From positions 384,001-448,000 of the forward strand of contig OZ219872.1 of NCBI GenBank assembly GCA_964291495.2: a stretch of 64,000 nt of DNA, in the 5' to 3' direction. Within the stretch, counting starts at the first letter, position 1, and each line of letters starts with the position of its first letter. This document shows positions 1 through 64,000 of this stretch, piece after piece. Source of the stretch: Dehalococcoidia bacterium (GTDB lineage Bacteria > Chloroflexota > Dehalococcoidia > UBA2979). Under the pieces are notes generated by a model that did not search any database, was not told the origin of the DNA, and worked only from the letters and a program-made list of their open reading frames with translations. The position numbers were made by a program, and so were the translations under genes.

Positions 1-235
1 CCCCGGGGCCGATCTCCTGCGGTCCCAGGTAGATCGCGCGCCCGCCGAGGCGCTGCATCGCGACCTCGAAGGAGACGCGCGTGCGCAGCGAGGGCTTCTC
101 GAAGACGAGCGCCAGCGACTGGCCCGCGAGCACGGGCCCGCAGCCGTCGCGCTTGATCGCGAGCGCCGCGTCGAGCAGATCGCCGAGTTCCCCCGGCGAG
201 AGATCGAGGATCGAGGAAAGATGGCGGGGAGTCAC
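1..235 (-). CDS. argF: Ornithine carbamoyltransferase, N-terminal part (runs off window)
   Basis: Not in the ORF track. Manual translation from GTG at 235 gives VTPRHLSSILDLSPGEL...SLALVFEKPSLRTRVSFEVAMQRLGGRAIYL, with the carbamoyl-phosphate-binding SxRT motif. AGGAG SD upstream. Confidence 0.9.
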   Translation of the reverse strand, partial: MTPRHLSSILDLSPGELGDLLDAALAIKRDGCGPVLAGQSLALVFEKPSLRTRVSFEVAMQRLGGRAIYLGPQEIGPG

Positions 236-362
236 CGCTAGCTCCTGCGTTCCGTGGTTCGGTGTGTCGGCTGCCATCCAGTATATGCCGTCAGGCAGGC
301 CAAACTGTATGCCGCGATATACCGCGAACGGGCAAGCCGCGCCGGGCAGGCCTCGCGGGGTC

Positions 363-1691
363 TCAGGCCCCGCCGTCGCCGGGGAACGCCGGGGGCGGGA
401 GCAGGTCGGCGACGGCGCTCGCCAGCTCCAGCAGCGACTGGTCGCCGCCGTGCCGGCCGACGAACTGGACGCCGACCGGCAGGCCGCCCTCGCCCGCCCC
501 GGCCGGGAGGGCGACGCAGGGCAGCCGCAGCAGCGTCCAGACGCGGTTGCAGAGCGGGTCGCCCGTCGTGGCGATGCCGGCCGGGGCTTCGCCGGGCGCG
601 CTCGGCGTAAGGAAGGCGTCGAACCCGGCGAACGTCTCGCTGACCGCGGCGCGGCAGTGCAGGGCCAGCGACTCGGCCTCGCTGCGCTCGGCGGCCCCGA
701 GGGCGCGCCCGTCCTCGACGAGCTCGCGCAGCGCGGGGCTGAGTCCGTCGGGCGAGTCGCGGTACTCGTTCGCGAACGCGCTCACCGCGCCGGCGGCGAC
801 GATCACGTCCCAGGCATCGCCCAGGCCGTCGCACTCCGCGGGAAGATCGAGGTCGGAGACCTGCCCGCCGGCCGTGGCGATTGCCGCCGCCGTCTCCTCC
901 ACGGCGCGCTGTCCGGCCGCCGAGACGCGCCCCCACTCCGGCGTGCGGACGACGCCGATGCGCAACGGTTGCGAGGGCGGATCGAGCGCCGCCGACTGCG
1001 TGGTGCTGAGCACCGCGCCGACGAGCGCGAGGTCCTCGATGCTGCGTGCGAACCAGCCGACGGTGTCGAGCGCCGTGGCGAGGGGGTGGACGCCGTCGCT
1101 GTTCACGAATCCGTAGGTGGGCTTGAAGGCGAAGATGCCGCAGAACGCCCCCGGCCGAATCGTCGAGCCGCCGGTCTGGGAGCCGAGGGCGATCGGGGCC
1201 ATGCCGTCGGCGACCGCCGCAGCGGACCCGCTCGACGATCCGCCCGGCGTGTGCTCGGGCTGGTGCGGGTTCCTCGTCGGGCCGGGCGTGCGGAAGGCGA
1301 ACTCGGTGGTGACGGTCTTGCCGAGGACCAGCGCCCCGGCTTCCCGCAGCGCGGCGACGGCGCCGCTGTCGCGCGCGGGCTGGTGGCCCTCGTAGAGCGG
1401 CGAGCCGTACCCGGTCGGCAACTCGGCGGTGTCGAAGATGTCCTTCACGCCAAACGGCACACCATGCAGCGGTCCGGCAGGCGTGGCTGCGTCGGCCGCC
1501 CGGGCGCGCTCGAGCGCGTCGTCCGGAGCGATGGCGGCCCAGGCGCGGATCAGCGGTTCACGCTCCTCGATGCGCGCGAGGCAGGCGCGGACGAGCGCCT
1601 CCGAGGTCAGGGAGCCCTCGGCGATGCGGCGCGCGGCCTCGCAGGCGGTGAGGCGGGCGGGGTCGCTGGCGTGTGCGTCCGGGGCGGTCAC
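363..1691 (-). CDS. Amidase signature family protein
   Basis: PFGVKD, GGSSSGSAAAVA and GSQTGGSTIRP motifs. GTG at 1691 follows GGAGGAG. Confidence 0.9.
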   Translation of the reverse strand: MTAPDAHASDPARLTACEAARRIAEGSLTSEALVRACLARIEEREPLIRAWAAIAPDDALERARAADAATPAGPLHGVPFGVKDIFDTAELPTGYGSPLYEGHQPARDSGAVAALREAGALVLGKTVTTEFAFRTPGPTRNPHQPEHTPGGSSSGSAAAVADGMAPIALGSQTGGSTIRPGAFCGIFAFKPTYGFVNSDGVHPLATALDTVGWFARSIEDLALVGAVLSTTQSAALDPPSQPLRIGVVRTPEWGRVSAAGQRAVEETAAAIATAGGQVSDLDLPAECDGLGDAWDVIVAAGAVSAFANEYRDSPDGLSPALRELVEDGRALGAAERSEAESLALHCRAAVSETFAGFDAFLTPSAPGEAPAGIATTGDPLCNRVWTLLRLPCVALPAGAGEGGLPVGVQFVGRHGGDQSLLELASAVADLLPPPAFPGDGGA

Positions 1692-1793
1692 GGGGCTGGT
1701 CTCCTCCACTGCAACGCTCGCGCTATGCTACGCGCCGCCGCGTCCTGCAGGCAGGCGCGCGTGGCATCAGGGACGCAGCGGAGGGGATGAACC

Positions 1794-2090
1794 ATGGCCC
1801 AACGGCGGATCCCGCGCCCGTTCAATCTGCTCTGGGGCGGCGGCAGGATCGTCGAGGAGGCGTCGATCGAAGGCGGCCTCCATGCGCCCTCGCTGCAACT
1901 GATGCGCTACGAGACCGGCGAGAAGGCGGGCCAGATGGCGATCCGCTTCGCCGCCTACGACCCCGAGGGCGAGCTCGAACGGCGCTCCCTGATCATCAAT
2001 GAGCGTGAGCTGCGGCCGCTTCGCAAGGAGCTCGATCGGACGCCGCGGCTGAAGGCGCTGCTGCGACAGTTGCTCGAGGACGACGAGTAG
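1794..2090 (+). CDS. Hypothetical protein (98 aa), first gene of the comEA-comEC-rph run
   Basis: Host-like codon usage, GGAGG upstream, fills the gap before comEA. Confidence 0.75.
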   Translation: MAQRRIPRPFNLLWGGGRIVEEASIEGGLHAPSLQLMRYETGEKAGQMAIRFAAYDPEGELERRSLIINERELRPLRKELDRTPRLKALLRQLLEDDE

Positions 2091-2107
2091 CCGGCGCACT
2101 CCCGCGC

Positions 2108-2656
2108 GTGTCGCACCTCCACCGGCTTCGCGGGCTGCCCGGCGCGCGTACCGCCCTCCAGATCGCGCTCGGTCTTGCGATCGTCGGGGCGCTCGCCGTC
2201 CTCGCGCTGCGGGCGGACGAGCCGCGCGGCATCGAGATCGAGCGGCGCGACCCGGCGCCGGGCATCGACGAGATCCGCGTCGCCGTCTCGGGGGCGGTGT
2301 TGCAGCCGCAGGTGGTCGTGGCCTCGCCGGGTGACCGCGTGAGCGACGCGATCGCCCTCGCGGGCGGGCTCGCCCCGGACGCCGACACGGCCCCGCTGAA
2401 CCTCTCGCGCCGCATCGTCGACGAGGACGTGGTGCGCGTCCCGCGACTCGGCGAGGCCGCCGCGCTGCTCGACGTGAACAGCGCCACGCGCGCGGACCTC
2501 GAGGCGCTCCCCGGCATCGGCGCCGCCTACGCGGCGGCGATCGTCGCGGAGCGCGAGCGCGCCGGGCCGTACGAGACGACGGACGACCTCCCCGCGCGCG
2601 GCGCGATCCCGGAGCACATCTACGAGGGCATCCGCGACATGGTCACGGCGCGATGA
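2108..2656 (+). CDS. comEA: Competence DNA receptor ComEA (TM anchor, SLBB, helix-hairpin-helix)
   Basis: VAVSGAVLQP..GDRVSDAIALAGG (SLBB) and DVNSAT..LEALPGIG (HhH). ATGA overlap with comEC. Confidence 0.9.
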   Translation: MSHLHRLRGLPGARTALQIALGLAIVGALAVLALRADEPRGIEIERRDPAPGIDEIRVAVSGAVLQPQVVVASPGDRVSDAIALAGGLAPDADTAPLNLSRRIVDEDVVRVPRLGEAAALLDVNSATRADLEALPGIGAAYAAAIVAERERAGPYETTDDLPARGAIPEHIYEGIRDMVTAR

Positions 2657-4971
2657 CGGAGCGCCTTCCCGCCCTGCCGCTGGCGGCGGCGGCGTTCATC
2701 GCCGGCTCCGCCGCGGGCGTGCTGGTCGGCGGACCGTGGACGCTGATGCTGCTGGCGGCCCTTGCCGCCGCCGCGGCCGCCGCGCTGCTGTACCGTGGAC
2801 GAGGCGGCTACACCCGCGCGCTGCTGGTGCTGCTCGCCGTCGCCGCGCTCGCCGCAGCCGGCCACGCGCGCGGCAGCGAGGCCGACGCGAGGCCTCCGCC
2901 GCCCCTCGCCAGCCTCGAGGGCGTGCACGAGATCGGCGGCGTGGTGCGATCGGACCCGCGGGTGTCGGGCGCGATCACCCGCCTCGATCTGCGTGTCGAC
3001 TCGATCGACGGCGCGGCGGCCGAGGGCGGCCTGCGGCTCACGCTGCCGGCGCCGCGGCAGCCGCTGCGGGCAGGCGACCGCATTGCGGCGACGGTGGAGG
3101 TGGAGCGCCCCGGCGCCTTCGAGGAGTTCGACTACGCGGCGTTCCTGCGCAGCCGCGGCATCCACGCCGTCGCCGCGTACCCGGAGCGCTGGGCGCTGGT
3201 CGAGCGCGACGCCGAGCACGCCGTCGTCGACGCGCTGCGCGCCTTGCGGCGCTGGGCGCTCGGCAACATCGAGCGCGCCTTGCCGGAACCGGAGGCGTCG
3301 TTGGCGGCGGGCATGCTGCTCGGTCGGCAGCGCACGATGCCGGCGGCGCTGGAGGAGGATCTGCGCCGAACCGGCACGACACACCTGCTGGTGGTCTCAG
3401 GGCAGAACATCGCGCTGCTCCTCGGGACGGCCGTGGGGCTGCTGAGCGCGATCGTCGCAAGGCGGCAGGCGGCGCTGATCGCGCTCGCGCTGCTGCCCGG
3501 CTACGTGGTGCTCACCGGAGCGGAGCCGCCGGTGGTGCGCGCGGCGATCATGGCCGTCGGCATCGCGATCGCCGCGCTCTCGGGGAGGCGCACGCCCGCC
3601 TGGATCTACCTCCTCTACGCGCTCGCGCTGATGCTCGCGCTGCGGCCGCTGCTGATCCGCGACGTCGCCTTCCAGCTGAGCGCGACGGCGACCGCCGGGG
3701 TGCTGCTGCTCGCGCCGCCGCTGCGCGACCGCGCCCTCGCGCGCATCGGCGCCGCGCCGTCCGGCCTCGCGGCCGGATTCGTCGAGGGCGCCGCGGTCGC
3801 CGTCGGGGCCTCACTCACGGTGCTGCCGGTGCAGGCCGCGGCCTTCGGAACGCTGCCGTTGCTGCAGGCGCCCGCCAACGTCGTGGTCGCGCCGCTGTAC
3901 GAGGCGACCGTGCTGGTCGCCGTGCTCGCGGCGCTGCTCGGCTGGCTCGATCCCGTCGCGCGGCTTGTCGAGGTCGCCGGGGTGTTCGCGCCCGCGGCGT
4001 TCGTCGCCGCCGTCGAGGCGATGGCTGCGCTGCCCCTCGCGACGGTGGAGCTGCGTCCGCCGCCGCTCGCGGCCGCGGGCTGGTTCGCGCTGCTGGCAGG
4101 CCTCATCTGGCTGCTCAACCGCCGGGCGACGCAGATCTCGCTGCCCGGGCAGCGAGCGCGCCTCGCGGCGCCGGTCGCGCTCGCGACGGCCGCCGCGGGG
4201 CTCTGGCTGGCGGTGCTCGCGCCCTCGGACGGCCTCGCGAGCGTGACCGTGCTCGACGTCGGACAGGGGTCGGCGATCCTCGTGAGCGACGGCGGCGCTG
4301 CCGTGCTGGTGGACACGGGGCCGTCGGACGGCGCGGTGCTGACCGCGCTGCCGCGCGCCCTCGAGGGCCGCAGCCTCGACGCCGTGCTGCTCACGCACGG
4401 CGACAGCGACCACGCGGGCGGGCTCGCCGAGCTGCGGAGGCGCCTCCGCATCGGCGTGCTGGTCGGCAGCGAGGAGGCGCTCGCCACCGTCGCCCCGGAG
4501 GGCGGCTCGCTGGAGACACAGCCGCTCGACATCGGCGACCGCATCCGGCTCAGCGAGCGGACCTCGATCGAGGTGCTCTCGCCGCCGCTCGTCACGGCCG
4601 GACGTGCGCACCGCAGCGCCAACAACCGCTCGCTGGTGCTGCTCGTGACGATTGGCGAGCGCCGCATCCTGCTGCCCGCGGACATCGAGGCGCCCGCCGA
4701 GCAGTGGCTGGCCTCGAGCGGTCTCGACCTGCGCGCGGACGCGCTCGTGTTGCCGCACCACGGCTCGCGCACCTCGTCGAGCGCGGCCTTCCTCGATGCG
4801 GTCGATCCGAGCCTCGCGATCGTTTCGGTCGGTGCGCGCAACGCGCACGGCCATCCGCACCCGGAGGTGGTCGCGCGCTACGCGGGGATCGCGCTCTACC
4901 GCACCGACGAGCACGGCGACGTGACGCTGCGCTCCGACGGCGATCGGCTCTGGGTACGGAGCTCGCGCTAA
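2653..4971 (+). CDS. comEC: DNA uptake channel ComEC/Rec2
   Basis: GTTHLLVVSGQN competence domain, many TM segments, MBL domain (LDVGQG, THGDSDHAGG, HHGS, GHPH). Confidence 0.93.
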   Translation: MTERLPALPLAAAAFIAGSAAGVLVGGPWTLMLLAALAAAAAAALLYRGRGGYTRALLVLLAVAALAAAGHARGSEADARPPPPLASLEGVHEIGGVVRSDPRVSGAITRLDLRVDSIDGAAAEGGLRLTLPAPRQPLRAGDRIAATVEVERPGAFEEFDYAAFLRSRGIHAVAAYPERWALVERDAEHAVVDALRALRRWALGNIERALPEPEASLAAGMLLGRQRTMPAALEEDLRRTGTTHLLVVSGQNIALLLGTAVGLLSAIVARRQAALIALALLPGYVVLTGAEPPVVRAAIMAVGIAIAALSGRRTPAWIYLLYALALMLALRPLLIRDVAFQLSATATAGVLLLAPPLRDRALARIGAAPSGLAAGFVEGAAVAVGASLTVLPVQAAAFGTLPLLQAPANVVVAPLYEATVLVAVLAALLGWLDPVARLVEVAGVFAPAAFVAAVEAMAALPLATVELRPPPLAAAGWFALLAGLIWLLNRRATQISLPGQRARLAAPVALATAAAGLWLAVLAPSDGLASVTVLDVGQGSAILVSDGGAAVLVDTGPSDGAVLTALPRALEGRSLDAVLLTHGDSDHAGGLAELRRRLRIGVLVGSEEALATVAPEGGSLETQPLDIGDRIRLSERTSIEVLSPPLVTAGRAHRSANNRSLVLLVTIGERRILLPADIEAPAEQWLASSGLDLRADALVLPHHGSRTSSSAAFLDAVDPSLAIVSVGARNAHGHPHPEVVARYAGIALYRTDEHGDVTLRSDGDRLWVRSSR

Positions 4972-5015
4972 TCGCGTGCTAGGGTGATCGCGCGGGCAAC
5001 GAGCGGGGGCCAGGA

Positions 5016-5756
5016 ATGGTCAGTCGGCGGCACGGGCGCGGCCTCGAGGAGCTGCGGGCGCTCACGATCGAGACCGGCGTGCTGCGGCACGCCGAGGGCT
5101 CCGCGCTGATCTCGATGGGCGATACGCGCGTGCTCTGCGCCGCCAGCGTCGAGCCGGGCGTGCCGCGCTGGCTGCGCGGCGCCGGCTCCGGCTGGGTGAC
5201 CGCGGAGTACGGGATGCTGCCGCGCGCGACGCACACCCGCGGCCGCCGCGAGGCGCGCGAGGGCCGGCAGAGCGGGCGCTCGCAGGAGATCCAGCGCCTG
5301 ATCGGCCGCTCGCTGCGCGCGGCGCTCGACCTCGACCGGCTCGGCGAGCAGACGATCACCGTCGACTGCGACGTGATCCAGGCCGACGGCGGCACCCGCT
5401 GCGCGGCGGTCACCGGCGGCTGGGTCGCGCTCGCGCTGGCGGTCGACTGGCTCGACCGCGGCGGCGCGATCGCCGCCTCGCCGCTGACGACGCAGGTCGC
5501 GGCGATCTCGGTCGGCCTGAGCGGCGGCATGGCGCTGCTCGACCTCGACTACGACGAGGATTCGAGCGCGGAGACCGACTTCAACGTCGTGCAGCTCGGC
5601 ACCGGCAAGCTCGTCGAGGTGCAGGGTACGGCCGAGCGCGCGCCGTTCTCTCGAGGCGACCTCGATCGCGTCGTGGCCGTCGCCACGGCGGGCATCGCGG
5701 AGCTGTTCGAGGCGCAGCGCGAGGCGGTCGCCGCGGAGCGCGCGGCCCGGCGCTGA
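5016..5756 (+). CDS. rph: Ribonuclease PH
   Basis: [38 protein letters not shown] motifs. Confidence 0.96.
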
Positions 5757-5760
5757 GTCG

Positions 5761-6120
5761 CTACCAGAAGCCGCCCGGGTTCACGTAGTCGCCGAGGAAC
5801 GTGCCGCCCAGCACGTGGATGTGCGCGTGCTCCTGCGACTGCTTGGCCTCCCAGCCGGCGTTCGAGACCAGCCGGTAGCCGTTCGGGCAGTGCTCGCGCC
5901 CCACTTCCGAGGCGATGCGCCCCACCTCGGCGAGCAGGTCGCTCTCCCAGAGCTGCGCCTGGGTCATGTGCTCCTTGGGAACGGCGAGCAGCATGACCGG
6001 CACCCAGCGCAGCTGGTTGCGGAAGACGATCACGCGCTCGGAGTCGTGGAGCACGTCGGCCGGGGCCTGGCCGGCGATGATCCGGCAGAAGATGCAGTAG
6101 CGCTCGAATGTGATCGGCAA
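5761..6120 (-). CDS. HIT family nucleotide hydrolase
   Basis: CIFCRII and HAHIHVLGG histidine triad. TTG start. Confidence 0.9.
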   Translation of the reverse strand: MPITFERYCIFCRIIAGQAPADVLHDSERVIVFRNQLRWVPVMLLAVPKEHMTQAQLWESDLLAEVGRIASEVGREHCPNGYRLVSNAGWEAKQSQEHAHIHVLGGTFLGDYVNPGGFW

Positions 6121-6209
6121 TACCTTCCACGCGACCGGCGAACGCTCCGCCGCAGCCTAACCGCGGCCCGCCGGGAGCGGCTACCCCGGCGCCAGCGAGG
6201 AGACCAGCC

Positions 6210-7508
6210 ATCGTCGAGATCGCCCCGTTCCGCGGGCTCCGCTACGACCCCTCGCGCGTGAACCCGAACGCCGTGATCGCCCCGCCCTACGACGTGGTCG
6301 ACGAGGACGAGGTGGCCGCGCTGCACGCCAGCTCGCCATACAACATCGGCCGCGTCGAGGCGCCTCGGGGCGGCAACGAGCGCTTCGAGGCGGCGGCGGC
6401 GGCGCTGCGCGCCTGGGAGGCCGAGGGCGTGCTGCTGCGCGACCCCGCGCCCGTCCTCTACGCCTACGAGCAGCGCACGCGCATCGAGGGCGACGACGGC
6501 CCGCGCCGCGTACGGCGCGGCTACTTCGCGCGGCTGCGCCTGACCCCCTACGAGGACGGCGAGGTGCTGCCGCACGAGCGCACGATGGCCGCACCGAAGG
6601 CCGAGCGGCTGGCGCTGATGGAGGCGACGCAGGCCAACGTGAGCCCGATCCTCGTGATCTCCGGCGCGGACGCGGACGCCGTGACGCTGCTCGACGAGGT
6701 CGCCGCGCGCGAGCCTGCCTTCGCCGCCACGGACGGACGCGGCGACGAGCATCGCCTCTGGGTGATCGACGATCCCTCGCAGATCGCCAGGCTCGTCGAG
6801 GCTGCCGCGGCTGCGCCCGTCACGATCGCCGACGGCCACCACCGCTACGAGACGGCGCTCGAACACCTCGAAGGCCTCGACGAGGAGGGGCGGCGCTGGA
6901 TGCTCGCCTGCCTCGTGCCCGCGAACGCCCCGGGCCTCGACATCTTCCCCACGCACCGGCTCGTACCCCAGGTGGAGGTGACGGACGCCCTCGTCGCGCG
7001 GCTCGCGGCCCTCTACGAGGTCGAGCCGCTCGCGACGCGCGCCCCGCATCCCGCCGACCCGCTGGACCGCGGTGCGGTGCGGCGGCTCTGGGAGACCGTG
7101 CAGGCGGAGGCGTCGCGGCCCGGCACATTCGGCGTGATCGGGCTACCGGGCGGCGGGCTGCACCTGCTGCGCCCACGTTCGCCCGAGGAGATCGACGCGC
7201 TGATGCCCGCCGACTGGTCCGAGGCGTCACGCGCCCTCGACGCGCAGATCCTCAACCAGACGATCCTCGAGCCGCTGCTCCGCATCGACGCCGCGGAGCT
7301 CCGCGCCGGGCGAGTGCAGTTCAGCGAGGACGCCGGACACGCCTGGGAGTGGGTGCGGGGCGAGCCGGGCCGCCTCGCCTTCCTCGTCAATCCGCCGAGC
7401 GTCGAGCGGGTCGTCGCGATGGCGAGCGCCGGCGGGGTGATGCCGCAGAAGGCGACCTACTTCTACCCGAAGCTGGCGACCGGGATCGTCCTCAACCGCC
7501 TCGATTGA
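6210..7508 (+). CDS. DUF1015 family protein (ParB/Srx-like motif), probable ATC start
   Basis: IAPPYDV, VLPHERT, IADGHHRYETA, MPQKATYFYPKL. The family N-terminus (x)VEIAPFRGLRYD begins at ATC 6210, 7 nt after GAGGAG. Confidence 0.88.
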   Translation: MVEIAPFRGLRYDPSRVNPNAVIAPPYDVVDEDEVAALHASSPYNIGRVEAPRGGNERFEAAAAALRAWEAEGVLLRDPAPVLYAYEQRTRIEGDDGPRRVRRGYFARLRLTPYEDGEVLPHERTMAAPKAERLALMEATQANVSPILVISGADADAVTLLDEVAAREPAFAATDGRGDEHRLWVIDDPSQIARLVEAAAAAPVTIADGHHRYETALEHLEGLDEEGRRWMLACLVPANAPGLDIFPTHRLVPQVEVTDALVARLAALYEVEPLATRAPHPADPLDRGAVRRLWETVQAEASRPGTFGVIGLPGGGLHLLRPRSPEEIDALMPADWSEASRALDAQILNQTILEPLLRIDAAELRAGRVQFSEDAGHAWEWVRGEPGRLAFLVNPPSVERVVAMASAGGVMPQKATYFYPKLATGIVLNRLD

Positions 7509-7517
7509 GCCTCGAGG

Positions 7518-9098
7518 CTAGGTGAGGTTGATCAGTCGCACGCCATAGATCGCGTCGAGCGTCTCGAGGGCGGCGCGCTCGGAGGGTGTCAGCGGGCGGT
7601 CGATGCCGAGCACCATCAGCGCCCGGCCCTCCTCGCCGCTGGCGACTGACATGAAGTTGATGTTGATCGACCAGTCGCCGAGCAGGCTGCCGACGCGTCC
7701 GACCATGCCCGGCCGGTCCACGTTCTCCACCGCGAGCACGTAGGGCGCCGCGCCGGACAGGAACTCGACCTCGAAGCCGTCGATGCCGACGATGCGCACG
7801 CCGGCCTGCGTGTGCGTGGCGGCGACGGCGGTGGAACCACTGTCCGCGATCACGCGCACGACCACGAGGTTGGCGTAGGGCTCACGCGCCGCGCCGCGAT
7901 CCTCGACGATGGCGAGCCCGTGCTGCCGCGCCTCTTGGTCGGCGTTCACGATCGTGACCTTGCCGTCTGAGACGGGCTCCAGTACGCCGACGATCGCGGC
8001 GGCTCGCAGCGGACCCAGCTCGTGGTTCGCGATCTCGCCGAGGTAATCGATGCGCAGCTGCGCGAGCTGCCCGCCCTGCAATTGGGAGGCGACGCTGGCG
8101 GCCACCTCGGCGGCGTCGAGGTAGGGCCCGATGATCGCCATCGTCTCCGGGTCGACCAGCGGCGCGTTGACCGCGAAGCGGGCGGGCCGCCCCGCCAGCA
8201 CCGCCAGCACCTCGTCGACGACCTCGACGGCGGCGCGGTCTTGCGCCTCGGCCGTCGAGGCGGCGAGGTGCGGCGTCACGACCACGCCGTCCGTGGCCGT
8301 GAGCACGTTGCCGATCGCGGGCTCCTCGCTGAAGACGTCGATGGCGGCGCCCGCGATCACGCCGCCCTCGACGGCCTCGTGCAGCGCCTGCTCGTCCACG
8401 AGGGCGCCGCGCGCGGTGTTCACGAGGTAGGCGCCGGGCTTCATGCGCGCCAGCTGCTCGCTGCCGATCAGGCCGCGCGTGCCCTCGTGCAGCGCGGTGT
8501 GCAGCGTCACGAAGTCGGCCTGCTCCAGCAGCTCGTCGAGCGAGACGAGCTCGACGCCGATCGAGGCGGCGCGCTCGCTGGAGACGAACGGGTCGTGGGC
8601 GATGACGCGCATCTCGAAGGCGCGCGCGCGCGCGGCGACGCCCGAGCCGATGCGCCCGAGGCCCACCACGCCGAGCGCGTGCCCGGCCAGCTCGACGCCC
8701 TGCAGCCTGCTGCGCTCCCAGCGGCCCTCGCGCAGCGAGGCGTGGCCCTGCGGCACGTTGCGCGCGACGGCGAGCAGCATCGCGAAGGCGTGCTCGATGG
8801 CGGACATGGTGTTGGACAGGGGCGCGTTGACGACGACGACGCCGCGCGCCGTCGCCGCATCGAGGTCGATGTTGTCGACGCCGACCCCGGCGCGGCCGAT
8901 CACCGTGAGCTGCGGGGCGGCCTCGATGATGCGTTCCGTGACCTGAGTCTGGCTGCGCACGATGATGCCGGCGACGTCGGCGACGGCCTCGACGAGTTCG
9001 TCCTCGCTCAGGCCGGTGCGGACGATCGCGTCGTGGCGTTCCTGCAGGCGCTCGATGCCCTGTTCGGCGATCTGATCGGCGACGAGGACGGTCGCCAT
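7518..9098 (-). CDS. serA: D-3-phosphoglycerate dehydrogenase (long form with ASB and ACT domains)
   Basis: GRAGVGVDNID, GLGRIG, VNTARG, TPHLAAST, C-terminal DRPGMVG ACT domain. Confidence 0.95.
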   Translation of the reverse strand: MATVLVADQIAEQGIERLQERHDAIVRTGLSEDELVEAVADVAGIIVRSQTQVTERIIEAAPQLTVIGRAGVGVDNIDLDAATARGVVVVNAPLSNTMSAIEHAFAMLLAVARNVPQGHASLREGRWERSRLQGVELAGHALGVVGLGRIGSGVAARARAFEMRVIAHDPFVSSERAASIGVELVSLDELLEQADFVTLHTALHEGTRGLIGSEQLARMKPGAYLVNTARGALVDEQALHEAVEGGVIAGAAIDVFSEEPAIGNVLTATDGVVVTPHLAASTAEAQDRAAVEVVDEVLAVLAGRPARFAVNAPLVDPETMAIIGPYLDAAEVAASVASQLQGGQLAQLRIDYLGEIANHELGPLRAAAIVGVLEPVSDGKVTIVNADQEARQHGLAIVEDRGAAREPYANLVVVRVIADSGSTAVAATHTQAGVRIVGIDGFEVEFLSGAAPYVLAVENVDRPGMVGRVGSLLGDWSININFMSVASGEEGRALMVLGIDRPLTPSERAALETLDAIYGVRLINLT

Positions 9099-9125
9099 CG
9101 AGCGGCCTCCCGTTGCGTCCGCGCC

Positions 9126-10229
9126 CTACCCGCCGGCCGCGGCCGGCACGGCGTGGCCGAGTTTCGCGAGGCTGCCGCGCAGCGCCTCCAGGCCGCCGCG
9201 CACGTCCTCGTCGGTCGTGTAGCCGAGATGGCCGAAGCGGATGATCTGGCCTCCGAGGCTGGCCTGCCCGCCTGCGAAGACGGTGTCGTAGTCCGTACGG
9301 GCGATCGCGCGGATTTCGTCGGCGGCGAGGCCTTCGGGCGGCAGCATGGCGGTCACGGTGTCGGAGCGGACGCCCTCGGCGGCGAAGAGCTCGAGGCCAA
9401 GCGCCTCGAGGCCGTCGCGGACGCGCTCGGCGGTCGCCAGGTGGCGCGCCCAGACGGCCTCCATGCCCTCGGCGCGCAGCATGCGCAGCGCCTGGCGCAG
9501 CTGGAACATCAGCGAGATCGCCGGCGTCCACGGCGTCTGTCCGGCCTCCTGCGAGCGCTGCGCCCGCCGCAGGTCGAGGTACATGCGAGGCGTGGTGCAG
9601 CGACCCTGCGCCTCCCAGGCGCGCTCGCTGACGCTCACAAAGGAGAGTCCCGGCGCCGTCATCCAGCCCTTCTGCGAGCCGGACACCACCACGTCGAGCC
9701 CCCACGCGTCCGTCTCCAGCGGGATCGAGGAGAGCGAGGAGATGGCGTCGACGATCAGCAGCCGGTCGCGGGCGCGGACGACCTGCGCGATCTCCTCGAG
9801 CGGGTTGGTGACGCCAGTGGAGGTCTCGTTGTGCGTGACGAGGACGGCGCGGATCTCGGGGTCCGCGGCGAGGGCGTCGTCGATGCGCGCCGGGTCGGCG
9901 GCGCTGCCGTAGACAAAGCCGAGGTGCACCGGGTCGCCGCCGTAGATGCGGACCAGCTCGAGGAAGCGCTCGCCGAAGACGCCGATGGTCACCACCAGCA
10001 CGCGGTCGCCGGGGCCGACGTGGTTGACGACCGCGGCCTCCATGCCGGAGGTGCCGGAGCCGGTCAGGGTCAGCACGTCGTGCTCGGTGCGGAAGGCGTA
10101 GCGCAGGCCCTCGTGGAGCTCGCCGATCAGCTCGGCGAACTCGGGACCGCGATGGTTTATCATCGGGGCCGCGCCCGCCTGGGCGACCTCCGCGGGAACG
10201 GGAATCGGACCCGGCGTACGCAGGTTCAC
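9126..10229 (-). CDS. Class V PLP aminotransferase (serine-pyruvate/alanine-glyoxylate type; probable phosphoserine aminotransferase given context)
   Basis: LRTPGP, HNETSTGV, VDAISS, SGSQKG (PLP lysine). Directly upstream of serA. Confidence 0.9.
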   Translation of the reverse strand: MNLRTPGPIPVPAEVAQAGAAPMINHRGPEFAELIGELHEGLRYAFRTEHDVLTLTGSGTSGMEAAVVNHVGPGDRVLVVTIGVFGERFLELVRIYGGDPVHLGFVYGSAADPARIDDALAADPEIRAVLVTHNETSTGVTNPLEEIAQVVRARDRLLIVDAISSLSSIPLETDAWGLDVVVSGSQKGWMTAPGLSFVSVSERAWEAQGRCTTPRMYLDLRRAQRSQEAGQTPWTPAISLMFQLRQALRMLRAEGMEAVWARHLATAERVRDGLEALGLELFAAEGVRSDTVTAMLPPEGLAADEIRAIARTDYDTVFAGGQASLGGQIIRFGHLGYTTDEDVRGGLEALRGSLAKLGHAVPAAAGG

Positions 10230-10320
10230 GGCGCCTCCGGAGACGGGGATTCAGGTCGGCCGGCTGGGCGCGATCATCGTCCACCCGCGCCCCGATAGCG
10301 TCAACGCGAGTGGCTACCCT

Positions 10321-10476
10321 TTCCCGTCATCCCTGCCTCCCCCTTCCCGTCATCCCTGCCTCCCCCTTCCCGTCATTCCGGCGAAAGCCGGAATCCAGGC
10401 ACGCCTACTCATCGGGGCGTTCGGGGCGGGCGGGAGTCCTCCCCCTCACCCCCGCCCTCTCCCCAGGGAGAGGGGG
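10321..10476. repeat. Composite REP-like element: 23-nt tandem duplication, family B palindrome (CGTCATTCCGGCGAAAGCCGGAATCCAG, 10371-10398) and family A (CCCTCACCCCCGCCCTCTCCCCAGGGAGAGGG, 10441-10476)
   Basis: The same motifs recur at 17229/17313, 43833, 46790 and 56778-57400. Confidence 0.85.
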
Positions 10477-10542
10477 ACGGAGAGGAGCGGAGCGCGCGCC
10501 TCGTCCTCGCCGGCCTGGTCGAACGGCAGGAACTGCCGAGCC

Positions 10543-12927
10543 CTACCGCACGGCGGCGAGGAGGGCGACGGTGACGCCGTCGCCGCCTTCCGGGCGCGTG
10601 CCGGTTTCGTAGGCGGTGACGAGGGGGTGGCGGTCGAGGAGGTCGCGGACGGCGCGGCGCAGCGCGCCGGTGCCCTTGCCGTGGATGATGCGCACCCGCT
10701 CGCGGCCGGCGCGCGCGGCGTCGTCGAGGAACGCCTCCACCGACGGCAATGCCTCGGCGACGATCTGGCCTCGGATCTCGATCTGCTCGGGGGCGCTCGG
10801 CGCGGGCGGGGTGCGCACCGCGACGATTACCTCGCCGTCGGGCTGCTCGATGCGCTCGACCTGGGCGAGGCGCACGCGCGTGCGCAGCGCGCCGAGCTGC
10901 ACCTGGAACTCGCCCGCCTCGTCCGGCTCGCTCAGCGCCTCGCCGGGCGAGCCGATGCCGCGCAGCCAGACGTGCGAACCGATCTCCGGCGCGGGCAGCG
11001 TGCGGGGGGCCCTCGCCGCCGCCGGGCGGGCGTCAGCGACAGGCTCCGGCGTCGGCTCGGGTACCAGCGCCGCGGCGGCCTCGCGGGCGCGTTCGAGGTC
11101 GGCCGCGGCCTGCTCGAGGCGCGCCGACTCCACCTCGCGGCGCGCGCGTTGCAGCATCCGCTCCGCGTCGCGGACCTCCTCGCGGACGCGCTCGCGCGAC
11201 TCGGCGCGCAACCGCTCGCCCTCGTCCGCCAGCGCCGCGAGCTGTCGCTCGAGGTCCGCGCGCAGCTCCTCGGCGGCGTCGCGGTCGGCGGCGGCGCGGG
11301 CCGCGCGGTCCTCGGCGGCGCTGAGCTGCGCGCGCAGCTCGCCGAGCACCGCCTCGAGGTCGCGCTGCTCGTGCGAGAGCCCCTCGCGCGCGGCCTCGAC
11401 GATCGCGCCGGGCATGCCGAGCCGCTCGGCGATGGCGAGCGCGTTGGACTGGCCCGGCACGCCGATGCGCAGCCGGTAGGTCGGCGCGAGCGTCTCCACA
11501 TCGAACTCCACCGAGGCGTTGCGCACCGCCGGGTCGCGGTGCGCGAACAGCTTCAGCTCGCTGTGGTGCGTGGTCGCGATCAGCGTCGCGCCCGCCTCGA
11601 TCAACCGCCCGACGATCGCGATCGCCAGCACCGCGCCCTCGGTCGGGTCGGTGCCCGCCCCCAGCTCGTCGAGCAGCACGAGCGAGCGCTCCCCGGCGCG
11701 TTCGAGGATGTCGATGATCGCGGTCACATGGCCGGAGAAGGTCGAGAGCGACTGCTCGATCGACTGCTCGTCGCCGATGTCGGCGAAGACGGCGTCGTAG
11801 ACAGGGATGCGGGTGCCCTCGTCGGCGGGGACGGGCAGTCCGGCGAGCGCCATCAGCGAGAGCAGCCCGGCGGTCTTGAGCGCCACCGTCTTGCCGCCGG
11901 TGTTCGGCCCGGTGATCAGCAGCGCCCGCGTCTCGCCGCCCGCCTCGATGGTGACCGGCACGACTTCGCCCTCGAGCAGCGGGTGGCGCGCCTCGACGAG
12001 GCGCAGCGCGGCGGGCGCCTCGACGAGCCACGGGACATCGCTCCCCGCCTCGGTCAGCTCCGAGGCGGCCAGCTCCTCGGCGAGCTGCGCCTTGGCCAGC
12101 GCGAGGTCGATCCTCGCGAGGCGCTCGACCGCGTCGACCAGCTCGTGCTCCGCCTCGCCGGCGGCCTCGGAGAGCGTGCGCATGATGCGCTCGATCTCGT
12201 GGCGCTCCTGCGCCTGCAGCTCGCGCCAGCGGTTGCCGAGGTCCACGACCGCGAGCGGCTCGATGTAAATGGTGGCTCCCGAGGCGGAGGTGTCGTGCAC
12301 GATGCCGGGCACGGCGCTGCGCGACTCGGCGCGCACCGGCAGCACGTAGCGCCCGTCGCGCAGCGTGACAATCGGGTCCTGGAGGGCGGGGCGCAGCGCC
12401 GAGGAGCGCAGCAGCGCCTCCATGCGCTGCTGCAGGCGGCCGTGCACGGCGTCGCGCTCGCGGCGGATCGTCTCCAGCTCGCGGCTCGCCGAGTCGCGCA
12501 CCTCGCCGCGCTCGTCGACGGCGGCGGCGATCAGCCCGCGCAGCGCCTCGAGGTCGGCGAGCCCGGCGGCGCGCGTCGAGAGCAGCGGGGTCTCCTGGCG
12601 CACGCGCGCGAAGGTGCGACGGATCCGCGTCGCCGCCCTCGCGAGGTCGGCGATCTCCAGCAGCTCCGAGGGCGCGAGCACCTGCCCGCGCCCCGACGTG
12701 CGCGCCGAGGCCCGCACGTCGCGCACGCCGCCCAGGCCCACCTCGACGCGCAGCGTGCGCAGGCGCACGGCCTCGGCGGTCTCGCGCTGGCGGCGGACGG
12801 CGCGCTCGCGGTCGGCGACGGGCCGCAGCGCGAGCGCCAGCTCGCGCCCGGCCGAGAACGAGGTCGCGCGTGCGAGCCGTTCCCGGATCGCCGGGAACTC
12901 GAGGATGGCGAGCGCCTTATCGTCCAG
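10543..12927 (-). CDS. mutS2: MutS2 (ribosome-collision/anti-recombination ATPase with Smr domain), probable CTG start
   Basis: ITGPNTGGKT, DIGDEQSIEQSLSTFS, LLDELGAGTDP, IIHGKGTG (Smr). The conserved N-terminus (x)DDKALAILEFPAIRERLA..TSFSAGRELA lies upstream of the track start, beginning at CTG 12927 after GGAGG. Confidence 0.93.
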   Translation of the reverse strand: MDDKALAILEFPAIRERLARATSFSAGRELALALRPVADRERAVRRQRETAEAVRLRTLRVEVGLGGVRDVRASARTSGRGQVLAPSELLEIADLARAATRIRRTFARVRQETPLLSTRAAGLADLEALRGLIAAAVDERGEVRDSASRELETIRRERDAVHGRLQQRMEALLRSSALRPALQDPIVTLRDGRYVLPVRAESRSAVPGIVHDTSASGATIYIEPLAVVDLGNRWRELQAQERHEIERIMRTLSEAAGEAEHELVDAVERLARIDLALAKAQLAEELAASELTEAGSDVPWLVEAPAALRLVEARHPLLEGEVVPVTIEAGGETRALLITGPNTGGKTVALKTAGLLSLMALAGLPVPADEGTRIPVYDAVFADIGDEQSIEQSLSTFSGHVTAIIDILERAGERSLVLLDELGAGTDPTEGAVLAIAIVGRLIEAGATLIATTHHSELKLFAHRDPAVRNASVEFDVETLAPTYRLRIGVPGQSNALAIAERLGMPGAIVEAAREGLSHEQRDLEAVLGELRAQLSAAEDRAARAAADRDAAEELRADLERQLAALADEGERLRAESRERVREEVRDAERMLQRARREVESARLEQAAADLERAREAAAALVPEPTPEPVADARPAAARAPRTLPAPEIGSHVWLRGIGSPGEALSEPDEAGEFQVQLGALRTRVRLAQVERIEQPDGEVIVAVRTPPAPSAPEQIEIRGQIVAEALPSVEAFLDDAARAGRERVRIIHGKGTGALRRAVRDLLDRHPLVTAYETGTRPEGGDGVTVALLAAVR

Positions 12928-14308
12928 CAGAAGCCTCCGAACCGCCCTCGCAGAGTGCGGCCAGCGAGTTGGCGACGTGGCGGTCGTCGCCGGGCTCGAC
13001 CGTGCGCGGGTCGAGCAGCACCGCGCCGCGCTCGATGCGCGCGACGATCGGCGGGTCGGCCTCGCGCAGGGCGGCGGCGAAGGCGTCCGCCCCGCCGGGC
13101 GGCGCGGCGATCGCGCAGACGGGCGACTCGAGGCCCTCGCCCGGCAGCGAGCCGCCGCCGATCATCGAGCGCGCCGTGTCGACCGAGGCGCCCGCGTCTT
13201 CGCCGCAGGCGCGCGCCCAGCGCCGCGCGCGCCGCCGCAGCCCGTCCGCCGGTGCGGCGATCATGCGCCAGATCGGGATCTCCTCGATAGCCTCGCCGCG
13301 CGCGTAGTGGCCGAGGGTGGCGGCCAGCCCGGCGATCGAGGCCTTGTCCATGCGCACGGCGCGGGCGAGCGGGTGGCGCTGCATCGCGCCGATCGCACCC
13401 TCGCGGCCGACGGCGACGCCCGCCTGGGGGCCGCCGATCAGCTTGTCGCCGGAGAACAGCGTCACGTCCGCGCCGGCGGCGACCGAGTCGCGCACGAGCG
13501 GCTCGGCGCCCAGCCCGTGCTCGCGAGGATCGAGCAGCGCGCCGCTGCCGAGGTCGTCGATCAGCAGCAGCCCGCGCTCGCGGGTGAGCGAGGCCAGCGC
13601 CGGGAGCGGCGTCTCCTCGGTGAAGCCGACGACGCGGAAGTTCGAGGCATGCACGCGCAGCAGCGCAACGGTGCGCTCGCTGATTGCCTCGGCGTAGTCG
13701 CGCAGGTAGGTGCGGTTCGTCGTGCCGACCTCGACGAGGGTCGCGCCGGACTGGCGCATCACATCGGGGATGCGGAAGCCGCCGCCGATCTCGACGAGCT
13801 GGCCGCGCGCGATCACCACCTCGCCGCCGGCGCAGAGCGCGGAGAGCGCGAGCAGCAACGCCGAGGCGTTGTTGTTGACCGCGATGCCGGCCTCCGCGCC
13901 CGTCACGCGCGCGAGCAGGTCGGCGAGGTGGCTGAAGCGCGAGCCGCGCTCTCCGGCCTCGAGGTCGAACTCGAGGTTCGAGTAGCCCTCTGAGGCGGCG
14001 GCCATCGCGGCGATCGTGGCATTCGAGAGCGGGGCGCGGCCCAGGTTGGTGTGGATGATCACGCCGCTCGCGTTGACCACGCGGCGCAGGCTCGGCTCCA
14101 GGCTCGCAGCGCGGTCGGCGACGGCCTCGGCGGCCGACTGCTCGGGCAGCGCGCCCGAGCGCTCGATCTCCGCGCGGTAGTCGTCGAGGACCTCGCGGGC
14201 GACGCGCACGATCGCCTCGTGGCCGTGGCGCTCGGCGAGCGGGGCGACGCGCGGGTGCGTCAGCAGCCGCTCGATCGCCGGCAGCTCGCGGTACGGGTTC
14301 GTCGTCAT
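12917..14308 (-). CDS. selA: L-seryl-tRNA(Sec) selenium transferase
   Basis: VNASGVIIHTNLGRAP, VEIGGGFRIPDVM, EVGTTNRT, FSGDKLIGGPQAG. Confidence 0.95.
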   Translation of the reverse strand: MTTNPYRELPAIERLLTHPRVAPLAERHGHEAIVRVAREVLDDYRAEIERSGALPEQSAAEAVADRAASLEPSLRRVVNASGVIIHTNLGRAPLSNATIAAMAAASEGYSNLEFDLEAGERGSRFSHLADLLARVTGAEAGIAVNNNASALLLALSALCAGGEVVIARGQLVEIGGGFRIPDVMRQSGATLVEVGTTNRTYLRDYAEAISERTVALLRVHASNFRVVGFTEETPLPALASLTRERGLLLIDDLGSGALLDPREHGLGAEPLVRDSVAAGADVTLFSGDKLIGGPQAGVAVGREGAIGAMQRHPLARAVRMDKASIAGLAATLGHYARGEAIEEIPIWRMIAAPADGLRRRARRWARACGEDAGASVDTARSMIGGGSLPGEGLESPVCAIAAPPGGADAFAAALREADPPIVARIERGAVLLDPRTVEPGDDRHVANSLAALCEGGSEASAGR

Positions 14309-14462
14309 CGTCGCGTCCTCACGCACCACGCGCCCTCCGGACGCGTCAATGAGCACTGTCGATTGTACGTTCGCGCGGCGACCCTGCCGAGGGTGGCGCT
14401 GCCGAGGGCGGGCCGCCTGCGCTATGTTCGCGGGCGACCCGCGTTCGCGAGGGAGGCAGGCC

Positions 14463-15659
14463 GTGGACTTCACGCTCTCGCCGGAGGTGGACGCGCTGCG
14501 CCGGCGCATTCGCGACTTCACCGAGACGCGCATCATCCCCCTCGAGGCCGACCCGGACTCCTGGGACGAGCACGAGAACATCCGACTCGACCTGCTCGAG
14601 GACGTGCGCGCCGAGGTCAAGGCGCAGGGGCTGTGGGCGCCTCAGATGCCGCGCGAGCGCGGCGGGCTCGGCCTCGAAGTGGCGGGCATGGCGGCCTGCT
14701 ACGAGGAGATGGGCCGCTCGCTCTTCGGCCCCGTCAGCTTCAACTGCGCCGCCCCGGACGACGGCAACATGATCCTGCTCGAACGCGTCGGCACCGAGGC
14801 GCAGAAGGAGCGCTGGCTCGACCCGATCATCGAGGGCCGCGTGCGCTCAGCCTTCGCCATGACCGAGCCTGCGCCGGGCTCCGGTTCGGACCCCTCGATG
14901 ATGCTCACCACGGCCGAGCGCGACGGTGACCACTGGCGCATCAACGGCCGCAAGTGGTTCATCACCGGCGGGGCGGAGGCGCAGCACTTCATCCTCGTCG
15001 CGCGCACCAGCGACGACGAGCGCCGAGGGCTGACCGCCTTCCTCTTCGACGCCGACCAGCCCGGCTGGGAGATCGAGCGGCGCATCCCGATCATGGGGCC
15101 CGAGGAGCACGGCGGGCACTGCGAGCTGCGCTTCGACGACCTCGTGATCCCCGACGACCAGCGACTGATGGAGGTCGGCGAGGGTCTGAAGGCGACGCAG
15201 ATTCGCCTCGGCACGGCGCGCCTGACGCACTGCATGCGCTGGCTCGGCATGGCGCAGCGCGCGATGTCGATCGCCGCCGACTACGTGCGCGAGCGCGAGA
15301 GCTTCGGCCAGAAGCTCCACGAGCACGAGGGCGTGCAGTGGATGCTCGGCGAGGTCGCGATGGCGATCGAGGTGGGCCGCCTGCTCACGATGCGCGCCGC
15401 CTGGCGGCTCGACCAGGGCGACTTCGCGCGTCAGGACGTCTCGATGGCGAAGATTCACGTCTCCGAGACGCTGCACAAGGCCGTCGACACGGCGATCCAG
15501 CTCTGCGGCGCGCGCGGCTACTCGAAGGACACGCCGCTGGAGTGGATGTACCGCTACGCCCGCCAGGCCCGGCTCGTCGACGGCGCCTCGGAGGTGCACA
15601 AGATGGTGCTTGCCCGGCTCTACATGCAGGAGGAGCACGACTTCTGGAGCTGGCAGTGA
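14463..15659 (+). CDS. Acyl-CoA dehydrogenase, ACAD10/11 or LvaC-like
   Basis: FNCAAPDDGNM, FAMTEP, INGRKWFIT, ARLVDGASEVH. GTG start after GGAGG. Confidence 0.92.
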   Translation: MDFTLSPEVDALRRRIRDFTETRIIPLEADPDSWDEHENIRLDLLEDVRAEVKAQGLWAPQMPRERGGLGLEVAGMAACYEEMGRSLFGPVSFNCAAPDDGNMILLERVGTEAQKERWLDPIIEGRVRSAFAMTEPAPGSGSDPSMMLTTAERDGDHWRINGRKWFITGGAEAQHFILVARTSDDERRGLTAFLFDADQPGWEIERRIPIMGPEEHGGHCELRFDDLVIPDDQRLMEVGEGLKATQIRLGTARLTHCMRWLGMAQRAMSIAADYVRERESFGQKLHEHEGVQWMLGEVAMAIEVGRLLTMRAAWRLDQGDFARQDVSMAKIHVSETLHKAVDTAIQLCGARGYSKDTPLEWMYRYARQARLVDGASEVHKMVLARLYMQEEHDFWSWQ

Positions 15660-17152
15660 GCTCCACGCCGCCGCTCGACCTTGCCGACGAGGGGACGCGC
15701 GACGCCCTCGCCGCCTGGCTCGCCGCAGCGGCGGGCGCCGACGGCGCGCGCATCGAGGACTCGGCGCCCCTCACCGGCGGCGCGATCCACCAGCACTGGC
15801 GAATCGACGTGGCCTTCGAGGGCGGCCCGCTCGCCGGCGACCCGGTCGCCCTCGTGCTGCGCGCGGAGGGCGACGCGACGCTGGAGGAGAGCCTGAGCGT
15901 CGCCGAGGAGTTCGCGATCGCGCGCGCGGCCTTCGAGGGAGGCGTCGCCGTGCCGGAGCCGCTCTGGCAGTGCGACGACTCCGTCATCGGGCGAGCATTC
16001 TCGATCTGGCGCTTCGTCGAGGGCGTCGCCGCCGGGCACCTGCTGGTGCGCGACGAGACGCTGGGCGGCCCGCGCCCGGCGCTGCTCGCGCGGCTCGGCG
16101 AGGAGCTCGCGCGCATCCAGACGCTCACGCCCGGCCACCCGGGGATCGAGTGGCTGCCCGTGCCGGAGCCAAGCCCGGCGCTCGCCGCCGTCGCGACGTA
16201 CCGCGCCGCCCTCGACGCGCACCCGAGGCCGCGCCCCGCGCTGGAGTGGGGGCTGCGCTGGCTGGAGCGCGAGGCGCCGGACACGGAGCGCCTCGTGCTG
16301 GTCCACAGCGACTACCGGACCGGCAACTTCATCGTCGGCGAGGACGGGCTGCGCGGCGTGCTCGACTGGGAGTTCGCGCGCTGGGGCGACCCGCTCGAGG
16401 ACCCCGCCTGGCTGAGCGCCCGCGCCTGGCGCTTCAACCGCTACGACCGCCGCGCCGGCGGCCTCGGCGACCTCGCCGACTTCGAGCGCGGCTACGGGCG
16501 GGAGCTGCCGCCGAGGGCGTTGCACTACTGGGAGGTGATGGCGCACGTCCGCTGGGCCGTGATCGCGATCCACCAGGGCGAGCGCCACAGCAGCGGCCGC
16601 CAGCCCTCGCTCGAGCTCGCCCTCACCGGCCGCATCGTCGACGAGGTCGAGCTCGAGGTGCTGACGCTGATCGAGGAGGGCGAGCGCGGCGACTACGGCA
16701 GCGGCGCGGACACGACGGCAGCACCGTCCCCTGCCTCGGAGGACGCTCCCCCGGCAGCCGACCCGCTCGACGGGGCCGCCCTGCTGGAGGCGGCGCGCGG
16801 CGCGCTGATGGACGACCTCGCGCCGCACGTCCCGGGCGCGCAGCGCTACGCCCTGCTGATGGCCGACAACGCGATGGGCATCGCCGCCCGCGAGCTGGAG
16901 GCAGGAGAGGCGCCCGCCCGCCGCGCCCTCGCGGGCCTCGCCGCCATCGAGGGCGCCCCGGCGGCCGGGGCCGACGAGGACGTGCGCACCGCCCTGCGCG
17001 ACGCCGAGGCGCGGCTAACCACGCAGATCCGCGCGGGCCGCTACGACGCCGGACCGGAGCGAGCCGCCCTCGCCGCCTGGCTGCGCGAGCGCAGTCTCGA
17101 CGCCACGCGGGTCAGCAACCCGCGCTTCCTCGCACGCCGCGGATTCGCGTAG
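15656..17152 (+). CDS. APH-family phosphotransferase (LvaA-like) fused to a C-terminal LvaB/DUF6285-like domain
   Basis: HSDYRTGN and LDWEFARWGDP kinase motifs, then a low-complexity linker, then LLEAARGALMDDL..RYALLMADNAMGIAAREL..VSNPRF. GTGA overlap with the ACAD gene. Confidence 0.85.
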   Translation: MSSTPPLDLADEGTRDALAAWLAAAAGADGARIEDSAPLTGGAIHQHWRIDVAFEGGPLAGDPVALVLRAEGDATLEESLSVAEEFAIARAAFEGGVAVPEPLWQCDDSVIGRAFSIWRFVEGVAAGHLLVRDETLGGPRPALLARLGEELARIQTLTPGHPGIEWLPVPEPSPALAAVATYRAALDAHPRPRPALEWGLRWLEREAPDTERLVLVHSDYRTGNFIVGEDGLRGVLDWEFARWGDPLEDPAWLSARAWRFNRYDRRAGGLGDLADFERGYGRELPPRALHYWEVMAHVRWAVIAIHQGERHSSGRQPSLELALTGRIVDEVELEVLTLIEEGERGDYGSGADTTAAPSPASEDAPPAADPLDGAALLEAARGALMDDLAPHVPGAQRYALLMADNAMGIAARELEAGEAPARRALAGLAAIEGAPAAGADEDVRTALRDAEARLTTQIRAGRYDAGPERAALAAWLRERSLDATRVSNPRFLARRGFA

Positions 17153-17160
17153 GACGGCTG

Positions 17161-17360
17161 CCTCCCGGCTCCCTCTCGTGGGCCAGGCGAGAGGGGACCG
17201 GAGGGAGTCGCTCCTGCATCGCCCTTCCCGTCATTCCGGCGAAAGCCGGAATCCAGTTGCGCAGGGCCGGGCGGGGTTCGGAACCATCGAGGGGGAGCGA
17301 TTCGTCGGCGAGCCCCCTCACCCCCGCCCTCTCCCCAGGGAGAGGGAGCCGGAGGGGAGA
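17161..17360. repeat. Composite REP-like cluster between convergent genes (family B 17229-17256, family A 17313-17346, flanking inverted repeats)
   Basis: Core motifs identical to 10371/10441. 17161-17177 is complementary to both 17189-17205 and 17340-17356. Confidence 0.85.
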
Positions 17361-17378
17361 GGGGCGGAGGGTCGTCCG

Positions 17379-19003
17379 CTAGTCCGCGCCCTCGATCAGT
17401 CGCCGCCCGTAGCGCTCGCGGAGCGCGACCTTGTCGAACTTGCCCGTCGAGGTCTTCGGCACCGCGTCGACGGGATGAACTGGGCGGGCAGCCACCAGCG
17501 CAGGAACTGGGGCGCGATGAACTCGCGCAGCTCCTCGGCGTCGACGCGCGCGCCCGGGGCGGGCACGACGGCGGCCAGCGGGCGCTCGCCCCAGCGCTCG
17601 TCCTCGGCGGCGAAGACGGCGGCCTCGACGACCTCGGGGTGCGCCATCAGCGCGTTCTCCAGCGCGACGCTGCTGATCCACTCGCCGCCGGACTTCACGA
17701 CGTCGCGCGCACGGTCGGCGATGAGGATCGAGCCGTGCTCGTCGATCGTCACGATGTCGCCGGTACGGAACCAGCCGTCGCCGACGAAGTCGTCGGCGCG
17801 ATCGACCCCGTAGTAGGCGCGCGCGATCGTCGGGCCGCGCACCTGCAGCTCGCCGAGCGCCTGCCCGTCCCAGGGCTGGACCGTGCCGTCCTCGGCGACG
17901 TGCCGGAACGCGATCAGCGGCTGGGCGTGACCCTGGCGGGCGCGGGCGGCGAGCGTGTCCGCCTCGTCGAGCGCGTCGTGGGCGCGCTTCAGGTTGGCGA
18001 TGCTGCCGAGGGGGTTCATCTCCGTCATGCCCCAGGCGTGCGTGACGTGCAGCCCGTGGCGGTCGAAGCCCTCGATCAGCGAGGGCGGCGCGGCCGATCC
18101 GCCGATCACCAGCGAGCGCATCGCGGACAGGTCCCACTCGCCCGGCCGCTCGTCGAGCGTGCGCAGCACGTCGAGGAAGACGGTCGGCACGCCGCCGGTG
18201 AGCGTCACGCCCTCGTCGGCGAAGAGGCGCAGCAGGGACTCGGCGCTGAGGTCGCGCCCGGGGAAGACCTGCTTCGCGCCGGCGTAGGTCGCGGCGTAGG
18301 GGAAGCCCCAGGCGTTCGCGTGGTACATCGGCACCACCGGCAGCATGCAGTCGCGCTCGTGCATGCCGATGCTGTCGGTCATGCAGCTCATCAACGCCAG
18401 CAGCGTCGTCGAGCGGTGGCTGTAGAGCACGCCCTTGGGGCGGCCCGTCGTGCCCGAGGTGTGACACATCCCGCAGGCCTGCCGCTCGTCGAGCGGGGGC
18501 GGCTCAAACTCCTCCGGCTCGTCCGCAATCAGCTCCTCGTAGCCGCGGTAGCCCTCGGGCGTCGGGCCGTCGTCGGGGATCACGATCACGTGCTCGACGG
18601 AGATGCGGTCGCGGATCTCCTCGAAGGCGTCGAGCAGCGAGCTGTGGACGAAGAGCGCGCGGTCGGCGGCATCGTTGACGATGTAGGTCAGCTCGTCGCG
18701 GTGCAGGCGCGCGTTCAGCGTGTGCACAACAGCGCCGCTCAGCGGCACGGCGAAGTAGAGCTCCAGGTGGCGATGCTCGTTCCAGCAGAGCGTCGCGACC
18801 CGGTCGCCAGGCTCGATGCCGAGCCTCGCGAGGGCGTTCGCGAGCTTGCGCGTGCGGCGCGCGAAGTCGGCGTAGCTGTAGCGGTGGATGCTGCCGTCGG
18901 GGAAGCGGCTCACCAGCTCGTTGCCGGGGAACTGCGTGGCGGCGCGCTCGAAGAGCAGGGCGAGCGTGAGGGGATGGTCGTCGCTCATCAGGCTCTGCAG
19001 CAT
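17379..19003 (-). CDS. Acyl-CoA synthetase (FadD/DmdB-like), with a 1-nt deletion near 17473
   Basis: HTSGTTGRPKG, HAWGMTE, GWFRTGD, VKSGGEWISS. The terminal VPKTSTGKFDK motif is in another frame, ending at 17379. Confidence 0.88.
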
Positions 19004-19068
19004 CGACGCGCCCTCCCGGCCCTCGCGCGCGTGAGCCTAGCACCTCGCCGGGCCCGCCTCGCGATCGC

Positions 19069-19672
19069 TTAGCGCTCGATCAGGCTCCCGCCGAGGTCGG
19101 GCGAGGGGCGATCGAACGGGCGGTAGTCGGCGCGGCGGCGGCCGAGCGCGATGAACGCCTGCGGCTCGCCAGTCCTCGGGCAGATCGAGGACACGGCGCA
19201 CCTCGTCCGGCGTGTAGAGCGGGGCGGCCATCCAGTACGCGCCGAGCCCGCGCTCGCTGGCCTCGAGCAGCAGGTTCTGCAGCGCCGCGCCGAAGGAGTG
19301 CGCGGCCATCGTCCACTCGGCGCGGGTGCGCTCCTCGTCCGGGTAGACGTTCAGGCCCTCGCCGACGAGGCAGCCGAGCAGCAGCGTAGGCGCGCCCTCG
19401 ATGCGGCGGCGCGAGCGCTCGAGGGCGCGCCGACGCACGGCCTCGTCGAGGCCGTCGCGGACCATGTCCGCCTCCCAGGCCGCGCCCATCGCGGCGGCCA
19501 GCGCGGGGCGGCGCTGCTGCGAGATCGAGGCGAAGCGCCAGGGCCGCGTGTGGTGCGGCGCGGGCGCGAGCAGCGCCAGCTCGACCAGCGCCGCGATCTC
19601 CTCGCGGCTGAGCGGTGGGCCCTCAAGCCCGCGAATCGAGCGGCGGCGGCGCAGCGCGTCGGCAAGGCTCAT
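19069..19672 (-). CDS. Nitroreductase-fold protein resembling the FbiB C-terminal domain, with a 1-nt insertion near 19169
   Basis: RRSIR, APAPHHTRPWRF, GAALQNLLL..GLGAYWMAAP. The expected tail WEPQAFIALG..* continues in a shifted frame to TAA at 19069. Confidence 0.8.
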
Positions 19673-19743
19673 CGGGGCTCCGATCCCACTGCTGCTAGCA
19701 TGGCGCGCGGCTCAGAGCGCAGGCAGCGAGGGGGTACGACGCG

Positions 19744-20121
19744 ATGCGGATCACGCGCATCTACACCGGCGACGACGGGGAATCGCACTTCGAGGACATC
19801 GAGATCAACTTCACGGCGGCGATGGGGCTCGGGAAGCGCACGGAGCACCTCCCGGCCGAGAGCATCAGCATGCGCGAGGCCGATGTCGAGAACGTGATGG
19901 ACTGGCACGTCGCGCCCCGCCGTCAGTTCGTGATCAACGTCGCCGGCCGGGCCGAGATGGAGTGCGGCGACGGCAGCAAGCGCCAGCTTGGCCCCGGCGA
20001 CGTGCTGCTGGCCGACGACCTGACGGGCCGCGGCCACATCACCCGCACCGTCGAGCTGCCACGGCGCTCGGTCGTGGTGCCCGTGCCGGACGACTTCGAC
20101 GTCGACGCCCTGCGCGCGTAG
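19744..20121 (+). CDS. Small cupin-like protein
   Basis: YTGDDGESHFED, WHVAPRRQFV, GPGDVLLADDLTGRGH pattern. Confidence 0.8.
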   Translation: MRITRIYTGDDGESHFEDIEINFTAAMGLGKRTEHLPAESISMREADVENVMDWHVAPRRQFVINVAGRAEMECGDGSKRQLGPGDVLLADDLTGRGHITRTVELPRRSVVVPVPDDFDVDALRA

Positions 20122-20169
20122 CCCGCGCATCGAGGCAGCCCCGGCCCGCCGCGCTCGCATCGCTCGCCG

Positions 20170-21462
20170 CTAGACGGCGGCGGCTTCGACCGGCTGGTTC
20201 GTCCTCGGGTCGACCTCGAAGGGGCTGTGCAGCTCGAGCGAGGCGCCGATCTCGCGCACCGCGGGGAGCACCTCCTCGCCCATCAGCTTCATGCTGCGCA
20301 TCTGGTCCTCGTGGCTCATCGCGCCCTCGCCGTCCCAGAGGATGATCGAGCCGGGCCGCAGCAGCTCGAGGATGTAGCGCAGCTTCTCGATCACCGTCTT
20401 CGGCGATCCGGTGATGATCGTCATGCGCTCGATCTGCTGCTCGTAGGTGCCGGCGGAGCGCTCGATCGTCGAGAGTTGCTTGCCACTCTCGGGCGGCGCG
20501 GCGAGGCCGCGCGAGTAGGCGGTGGCGCGGTTGAGCGCGGCGGCCGGCATGGTGCGGTTGCGGGGCGCAAGCCCGGGCAGATTCTGCAGGTGGCGATGGA
20601 CGCCGCCCTGGTTGCCCTCGAGGAAAGGGTTGGGCGGCCCCTGGATGTACTTGCGGCCGACCTCGAAGGCGAGCTCGTCGGTCGCCTCGACGTGGACCTT
20701 GAAGAGGTAGCCGCGATGCTGGGGGCCGGCCTCGTAGCCGTGCTCGCGGGCGTGTTCGGCGTAGAACTCGAAGGACTGACGCGTCGCCTCGGGGGCGGTG
20801 GCGAGCATCACGTAGGGGTAGCGGTGCGCGGCCGCCCAGTCGGTGCTCTCCTTGCTGCCCCCGCCGGGGATCCAGATCGGCGGGTGCGGCTGCTGGTAGG
20901 GACGCGTGAAGGGGTTCACGTAGCGGTAGTTGTAGTGCTCCCCCTCCCAGCGGAACGGGCCGTGCTTCGTCCAGGCCGTCACGATGAAGTCGTGCGCCTC
21001 CTCGAAGCGCTCGCGGTTGAACGGCGGCTGCGCGTTGTGCGAGACGCTCTCGCGGCCCGAGCCGTGCACCCAGCCGGTCACGAGGCGGCCGCGCGAGATC
21101 ATGTCGATCTCGGCCAGCGACTCGGCGAGCCAGAGCGGGTCGTCCCAGAGCGGCAGGATGTTGCCGAGCAGCAGGATCCGCGGCCGCTTCGTGATCCTCG
21201 CGAGGATCGCCGCCTCCACGTTCATCACGCCACCCATGCAGGCGGGCGTGCTGTGGTGCTCGTTGAGCATCAGGGCGTCGAAGCCCGCCTCCTCGGCGGC
21301 GAGCTTCTCGTCGAGGTAGCGGTGATAGAGCATCGAGCCGAGGCGCGGGTCGTAGTCCTTGTTGCTGAGTCCGAGGTCGAAGTAGGCCTCGCGCGTGGTG
21401 GAGCCGAAGAAGCCGTGCTCCTCGTCCTGGTAGGGCCGCTCCGTAAAATGCCCGATCAGCAC
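20170..21462 (-). CDS. Luciferase-like (LLM) flavin-dependent oxidoreductase
   Basis: GFDALMLNEHH, LAEIDMISRGRL, PYQQPHPPIW, GEEVLPAVR. GTG start at 21462. Confidence 0.9.
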   Translation of the reverse strand: MLIGHFTERPYQDEEHGFFGSTTREAYFDLGLSNKDYDPRLGSMLYHRYLDEKLAAEEAGFDALMLNEHHSTPACMGGVMNVEAAILARITKRPRILLLGNILPLWDDPLWLAESLAEIDMISRGRLVTGWVHGSGRESVSHNAQPPFNRERFEEAHDFIVTAWTKHGPFRWEGEHYNYRYVNPFTRPYQQPHPPIWIPGGGSKESTDWAAAHRYPYVMLATAPEATRQSFEFYAEHAREHGYEAGPQHRGYLFKVHVEATDELAFEVGRKYIQGPPNPFLEGNQGGVHRHLQNLPGLAPRNRTMPAAALNRATAYSRGLAAPPESGKQLSTIERSAGTYEQQIERMTIITGSPKTVIEKLRYILELLRPGSIILWDGEGAMSHEDQMRSMKLMGEEVLPAVREIGASLELHSPFEVDPRTNQPVEAAAV

Positions 21463-21580
21463 CGTCCCGCCCCTCTCGCGCGGCCCGCGATCACGTCTCG
21501 CGAGGGCCTCCGGCCCTCGTGGGCCGCCGCTACGGTACCATCCCGGCGCGCCGCATCGCTGGCGCGGAACGGGGGCGAAG

Positions 21581-22489
21581 ATGGAACTGGGCGTCGTCTT
21601 TCCCACGAACGAGATGGGCACCGACCCGATTGCGATCCGGGACTATGCGCAGGCTGCCGAGGACCTCGGCTACACCCGCCTCGTCGCCTACGACCACGTC
21701 CTCGGCGCACACCCCGACCGCCCTGAGGGCGGCGCCTGGCTCGGTCCCTACGGGCGGCACGTCACACCGCCGTACACGCACGAAAACGCCTTCCACGAGC
21801 CGTTCGTGCTGTTCGGCTTCCTCGCCGGGCTCACCGGCAGGCTCGAGTTCATGACCGGGGTGCTGGTGCTGCCGCAGCGGCAGACAGCGCTCGTCGCCAA
21901 GCAATGCGCGCAGATCGACATCCTCGCGGGTGGCGGGCGGCTGATTCTCGGCGTCGGCGTCGGCTGGAACTCGGTCGAGTTCGAGGCGCTGGGCGAGAGC
22001 TACCGCACGCGCGGGCGGCGCATGGAGGAGCAGATCGGCCTGCTGCGGCAGCTCTGGACGGAGCCGGTCATCACCTTCGAGGGCGACTTCGACCGCGTCA
22101 CCAAGGCCGGCCTGAACCCGCTGCCCGAGCGCCCGATCCCGATCTGGATCGGCGCGATGGCGGATGTCGCCGTCGACCGCGCCGGCCGCCTCGCCGACGG
22201 CTGGCACGTCCCGCGCGCCTACCGCGGCGACGCCGAGCGGATCGCCCTCGAGGCGCAGAAGTTCTTCGGCGCCGCCCGCGCCGCGGGGCGCGACCCCTCG
22301 ACGCTGGGCCTGAGCAGCAACCTGCACGTCGTGGGGCTGAACCCGGACGAGCAGCTCGAGTTGGCCGAGGGCGTGGAGGCGGCGGGCGTCACGCACCTGC
22401 ACATCAGCACGATGGAGGTCGGCTACACACCCGAGCAGCACATCAGCGCAATCCGCAACTTCGCCGAGCAGTACGGCGTGGGCGCCTAG
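21581..22489 (+). CDS. LLM class, probably F420-dependent oxidoreductase
   Basis: YDHVLG, FHEPFVLFGFLAG, VLVLPQRQTALVAKQ, GVGVGWNSVEF. Confidence 0.9.
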   Translation: MELGVVFPTNEMGTDPIAIRDYAQAAEDLGYTRLVAYDHVLGAHPDRPEGGAWLGPYGRHVTPPYTHENAFHEPFVLFGFLAGLTGRLEFMTGVLVLPQRQTALVAKQCAQIDILAGGGRLILGVGVGWNSVEFEALGESYRTRGRRMEEQIGLLRQLWTEPVITFEGDFDRVTKAGLNPLPERPIPIWIGAMADVAVDRAGRLADGWHVPRAYRGDAERIALEAQKFFGAARAAGRDPSTLGLSSNLHVVGLNPDEQLELAEGVEAAGVTHLHISTMEVGYTPEQHISAIRNFAEQYGVGA

Positions 22490-22507
22490 CCCCGCGCGGC
22501 GAGCAGC

Positions 22508-22930
22508 GTGCCCGTCCCCGACCTCGACGAGTGGCGCCGCCGCTGGGAGCGCCCGATTCTCCAGCGCCTCGGCATCCGCGGCGACACCGTCGAGCACGGC
22601 TACGCGCGGATGCGCGTCGATCGCCCCGAGGGCGCCGACGAGCTGCTGTACCGCAGCTCCCTCACCATCGCCGCCGACCTCGCAGCCATCTCCGCCGTCA
22701 CGTCGCAGCTCGAGGAGGGCGTGCAGCTCGCGAACGGCACCGCCGAGCTGCACCTCTCGTTCATCGACACGCCGGGCGGGCTGCCCGGCGCCATCGAGGT
22801 CAGCGCGCGTGTCGCGAACTGGGCGGACTACGCCACGCACCTCGAGGTCGAGGCGCGCGCGCCCGGCGGCGAGCTGCTGGCGCAGGGGCTGACCACCTAC
22901 TCGCTGCGACCCGTGGCGGGGGCCTCGTGA
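22508..22930 (+). CDS. PaaI-like hotdog-fold protein (divergent)
   Basis: Size and pattern ADLAAISAV..GTAELHLSF..LLAQGLTTY. Overlaps the next hotdog gene. Confidence 0.65.
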   Translation: MPVPDLDEWRRRWERPILQRLGIRGDTVEHGYARMRVDRPEGADELLYRSSLTIAADLAAISAVTSQLEEGVQLANGTAELHLSFIDTPGGLPGAIEVSARVANWADYATHLEVEARAPGGELLAQGLTTYSLRPVAGAS

Positions 22931-23364
22931 GCTCCGTCGGCGCGGCTGCCGGGCCGCTCTTCGAGGTCTTCGCGATCGAGGTCGAGGAGCTGCGCGAGGG
23001 CTACGCACGCATCGCCGTGGAACGCTCGCGGATGCCGCTGCGCGGCGTGCGCAACTCGCTCAACGGGGGCGTCGTCGCCTCGCTCGCCGACGCGGCGATG
23101 CAACTCTGCACCGAGACGGTGCTGCGGCCCGGCGAGCAGCCGGGGCCGACGCTGGAGCTGAGCATCTCCTACCTTTCCTCGGCACGCGGGGAGCGGACCA
23201 CCGCCGAGGCGCGGTTGTTGCGCCGCGGCGGCCGCCTCGCCGTCGGCGACGTGGAGCTGCGCGACGCCTCGGACGGCGCGATCAACGCGAAGGCGCGCGT
23301 CACCTGCGGCATCCGCCGCGCCGCCGACACGAACGCAAGCGAGGAGACGGGAGGCGACCAATGA
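22927..23364 (+). CDS. PaaI family thioesterase
   Basis: NSLNGGVVASLADAAM, TLELSISYL, RRGGRLAVGDVE. GTGA overlap. Confidence 0.82.
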   Translation: MSSVGAAAGPLFEVFAIEVEELREGYARIAVERSRMPLRGVRNSLNGGVVASLADAAMQLCTETVLRPGEQPGPTLELSISYLSSARGERTTAEARLLRRGGRLAVGDVELRDASDGAINAKARVTCGIRRAADTNASEETGGDQ

Positions 23365-24533
23365 CGGAGCAGACGGAGCAGAAGCCGCGCTGGGCGGTCG
23401 AGGGCGTGCTCAGCGACGAGATGCTGGACCGGCACCGCACGCGGCTCGGACGGACCTGGGAGGCGGAGGGCCTGCTCGACCGCTCGGCGATCGACATCTT
23501 CGCGCGCGCGATCGGGGACTCGAACCCCCTCTGGCAGGATCCCGAGTACGCCGCAGCCGGGCCGTTCGGCGCCTTGGTGGCGCCACCCGGCGCGCTCTAC
23601 CGCATCCACCTCGGCAACGCGATGCACGGCCTGCGCGGCGTCATGGGCTACAACATCGGCACCGCCTGGGAGCTGCTCGCTCCCATCTACGAGGGCGACA
23701 CGATCCGCACCTCGATCGTCTTCGACGAGATCGAGGAGCGCGACGAGTCGCGCTTCGCCCAGCGCTCGATCATCGAGCACTACCGGGGCGACTGGACGAA
23801 CCAGCGCGGCGAGGTGGTCGCGCGCTCGCACGTGCGCAACCTGCGCGTCGAGCGCAGCAGCACGCGCCGCAAGGGTCGCGACACGCGCCTCGAGGTGCCG
23901 CACCCCTGGAGCGACGAGGAACGGCTGGCGATCGAGGAGGCCTCGGCGCGCGAGCCGGAGCAGATCCGCGGCAGCGAGCCGCTGTGGTGGGAGGACGTGG
24001 AGGAGGACACGGCGCTGGAGCCGCTGGTCAAGGGCCCGCTGCGCATGTGGGACATGATCTGCTGGTTCTCCGCGCGCGCCATCCTCAACGGTTACTCGCG
24101 CTCCATCCGCGGCATCCTCGACACGCCCGCGCTCGGCATGCTCCACCCGGCGAGCAACGCCCGCGAGCCGATCGAGATCGTGCACGTCGACAACGAGGCG
24201 GCGCGCACCGCCGGGCTGCCCGGCGCCTACGACCTCGGCGCGGCGCGGCAGTCCTACCAGCTGCAATCTCTGATCCACGCCGTAGGCGACGACGCCTGGA
24301 TCAAGCACAACTCCTGCGAGTACCGGCGCTTCGTCTACCTCGGCGACGCGATGACGTTCCAGAACACCGTCACGCGCAAGTTCGTCGACGAGGACGGCGA
24401 GCACTGCATCGAGGTGCACGGCTCGGTCTTCAACCAGCGCAAGGAGGACGTGATGCCCTCGCGCTCCGTGATCGCGCTGCCCAGCCGCGAGGAGGAGACG
24501 ACGCCGGCGCGGCGGCGCGCCCGCGCGAGCTGA
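23361..24533 (+). CDS. Double hotdog MaoC/FAS1-like dehydratase
   Basis: FARAIGDSNPLW..GALVAPP in the first domain. VHVDNEAARTAGLPGAYD and YRRFVYLGD in the second. Confidence 0.82.
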   Translation: MTEQTEQKPRWAVEGVLSDEMLDRHRTRLGRTWEAEGLLDRSAIDIFARAIGDSNPLWQDPEYAAAGPFGALVAPPGALYRIHLGNAMHGLRGVMGYNIGTAWELLAPIYEGDTIRTSIVFDEIEERDESRFAQRSIIEHYRGDWTNQRGEVVARSHVRNLRVERSSTRRKGRDTRLEVPHPWSDEERLAIEEASAREPEQIRGSEPLWWEDVEEDTALEPLVKGPLRMWDMICWFSARAILNGYSRSIRGILDTPALGMLHPASNAREPIEIVHVDNEAARTAGLPGAYDLGAARQSYQLQSLIHAVGDDAWIKHNSCEYRRFVYLGDAMTFQNTVTRKFVDEDGEHCIEVHGSVFNQRKEDVMPSRSVIALPSREEETTPARRRARAS

Positions 24534-24606
24534 CTCGTGGTCCGATAGCATGCGCCCGGCCCGCCATCACGGGCGGAATCGCGTGCGCGAACGAACGGAG
24601 GACGAG

Positions 24607-25431
24607 ATGGTTTCAATCACCGTGGGCAACGTCGAGATCGTGCAGTTGCTCGACCTCAATCTTGGATTCCCGTTCGCCAACGTCTTCCCCGACGTCAGCG
24701 AGGAGCAGTGGACCCCCTACCTCTCGCAGTATCCGGGTTCCGGCGAGAGCACCGATCTGTGGCGCTCGAACGCACAGTGCTACGCCCTGCGCTCCGGCGG
24801 GGAGACGATCCTGATCGACACCGGCTTCGGCCCCGGCCCGTTCGACTTCCTCGGCGGCGCGACGGGCAACCTGGTGCCGGACATGCAGGCGCAGGGCGTC
24901 GAGCCGGACTCCGTCGGGCGCGTGGCCTTCACGCACCTGCACGGCGACCACGTCGGCTGGAGCGTGGGCGAGGGCGGCGCGGCCACCTTCGCCAACGCGC
25001 GCTACGTCGTGCCGCAGGCGGACTGGGACGCGTTCCATGGCGACCCGAACAGCCCGCACGTCGAGGCGCAGATCGAGCCGCTCGAGGCGCTCGGCGTGAT
25101 GGATCTCGTCGCCGGCGAGGTGGCGCTGACCGATGAGATCACCGCGATCCCCACGCCCGGCCACACGCCGGGACACCAGAGCTTCGTGATCGACTCGGCC
25201 GGTGAACGGGCGCTGATCCTCGGCGACGTGGCGCACCACCCCGCGCAGAGCGAGGAGACCGGGTGGAGCCCGAGCTTCGACAGCGACGGCTCGCTCAGCG
25301 CGGAGACCCGCCGCGACGTCATGGAGCGCCTGGAGGCCGACGGCGACCTCGTGGCCGCCTGCCACTTCCCGGCGCCCGGCTTCGGCCACATCGTGCGCGT
25401 CGAGGGCAAGCGCACCTTCCGCGCGCTGTAG
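24607..25431 (+). CDS. Metallo-beta-lactamase fold hydrolase
   Basis: THLHGDHVG, TPGHTPGH, GDVAH, CHF. Confidence 0.9.
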   Translation: MVSITVGNVEIVQLLDLNLGFPFANVFPDVSEEQWTPYLSQYPGSGESTDLWRSNAQCYALRSGGETILIDTGFGPGPFDFLGGATGNLVPDMQAQGVEPDSVGRVAFTHLHGDHVGWSVGEGGAATFANARYVVPQADWDAFHGDPNSPHVEAQIEPLEALGVMDLVAGEVALTDEITAIPTPGHTPGHQSFVIDSAGERALILGDVAHHPAQSEETGWSPSFDSDGSLSAETRRDVMERLEADGDLVAACHFPAPGFGHIVRVEGKRTFRAL

Positions 25432-25440
25432 GAGACCGGG

Positions 25441-26442
25441 TCAGGCGAGCAGCGACTCCAGCACGCGGCCGACCTCGCGCGGGTCGCCCTCGGGCATGTA
25501 GAGCATCTGCACGTCCGCGCCGAGGCGGGCGCGCTCGGCGAGGCGCTCACGCACCTCCCCGATCGGCCCGATCACCTGGATCCCCGCGATCATCTCGTCG
25601 CTGAGCGCGGCCAGCGAGGCCTCGCGGTCGCGCTCGCCCCAGGCCGCCTTCGAGGCGGCGACCTCGTCGGCGTGCCCGGCGCGGGTGAGCATCTGCCAGT
25701 AGAAGTCGCCCATGCGGTTCACGTAGTGATGGACGTGCGCGCGGGCCGCCATCCACTTGCGCTCGTCCTCGTCGGCGTTGCCGTCGAGGATGAAGACGTT
25801 GGTGAACGGCGCGATCGTGATCTCCGCGGCGTCGCGCCCGGCGCTGCTCGCGCCCTCCTCGAGCTGCTCGCGCAGCTGCGGCAGCAGCCGCGTCGGCCAG
25901 TGGATCGGCAGGATGCCGTCGGCGATCTCGCCGGTCTGGCGGATCGAGCGAGGGGTGATCGCGGCGATCCAGACGGGAACCTCGTCGCGCACGCGCGGAT
26001 AGTCGAGCCGGAAGCCGCGCTGCAGCTGGAACAGCTCGCCCTCGTACTCCAGGCGCTGGCCGGCCATCAGCATCTGGAAGATCTCGACGTACTCGCGGAT
26101 GCGGCGCAGCGGCCGCTCGAACGGCACCCCGAAGAAGTCCTCGATCACGAGGTGGCCGGAGGAGCCGAGGCCGAGCACCATCCGGCCCTCGGAGATCTGC
26201 TCGAGCCGCGCGAACTCCTGCGCCAGCGTGGCGGGACTGCGCGAGAAGACGTTGAGGATCGAGGGCAGGATCGTGGCGCGCTCGGTGTGCTCGGCGAGCA
26301 GCGTGAGCCAGGGGATCGCGGATGGGCCCCAGGATTCGCCGCCGCTGGTGATGTACTCGATGCCGAGGTCCTCGGCGATCCGCACCTTCTCCAGCGTTTC
26401 CCGCCAGTCGTCCCCCATAGCGGCCTGCAGTCCGAGCTTCAT
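25441..26442 (-). CDS. LLM class (Mer-like) flavin/F420-dependent oxidoreductase
   Basis: ESWG, ILNVFSRSPATLA, GRMVLGLGSSG, GEIADG. Confidence 0.88.
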   Translation of the reverse strand: MKLGLQAAMGDDWRETLEKVRIAEDLGIEYITSGGESWGPSAIPWLTLLAEHTERATILPSILNVFSRSPATLAQEFARLEQISEGRMVLGLGSSGHLVIEDFFGVPFERPLRRIREYVEIFQMLMAGQRLEYEGELFQLQRGFRLDYPRVRDEVPVWIAAITPRSIRQTGEIADGILPIHWPTRLLPQLREQLEEGASSAGRDAAEITIAPFTNVFILDGNADEDERKWMAARAHVHHYVNRMGDFYWQMLTRAGHADEVAASKAAWGERDREASLAALSDEMIAGIQVIGPIGEVRERLAERARLGADVQMLYMPEGDPREVGRVLESLLA

Positions 26443-26553
26443 CGCGGCCCCCTCTCGCGCGCCGGATTCTAGCCTGCCCGCAGCACACAGGAGCCGCAGC
26501 CGGGCTCCCGCGCTACCATGCGCCGGACAAGCGAAGGAGCACCGGCGGGAGCC

Positions 26554-26919
26554 ATGCCCAACCAGTACGCCGCCACCGACACGCGCACCGGCCTCGAGGT
26601 CACCGTCACGGGCGAGTTCCCCGAGGAGCCCGAGGACCGCGTGCGCATCGCCCGCACCTCGACGCTGTTCACGCGGCTGATGGCGACGATCCTCGATATG
26701 GAGGACGCGACGCCGCGCCGCGAGGGCTTCCGCGCCGTCGAGACGCAGCTCGAGATCGCGGATGCGCTGCTGCGCCGCGACATGGAAGAGGTGCAGCGCC
26801 TGATCCGCGAGACGCTGTCCTCGATGGGCATCACCGAGGACCACCTCGGCGAGATCGAGGCGGAGCTGCGCCGCCAGCTCGGCCAGCTCGGCGACGAGCA
26901 GCCCCCGGAGCCGGTGTAG
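26554..26919 (+). CDS. Hypothetical acidic, mostly helical protein (121 aa)
   Basis: GGGAG SD, host-like codon usage. Confidence 0.75.
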   Translation: MPNQYAATDTRTGLEVTVTGEFPEEPEDRVRIARTSTLFTRLMATILDMEDATPRREGFRAVETQLEIADALLRRDMEEVQRLIRETLSSMGITEDHLGEIEAELRRQLGQLGDEQPPEPV

Positions 26920-26935
26920 TCCTGCGCCGTCGACG

Positions 26936-26972
26936 TTGCAGCGGACGAGCGGCAGCCGTATGGTTTTCCATA
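26936..26972 (+). promoter_or_regulatory. sigma70-type promoter of vapBC with an overlapping palindromic operator; leaderless
   Basis: TTGCAG-N17-TATGGT-N7-ATG. Palindrome TATGG-TTTT-CCATA at 26959-26972. Confidence 0.7.
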
Positions 26973-27235
26973 TGAAGACCACGCTCAACATCGACGACAC
27001 GGTGATGAAGCGGCTGCGCGAAGAGGCGGCGCGGCGCGACACGACCATGTCCGCGCTCGTCGAGGCAGGCCTGCGGCGCATCCTTGATGACGAGCCTTCC
27101 ACGGGGTCCGTCGAGGCGGAACTGCCGCCACTCCCGACATGGAACGGGGGCGAGGCGCGGGTTGACGTGGCCGATCGCGACGCGCTGGAAGCGGTGATGG
27201 GTGGCGACGGCCCGTACACGACACCGGGAGCGTAG
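26972..27235 (+). CDS. vapB: Ribbon-helix-helix antitoxin (VapB-like)
   Basis: MKTTLNIDDTVMKRLREEAARRDTTMSALVEAGLR, directly upstream of a PIN toxin. Confidence 0.85.
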   Translation: MKTTLNIDDTVMKRLREEAARRDTTMSALVEAGLRRILDDEPSTGSVEAELPPLPTWNGGEARVDVADRDALEAVMGGDGPYTTPGA

Positions 27236-27240
27236 GCACC

Positions 27241-27675
27241 CTGCTGGTCTTAGACACCAACGTCCTGCTCGACGCCGCCAACGAGGCGTCGGGATTCCAC
27301 GGCGCGTGCGCGGGGCTGCTCGATGAGGCGCGCCGCGATCCGTCTCCGGCGTACCTGACCTGGAACATCTGCTACGAGTTCATGCGGGTAAGTACTCACC
27401 CGCACGTATTTACGTCACCATGGCGCATCGACGAGGCTCGCGAGTTCATCGAGGAGCTGCTTGCGTCGCCGGGCTTCGGGCTGCTTCGCGCTACCGAACG
27501 GCACGCTGCTGTCCTGAGCCAAACGCTGTCCGAGCTGCCGGCGCTCCGGGGGAACGTGGTGCATGACCTCCACACAGCGGTACTCATGCGCGAGCACGGC
27601 ATCAGCCGTATCTGCACTCGTGACGCGGACTTCCACCGCTTCCCGTTCCTCACGGTCGTCGATCCGCTCGGCTGA
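27241..27675 (+). CDS. vapC: PIN-domain toxin VapC, probable CTG start
   Basis: (x)LVLDTNVLL..ICYEFMRV..GNVVHDLH..TRDADF, containing the four PIN acidic residues. The track start at 27382 would remove the first two. Confidence 0.85.
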   Translation: MLVLDTNVLLDAANEASGFHGACAGLLDEARRDPSPAYLTWNICYEFMRVSTHPHVFTSPWRIDEAREFIEELLASPGFGLLRATERHAAVLSQTLSELPALRGNVVHDLHTAVLMREHGISRICTRDADFHRFPFLTVVDPLG

Positions 27676-27802
27676 CTTGTAGCCCCCCGCGCTGGCGCCG
27701 CCGGGGGCGCATCGCTACGATGGACGGGACCGCCCATTCGAACCGCCGAGGGGCGCCGTCCCCCGTTTGCGACGCCCTCCCCCACCACGATCGAGGTGGA
27801 CT

Positions 27803-30781
<2,979 letters not shown>

Positions 30782-30804
30782 GCGGCCTGCTCAGGCCTCG
30801 CTCG

Positions 30805-31308
30805 CTACCAGAACTTCCACCAGGGCTTGCCGCCACTCGCAGCCGGCGCGCCCAGCTGTGAGAGCTCGGCGGCGTGCTCGACGGCCTCCTGGCTGGCTCG
30901 CGGCACGTTCTCGACGAGGCGCGGGATCAGCTCGTAGAGCACGTCCATATCCTCCGGCGTGAGCCGGTCGCGCGCGACCATGTGCACGAGCCCCGCGCGA
31001 TGCATCGCGATAGCGCCCGGCACGCGTTCGAACGCCTTGTCGTACGCGTGAGCCACATCCCGCGCTCCCTCGAGGTTGTCGGCGGCGAGGCTCAGCCACG
31101 AGCGCAGGCGGCTCTCCGTGAAGTCGGCGAGCGGCTCATCGTCAAGCGCGTACTCGGCGCGGATCATCGACTCGGCGCTCTGCTCACGCGCGTCCTGCTC
31201 GAGTGCGGCCAACGCTTCGAAGCGCTGCCGCATCTCGGAGACTCGCGCCGACGCTTCGGTTTCGCTGAGCGCCGACCACGTCGTGTCCGGCTGCCCTCCG
31301 TTCGTCAT
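30805..31308 (-). CDS. Hypothetical helical protein with a C-terminal KPWWKFW motif
   Basis: AAGGA SD before ATG 31308, clean ORF. Confidence 0.75.
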
Positions 31309-31391
31309 CGCTCGTTCCTTCCCCGCCAAGGCAGAGCGCGGTACGCTCCGGAGAGACGTGCTCCCTTGCGCGTTGCACACAACGTTATCGC

Positions 31392-31910
31392 ATGACCACC
31401 ATCCAACTCCAGCCCGAGGATGCCCGCCTCGCCGCGCTGGCCGTCGTCTACCACCTCGGGCGGCCGGGGTCGGAGTTGGACGCGGCGACGCTGCAGCCGC
31501 ACGAGGCCGGGCTCGGGCCGCTGCAGCCGGCGATCGAGGGGCAGCTCGCCCTCGCGGTGACGACGCTCGATGTCACGGCGTACCAGCTCTCGCGCCTCGG
31601 CGAGGCGCTGCACGGCACCGTCAACGAGCTCAAGCAGTACGAGCTGAGCGAGGGCCGCTCGGTGGTCCCCGGCTTCGCCGAGGCGTTCGCGCGCCTCTTC
31701 CCCGAGCACGCCTCCGAGGGCGGCGGAGCGCTCGACCTCGCCTCGCAGGGGGTTATGCTGCGCCGGCGGCTCGACGCCGCAGTCCGCGAGGCGGCCGAGC
31801 AGGTGGAGGCCGAGCGAGCAGCCGAGGCGGAGCGTGCGGCCGCCGAGGCGGCGGCGTCCGGCGAGCGGCGCGGCTTCTGGCGGCGGCTCTTTCGCCGCCG
31901 CTCACGGTGA
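31392..31910 (+). CDS. Hypothetical protein with a C-terminal amphipathic tail (RRGFWRRLF)
   Basis: Host-like codon usage, divergent from the 30805-31308 gene. Confidence 0.75.
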
Positions 31911-31947
31911 GCACGGGCAGGGTCTGGAGCCCTCCGGCAGCCCTCGC

Positions 31948-31976
31948 TTGTCCCGATGCCGCCCCGTACATAGAAT
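31948..31976 (+). promoter_or_regulatory. sigma70-type promoter for the ferredoxin gene
   Basis: TTGTCC-N17-TAGAAT. Confidence 0.65.
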
Positions 31977-32014
31977 CGAGGCAACCGGACCACCGTGAAG
32001 GGACGCCCTGCGGG

Positions 32015-32290
32015 ATGACCTACTACATCACCCAGCCTTGTATCGATGTCATGGACCAGTCCTGCGTCGATGTCTGCCCGGTCGACTGCATCCACTTCGA
32101 GGAGGGTGAGGACCGGATGCTCTACATCGATCCGGACGAGTGCATCGACTGCGGCGCGTGCGAGCCGGCCTGCCCGGTGAACGCGATCTACGCCGAGGAC
32201 GACCTCCCGGACGACCAGTCCGCCTTCGCCGAGATCAATGTGCTCTGGTACCAGGACGCCCCCGCCGCGCGCGAGAAGGTGCCCGCCTAG
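32015..32290 (+). CDS. 7Fe/8Fe-type ferredoxin
   Basis: [39 protein letters not shown]. Confidence 0.93.
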
Positions 32291-32317
32291 CACAGGTCGA
32301 CGGACCGCACGCACAAC

Positions 32318-32341
32318 GAAGCGCCGCTCTCGCGGCGCTTC
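32318..32341. terminator. Hairpin between the convergent ferredoxin and phosphoesterase genes
   Basis: GAAGCGCCGC-TCTC-GCGGCGCTTC, a perfect 10-bp stem. Confidence 0.65.
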
Positions 32342-32367
32342 TGCTTGTCTGCGGAAGCTCCCGAGCG

Positions 32368-33189
32368 CTACCGCGCCGGCATCGGCGAGCCCTCGAGGAT
32401 CGGGATGTCGTCGTGGGCGAGCCGCTCGGCGCCCTCGCGCAGCGGGTGCGACTCGAGCCGTACGGTGCCATCGCTCTCGAGATGCACGATCAGCACGCGC
32501 CCGCCGGTGTGGCCCGCGAGGCCGTCCGGCGCGCCGGAGTAGGCGGCGAGCCCCTCGCCGGCCGCGACGCGCGTCTGCTGCTCCCAGTGGCCCAGCGCGA
32601 AGTAGTCGTGATCGAGCACGGAGAAGTGGTCCTCGTAGATGTGGTACGAGCTGTGGTCGGCGGACATCGGGTGCAGGAAGTGCCCGTGCCCGACGCCGAT
32701 GTGCCAGTCGGCGTCGCCGCGGCGGGGCGCGTCCTCGAAGGGGCGGAAGTTCGGGTCGAGCTCGGTGTGGCTCCGGCCCCAGAGCTCGACGTTGAGATCG
32801 TCGAGCATCACGGACTCGCCCTCGGGAGTGCGCATCAGGCGGAGGTTCGGCGCCAGCGAGGTGAGGTCGAGGCGGTCGTAGACGGAGCCGGGTCCGACGT
32901 GGTCATGGTTGCCGGGCAGCAGCACCACGGGGCCCGGCACGCGCGCCAGCTGCTCGCCGGCGAACTGCATCGTGTCCTCCTGGACGCGGGCGTTGTCGAA
33001 GAAATCGCCCGCGATCACCATGAAGTCGACGCGCTCCGTGATCGACAGGTCGATCACCGCGCGGAAGGTGTCGTGCATCTCCTGCCGGCGCTCCAGCGTG
33101 CGCTCGGCCTTGCTGTGGTCGTAGGCCCCGAGGTGCACATCGGACGTGTGCAGGAACTTCAGCTCTTTCCTGCCCTGGTGGTCACTCAC
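32368..33189 (-). CDS. Calcineurin-like metallophosphoesterase (SbcD/Mre11-like nuclease domain)
   Basis: [35 protein letters not shown] overlap with glyQS. Confidence 0.85.
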
Positions 33190-34559
33190 TCGTTCCCCGC
33201 CTCCCGCACTACCGGCCGCAGCGCCTCGATCCGCTCGCGCAGCGCCTCGACGACGCCGTCGAGGGGCACGCGAATCTGCGACATCGTATCGCGTTCCCGG
33301 ATAGTAACCGCATCGTCGTCCAGCGTCTCGAAGTCGACCGTCACGCACAGCGGCGTGCCGACCTCGTCCTGCCGCCGGTAGCGGCGACCAATCGACTGAG
33401 AGTCATCGTACTGGGTCCGGAAGTGCGGGCGCAGTTGCTCCCAGACGCGCCGCGCCGTCGGGACCAGCCGCTCGTTGCGCGAGAGCGGGAGCACCGCGAC
33501 CGTCGTCGGGGCCACGTCGGGCGCGAGCCGCAGTAGCACGCGCTTCTCGCCTCGCGCGTCCACTTCCTCGTCGTAGGAGTCGACCAGCAACGTGAGCATG
33601 ATGCGATCGACGCCGGCCGCCGGCTCGACGACGTGCGGGACGATGTGCTCGCCACGCTCCTGGTCGAAGTAGGTGAGCGACTTGCCCGAGGCCTGCGCGT
33701 GGGCCCCGAGGTCGAAGTCGCCGCGGTGCGCGATGCCCTCCAGCTCGCCCCAGCCCCAGGGGTAGAGGTACTCGACGTCGGAGGTGCCGCGCGAGTAGTG
33801 CGAGAGCTCCTCGGCGGTGTGGTCGCGCAACCGCAGCCGCTCCGGGCGTACGCCGAGCGACTCGTACCAGCGCAGGCGCTCCTGCTTCCAGTACTCGTGC
33901 CACTCCATCGAGTCGGCCGGATCGCAGAAGTACTCCATCTCCATCTGCTCGAACTCGAGCATCCGGAACGTGAAGTGCCCGGTGGTGATCTCGTTGCGAA
34001 AGGACTTGCCGATCTGGGCGATGCCGAAGGGCAGGCGCCGCCGCGTCGACTGCTGGACGAGCTCGAAGTTGACGAACATGCCCTGCGCCGTCTCCGGCCG
34101 CAGGTAGGCGACCGATGCGTCGTCCTGCACGGGCCCGACGAAGGTGCGGAACAGCAGGTTGAACTGCCGCTCCTCGGTGAAGCGCCCCACCTCGCCGCAG
34201 GACGGGCAGGTGTTGTCCTCGATGTGGTCCGCGCGCACGCGGGCGCGGCAGGCGAGGCAGTCGACAAGCGGGTCGGCGAAGCTGTCGACGTGGCCGGAGG
34301 CCTGCCAGACCTTCGGGTTGGTGATCATCGCCGCCTCGATGCCGACGATGTCCGTGCGCTCCTGGACCATGGAGCGCCACCAGGAGTCGCGGATGTTGCG
34401 CTTCATCTCCACGCCAAGCGGGCCGTAGTCGTAGGTGGAGGCGAAGCCGCCGTAGATCTCCGCCGAGGGGAAGACGAAGCCGCGCCGCTTGGCCAGCGAG
34501 ATCAGCGTCTCGAGCTCAACCGACGCGGCTGCGGGGGTGTCGAGAGCAGCGTCGGTCAC
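33186..34559 (-). CDS. glyQS: Glycine--tRNA ligase, homodimeric type
   Basis: [48 protein letters not shown]. Confidence 0.96.
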
Positions 34560-34688
34560 GCGGGGGCTCCTCGTTACGTCGTGTGATGGCTGGCGCCGGT
34601 GGACGCGGGGGAGCGTAGCACCGCCCCGCACTGCCCTCAACGAAGGTCGCCGGAGCGGAGCGCAATCAGCGCAGTGGAGCGGCCGCCC

Positions 34689-34838
34689 TCATGATCGCTC
34701 TTGCTTCTCTCTCTTCCTCAGCCGGCGCGCGCGCTCACCGATCAGCCTCTGGATGTTCTTCAGGCTGAAGCCGTGCGTGCGCATCTCACGCCTCTTGCGT
34801 CGCTTCTGCTCACGCCGCTCACCCTTCGTCTGACTCAC
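34689..34838 (-). CDS. Small, very basic protein (49 aa), below the ORF-track cutoff
   Basis: GTG..TGA encoding MSQTKGERREQKRRKRREMRTHGFSLKNIQRLIGERARRLRKREKQERS. Purine-rich leader and an upstream promoter. Confidence 0.65.
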   Translation of the reverse strand: MSQTKGERREQKRRKRREMRTHGFSLKNIQRLIGERARRLRKREKQERS

Positions 34839-35100
34839 GCGCCGCCTGCGCCTTCCTCACCAGCCCGCGATCGCGCGACCCTGAGGGGTGCGTCCTCATC
34901 CGGCGAGCGTGCCGCGCCCGCGGCCAGCGGGGCGCGGTAGCGTCGCTGTTCCGCGTCATCTTCATGCAGAAACCATACGACCGAGGCCCAGGTCGGCAAA
35001 GCCGCCCGCGTCTGGAACAACCCTTGAGGGCCCGCGAGGGCCGGGCCTTGCAGCCCGGCCCCGTCCGGTTCGCGCACTCGGCGGCGCCGCGCCGGTGCGG

Positions 35101-37179
<2,079 letters not shown>

Positions 37180-37292
37180 GTCGCCCCCACTCAGTGCGTA
37201 CAGAACCCGTCAGCCGGGCATGCTCGCGCACCTACGCCGCGCGCGCCACCCTCGGGGATGTTAGCACCACTGCTGTTAATGCCCGATATCGC

Positions 37293-37970
37293 CTACGCAA
37301 TATCCGCCGGTGTGTCTCCCGCTCCCCCGCCCTCGAGGGCGTCGAGCCGGCTCGCAAGCCGCTGCTGCTGCGCCGCCAGCGTGAGATCGCCGCGCGTGCG
37401 CTCGATGATGCCGCGCGTCACGTCGGTGGCGCGCCGCAGGTTCGAGGTCATCGCGTCCGGGTAGTCGATCGTCACCAGCAGCGACTGCATCTCGTCCATC
37501 CGCTCGAGCATCGCCTCGCAACGCTCGAGGTCCTCCGCGCGCAGCGAGTCGAGCACGTGGCGGCGCAGCTCGCCGATCGCCTCGGCGATGCCGTGCAGGT
37601 AGGAGACGCCGCGCACGCCGAGCGAGTGCGGGGTGGGCAGCTCGCCGCCGGCGATCAACGCGAGCGTGATCGCCGCTTCGGCGTACTCCTTCTGCGCGTC
37701 GTGGACGAAGCCAGCGTGGGCGATCTGCGGGAAGCCCTCGGTCGCCGCTGCGGCCTCGGCGAGCGCGGATCGCGCCTCCTCGAGGAGTCGCGCCGCGGCC
37801 TCGGTGTCGCCGCGATGCACGGCGCGGATGCAGTTCGCCGAGGAGCGGACGGCGCCGCGGCAGAGCGGCAGCGCCGCCTCGCGCGCGGCGTTCGTCGCCT
37901 CGAGGTCCGTGCGGATGCCCTCGACGGCGCGCGCCAGCTCGGCGCCAAAGCCGCTGTCCAGGTCCGGCAT
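37293..37970 (-). CDS. Translin/TRAX family protein
   Basis: All-helical pattern with RE..LPLCR..R.S..CIRAVHRG, QKEYAEA, YLHGIAEAIGELRR and LRRATDVTRGIIERT. Confidence 0.82.
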   Translation of the reverse strand: MPDLDSGFGAELARAVEGIRTDLEATNAAREAALPLCRGAVRSSANCIRAVHRGDTEAAARLLEEARSALAEAAAATEGFPQIAHAGFVHDAQKEYAEAAITLALIAGGELPTPHSLGVRGVSYLHGIAEAIGELRRHVLDSLRAEDLERCEAMLERMDEMQSLLVTIDYPDAMTSNLRRATDVTRGIIERTRGDLTLAAQQQRLASRLDALEGGGAGDTPADIA

Positions 37971-37975
37971 GGCGC

Positions 37976-38314
37976 TCAGGCGTCCTGCGCCGGGCCGGGC
38001 AACTCGCCCTCGCGTGCGGCGTCGATCATCTCTCGGGTCTCGTCGGGCAGATCCATCCCGTACTCCTCGAAGCGCTCTTCGACCCAGCGGCCGATCTGGC
38101 GCGGGTCACGGTACTCTCCGCCCTCGCCTGGCGCGCCGTACTCGTCGATCACGTCCTGGTCAGTCTTGAGCCGGGCCACCGAGGAGATCTGCCGCGCCGT
38201 GCGGGGGGAGCCGCAGTGCTCGCACTCCGGCGCCTCGGGGTCTTGGCGCATCGAGCGCACGAAGAGGCTGGTCAGGCCCTCGCACTCCTCGCAGCGGTAC
38301 TCGTAGATGGGCAG
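37976..38314 (-). CDS. FmdB-family zinc-ribbon protein, probable CTG start
   Basis: (x)PIYEYRCEECEG..PECEHCGS..RQISS with an acidic tail. The track start at 38260 removes the first CxxC. Confidence 0.85.
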   Translation of the reverse strand: MPIYEYRCEECEGLTSLFVRSMRQDPEAPECEHCGSPRTARQISSVARLKTDQDVIDEYGAPGEGGEYRDPRQIGRWVEERFEEYGMDLPDETREMIDAAREGELPGPAQDA

Positions 38315-38318
38315 GCGG

Positions 38319-38723
38319 CTAGTCCGGGTTCCCGCGGCTCGCCTTCGATTTCGCCTCGTTGATCTTGTGGCGGAAGGTGTAGCCCGCGTCGATCCGCTCG
38401 ACGGGGTCCTCGCCGGCCTCGGCCTGCTCGGCGAGCTCGCGGTAGTTCGAGCCCAGCACCTCGTCGTACTCGGCGCTGGCCTGGCGGGCCCACTTCGCGA
38501 AGCCGCGCTCGTCGCCGCGTTCGAGGGCGGCCTCGTGTTCGCTGAAGTCCACCTCGGCGAGGCGGTCCGCGTCAGAGCGGACGCGCGCGAACTGGGACAC
38601 CAGGCGAGTCAGCTGCGCGCCCCCGCACTCCGGGCACTTCGGCTCGCTCGTCGCCGAGACGGAGCGGAAGAAGACCTCGACGGTGTCGGCGCAGTCGGCG
38701 CAGTCGTACTGGTAGATCGGCAT
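38319..38723 (-). CDS. FmdB-family zinc-ribbon protein
   Basis: MPIYQYDCADC..PKCPECGG..RLVS. TACACT -10 element 9 nt upstream of the ATG. Confidence 0.88.
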   Translation of the reverse strand: MPIYQYDCADCADTVEVFFRSVSATSEPKCPECGGAQLTRLVSQFARVRSDADRLAEVDFSEHEAALERGDERGFAKWARQASAEYDEVLGSNYRELAEQAEAGEDPVERIDAGYTFRHKINEAKSKASRGNPD

Positions 38724-38784
38724 GGTGCTGAAAGTGTAGCGGCCCGCGCCGTCCTCGCAACAGCGAACGCCGCCCCGGCCGCCC

Positions 38785-39153
38785 CTACCCCTCGACCGCG
38801 CTGCGGATGTGCTCGAACGAGGCAACCGAGCCGTCCGCCGCCAGGTCGATAGCCACGAGGTCGATGCGCTGGTCTGCGGGCAGCTCGGGGTGCTCCATGC
38901 CGTAGGCGGCGGCCAGCTTGCGCAGGCGGCGCTGCTTGCGCGCGCTCAGTTGCTCGATGGCGCGTCCCGCCTGGCGCGGCCGCCGCAGCTTCACCTCCAC
39001 GAAGACGAGCGTGCCGCCCTGCAGCGCGACGAGGTCCACCTCGCCCTCGCGGCGGCGCACGTTGCGGTCGACCAGCCGGTAGCCGCGGGCCTTCAGGTAG
39101 TCGGCGGCCAGGCGCTCGCCGGAGCGTCCGAGGCGGTCGGTCGGCCTCGTCAC
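38785..39153 (-). CDS. yraN: YraN family (UPF0102) PD-(D/E)xK nuclease
   Basis: GERLAADYL..GY, GEVDLVA, LVFVEVK, RIDLVAI. Confidence 0.9.
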   Translation of the reverse strand: MTRPTDRLGRSGERLAADYLKARGYRLVDRNVRRREGEVDLVALQGGTLVFVEVKLRRPRQAGRAIEQLSARKQRRLRKLAAAYGMEHPELPADQRIDLVAIDLAADGSVASFEHIRSAVEG

Positions 39154-39809
39154 GGACGCTGGCGGCTCTCCAGCGCCTCGCGCACCGGCGCGAAGAGCAG
39201 GCGGTGCACGCTCGAGTGGCCGAGGCGGCGCAGCGCCTCGCGGTGCTCGGCGGTGGCGTAGCCCTTGTTGCGCGCGAACCCGTAGCCGGGGAAGCGCCGC
39301 TCCAGCTCGTCCATCATGCGGTCGCGCGCGACCTTCGCGACGATGCTCGCCGCGGCCACCGAGGGGCAGAGCGCGTCGCCGTCGATCACCGCGTGCTGCC
39401 GCGTCTTGCACTCGACGACCTCGCGTCCGTCGACGATCAGCGCGTCCGGGGGGTTGTCGAGTTGCTCGACGGCGCGGCGCATCGCGAGCCGCGTCGCGGC
39501 CGTCATGCCGAGCTGGTCGATGACGTGCGAGGAGACGACGCCGATGCCGTAGTCGCAGTGGCGGCGAATCCGGGCGGCGAGCTCCTCGCGGGCGGCAGCG
39601 TCGAGTTGCTTGGAGTCGCGCAGCCGCCGGACCCAGCCGGCGCGCGAGTAGCGCAGCACCACGGCGCCGGCGACGACCGGCCCGGCGAGCGGCCCGCGGC
39701 CGACCTCGTCCACGCCGGCGACGCGCTCGCAGCCCTCGCGCCAGAGGGCGTTCTCCACCTGCCACGTAGGCTTCGAGGTGCGGCGCGGTCGTTCGAGTAC
39801 GGCAACCAC
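39150..39809 (-). CDS. rnhB: Ribonuclease HII
   Basis: [38 protein letters not shown]. Confidence 0.95.
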
Positions 39810-40003
39810 GGCCGCATGCTAGGCGCGACGATACCGATCAGGCAAGTGATCCGTTGTGCGGGCCGCCGCGTGCCGCGCCGCCTCGCGGCCCACCGGGGCG
39901 CGAAGCGGGCCCGGTGATACACTGGATCCGGCGCTCACGCGGGCGAGGCCTGCGAGTCCCTCGGGGCGGCCCAGCCTGAGCGCGAGGGAGCGTCCCGGAT
40001 CAG

Positions 40004-41974
40004 ATGAAATCCCGCTGGATGCGCAACTCCTTCATCTACCTGATCATCCTCGGCGCGGTCGTCCTGGCCGTCGTGATGTTCCTGCGCCCCTCCTCCAACT
40101 CGCGCGAGATCCCGCTCTCCGACGTGATCGCGCAGGCGCAGGCCGGCAACGTCGTCTCGATCAAGGCCTCGGGCGACACGCTCGAGGTGCAGTTGCGCGG
40201 CGAGCGCGAGCCGCTCAGCTCGCGCAAGGAGGAGTCCGCCTCGATCGTCGAGATCCTGCGTGAGAGCGGCGTCCCCGTGACCGGCGAGGGCGCGGTCGAG
40301 ATCGAGGTCAGCGGGCCCAGCCAGTTCGGCAATATCTTCGGGCTGTTCTTCAACTTCCTGCCGCTGATCCTGTTCGGCGGGATCCTGATCTTCATGATGC
40401 GCCAGGCGCAGGGCTCCAACTCGCAGGCAATGTCCTTCGGGCGCAGCCGCGCGAGGATGTTCACCGGCCAGAAGCCGACCGTCACCTTCCTCGATGTCGC
40501 GGGGCAGGACGAGGCGAAGCAGGAGCTCGCCGAGATCGTCGAGTTCCTCAAATTCCCGGAGAAGTTCGCCGCCCTCGGGGCGCGGATCCCGCACGGCGTG
40601 CTGCTGGTCGGCTCGCCCGGCACGGGCAAGACGCTGCTCGCGCGCGCCGTCTCCGGTGAGGCGGGCGTGCCGTTCTTCTCGATCTCCGGCTCCGAGTTCG
40701 TCGAGATGTTCGTCGGCGTCGGGGCCAGCCGCGTGCGCGACCTGTTCGAGCAGGCCAAGCGCAACTCCCCCGCGATCGTCTTCGTCGACGAGATCGACGC
40801 GGTCGGGCGGCAGCGCGGGGCGGGCCTCGGCGGCTCGCACGACGAGCGCGAGCAGACCCTGAACCAGATCCTGGTCGAGATGGACGGCTTCGACTCCAGC
40901 TCGAACGTGATCGTCGTCGCGGCCACGAACCGCCCGGACATCCTCGACCCGGCGCTGCTGCGCCCCGGCCGCTTCGACCGCCAGGTGACGCTCGACCTGC
41001 CCGACGTGAAGGGCCGCCGCGCGGTGCTCGACGTGCACGTCAAGGGCAAGCCGCTCGACACCGACGTCGACCTCGAGACGGTCGCGAAGCAGACGCCGGG
41101 GTTCTCCGGCGCGGACCTCTCCAACCTCGTCAACGAGGGCGCGATCCTCGCGGCGCGGCGCAACAAGAAGCGGATCGGGATGCCCGACCTCAACGAGGCG
41201 GTGGACCGCGTGATCGCCGGCCCGGAGCGCAAGTCGCGCGTGATCACGCCGCAGGAGAAACGGATCATCGCCTACCACGAGGGCGGGCACGCCGTGGCCG
41301 GGCACTTCCTCCCGAAGGCGGACCCGGTCTTCAAGGTCACGATCGTCGCGCGCGGCATGGCCGGCGGGTACACCCGCTCGATGCCCTCGGACGACCGCCG
41401 CCTGCAGGACCGCTCCTACTACGAGGCGATGATGGCGCAGGCGCTCGGCGGCCACGTCGCCGAGGAGATGATCTTCGGCGAGCCGACCACGGGCGCGCAC
41501 GACGACATCGGCAAGGTCACGCACATCGCCCGCGAGATGGTCACGCAGTGGGGCATGAGCGAGCGGCTCGGTCCCCGCACCTTCGGCCGCCGCGACTCGA
41601 TGGTCTTCCTCGGGCGCGACATCGCCGAGCAGCGCGACTACTCCGAGCGCACCGCCGAGGAGATCGACGAGGAGGTGCGCCGCATCGTCGAGGAGGCGCA
41701 TGAGCGCTGCCGCGAGGTGCTGCGCGAGCACCGCGGCAAGCTCGACGAGCTGGCAGAGGCGCTGATCGAGCTCGAGACGATCGAGGGCGACGACCTGCAG
41801 CGCCTGCTCGGCCCGGCCGAGGGCCGCGAGCCGCCGCCCGAGCCGGCCCCGCCCCCGCCCGAGGACGCTCCGGGCGCCGAAGCCGGCGAAGACCTCGAAA
41901 CCGAGCCGCCGGTGGGCCGGCCCGGTCTGGCCTGGGGCCAATCCAGCGCCGCGCCGCCGTCGGGCGGCGGATAG
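40004..41974 (+). CDS. ftsH: ATP-dependent zinc metalloprotease FtsH
   Basis: Two TM helices, [33 protein letters not shown]. TGnTACACT promoter near 39915. Confidence 0.97.
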
Positions 41975-42036
41975 CCGCCACCCGACCACACGTCCCGACC
42001 TGTCGAGGTGTCGCGCCGCTGAGCTGGCGCGCGCCC

Positions 42037-42753
42037 TTACGCCTCGGCGGACGGCTCCGCGGCGGCCTCGATCGACGACTGCTCTTCCTCTTCTTGCATC
42101 GCGTTGCGATAGCTCTTGATGAACTCGCGCTGGGCGAGGACGAACCAGATCGCGGCGCCGAGGCCGAGGCCGATGCGCAGCGCGGGGTGCTCGTCGAGCT
42201 TGCCCTCGGGGGTGAGCACGGCCTGCCCGAGAATCCAGCCGGCGCCGACCCAGACCGAGTTGGTCAGGATCGCGCCGAGGTAATCGAGGGGCATCCAGAC
42301 ACGCAGCGGCATGCGAATCGCGCCCGCTCCGAACGGCCCCAGCGTCCGCGTCCAGCTGTTGAGGTGATAGAAGGGGATTAGCCAGAGCGTCTTGCCCCCG
42401 ACGATCATCTTCCCGATCCGCAGCTGCGGGCCGAACCGCGAGCGCTCGAGCCGGCCTCCGCCCCAGCGCCCGAGCGCGTAGGACAGCGTGTCGCCGAGGA
42501 TCGTGCCGAGGAAGGCGAGCGCGAAGATCATGCCGATTGGCGTGCCCTGGTCGTCCGCGAAGGCGCCTCCGAGGAACATCATGATCACGCCGGGGTAGAT
42601 CAGGCCGAGACCGACCGTCGCCTCGATCAGCGCCGAGGCGAAGACAACCGGCGCGCCGAAGCGATCGAACAGGTCGTTCGCGATCAGGAACATCTGGTCC
42701 GCGACCCAGTTGAGGGCGTCGTAGGGCGCGGTGATGATGTCGAGGAACTCCAC
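42037..42753 (-). CDS. DedA family membrane protein
   Basis: IEATVGLGLIYPG, LGTILGDTLSYALGRWGG, PFGAGAIRMP. Confidence 0.85.
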   Translation of the reverse strand: MEFLDIITAPYDALNWVADQMFLIANDLFDRFGAPVVFASALIEATVGLGLIYPGVIMMFLGGAFADDQGTPIGMIFALAFLGTILGDTLSYALGRWGGGRLERSRFGPQLRIGKMIVGGKTLWLIPFYHLNSWTRTLGPFGAGAIRMPLRVWMPLDYLGAILTNSVWVGAGWILGQAVLTPEGKLDEHPALRIGLGLGAAIWFVLAQREFIKSYRNAMQEEEEQSSIEAAAEPSAEA

Positions 42754-42792
42754 CGCGGACCTCCGCCGGCGGCATCCGGCGGTGCGCCTTCA

Positions 42793-42822
42793 TTGACGCT
42801 CCGCGCCGGGCCTGCCTAGGAT
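42793..42822 (+). promoter_or_regulatory. sigma70-type promoter of rplU-rpmA-rpmE
   Basis: TTGACG-N18-TAGGAT. Confidence 0.65.
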
Positions 42823-42895
42823 CGTAACGGTCGCGCCTGCGATCACTACACGCCAGCGGCGCACCACCAGCATCGACCAGCCGGAGTACGACGCC

Positions 42896-43216
42896 ATCTC
42901 CTACGCAATCATCCGCACTGGCGGGAAGCAATACCGCGTGCGCGAGGGCGACCAGCTCGCCGTCGAGCGGCTCGATGTGCCCGAGGGCGCCGAGGTCGAG
43001 TTTGACGACGTGCTGCTCGTCTCGGACGGCGAGGACGTGACGGTTGGCGATCCGACCGTCGAGGGCGCCTCGGTGGCCGCGCGCATCGACGAGCACACGC
43101 GCGACAAGAAGGTGCTGGTCTTCAAGTACAAGAACAAGACACGGCGGCGCGTGTTGCGCGGGCATCGCCAGCAGCGCACGCGCATCACGATCACCGGCAT
43201 CAGCGCCGGGGCGTAG
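42896..43216 (+). CDS. rplU: 50S ribosomal protein bL21, probable ATC start
   Basis: (x)[28 protein letters not shown]. The universally conserved first strand lies upstream of the first GTG at 42938. Confidence 0.93.
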
Positions 43217-43236
43217 CGGGAAGCGGGGTCGAGGCG

Positions 43237-43506
43237 ATGGCGCACAAGAAGTCCGGCGGATCCAGCCGCAACGGCCGCGACTCCAACGCCCAGCGCCTGG
43301 GCGTGAAGCGCTTCGACGGCCAGTTCGTCACCGCGGGTTCGATCATCGTGCGCCAGCGCGGCACGCGCTTCCACGCCGGTCCGCACGTCGGCATCGGCCG
43401 CGATCACACGCTCTGGGCGCAGGTCGACGGGACCGTCAAGTTCAGCCCCTACGCCAAGGGGCGGCGCAAGCAGGTCTCGATCCTGCCCGTGCCGGCCGAG
43501 GGGTAG
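43237..43506 (+). CDS. rpmA: 50S ribosomal protein bL27
   Basis: [24 protein letters not shown]. Confidence 0.97.
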
Positions 43507-43513
43507 CGCGCGC

Positions 43514-43768
43514 ATGAAGGACGGCATCCACCCCGACTACGACTACGTCTGCTTCGTCGACATCTCCACCGGCGAGGAGTACCTGACGCGCTCCACCATG
43601 ACCTCCGAGGAGCGGCGCGAGGTGAACGGCGTCGAGGCGTACATCGTGCGCGTCGACATCAGCGCCAGCTCGCACCCGTTCTTCACGGGCGAGCAGCGCA
43701 TCGTCGACACCGCCGGCCAGGTCGAGCGCTTCCGCCGTCGCTACGCGCGCACGCAGCAGAGCGAGTAG
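43514..43768 (+). CDS. rpmE: 50S ribosomal protein bL31, type B (zinc-free)
   Basis: MKDGIHPDY..DISASSHPFFTGEQRIVDTAGQVERF, with no CxC/CxxC pairs. Confidence 0.93.
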   Translation: MKDGIHPDYDYVCFVDISTGEEYLTRSTMTSEERREVNGVEAYIVRVDISASSHPFFTGEQRIVDTAGQVERFRRRYARTQQSE

Positions 43769-43826
43769 CGCGACCCCCGCGACCCATCTTCCTGGGATAG
43801 GGCTCCCTCCGCGGCGCGGTGGGTTG

Positions 43827-43860
43827 GCGTGCCTGGATTCCGGCTTTCGCCGGAATGACG
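43827..43860. repeat. REP-like family B palindrome, inverted copy
   Basis: Exact reverse complement of 10371-10404. Confidence 0.85.
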
Positions 43861-43932
43861 GAAAGGGGGGCCGGACGGGGAACGCTGCACACGCCTGCGG
43901 ACCGTTCCGCTCGCGCGTCGTAGGCTGAGCGC

Positions 43933-44859
43933 GTGAGCAGCGAGAGCGCGGGTCCGGCGATCAGGGCGAGAGCGAACTACGGCGGCCAGGCCGTCGTCGA
44001 GGGCGTCATGATCCGCGGGCCGCGCGCCGTCGCGACGGCGGTGCGCAAGCCGGACGGCGAGATCGCCGTGCGCAGCAGGCTGCTCAGCGGCCTCTACAGC
44101 GCCCGGCTCCGGCGCATCCCGCTGCTGCGCGGCGTGCTCGTGCTCTGGGAGACGCTCGCGCTCGGCATCTCCGCGCTCACCTGGTCCTCGGCCGTCGCGA
44201 ACGACGAGGTCGACGAGCACGGCGAGGCGAAGCCGCTCGGCGTGGCGGGCTGGGCCTTCCTCGCGCTGATGCTGCTGGTCGCGCTCGCCTTCTTCTTCGC
44301 CGGGCCCGTGGCGGCGACGGCGTGGCTGGAGCGCCGCTTCCCCTCGCCGCTGGTGATCGCCTTCGAGGGCGTGCTGCGGATCGGATTGCTGATCGGCTAC
44401 ATCTGGCTGATCGGGCGCTCGCAGGAGGTGGCGCGGGTCTTCCAGTACCACGCGGCCGAGCACATGACGATCAGCGCCTTCGAGCACGGCCGCGAGCTGA
44501 GCGTGCAGGCGATCCGGCGCTTCCCCAAGGAGCACCCGCGCTGCGGCACCTCGTTCCTGCTGACCGTCGCCGTGATCGCGGCGCTCGCCTTCATCCTCGT
44601 GGGCGCGGAGCCGCTGTGGTGGCGCTTCGTCTCGCGCCTCGCGCTCGTCCCGCTGATCGCCGCCGTCGCCTACGAGGCGATCCGCTTCGCCGGCAACCGC
44701 CTCGACCGCCCACTGGTGCAGGCGCTCTTCTCCGCCAACATCGCGCTCCAGCACCTCACCACGCGCCCGCCCGACGACGCGCAGATCCAGGTCGCCGTCG
44801 CCTCGTTGGAAGCCGTGCTGGAGGAGGAGCGCGAAACCCCCGAGGGCGCAACCCGCTAG
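43933..44859 (+). CDS. DUF1385 family membrane protein
   Basis: GGQAVVEGVM, FQYHAAEH, HPRCGTSF, LQHLTTRPP. Confidence 0.9.
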   Translation: MSSESAGPAIRARANYGGQAVVEGVMIRGPRAVATAVRKPDGEIAVRSRLLSGLYSARLRRIPLLRGVLVLWETLALGISALTWSSAVANDEVDEHGEAKPLGVAGWAFLALMLLVALAFFFAGPVAATAWLERRFPSPLVIAFEGVLRIGLLIGYIWLIGRSQEVARVFQYHAAEHMTISAFEHGRELSVQAIRRFPKEHPRCGTSFLLTVAVIAALAFILVGAEPLWWRFVSRLALVPLIAAVAYEAIRFAGNRLDRPLVQALFSANIALQHLTTRPPDDAQIQVAVASLEAVLEEERETPEGATR

Positions 44860-45548
44860 CCGTCCGCCAGCAGCGCGGGCAGCTCGCCCAGCGACCGCAC
44901 ACGCAGGATCGAGGGGTCCTCGACACGGTTTTGGCGGTCGATCAGCACCGAGTGCAAGCCGGCTGCTCGCGCCGGGTGGTAGTCGTTGTCGAGCCGATCG
45001 CCGATCGCGAGCGTCGTCTCCGGGCGGCCGCCCATGCGCTCCACGGCGCTGGCGAAGAAGGCCGGGTCCGGCTTCGAGATGCCGACCTCCTCGGCGTAGT
45101 GCGTCGCAGCGAAGTAGCCGTCGAGGCCCATCGCGGCGAGCGCGACGTTGCCGTTGGTGGCCGCCACCAGCGGCAGTCCGCGGCCGTGTAGCTCGGCGAG
45201 CACCGGCTCCGCGTCGGGGAACACCGCCATCGCCTCGTCGCGTGCGCGGTAGTAACGGTCGTGCAGCTCGTCGAGCGCCCACGGATCCTCGATCGCGAAG
45301 GCCTCGAGGATGCGCCGGAACGACTCGCGCCGGATCGCGACCAGCCGTCGGCCGCGCCAGGCCGGGTCGCGCGCCACCTCGTTACGCAGGGCCCGCAGCT
45401 GGCGCGGGTCGACCTCGACACCGCCGGCGCGCCGGGAGACCTCCCGCGCGACGACCTCGAGGCCCCCGTCGATCGCGCGGCTGAAGTCCACGAGCGTGCC
45501 GTCGATGTCGAAGATGACGAGCGAGACGGCGAAGGGCGGGCCGCTCAC
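44856..45548 (-). CDS. HAD-superfamily hydrolase
   Basis: FDIDGTL, ATNG, SKP, IGDRLDND. Confidence 0.88.
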   Translation of the reverse strand: MSGPPFAVSLVIFDIDGTLVDFSRAIDGGLEVVAREVSRRAGGVEVDPRQLRALRNEVARDPAWRGRRLVAIRRESFRRILEAFAIEDPWALDELHDRYYRARDEAMAVFPDAEPVLAELHGRGLPLVAATNGNVALAAMGLDGYFAATHYAEEVGISKPDPAFFASAVERMGGRPETTLAIGDRLDNDYHPARAAGLHSVLIDRQNRVEDPSILRVRSLGELPALLADG

Positions 45549-45561
45549 CGGCTGACCGGCG

Positions 45562-45917
45562 TCAGGCGGACGGCGAGCCGACGAGGCGCGGCGCGGCGTC
45601 CTCCGGCTCGACGAAGCAGGAGTGCGCGCCCGTGTGGCAGACCGCGCCGCCGAGCAACTCCACCTGCAACACGAGGGCGTCCGCGTCACAGTCGGTGCGG
45701 ATCTCGTGGACGCGCACGTAGTCGCCGGAGGTCGCGCCCTTGTGCCAGAGCTCCTGGCGGCTGCGCGACCAGAACACGGCCTGCCCGAGCTCGAGCGTCT
45801 GGCGCAGCGACTCGGCGTTCATGTAGCCGAGCATCACCACCTCGTGGCTGAGGTGATCCTGGAGGATCGCGGGGATGAGCCCCGCGCGTCGTAGCGGAGT
45901 TCGGAAGGGTCAATCAC
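45562..45917 (-). CDS. hisI: Phosphoribosyl-AMP cyclohydrolase, with a 1-nt deletion near 45881
   Basis: [13 protein letters not shown] / [44 protein letters not shown], split across two frames. Confidence 0.9.
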
Positions 45918-46732
45918 GCGCCGTCTCCCTCGTCCGGGCCGCCCCCGGCGTCCTCGTCCTCGACGGGCCGCATCGGGATGCCGCGGTCCGAGAGGTAGCG
46001 CTTGAGGTCGGCGATGTCGTACGTGCCGAAGTGGAAGATCGAGGCGGCGAGCACGGCCTCCGCGCCGCCCTCGGTGAGCGCCTCGTAGAGGTGCTCCGGT
46101 GTGCCCGCGCCGCCCGAGGCGATCACCGGCACCTCGACGGCGTCGGTGATCGCGCGCAGCAGCTCGAGGTCGTAGCCGGTCTGGTGGCCGTCCTTGTCCA
46201 TCGAGGTGACCAGCAGCTCGCCGGAGCCGCGCTCGACCGCCTCGCGCGCCCAGCCGAGCGCGTCGATGCCGGTGGGGGTGCGGCCGCCGTGGGTGTAGAC
46301 CTCCCAGCCCGCGTCCGGGTTGCCGGCCGCGCGGCGCTTGGCGTCGATCGCGACGACGATGCACTGCGAGCCGAAGCCGTGCGCGCCCTCGCCGATCAGC
46401 GCGGGGCGCTCGACGGCGGCCGTGTTGAGCGAGACCTTGTCGGCGCCCATCTCGAGCATCATGCGCACGTCCTCGGTCGAGCGGATCCCGCCGCCCACGG
46501 TGAACGGCACGAATACCTGGTCCGCGGTGCGCGCCACCATGTCGTAGACGCTCGGCCGGTTGTCGGAGGAGGCGGTGATGTCGAGGAAGACCAGCTCGTC
46601 GGCGCCCGCCTGCTCGTAGGAGGCGGCGAGCTCGACCGGGTCGCCGGCGTCGCGCAGCTCGACGAAGGAGATGCCCTTCACCACGCGCCCGCGATCGACG
46701 TCGAAGCAGGGGATGATGCGCTTCGTCAGCAT
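45914..46732 (-). CDS. hisF: Imidazole glycerol phosphate synthase, cyclase subunit
   Basis: [40 protein letters not shown]. Confidence 0.97.
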
Positions 46733-46763
46733 CGGCTCAGCGCCCCGTCCCCGGCGCGCGCAG

Positions 46764-46823
46764 CTCCTCCGGTCCCCTCTCCCCGAAGGCCCTCACCCCC
46801 GCTCTCTCCCCAGGGAGAGGGGG
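46764..46823. repeat. REP-like family A element inside the his operon
   Basis: CCCTCACCCCCGCTCTCTCCCCAGGGAGAGGG at 46790, preceded by CCTCCGGTCCCCTCTC. Confidence 0.8.
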
Positions 46824-46868
46824 CCGGACCGCGCTCGAGGCGGGGGGTCGCAAAGGTCGCCGCCGCGG

Positions 46869-47579
46869 TCATGCGACGGCCAGCGCCTCGGGGAGCGAGA
46901 CCTCGCCGGTGTAGAGGGCGCGCCCGACGATCGCCGCCTCGACGCCGCAGTCGGAGAGCCGCCGCAGGTCGTCGAGGGTGCTCACGCCCCCGGCGGCGAT
47001 GACGGCGATCGAGGTCTCCGCGACCATCGCCTCGTACATCTCGAAGTTGGGGGAGCCGCGCACGCCGTCGCGGTCGATGTCCGTGTAGACGATGCGCTCG
47101 ACGCCGATCGAGGCGAGCTGGCGGATCAGCGAGGTCGCGTCGACGTCGCTGCCTTCGGTCCAGCCCTGCAGTTGCACGATGCCGTCGCGCGCATCGACGG
47201 AGACGATCAGCCGGTCATGCGCGACGGCGACGGCCTCGCGCAACAGATCGGGGTCGCGGACCGCTGCGGTGCCGAGCACGACGCGGTTCACGCCGCCGTC
47301 GAGTGCGGCGCGCACCGTCTCGATGTCACGGAGGCCGCCGCCGGTCTGCACGGCCGCGCCGACGGTGTGGACGATGCGCCGCACCAGCGCCGCGTTCACC
47401 TGCTCCCCCGCGCGCGCGCCGTCGAGGTCCACGATGTGGATGCGGCGCGCGCCGAGGGCGGCCCAGCGCACGGCCACCGCGACCGGGTCGTCGTCGAACA
47501 CCGTCTCGCGGTCGTAGTCGCCCTGGCTGAGGCGTACGCAGCGTCCGCCGCGGATGTCGATGGCCGGGATCACCTCCAT
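46869..47579 (-). CDS. hisA: ProFAR isomerase
   Basis: MEVIPAIDIRGGRCVRLSQGDY, HIVDLDGA, YTDIDRDG. Confidence 0.96.
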   Translation of the reverse strand: MEVIPAIDIRGGRCVRLSQGDYDRETVFDDDPVAVAVRWAALGARRIHIVDLDGARAGEQVNAALVRRIVHTVGAAVQTGGGLRDIETVRAALDGGVNRVVLGTAAVRDPDLLREAVAVAHDRLIVSVDARDGIVQLQGWTEGSDVDATSLIRQLASIGVERIVYTDIDRDGVRGSPNFEMYEAMVAETSIAVIAAGGVSTLDDLRRLSDCGVEAAIVGRALYTGEVSLPEALAVA

Positions 47580-48241
47580 CAGGCGCTCCCGCCGCTGGTG
47601 GCGGCCGCCTCGGGCGCGATCGAGCCGCCGTTGAGCGCGAGCCGCAGGAAGTTGTCGTAGAGCCGCAGGCCCGCCGCGCCGGACTTCTCCGGGTGGAACT
47701 GCGTCGCGATCAGGTTGCCCCGCCCAACGATCGAGGCGAACGGTACGCCGTGCTCGGTGCTGGCGATCGTCAGCGCCGGGTCGTCGGGGCGCGGGTAGTA
47801 GGAGTGCACGAAGTAGCCGTAGGCGCCGTCCTTGACGCCCTCGAGGACGGGGTGCGGCCGCTCGATGCGCAGCGTGTTCCAGCCCATGTGCGGGACCGTG
47901 AGCCCGCCGGGGAAGCGCACGATGCGCCCCGGCAGCACGCCGAGGCACTCGTGGTCGCCGCCCTCCTCGGAGCTGTCGAAGAGCGCCTGCATGCCCATGC
48001 AGACGCCGAGGAAGGGACGGTCGGCGGCGATGTACTCGCGGAGGGGCTCGACGAGGTTCGTGCGGCGGAGGTTGGCCATCGTGTCGGCAGCGGCGCCGAC
48101 GCCGGGCAGGATCAGCGCGCGGGCGCCGTCCACGGCCTCGGGATCGGACGTGACAACGGGCTCGATGCCGGCGTGGCGAACCGCCCGCGCGACGCTGCGC
48201 AGGTTGCCCGCTCCGTAGTCGACGATGACGACCTCGGCCAA
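47579..48241 (-). CDS. hisH: Imidazole glycerol phosphate synthase, glutaminase subunit
   Basis: DYGAGNL, LPGVG, GVCMGMQ, QFHPEKS. Confidence 0.96.
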   Translation of the reverse strand: MAEVVIVDYGAGNLRSVARAVRHAGIEPVVTSDPEAVDGARALILPGVGAAADTMANLRRTNLVEPLREYIAADRPFLGVCMGMQALFDSSEEGGDHECLGVLPGRIVRFPGGLTVPHMGWNTLRIERPHPVLEGVKDGAYGYFVHSYYPRPDDPALTIASTEHGVPFASIVGRGNLIATQFHPEKSGAAGLRLYDNFLRLALNGGSIAPEAAATSGGSA

Positions 48242-48278
48242 GTCCCGGGTCTCCTCAGTGCAGCTGATCCGATTCTAG

Positions 48279-50357
<2,079 letters not shown>

Positions 50358-50368
50358 CCCCCGGCGAG

Positions 50369-50401
50369 TTATCCACAGGGCGCGCCGCATCTGGCTATAC
50401 T
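50369..50401 (+). promoter_or_regulatory. Perfect DnaA box (TTATCCACA) over the -35 position of the putative mreB promoter (-10 TATACT at 50396-50401)
   Basis: Direct match to the consensus DnaA box. Confidence 0.6.
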
Positions 50402-50510
50402 GAGCACGCGGGCGCCTGCGGCGGGCCCCGCTGGCCGCTCCCCTCGCAGCGCGCAGGGCGAGCGCTCGCTGGCAACACCCGGGATTGAACGCCGCGAAAG
50501 GGGACCCTCC

Positions 50511-51575
<1,065 letters not shown>

Positions 51576-51728
51576 CGGGAGCAGCCGGGGAGCGTCCGAG
51601 GCGCGATCTGCTAGACTCGGAATGGCCGGGTGGGCAGGCGCCGACAACACGTTTCTGCCGTATCTGACGATCTGATCGCCACGGCCCGGACTCCTCGACA
51701 CTGATCGGATCGTGCGGAGGGCGCGCCC

Positions 51729-52562
51729 GTGGCCGTACTACGCCACGCCTTCTGGCTGATCGCACTCCTGACGCTGGCAGGAGCCTTGCTCGCGGGCTCC
51801 CGGGCGCAGGGCGCCGCCCAATTCGAGGAGCGCGGCGGCCTGATCGTCGCGCCGTTGATCGAATCCGCCACCAACATCGCACGCAGCATCTCCGACGCCG
51901 CCCAGCACGGCGGCCGCGTGCAGGAACTGAGCAGCGAGAACGCCGCGCTGCGCCAGCAGATCGCCCGCCTCGAGGGCGAGAACGCGAGGCTCCGCGAGTC
52001 CGCGATCACGAGCGGACAGCTGGCCGACCTGCGGGCCGCCGCAGGCGCCGAGGAGGTCGGCTCCACTCTCGCCGCGGCGGTCGTGCTGCGCGATCCGGCG
52101 CCCGGCCGCGACGTGATCGTGATCGACCGCGGCGCGCGCGACGGCGTACGCAAGGGGCAAGCCGTACTGGGCAGCGGCGCGACGCTGATCGGCCTCGTCT
52201 CCTCCGTGCAGGACCAGCGCGCGCGCGTTCGCCTGCTCAGCGACCCGCAATCGGCGATCGCGGCCGTCGTGCAGTCCACGCGAACGCAGACCGCGCTCAC
52301 CGGCAGCCGCGACGGCCTGCGGCTCGAGTTCGCGCCGATCGCGGATCCGATCAGCGAGGGCGACCTCGTGATGACCTCGGCGCTGATCGGCGGGCTGCCC
52401 GGCGGGCTGCTCGCCGGCCTGGTCACGGAGGTCGACCGCAGCGGGCAGGATCTGTTCGCCGACATCAAGGTCGAGCCGCTCGCGACCTATGACCAGCTCG
52501 AGCACGTGCTCGTGATCACGGAGCCATCGCGGACGGCCTCGGGGACGGGGACGGCGAAGTGA
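51729..52562 (+). CDS. mreC: Rod shape-determining protein MreC
   Basis: TM segment, coiled coil (ENAALR), IDRGARDGV, GDLVMTS..GGLPGG. Confidence 0.88.
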   Translation: MAVLRHAFWLIALLTLAGALLAGSRAQGAAQFEERGGLIVAPLIESATNIARSISDAAQHGGRVQELSSENAALRQQIARLEGENARLRESAITSGQLADLRAAAGAEEVGSTLAAAVVLRDPAPGRDVIVIDRGARDGVRKGQAVLGSGATLIGLVSSVQDQRARVRLLSDPQSAIAAVVQSTRTQTALTGSRDGLRLEFAPIADPISEGDLVMTSALIGGLPGGLLAGLVTEVDRSGQDLFADIKVEPLATYDQLEHVLVITEPSRTASGTGTAK

Positions 52563-53113
52563 ACATGCTGACCGGGATCGTGCTGTTCCGGCTGGCGTTC
52601 GCCGGCGCGGCCACGCTGCTCGGCGTGGGCGCGGCGCTGCTGCAACTCGGGTCGACGCCGATCTGGATCGAGCAGCCACTGGCGGCGCCCGTGCTGCCGC
52701 TGGTCGTGATCGCGGGCTGGGGCGCCGCGCGCGGCCTCGGGGAGGCCGTCGCCGCGACGGTTCTCGCCGCGATCGTGCTGGGCGTCGCCTCCGAGGAGCG
52801 CGCGGGCTGGTTCCTGCTGGCGATGCTGCCGACGGCGGTGCTGCTGCTCCCGGCCAGCGCGCTGCGGCGCTGGGAGCGGCTCCTGCTGGCGCCCGTCGCG
52901 GCGGCGCTCGGCGTCGTGGCGTTCCAGGCGCTGATGCGCTTCTCGAGCGGACTCGGCGCGCTCGCCGCCGAGCAGCAGAACCAGCTGTTCGAGGGGGCAA
53001 CCTGGACCGCCGCCGCCGCCCTCGTCCTCGCGGTGGTCCTCGCTGCAGGCGGATGGGCGTTACGCTGGCGACCGGCGATCGATCCCGATGCGCCCTGGAG
53101 GCTGTTCGAGTGA
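52559..53113 (+). CDS. mreD: Polytopic membrane protein in the MreD position
   Basis: Hydrophobic, about 5 TM segments, located between mreC and mrdA. Sequence is divergent. Confidence 0.6.
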   Translation: MNMLTGIVLFRLAFAGAATLLGVGAALLQLGSTPIWIEQPLAAPVLPLVVIAGWGAARGLGEAVAATVLAAIVLGVASEERAGWFLLAMLPTAVLLLPASALRRWERLLLAPVAAALGVVAFQALMRFSSGLGALAAEQQNQLFEGATWTAAAALVLAVVLAAGGWALRWRPAIDPDAPWRLFE

Positions 53114-55065
53114 ATCACGAGCGCTTGTTGGCACTCCAGGCCGTGGGGGCGCTGTTGCTGCTGGTGGTCGCCGTGCAGCTCGTCCGCCTCCAGATCTATG
53201 GGGAGGTGCCCGCCCTCGCCGCCTCGCGCGACGCACCGCCCGGCGCGGTCAGCGGGGAGTTCGTGCGCAGCATCCCGGTGGAGCCCCTGCGCGGCCTGAT
53301 CACCGATCGGCGCGGCGCCATCCTCGCCCACAATGTCGCCACCTTCTCCCTGGCGCTCGTGCCCGGCGACCTGCCGACCGACCCGACGGAGCGCCTGGTC
53401 GCGCTGCGCACCATCGAGCGGATCGGCCTGGTGCCCCGATCCGCGATCGAGGACGCGCTCGCCCAGCCGCTCGCGGAGATCGACCCACTCGCGCCGTTGA
53501 CGCTGCGCGACGGCTTCGACCGCGAGGAGGCGATCGCGCTGCGCGCCGCCCTGGCGGACGTGCCCGCCGCGCTGGTGCGCACGGCGCCGCGACGCGTGTA
53601 CGGGGGCGGCGACCTGCTGGCGCACATGATCGGCTACGTGGGCCCGATCACCGCCGAACAGGCCGACGCCTACCTCGATGCCGGCTACCGCCTCGACGCG
53701 CTGGTGGGGCGCGCCGGCGTGGAGCTGAGCTACGAGTCCGAGCTGCGCGGCGAGGATGGCGAACGGCTGGTGGTCGCAGACCCTGTAGGCCGCGAGCTGC
53801 GCAGCCTCGGCGCCGACCCGGCGCTGGGCGGGGTGGACCTGGTGCTGAGCATCGACTCGGAGTTGCAGCTCGCGGCCACGGCCGCACTCGCGAAGGGCAT
53901 CGAGCGGGGCATCGATTACGCGATCAACGAGGAGAACCGCGACCCGGATGAGCTGGCGCGCTCCGGGGCGGTGGTGCTGCTGGACGTGCGCAGCGGCGAG
54001 TTGCTGGCGCTGGCGACGTACCCCTCGTACGACGTGAGCGCATTCGCCTGGCACAACCGCGGCGAGGACATCTCGGCGCTGCTGAACGACCCGACCCGCC
54101 CGCTGGTCCACCGGGCGTACATGGAAGCGCCGGCCCCCGGCTCGATCTTCAAGCCGTTCGTCGGGGCGGCCGCGCTGCAGGAGGGCGTCGCCACTCCCGC
54201 AACCCGGATCTTCAGCAGCGGCACCCTGGAAATCCGCTCGATCTACGACCCGGAGGTCGTCTACACGTACCGGGACTGGGCGCCGCACGGGCTGCTGGAC
54301 TTCTACACGGGGCTGACGCGCTCCTCGGACGTCTACTACTACTACCTCGCCGGCGGCTACGACCAGGACGGCGAGGTCTTCGAGGGCCTGGGCGTGGAGC
54401 GGGTGGCCGCGTACGCGCGAGCGTTCGGGTTCGGCACGCCGACCGGTCTGGACCTGCCGGGCGAGTCGTCCGGCCTCGTCCCGGACGCCTCCTGGAAGGA
54501 GGAAGTGATCGGCGAGCCCTGGGTGCTGGGCGACAGCTACAACATGGGCATCGGGCAGGGTTTCCTCGAAGTCACCCCGCTGCAGATGGCCGTCGCCACG
54601 GCAGCGCTCGCCAACGGCGGCGAGCTGTTGGTACCGCGCATCGCGAGCGCGCTGCGGACCCCGGACGGCGTGGTCCCGATCGAGCGCCAGGTCGCGGGCG
54701 CCGTGCCGATCGACGCCAGGCACCTGGAAGTGGTTCGCGAGGCGCTGCGCCGCGCCGCCGACGACGGCGGGACAGCCTGGCGCGGGGAGCCCTCGGACGT
54801 CGAGATCGGCGGCAAGACCGGTACCGCCGAGTTCGGCCGGACGAACGCCGAGGGGCTGCTCGCCTCGCACGGCTGGTACATCGGCTTCGCCCCCTACGAC
54901 GAGCCCGAGGTCGCGATCGTCGTCTACCTCGAGTACGGCGTCGGCGCGACGCACGCGGGGCCCGTCGCGAAGGAGATCCTTGCCGCCTACTTCGGCATGG
55001 ACGCGAGCCCGGAGGATGACTGGTACTGGAGCCCGGCGGCCACGGTCGGGAGGGTGCGGCCATGA
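53110..55065 (+). CDS. mrdA: Penicillin-binding protein 2 (class B)
   Basis: RGLITDRRG, SIFK, SSD, KTGTAE motifs. Confidence 0.92.
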   Translation: MNHERLLALQAVGALLLLVVAVQLVRLQIYGEVPALAASRDAPPGAVSGEFVRSIPVEPLRGLITDRRGAILAHNVATFSLALVPGDLPTDPTERLVALRTIERIGLVPRSAIEDALAQPLAEIDPLAPLTLRDGFDREEAIALRAALADVPAALVRTAPRRVYGGGDLLAHMIGYVGPITAEQADAYLDAGYRLDALVGRAGVELSYESELRGEDGERLVVADPVGRELRSLGADPALGGVDLVLSIDSELQLAATAALAKGIERGIDYAINEENRDPDELARSGAVVLLDVRSGELLALATYPSYDVSAFAWHNRGEDISALLNDPTRPLVHRAYMEAPAPGSIFKPFVGAAALQEGVATPATRIFSSGTLEIRSIYDPEVVYTYRDWAPHGLLDFYTGLTRSSDVYYYYLAGGYDQDGEVFEGLGVERVAAYARAFGFGTPTGLDLPGESSGLVPDASWKEEVIGEPWVLGDSYNMGIGQGFLEVTPLQMAVATAALANGGELLVPRIASALRTPDGVVPIERQVAGAVPIDARHLEVVREALRRAADDGGTAWRGEPSDVEIGGKTGTAEFGRTNAEGLLASHGWYIGFAPYDEPEVAIVVYLEYGVGATHAGPVAKEILAAYFGMDASPEDDWYWSPAATVGRVRP

Positions 55066-56219
55066 TCCGCGAGGCGCTGACGGGACAGCTGCAGCGCAGC
55101 GACGTCACGCTCTGGGCGGCCGTCGCCGTGCTCGCCTCGCTCGGGCTGGTCAGCGTGTACTCGGCCACCCTCGCGGAGCCGCCGCACCCGCTGCTGACCC
55201 CCGCCGCCCTGCGCCACGCCCTGATCGCCGTCGCAGGAGTGGCCGCGATGGTCTTCGCGGCGCGGTTCGACTACCGCCTGTTGCAGCAGGGAAGCGCCGC
55301 ATTCTACCTGCTGACCGCGGCCCTGGTGCTGTTCGCCGCCGTGGCCGGCGAGACGGAGTACGGGGCAAGGCGCTGGCTCAGCGTCGGAGGCGCGACCTTC
55401 CAGCCCTCGGAGCTGGCGAAGCTGGCGCTCATCCTCGCGCTCGCCTCGTACGCGAGCGCGAGGACGCCACGGCTGCCGGCTCTGCTGTTCTCGCTGCTGC
55501 TGCTCGGCGCGTTGGCGCTGCCGGTGTTGGCGCAGCCGGACACGGGCACGGCGCTGGTGCTGATCGTCGGGTGGCTTGCCGTCGTACTCGTCTGGGGCGC
55601 GCCGCTGCGCACGCTCGGAGGGCTATTCGCGGCGCTGGCGGGGGTGATGCCGCTGATCTACGCGCTGGCCGTCCCGGACTACCAGCGCGAGCGCATCGCC
55701 GTCTTCCTCAATCCCGAGCGCGATCCGCTCGGGACCGGCTACACCCTGCGCCAGGCGGAGACCGCGCTCGCCGAGGGCGGCGCCACCGGCAGCGGCCTGT
55801 TCGGTGGCAGCGAGTCACACCTCTACGGCATCCTCGCGCGCTCGAGCGACTTCGTGTTCGCGCTGATCGGCGAGGAGTTGGGGCTGATCGGGACGCTGTC
55901 CGTGGTCGTGCTGTTCGCCCTGGTCGCCTGGCGGGGGTTCGAGGCCGCGCGCCACGCACCGGACACGTTCGGGCGGCTGCTGGCGTCCGGCCTGACCGCG
56001 CTGCTGCTGGGCCAGGCGATCCTCAACATGGCGGTGAACGTGCGGCTCTTCCCGGCGACGGGCCTGCCGCTGCCGTTCATCTCCCAGGGCGGCACCTCGC
56101 TGCTGGCGACCTTCGTCGCCGTCGGTCTGCTGCAGAGCATCTACGCGCACCGCGCCCTGCCTCGGACGCCCCTCGGCGAGCCGACGGATCCGGGTGCGGC
56201 GCAAGCGAACGAGCGCTGA
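55062..56219 (+). CDS. rodA: SEDS glycosyltransferase RodA
   Basis: GARRWL, FQPSELAK, QPDTGT, DFVFALIGEELG, LPFISQGG. Confidence 0.92.
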   Translation: MIREALTGQLQRSDVTLWAAVAVLASLGLVSVYSATLAEPPHPLLTPAALRHALIAVAGVAAMVFAARFDYRLLQQGSAAFYLLTAALVLFAAVAGETEYGARRWLSVGGATFQPSELAKLALILALASYASARTPRLPALLFSLLLLGALALPVLAQPDTGTALVLIVGWLAVVLVWGAPLRTLGGLFAALAGVMPLIYALAVPDYQRERIAVFLNPERDPLGTGYTLRQAETALAEGGATGSGLFGGSESHLYGILARSSDFVFALIGEELGLIGTLSVVVLFALVAWRGFEAARHAPDTFGRLLASGLTALLLGQAILNMAVNVRLFPATGLPLPFISQGGTSLLATFVAVGLLQSIYAHRALPRTPLGEPTDPGAAQANER

Positions 56220-56234
56220 CGCGACGGCCGGACC

Positions 56235-56681
56235 GTGATCGAGAAGGCGTACGGGTTCGTGCTGCGCGAGCGCGCGGCGGGCCTTGAGTTGCTCGTGTTC
56301 GAACATGCCGGACAGCCCGAGGCAGGGCTGCAGGTTCCGGGCGGCACGGTCGAGGACGGCGAGACCGCGCTGGCGGCCGTCGCACGCGAGGTCGAGGAGG
56401 AGAGCGGTTTGCGGCTCGAGGGCTGGGAGGCGGCGGCAACGCTCGAGCACGTGGACGTACCAGGCTCCGCCACGCCCGGGCCGCAGCGTTGGCACTGCTT
56501 TGCGGTCACGCCCGCGGCGCTGTTGGCGGACTGCTGGCGTTTCGAGCCTCAAGGCTCCGCAAGCGAGCGGGGCCTGCGCTTCGAGTATCGCTGGGTCGCG
56601 CTGGCCGGCGGCGCACCGCTGGCCGGGCGGCAGGAGGACGCGCGGCTGGCAGTGGCCGCCTCCGTAGCGGAGCGCAGGTAG
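56235..56681 (+). CDS. NUDIX hydrolase
   Basis: PGGTVEDGETALAAVAREVEEESG Nudix box. Confidence 0.88.
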   Translation: MIEKAYGFVLRERAAGLELLVFEHAGQPEAGLQVPGGTVEDGETALAAVAREVEEESGLRLEGWEAAATLEHVDVPGSATPGPQRWHCFAVTPAALLADCWRFEPQGSASERGLRFEYRWVALAGGAPLAGRQEDARLAVAASVAERR

Positions 56682-57470
56682 CAGCCCGCGTCCTCTGGGA
56701 GGCTGCGCCCCCAGGGCAGACACCAACGAGGCTCCAACATCTCGCGAGGCCCTGGAGCGGCGCGCCACGCGCGCCGTCCCCCTCACCCCCCCGCCCTCTC
56801 CCGCGAGGGGAGAGGGAGCCGGACCGCCCTCGTGACTCCGGCGCGGACCGCAGCGGGGAGGGGACCAGAACCGCCTTCGGGACTATTCGGAGGGGGCTCC
56901 CTCCGATCCCCTCTCCCCCGGCGGGAGAGGGTTAGGGTGAGGGGGACTCCGGCATAGCCGGAGCGCGCGCCCTCGAGACTGTCGCTGCGCGCTCGCAACC
57001 CCCGTGCGCCCGCCGGCCGCGCTCGCGTGCGCCTCCCTCACCCCCACCCTCTCCCTCGGGGAGAGGGCGCCGGATCGCCCTCGTGGCTGTGGGGCTGGCG
57101 ACGGACCGTGGGGGTGTGGGGCTGGCGACGGACCGTGGGGGTGTGGGGGCGTAGCCCCCACGGAGGGGGCGCGGGGCGCAGCCCCGCATCCATTGAGGGC
57201 GGGTGGGTGGGCCGGAGCGGCGCGCAGCGCCCGTTCCTTCGGATGGGGGTGTAGGGGCCTGCGAGGTTCCTCGCATCCGATCGAAACAGCGCCCCCTCCC
57301 CCCACAAAGAACACGCTCCGGCCCTCAAGTGCTCGTTGCCCGTCGGACCTTTCGTCGGCGTGCGCCTCCCTCACCCCCACCCTCTCCCTCGGGGAGAGGG
57401 GGCCGGAGGGGGCGAAGCGAGGGCCGCCTCTCGGCGGCCCTGGTGTTCCTGCGAAACCGGCGCTACCAGC
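56682..57470. repeat. About 790-bp non-coding mosaic of REP-like elements between convergent genes
   Basis: Family A copies at 56778, 56908 (inverted), 57025 and 57358, the last two an identical 43-bp pair. A 27-nt tandem repeat at 57088-57141. GGGGCGYAGCCCC palindromes. Confidence 0.85.
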
Positions 57471-59975
<2,505 letters not shown>

Positions 59976-60147
59976 CCCGCCACTCCCGTCGTGCGCATTA
60001 AGGCTACCACGGCCCCGAGCGGCGTTCGAGGCGAGCAGCCGGGGCGAACGCTTACGTCAAGCGCCGGTCACGCAGCCCGGCCAGGTGCGCCGCCGGCCGG
60101 TCCGCGGACCGGCCGGTGCTGGCTCTCCGAGGAAGCCGCTGGCGAAG

Positions 60148-61656
60148 CTATTCGTCGTTGGCCTCGGCCTCCTGGGAGGCGAGCTCCTCCTGCGCTTGCT
60201 TCATGGCGGCGGCCATGGCGGTCATCGGCGGGGCCTCCGGGCGACGCGGGGCGCCCTGGTCGGCGCCGCTGCCGCGGCGGCTGCGCTCCTCGGCGCGGGC
60301 TTCCCGCTCCGCCTCGGCCTCGGCTTGCCGCGCGGCGTAGCGCTCTTCGACGGCGGCGCACTCGTTCGGGAACTCCTCACGCGCCTCGTCGGCGATGCCC
60401 ATGACGCGCCCGTGATCGTCGAAGCTCCAGCCGCGGATCTCGGCCTCCTGCCGGCCCTCGCGCAGCGAGAGCCCGAGGCGGTGCCGGTCGTGCTCGATGC
60501 GCACGATCTTGAGCGGCACCACATCGCCCTCGTTGAGGATCTCGTCGGGCGCGTTGATCCGCCGGTCGACCAGTTCCGAGACGTGCGCGAGGCCCTCGAC
60601 GGGCCCGGGCAGCCGCGTGAACGCGCCGAAGGCGACGACCTTCGTGACGACGCCGGGGACGACGTCGCCGACCTCGTAGCGGGCGATCAGGTCCTGCCAC
60701 TGCTCGGGCGCGGCGCGGCGCACGGAGAGCGCGATCTTCTTGTTCTCGCGGTCGATCCGCATGACGAAGACGTCGATGTCCTGGCCGATGCTGAAGAGCT
60801 GCTCCGGGTCCGCGTTGCGGTCCCAGGAGAGCTCGGAGAGGTGCGCGAGGCCGTCGGCGCCGCCGAGGTCGACGAAGACCCCGAAGTTGCGGATCGAGGT
60901 GACCTTGCCGCGGCGGACTTCGCCCTCGGTGAGTTCGCCCAGCAGGCGCTCCTTCTGCTCGGCGCGCCACTCCTGCATGGCGGCGCGCTCGGAGAGGATC
61001 GCGCGGTTGCGGCGGCGGTTGATCTCGATCACCTTCATGCGCAGCACGCGGCCGACCTGGTCGGAGAGCGGGTTGGCGCCGTCGCTGCCGGGCTTGGCGC
61101 CGACCACCTGCGACATGGGGATGAAGGTGTTGACGCCCTCGACGTTGGCGAGCAGGCCACCCTTGTTGAAGCCGGTGATCTCCGCCTCGAAGATCTCGCC
61201 GCTCTCGAAGCGCTCCTGCAGGATCCGCCAGCCCTGTTCGCCGCGTGCGCGGTCGATCGAGAGCTGGACCTGGCCGTCCTCGGTCTCCGCCTGCAGCACG
61301 TAGGCCAGGACCTTCTCCCCGATGCTGAGCCGGGAGAGCGGGTCGGAGCCGAGCGAGTGCATTTCCTGCACGGGCACGACGCCCTCGGACTTGGAGCCGA
61401 TGTCGACGAGGTCGATGAGGACGCCGTCGCGCTCGATGCTCATGACGGGGCCTTCGATGACCTCGCCGCGGCGCAGCTGGCGCGGTTCGGGCGCCTCGCC
61501 GGCGTCGAGCAGCGCGCCCATGTCGAGGATCTCTTCCTCGGCAGCGGGTGCGGGTGCTGGAGTCGGTTCGGGCTGGGGAGGTGGCGTGGCTTCGGCCACT
61601 GCTGCGGGAGCGCCGGCAAGCGGCTCGGTCTGCTCCGGGGTGTCGGGATTCGTCAA
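60148..61656 (-). CDS. rpsA: 30S ribosomal protein bS1 (four S1 domains)
   Basis: GSKSEG, NKGGL, FGVFVDLGGADGLAHLSELSW, FGAF..VEGLAHVSEL. TGnTATGAT promoter at 61723-61731. Confidence 0.93.
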   Translation of the reverse strand: MTNPDTPEQTEPLAGAPAAVAEATPPPQPEPTPAPAPAAEEEILDMGALLDAGEAPEPRQLRRGEVIEGPVMSIERDGVLIDLVDIGSKSEGVVPVQEMHSLGSDPLSRLSIGEKVLAYVLQAETEDGQVQLSIDRARGEQGWRILQERFESGEIFEAEITGFNKGGLLANVEGVNTFIPMSQVVGAKPGSDGANPLSDQVGRVLRMKVIEINRRRNRAILSERAAMQEWRAEQKERLLGELTEGEVRRGKVTSIRNFGVFVDLGGADGLAHLSELSWDRNADPEQLFSIGQDIDVFVMRIDRENKKIALSVRRAAPEQWQDLIARYEVGDVVPGVVTKVVAFGAFTRLPGPVEGLAHVSELVDRRINAPDEILNEGDVVPLKIVRIEHDRHRLGLSLREGRQEAEIRGWSFDDHGRVMGIADEAREEFPNECAAVEERYAARQAEAEAEREARAEERSRRGSGADQGAPRRPEAPPMTAMAAAMKQAQEELASQEAEANDE

Positions 61657-61779
61657 GGTCTGTTCGGTCCTCCTGTCCTGGGCTCGCCGCCGGCGGCCCG
61701 CCGGGCCGCTGGCAGCCGAGGGATCATATCACGCGTCCCGGTAGCGCTCCGCCCCGAGGCGGACAGCCCCGGACGCGGA

Positions 61780-61808
61780 GCGAGCCGGCTCCGTGTGGGC
61801 CGGCTCGC
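61780..61808 (-). terminator. Hairpin immediately 3' of 5S rRNA
   Basis: GCGAGCCGGC...GCCGGCTCGC 10-bp stem, no U-tract. Confidence 0.6.
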
Positions 61809-61812
61809 ATGA

Positions 61813-61933
61813 GTCCTGGCAGTGGCCTATTTTCCGCACCCGGTTGCCCGGGGAGTATCGTCAGCGCTGCGGCGTTTCACTTCCGTGTTCGGGATGGGAA
61901 CGGGTGGTTCCACCGCGCTCTAACCACCAGGAC
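61813..61933 (-). rRNA. rrf: 5S rRNA
   Basis: GTCCTGGTGG..CCCATCCCGAACACGGAAGTGAAAC..TGCCAGGAC, with paired ends. Confidence 0.95.
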
Positions 61934-61938
61934 CGTCA

Positions 61939-61967
61939 AGTATGGCGGCGGGCGCGGTGGCGGGCAA
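61939..61967 (-). promoter_or_regulatory. Putative dedicated promoter for 5S rRNA
   Basis: TTGCCC-N17-CATACT, ending 5 nt before the 5S 5' end. Confidence 0.6.
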
Positions 61968-62021
61968 GCGTGGGCGCCGCCCTCGATGGCCTCGCCGGTC
62001 CTCGAGGGAGCGGAGGACGCG

Positions 62022-62051
62022 ACAGGGGCGCAGCGGTTGCTGCGCCCCTGT
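62022..62051 (-). terminator. Perfect 13-bp hairpin downstream of tRNA-fMet
   Basis: ACAGGGGCGCAGC-N4-GCTGCGCCCCTGT. Confidence 0.6.
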
Positions 62052-62058
62052 GATTGGT

Positions 62059-62133
<75 letters not shown>

Positions 62134-62282
62134 ACGGGTCCGGATCGCTCCCGGTCTGGCTACATTCATTGTAGCCGGTCCGGGGCTCCGGGTTGCGGTC
62201 GCCGCGGGGGCGGCGACCGCCGGAAGCTGGACGTGACGGGAGCGGTTGGCGACGGCGGGGAACGCCGAGGGCGCCTGATGAA

Positions 62283-64000
<1,718 letters not shown>

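Follow-up and report, generated by a model that had tools for sequence, protein, structure and literature searches.

Autoregulation of infC through an AUU, AUA or AUC start codon is known in other bacteria. In Deinococcus-Thermus, noncanonical starts have been described for dnaA (ATC), rpsL (CTG), Deide_03051 (CTG) and infC (ATA), and in Deinococcus the dnaA ATC and rpsL CTG starts were proved by N-terminal proteomics (PMC2830850). In Caulobacter crescentus, ribosome profiling together with LC-MS assigned 0.7% of starts to CTG and 0.25% to other near-cognate codons, 0.95% in total, beside 10.3% for TTG (PMC4117421). The RFRGR motif of IF3 inspects the start codon, and a further report (PMC11775629) names E. 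coli R131P, the mitochondrial KKGK and the R131 replacements of Mycoplasma as variants of this motif that relax discrimination. A literature search on non-canonical start codons, judged by titles and abstract openings, returned nothing on Chloroflexi or Dehalococcoidia.

The window analysed here is a 64,000-nt stretch of an uncultured Dehalococcoidia genome (G000), in which an initial annotation had assigned ATC or CTG starts to six genes. The six codons were indeed found at the positions claimed, the expected family N-terminus follows each of them, and the NCBIfam or Pfam profile alignments begin at residue 1-4 in all six proteins. The DUF1015 gene (6210..7508, forward strand) starts with ATC, 7 nt downstream of the Shine-Dalgarno (SD) motif GAGGAG (6197..6202, forward), and position 1 of PF06245 falls on residue 4. 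The mutS2 gene (10543..12927, reverse strand) starts with CTG, 6 nt downstream of GGAGG (12934..12938, reverse), with position 2 of TIGR01069 on residue 3. The uvrA gene (27803..30781, forward) also starts with CTG, 3 nt downstream of GAGGTGG (27793..27799, forward), and positions 4-942 of NF001503 align with residues 4-955. The rplU gene for L21 (42896..43216, forward) starts with ATC, 9 nt downstream of GGAG (42883..42886, forward), with position 1 of TIGR00061 on residue 3; a comparison of its upstream region with Rfam (E up to 1) was negative, and no unusual fold was seen there.

The other two starts, both CTG, lie immediately behind a stop codon. That of vapC, a PIN toxin gene (27241..27675, forward; position 3 of TIGR00028 on residue 2), is 5 nt downstream of the TAG of the upstream ORF, and a GGGAG motif is also present in its leader. 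FmdB-2 (37976..38314, reverse), encoding an FmdB-family zinc-ribbon protein with position 2 of TIGR02605 on residue 2, is the second gene of a tandem FmdB pair. As originally noted, its CTG follows the preceding stop by 4 nt; this stop is the TAG of the upstream paralogue (38319..38321, reverse), after which coupled reinitiation is likely. The SD motifs attributed to the other five leaders were likewise found, ending 3-10 nt before the start; however, an SD motif alone is a weak criterion, because this genome is rich in SD-like motifs.

The codons were then compared across 19 genomes of the genus, G000 included, all from uncultured Dehalococcoidia of about 71% GC. The uvrA start was CTG in all 19 genomes, and the mutS2 start was CTG in all 17 with a match. 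For DUF1015, ATC was present in 18 of 19 (G006 has ATG), and GAGGAG, GAGGAGG or GAGGGAG stood at the same place across the ATC-bearing members. FmdB-2 started with CTG in 11 of 19 genomes, the other eight carrying ATG or GTG in that column, and rplU started with ATC in 11 of 19, the other eight having ATG one codon later. The vapC start was CTG in seven of eight orthologous loci, that of G000 counted, L147 being out of frame; vapC paralogues use GTG, ATG or TTG. Outside the genus, canonical codons were found for uvrA in ten genomes (five ATG, three TTG, two GTG), for ten DUF1015 orthologues aligned at the N-terminus from nine other families (ATG, GTG or TTG) and for all 11 outgroup matches of FmdB-2 (ATG or GTG in the corresponding column), while rplU in ten outgroup genomes had ATT in three, ATC in three, ATG in two, GTG in one and TTG in one. 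The codons are thus kept across genus relatives at the family N-terminus, and the suggestion of a lineage-wide feature held. It had also been remarked that each codon is a single G-to-C change away from ATG or GTG. This is true of each codon, but the relatives point elsewhere, namely to TTG for uvrA and to ATT for rplU. GC pressure acting on a TTG is the probable origin of the uvrA CTG.

The homology-anchored survey of starts, carried through this genome and related genomes, added near-cognate starts at further genes, among them mutS, lexA, homoserine dehydrogenase and infC. Anchoring of the profile at residue 1-4 was also seen for mutS, lexA, infC, homoserine dehydrogenase, a CoA-transferase subunit, a lipase, an MBL-fold protein and a zinc-ribbon protein. 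The rate near 10% that had been put forward describes the window (six of about 60; 59 ORFs by a codon-usage gene caller) but not the genome, for which the rate is approximately 2-3%; the window is therefore a local cluster of near-cognate starts. Among 840 ortholog pairs with one congener, about 19 (16-19) confirmed or probable near-cognate starts were obtained, or 25 with the doubtful ones. This estimate is based on a single congener sample and on sorting by hand, since an SD-anchored scan was null and an expectation-maximisation (EM) start model was too noisy. The SD-anchored codon count over the genome, a crude measure, showed neither CTG nor ATC to be enriched, as pentamers resembling an SD motif occur frequently within genes, and the EM model over 61 sense codons was dropped for its high noise floor (CCC in 123 genes, ATA in 35). 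Joint column scoring against decoy codons was confounded as well, in that decoys adjoining true noncanonical starts scored equally. The usable genome-wide counts are hence only those in which the partner start is canonical. In the 283 pairs whose G013 start is canonical with an SD motif, the aligned G000 codon was CTG in nine, TTG in nine and CTC in one; under a strict filter, six near-cognate codons with a canonical partner remained, against 0-1 for each of five decoy codon sets.

Gene calling for the survey was based on codon usage, as pairing ORFs without gene calling chose wrong frames in this high-GC DNA. The resulting list of apparent upstream extensions comprised 26 of the 840 entries, with false ones among them. 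The hemC candidate proved to be an internal site, rpsG has an ATG, and the hisI-like gene is frameshifted. The selD-like and CPWC-like ORFs begin after an in-frame stop (probable selenocysteine), and further false entries came from conserved SD regions and from one region overlapping a tRNA. Of the other genome-wide candidates, ftsY is canonical, with a GTG two codons upstream. Candidate starts of carB, rnpA, UPF0182, a ParB-like gene and a PIN gene were neither accepted nor rejected.

We propose that the six codons are very probably real starts, retained by selection, at which the ordinary initiator fMet-tRNA(CAU) would read CUG or AUC through near-cognate pairing and whose weakness would limit output; the protein N-termini would then lie at the CTG and ATC codons. 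The 30S subunit would be placed by the SD motif at four of the starts and, at vapC and FmdB-2, probably by the upstream ORF, whose translation terminates 4-5 nt away. Selection would keep the codons across the genus and partly beyond it. Weak starts may hold down proteins for which the need is low, such as UvrA, MutS, MutS2, LexA, the VapC toxin and the small zinc-ribbon proteins, and initiation at the AUC codons of infC, rplU, DUF1015 and homoserine dehydrogenase would depend on the IF3 level, as that of infC does elsewhere. Against such tuning, rplU is highly expressed, and the recA, uvrB, uvrC, dnaA and rpsL starts are canonical. As to origin, GC pressure may have contributed (TTG to CTG, ATT or ATA to ATC), and tolerance of near-cognate codons may have been helped by a variant of IF3 described below.

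It is also conceivable, though rather less probable, that these starts are slightly deleterious and became fixed in host-associated populations through drift and GC-biased mutation, being tolerated with no regulatory role. Near-identical sequence was found mostly in sponge-labelled metagenomes (small shares for most; four runs compared), and the noncanonical positions are scattered and gene-specific. Fixation by drift would likewise fit the TTG of uvrA in three of ten relatives outside the genus beside CTG inside it, and the FmdB-2 and rplU codons that differ between two subclades of the genus. However, the start CTGs are invariant at a divergence where the codon is no longer the same for most internal Leu residues: of the 60 columns of these alignments in which Leu itself is invariant, a single codon is retained in only 14 (1 of 19 in mutS2, 0 of 10 in vapC), compared with four of four start CTGs, and in mutS2 an internal Leu codon varies among CTC, CTG and CTT whereas the first CTG never does. 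For the ATC starts this comparison gave no contrast, since 22 of 29 internal Ile columns were codon-invariant. Moreover, there were zero reversions to ATG, GTG or TTG in 19, 17 and 11 genomes, and CTG is common to four DNA-repair or SOS genes, both of which argue against drift.

The initial annotation had further suggested that start-codon selection is relaxed in this lineage, and the initiation apparatus gave evidence in both directions. The genome has only one initiator-type tRNA-Met(CAU) (62059..62133, reverse), located between the 23S and 5S genes; it carries the C1xU72 mismatch and is the only credible tRNA with a 1:72 mismatch among 56 called. An initiator tRNA altered by the absence of the three G:C pairs that adjoin the anticodon loop was looked for and not found, the pairs being intact. 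The infC start was ATC in all 19 genus genomes, and in 10 of 11 outgroups an AUH codon stood at that position (ATA in six, ATC in three, ATT in one); in the remaining one (L361) the alignment opens at query residue 4, with ATC as the next codon. Since infC keeps its own ATC, discrimination by IF3 is argued to persist. The single normal initiator tRNA and this ATC thus stand against relaxation, whereas the IF3 sequence may favour it. Inspection of infC for changes revealed that Gly132 of the RFRGR motif is replaced by Ala, with R131 and R133 kept. The Ala was found in all 19 genus genomes, in all nine more distant relatives with a close IF3 and in 119 of the 120 best database homologues, the 120th being a mis-hit of the search pattern; Gly was present in all 11 class outgroups, in G040 and in Thermus and Geobacillus-type chains.

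A stronger proposal, which we regard as doubtful, is that this Gly-to-Ala change, common to a large high-GC Dehalococcoidia clade, would have loosened proofreading, so that CUG, AUC and even ACG would become regular starts and DNA repair/SOS genes, rplU and infC would follow the IF3 level. The change maps to one branch, and its correlation with near-cognate starts therefore amounts to a single event. Against the proposal, six of ten outgroup genomes start rplU with ATT or ATC and have Gly in IF3 wherever it was found, and uvrA is canonical in all nine non-genus genomes with the IF3 Ala. The outgroup comparisons of starts used genes picked from G000, which makes them a biased sample for rate contrasts.

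Initiation could instead use a canonical codon, either the first one downstream or an upstream one, with the stretch between being an untranslated leader or an overlap; we consider this improbable. Some genome-wide candidates did resolve in this way (ftsY, rpsG and hemC above), and in G000 an in-frame TTG (27767) precedes the uvrA CTG by 12 codons. The other five genes, as first reported, have no in-frame ATG, GTG or TTG back to the upstream stop, and the uvrA TTG is absent from 17 of 18 other genus genomes, being kept in L088. Downstream starts would remove profile-required residues, namely 16 in DUF1015, 53 in mutS2, 47 in vapC, 69 in uvrA, 18 in FmdB-2 and 14 in rplU, including the first acidic residue of the PIN domain and the first CxxC of FmdB-2, which is encoded upstream of the first canonical codon. 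In addition, the distance from each claimed site to the onset of the codon-usage signal is 0-11 codons.

Repair at the RNA level is very improbable, as is a second initiator-like tRNA with another anticodon. C-to-U editing would turn CUG into UUG, and the ACG of related MAGs into AUG, both canonical; however, ATC stays noncanonical after C-to-U, and an RNA-library contig spanning the uvrA start has no difference there among the differences listed. As for a second tRNA, initiator features are seen in only one credible tRNA of 56, which carries the anticodon CAU.

The accuracy of the sequence, which the initial annotation had defended, was borne out. Contigs of the public run X1 are identical to the window at the vapC, uvrA, FmdB-2 and rplU sites and differ from it no more than once over 27000-27954, 37062-40410 and 41801-43080; this check on independent DNA covers four of the six sites by run X1 alone, which may be the source sample. 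Runs X2, X3 and X23 contain related strains and are left out of this support. A misreading of G as C by sequencing or assembly, with true codons of ATG or GTG, would draw on the single-change distance and on a possible assembly indel (compared with G013, the reading frame of a hisI-like gene is shifted), but it is scarcely credible given the same codons in 11-19 separately assembled species-level genomes, complete and highly fragmented (among them the fragmented assemblies G002, G003, G005 and G007 and the SPAdes-style contig L177), their recurrence in run X1, and the lack of a common sequence context of the kind expected from miscalls linked to methylation.

Real near-cognate starts would have consequences for annotation. 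Standard gene callers accept ATG, GTG and TTG only, so that about 2-3% of the proteins of this clade would be truncated or mis-extended, UvrA, MutS, MutS2, LexA, L21 and IF3 among them, and protein families built from metagenome-assembled genomes would be distorted by such miscalls. The annotated lengths of the clade's IF3 homologues in the database, 165 to 261 residues, fit start miscalls. If the stronger IF3 proposal were true, the DNA repair/SOS genes, rplU and infC would form a gene set translated according to the IF3 level.

Compared with the systems described so far, there is a likeness to Deinococcus-Thermus: in both, ATC and CTG start conserved housekeeping genes, a ribosomal protein gene included, and these starts are kept in relatives and missed by gene callers. 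There, four genes with N-terminal peptide proof are concerned, whereas here at least 16-19 cases per 840 genes sampled are known from sequence alone, in other genes (uvrA, mutS, mutS2, lexA, rplU) and another phylum, which would make this the second phylum with near-cognate starts in core genes. Like Caulobacter, this is a high-GC bacterium with measurable CTG and other near-cognate starts; the rate, obtained here by ortholog comparison, is approximately 2-3 times the experimentally mapped 0.95% of the Caulobacter study, and CTG equals TTG in the partner test (9 vs 9), in contrast to 0.7% and 10.3% in that study. The ATC start of infC resembles that of the infC autoregulation systems, but here AUC also starts rplU, DUF1015 and homoserine dehydrogenase. 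Similar to the IF3 variants named above, a natural change lies in the same five-residue motif in a lineage with non-AUG starts, with a possible bearing on start-codon fidelity; it differs in being Gly132 to Ala with both arginines kept. Taken together, the starts described here are best read as real and conserved near-cognate initiation, a modest extension of what other bacteria show.

The source Dehalococcoidia genome comprises 3.08 Mb in 8 contigs (71% GC), and the window corresponds to C6:384001-448000 on one of them, C6. When the window was inspected, the six non-canonical initiation codons proposed in the initial annotation were all found: ATC 6210 for DUF1015 (+ strand; product opening IVEIAPFRGLRY), CTG 12927 for mutS2 (- strand; MutS2 opening LDDKALAILEFP), CTG 27241 for vapC (VapC opening LLVLDTNVLLD), CTG 27803 for uvrA, CTG 38314 for FmdB-2 (- strand; FmdB opening LPIYEYRCEEC), and ATC 42896 for rplU, which encodes L21. 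The SD motifs, or a stop codon 4-5 nt upstream, were present as described. Except for uvrA, which has an in-frame TTG 12 codons upstream of the CTG, the genes contained no in-frame ATG, GTG, or TTG back to the upstream stop, and the next canonical codon downstream would cost 14 to 69 residues across the six genes. Furthermore, when the six proteins were translated from the claimed codons, the family profiles began at residues 1-4. UvrA matched positions 4-942 of 943 in NF001503; MutS2, VapC, and FmdB were matched from position 2 of TIGR01069, position 3 of TIGR00028, and position 2 of TIGR02605, respectively; and position 1 of TIGR00061 and of PF06245 fell at residue 3 of L21 and residue 4 of DUF1015. 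The onset of coding signal, as judged by a codon-usage gene caller, was within 0-11 codons of each site. A promoter-like arrangement (TTGACG, 18 nt, TAGGAT) was also seen upstream of rplU at 42794-42823 (+), and its TAGGAT box occurs in the other subclade of the genus.

Since highly fragmented assemblies showed the same start codons, a platform artefact as the origin of CTG and ATC was excluded. The contigs of the best-matching public run, which may be the source sample of the assembly, showed 0-1 differences from the window across the vapC, uvrA, FmdB-2, and rplU starts, that is, at four of the six sites (all but 6210 and 12927). The relatives agreed as well, and we concluded that the codons are not errors.

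The codons at the homologous positions were then read in 30 relatives, of which 18 belong to the genus itself and 12 to other families within the class, and CTG and ATC recurred across the genus. CTG was found for uvrA in 19/19 genomes of the genus and for mutS2 in all 17 with a match, the outgroups having ATG, TTG, or GTG in both cases; the upstream uvrA TTG was retained in only 1 of the 18 other genomes of the genus. DUF1015 had ATC in 18/19 genomes (ATG in the remaining one, G006), and the ten outgroup orthologues aligning at the N-terminus were all canonical. FmdB-2 had CTG in 11/19 genomes, and ATG or GTG in the other subclade and the outgroups. In the same 11 genomes rplU had ATC, while the remaining 8 had ATG one codon downstream; among ten outgroup genomes, the codon was ATT in three, ATC in three, ATG in two, GTG in one, and TTG in one. 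For vapC, CTG was present in 7 of 8 orthologous loci, the source genome counted, and the paralogues were canonical. The start CTG was invariant in 4/4 CTG genes while nearby synonymous sites varied; in the same alignments, only 14/60 invariant-Leu columns kept a single codon (mutS2, 1/19; vapC, 0/10). This test was uninformative for ATC, because 22/29 invariant Ile columns also kept one codon. The tandem FmdB paralogues lie at 38319-38825 (-) and 37976-38314 (-), with an intergenic gap of 4 nt in the CTG-start subclade versus approximately 30 nt in the ATG subclade.

In high-GC Dehalococcoidia genomes farther from the genus, mutS2 started with CTG in four, with ACG and a good SD in three, and with ATG and GTG in one each. 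The ACG (SD 5-7 nt upstream) was located in loci L179, L183, and L184 (position 1001) of three related metagenome-assembled genomes; in L179 it is preceded by an in-frame TAG at a distance of seven codons. In contrast, uvrA was canonical in ten more distant genomes (five ATG, three TTG, and two GTG). Therefore, near-cognate use is gene- and lineage-specific. The uvrA CTG of the genus most simply derives from TTG by a T-to-C change, consistent with GC pressure.

The rate of "6 of about 60" held for the window (59 called ORFs; approximately 10%), but not for the genome. Of 2848 genes, 98 had coding signal of 5 or more log-odds units upstream of the first canonical codon, and 51 had 8 or more; this list includes selenoprotein and frameshift cases. 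Using 840 ortholog pairs from 1.2 Mb (44%) of the congener G013, we found 283 in which the G013 gene begins, at the conservation boundary, with a canonical codon preceded by an SD; the aligned codons of the source genome were ATG 140, GTG 77, TTG 9, CTG 9, ACG 5, GTC 4, CTC 1, and ATC 1. Strict filtering left 16 near-cognate calls, of which 6 had a canonical partner; for five decoy codon sets, the number with a canonical partner was 0-1. An extension test was positive for 26/840 pairs, roughly half of which proved false when inspected. After hand sorting and profile checks, approximately 19 of the 840 were confirmed or probable and approximately 6 ambiguous (2-3%), 16 (1.9%) being regarded as firm. 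The window therefore represents a local concentration of such starts, above the genome average; five of its six genes have G013 orthologues and were counted. The other cases included mutS (CTG versus GTG in G013; profile from position 2), lexA (CTG), infC (ATC), homoserine dehydrogenase (ATC versus ATT), a lipase (ATC versus ATG), a CoA-transferase subunit and an MFS transporter (both CTG versus GTG), and an MBL-fold protein and a zinc-ribbon protein (both CTG versus ATG). The starts of recA, uvrB, uvrC, dnaA, and rpsL were canonical, and that of mutL probably so.

A PIN-domain gene at C6:185595 (+) has GTC at the position of the G013 GTG start and lacks a canonical codon in the vicinity, so that it has either a double-mismatch start or is a decaying gene; one GTC start has been verified in Caulobacter (PMC4117421). 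A hisI-like gene (GLIPAILQD; window 45565-45909, -) is shifted by one base near 45885 compared with the G013 orthologue, at a point immediately 5' of the conserved block, which reflects a genuine frameshift or else an indel in the assembly. In several ORFs (C5:1609705, -; C5:550167, -; C6:241734, +; C2:42814, -; C5:178019, -), the coding signal starts directly behind an in-frame stop or within a few codons of it. Among these ORFs are a selD-like gene, a CPWC-like gene, and three paralogues that share an upstream 20-mer, and they probably encode selenocysteine (TGA) proteins; a tRNA-SeC lies at C6:655918-656014.

Of 56 tRNAs called, three had the anticodon CAU, and only one of these carried initiator marks, with its three G:C pairs intact. 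This sole initiator-type tRNA-Met (window 62059-62133, -) sits between the 23S (62282-64000) and 5S (61814-61931) rRNA genes, an unusual spot for it. Two further tRNAs flagged for a 1:72 mismatch were oddly long calls and were taken as spurious. A tRNA-Ile with anticodon UAU (C6:464152-464228, -) was present besides the three CAU tRNAs.

The initial annotation had suggested relaxed start-codon selection, and inspection of infC (C6:161031-161582; locus L333) cut both ways. In the RFRGR motif, with which IF3 inspects the start codon, Ala takes the place of a conserved Gly, Gly132 of 129-RFRGR-133 in the numbering of PMC11775629. That paper describes contact of R131 with the start codon and reports looser discrimination for R131P or a KKGK swap. 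FRGRE was found in 11/11 class outgroups, genome G040, and Thermus, and FRARE (LRARE in one) in 19/19 genus genomes and 9/9 more distant relatives; 119 of the 120 best database homologues had the Ala form, the 120th being a mis-hit of the search pattern. However, infC itself keeps ATC in 19/19 genus genomes, with an AUH codon in 10/11 outgroups. This retention of the classic autoregulatory start speaks for IF3 still discriminating against such codons. The link between the Gly-to-Ala change and near-cognate use is a lead only, because the change is a single evolutionary event, the rplU ATT/ATC predates it, and uvrA is canonical in nine genomes with Ala.

We favor a reading in which near-cognate initiation is genuine and would use the normal initiator tRNA. 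An SD, or coupling to the upstream stop, may assist initiation at CTG or ATC, and selection may keep these codons as weak starts, the changes themselves probably being supplied by drift under GC pressure. Genes for which low output is plausible predominate: four act in repair or SOS, one encodes a toxin, and others encode small zinc-ribbon proteins. For rplU and infC, IF3-linked control is suggested instead. The phenomenon is already known in Deinococcus, with ATC for dnaA and CTG for rpsL (PMC2830850), and in Caulobacter, in which ribosome profiling and LC-MS of 3235 coding sequences gave 0.7% CTG and 0.25% other near-cognates (PMC4117421). Compared with these systems, what is new here is the lineage, a somewhat higher rate, and the genes.
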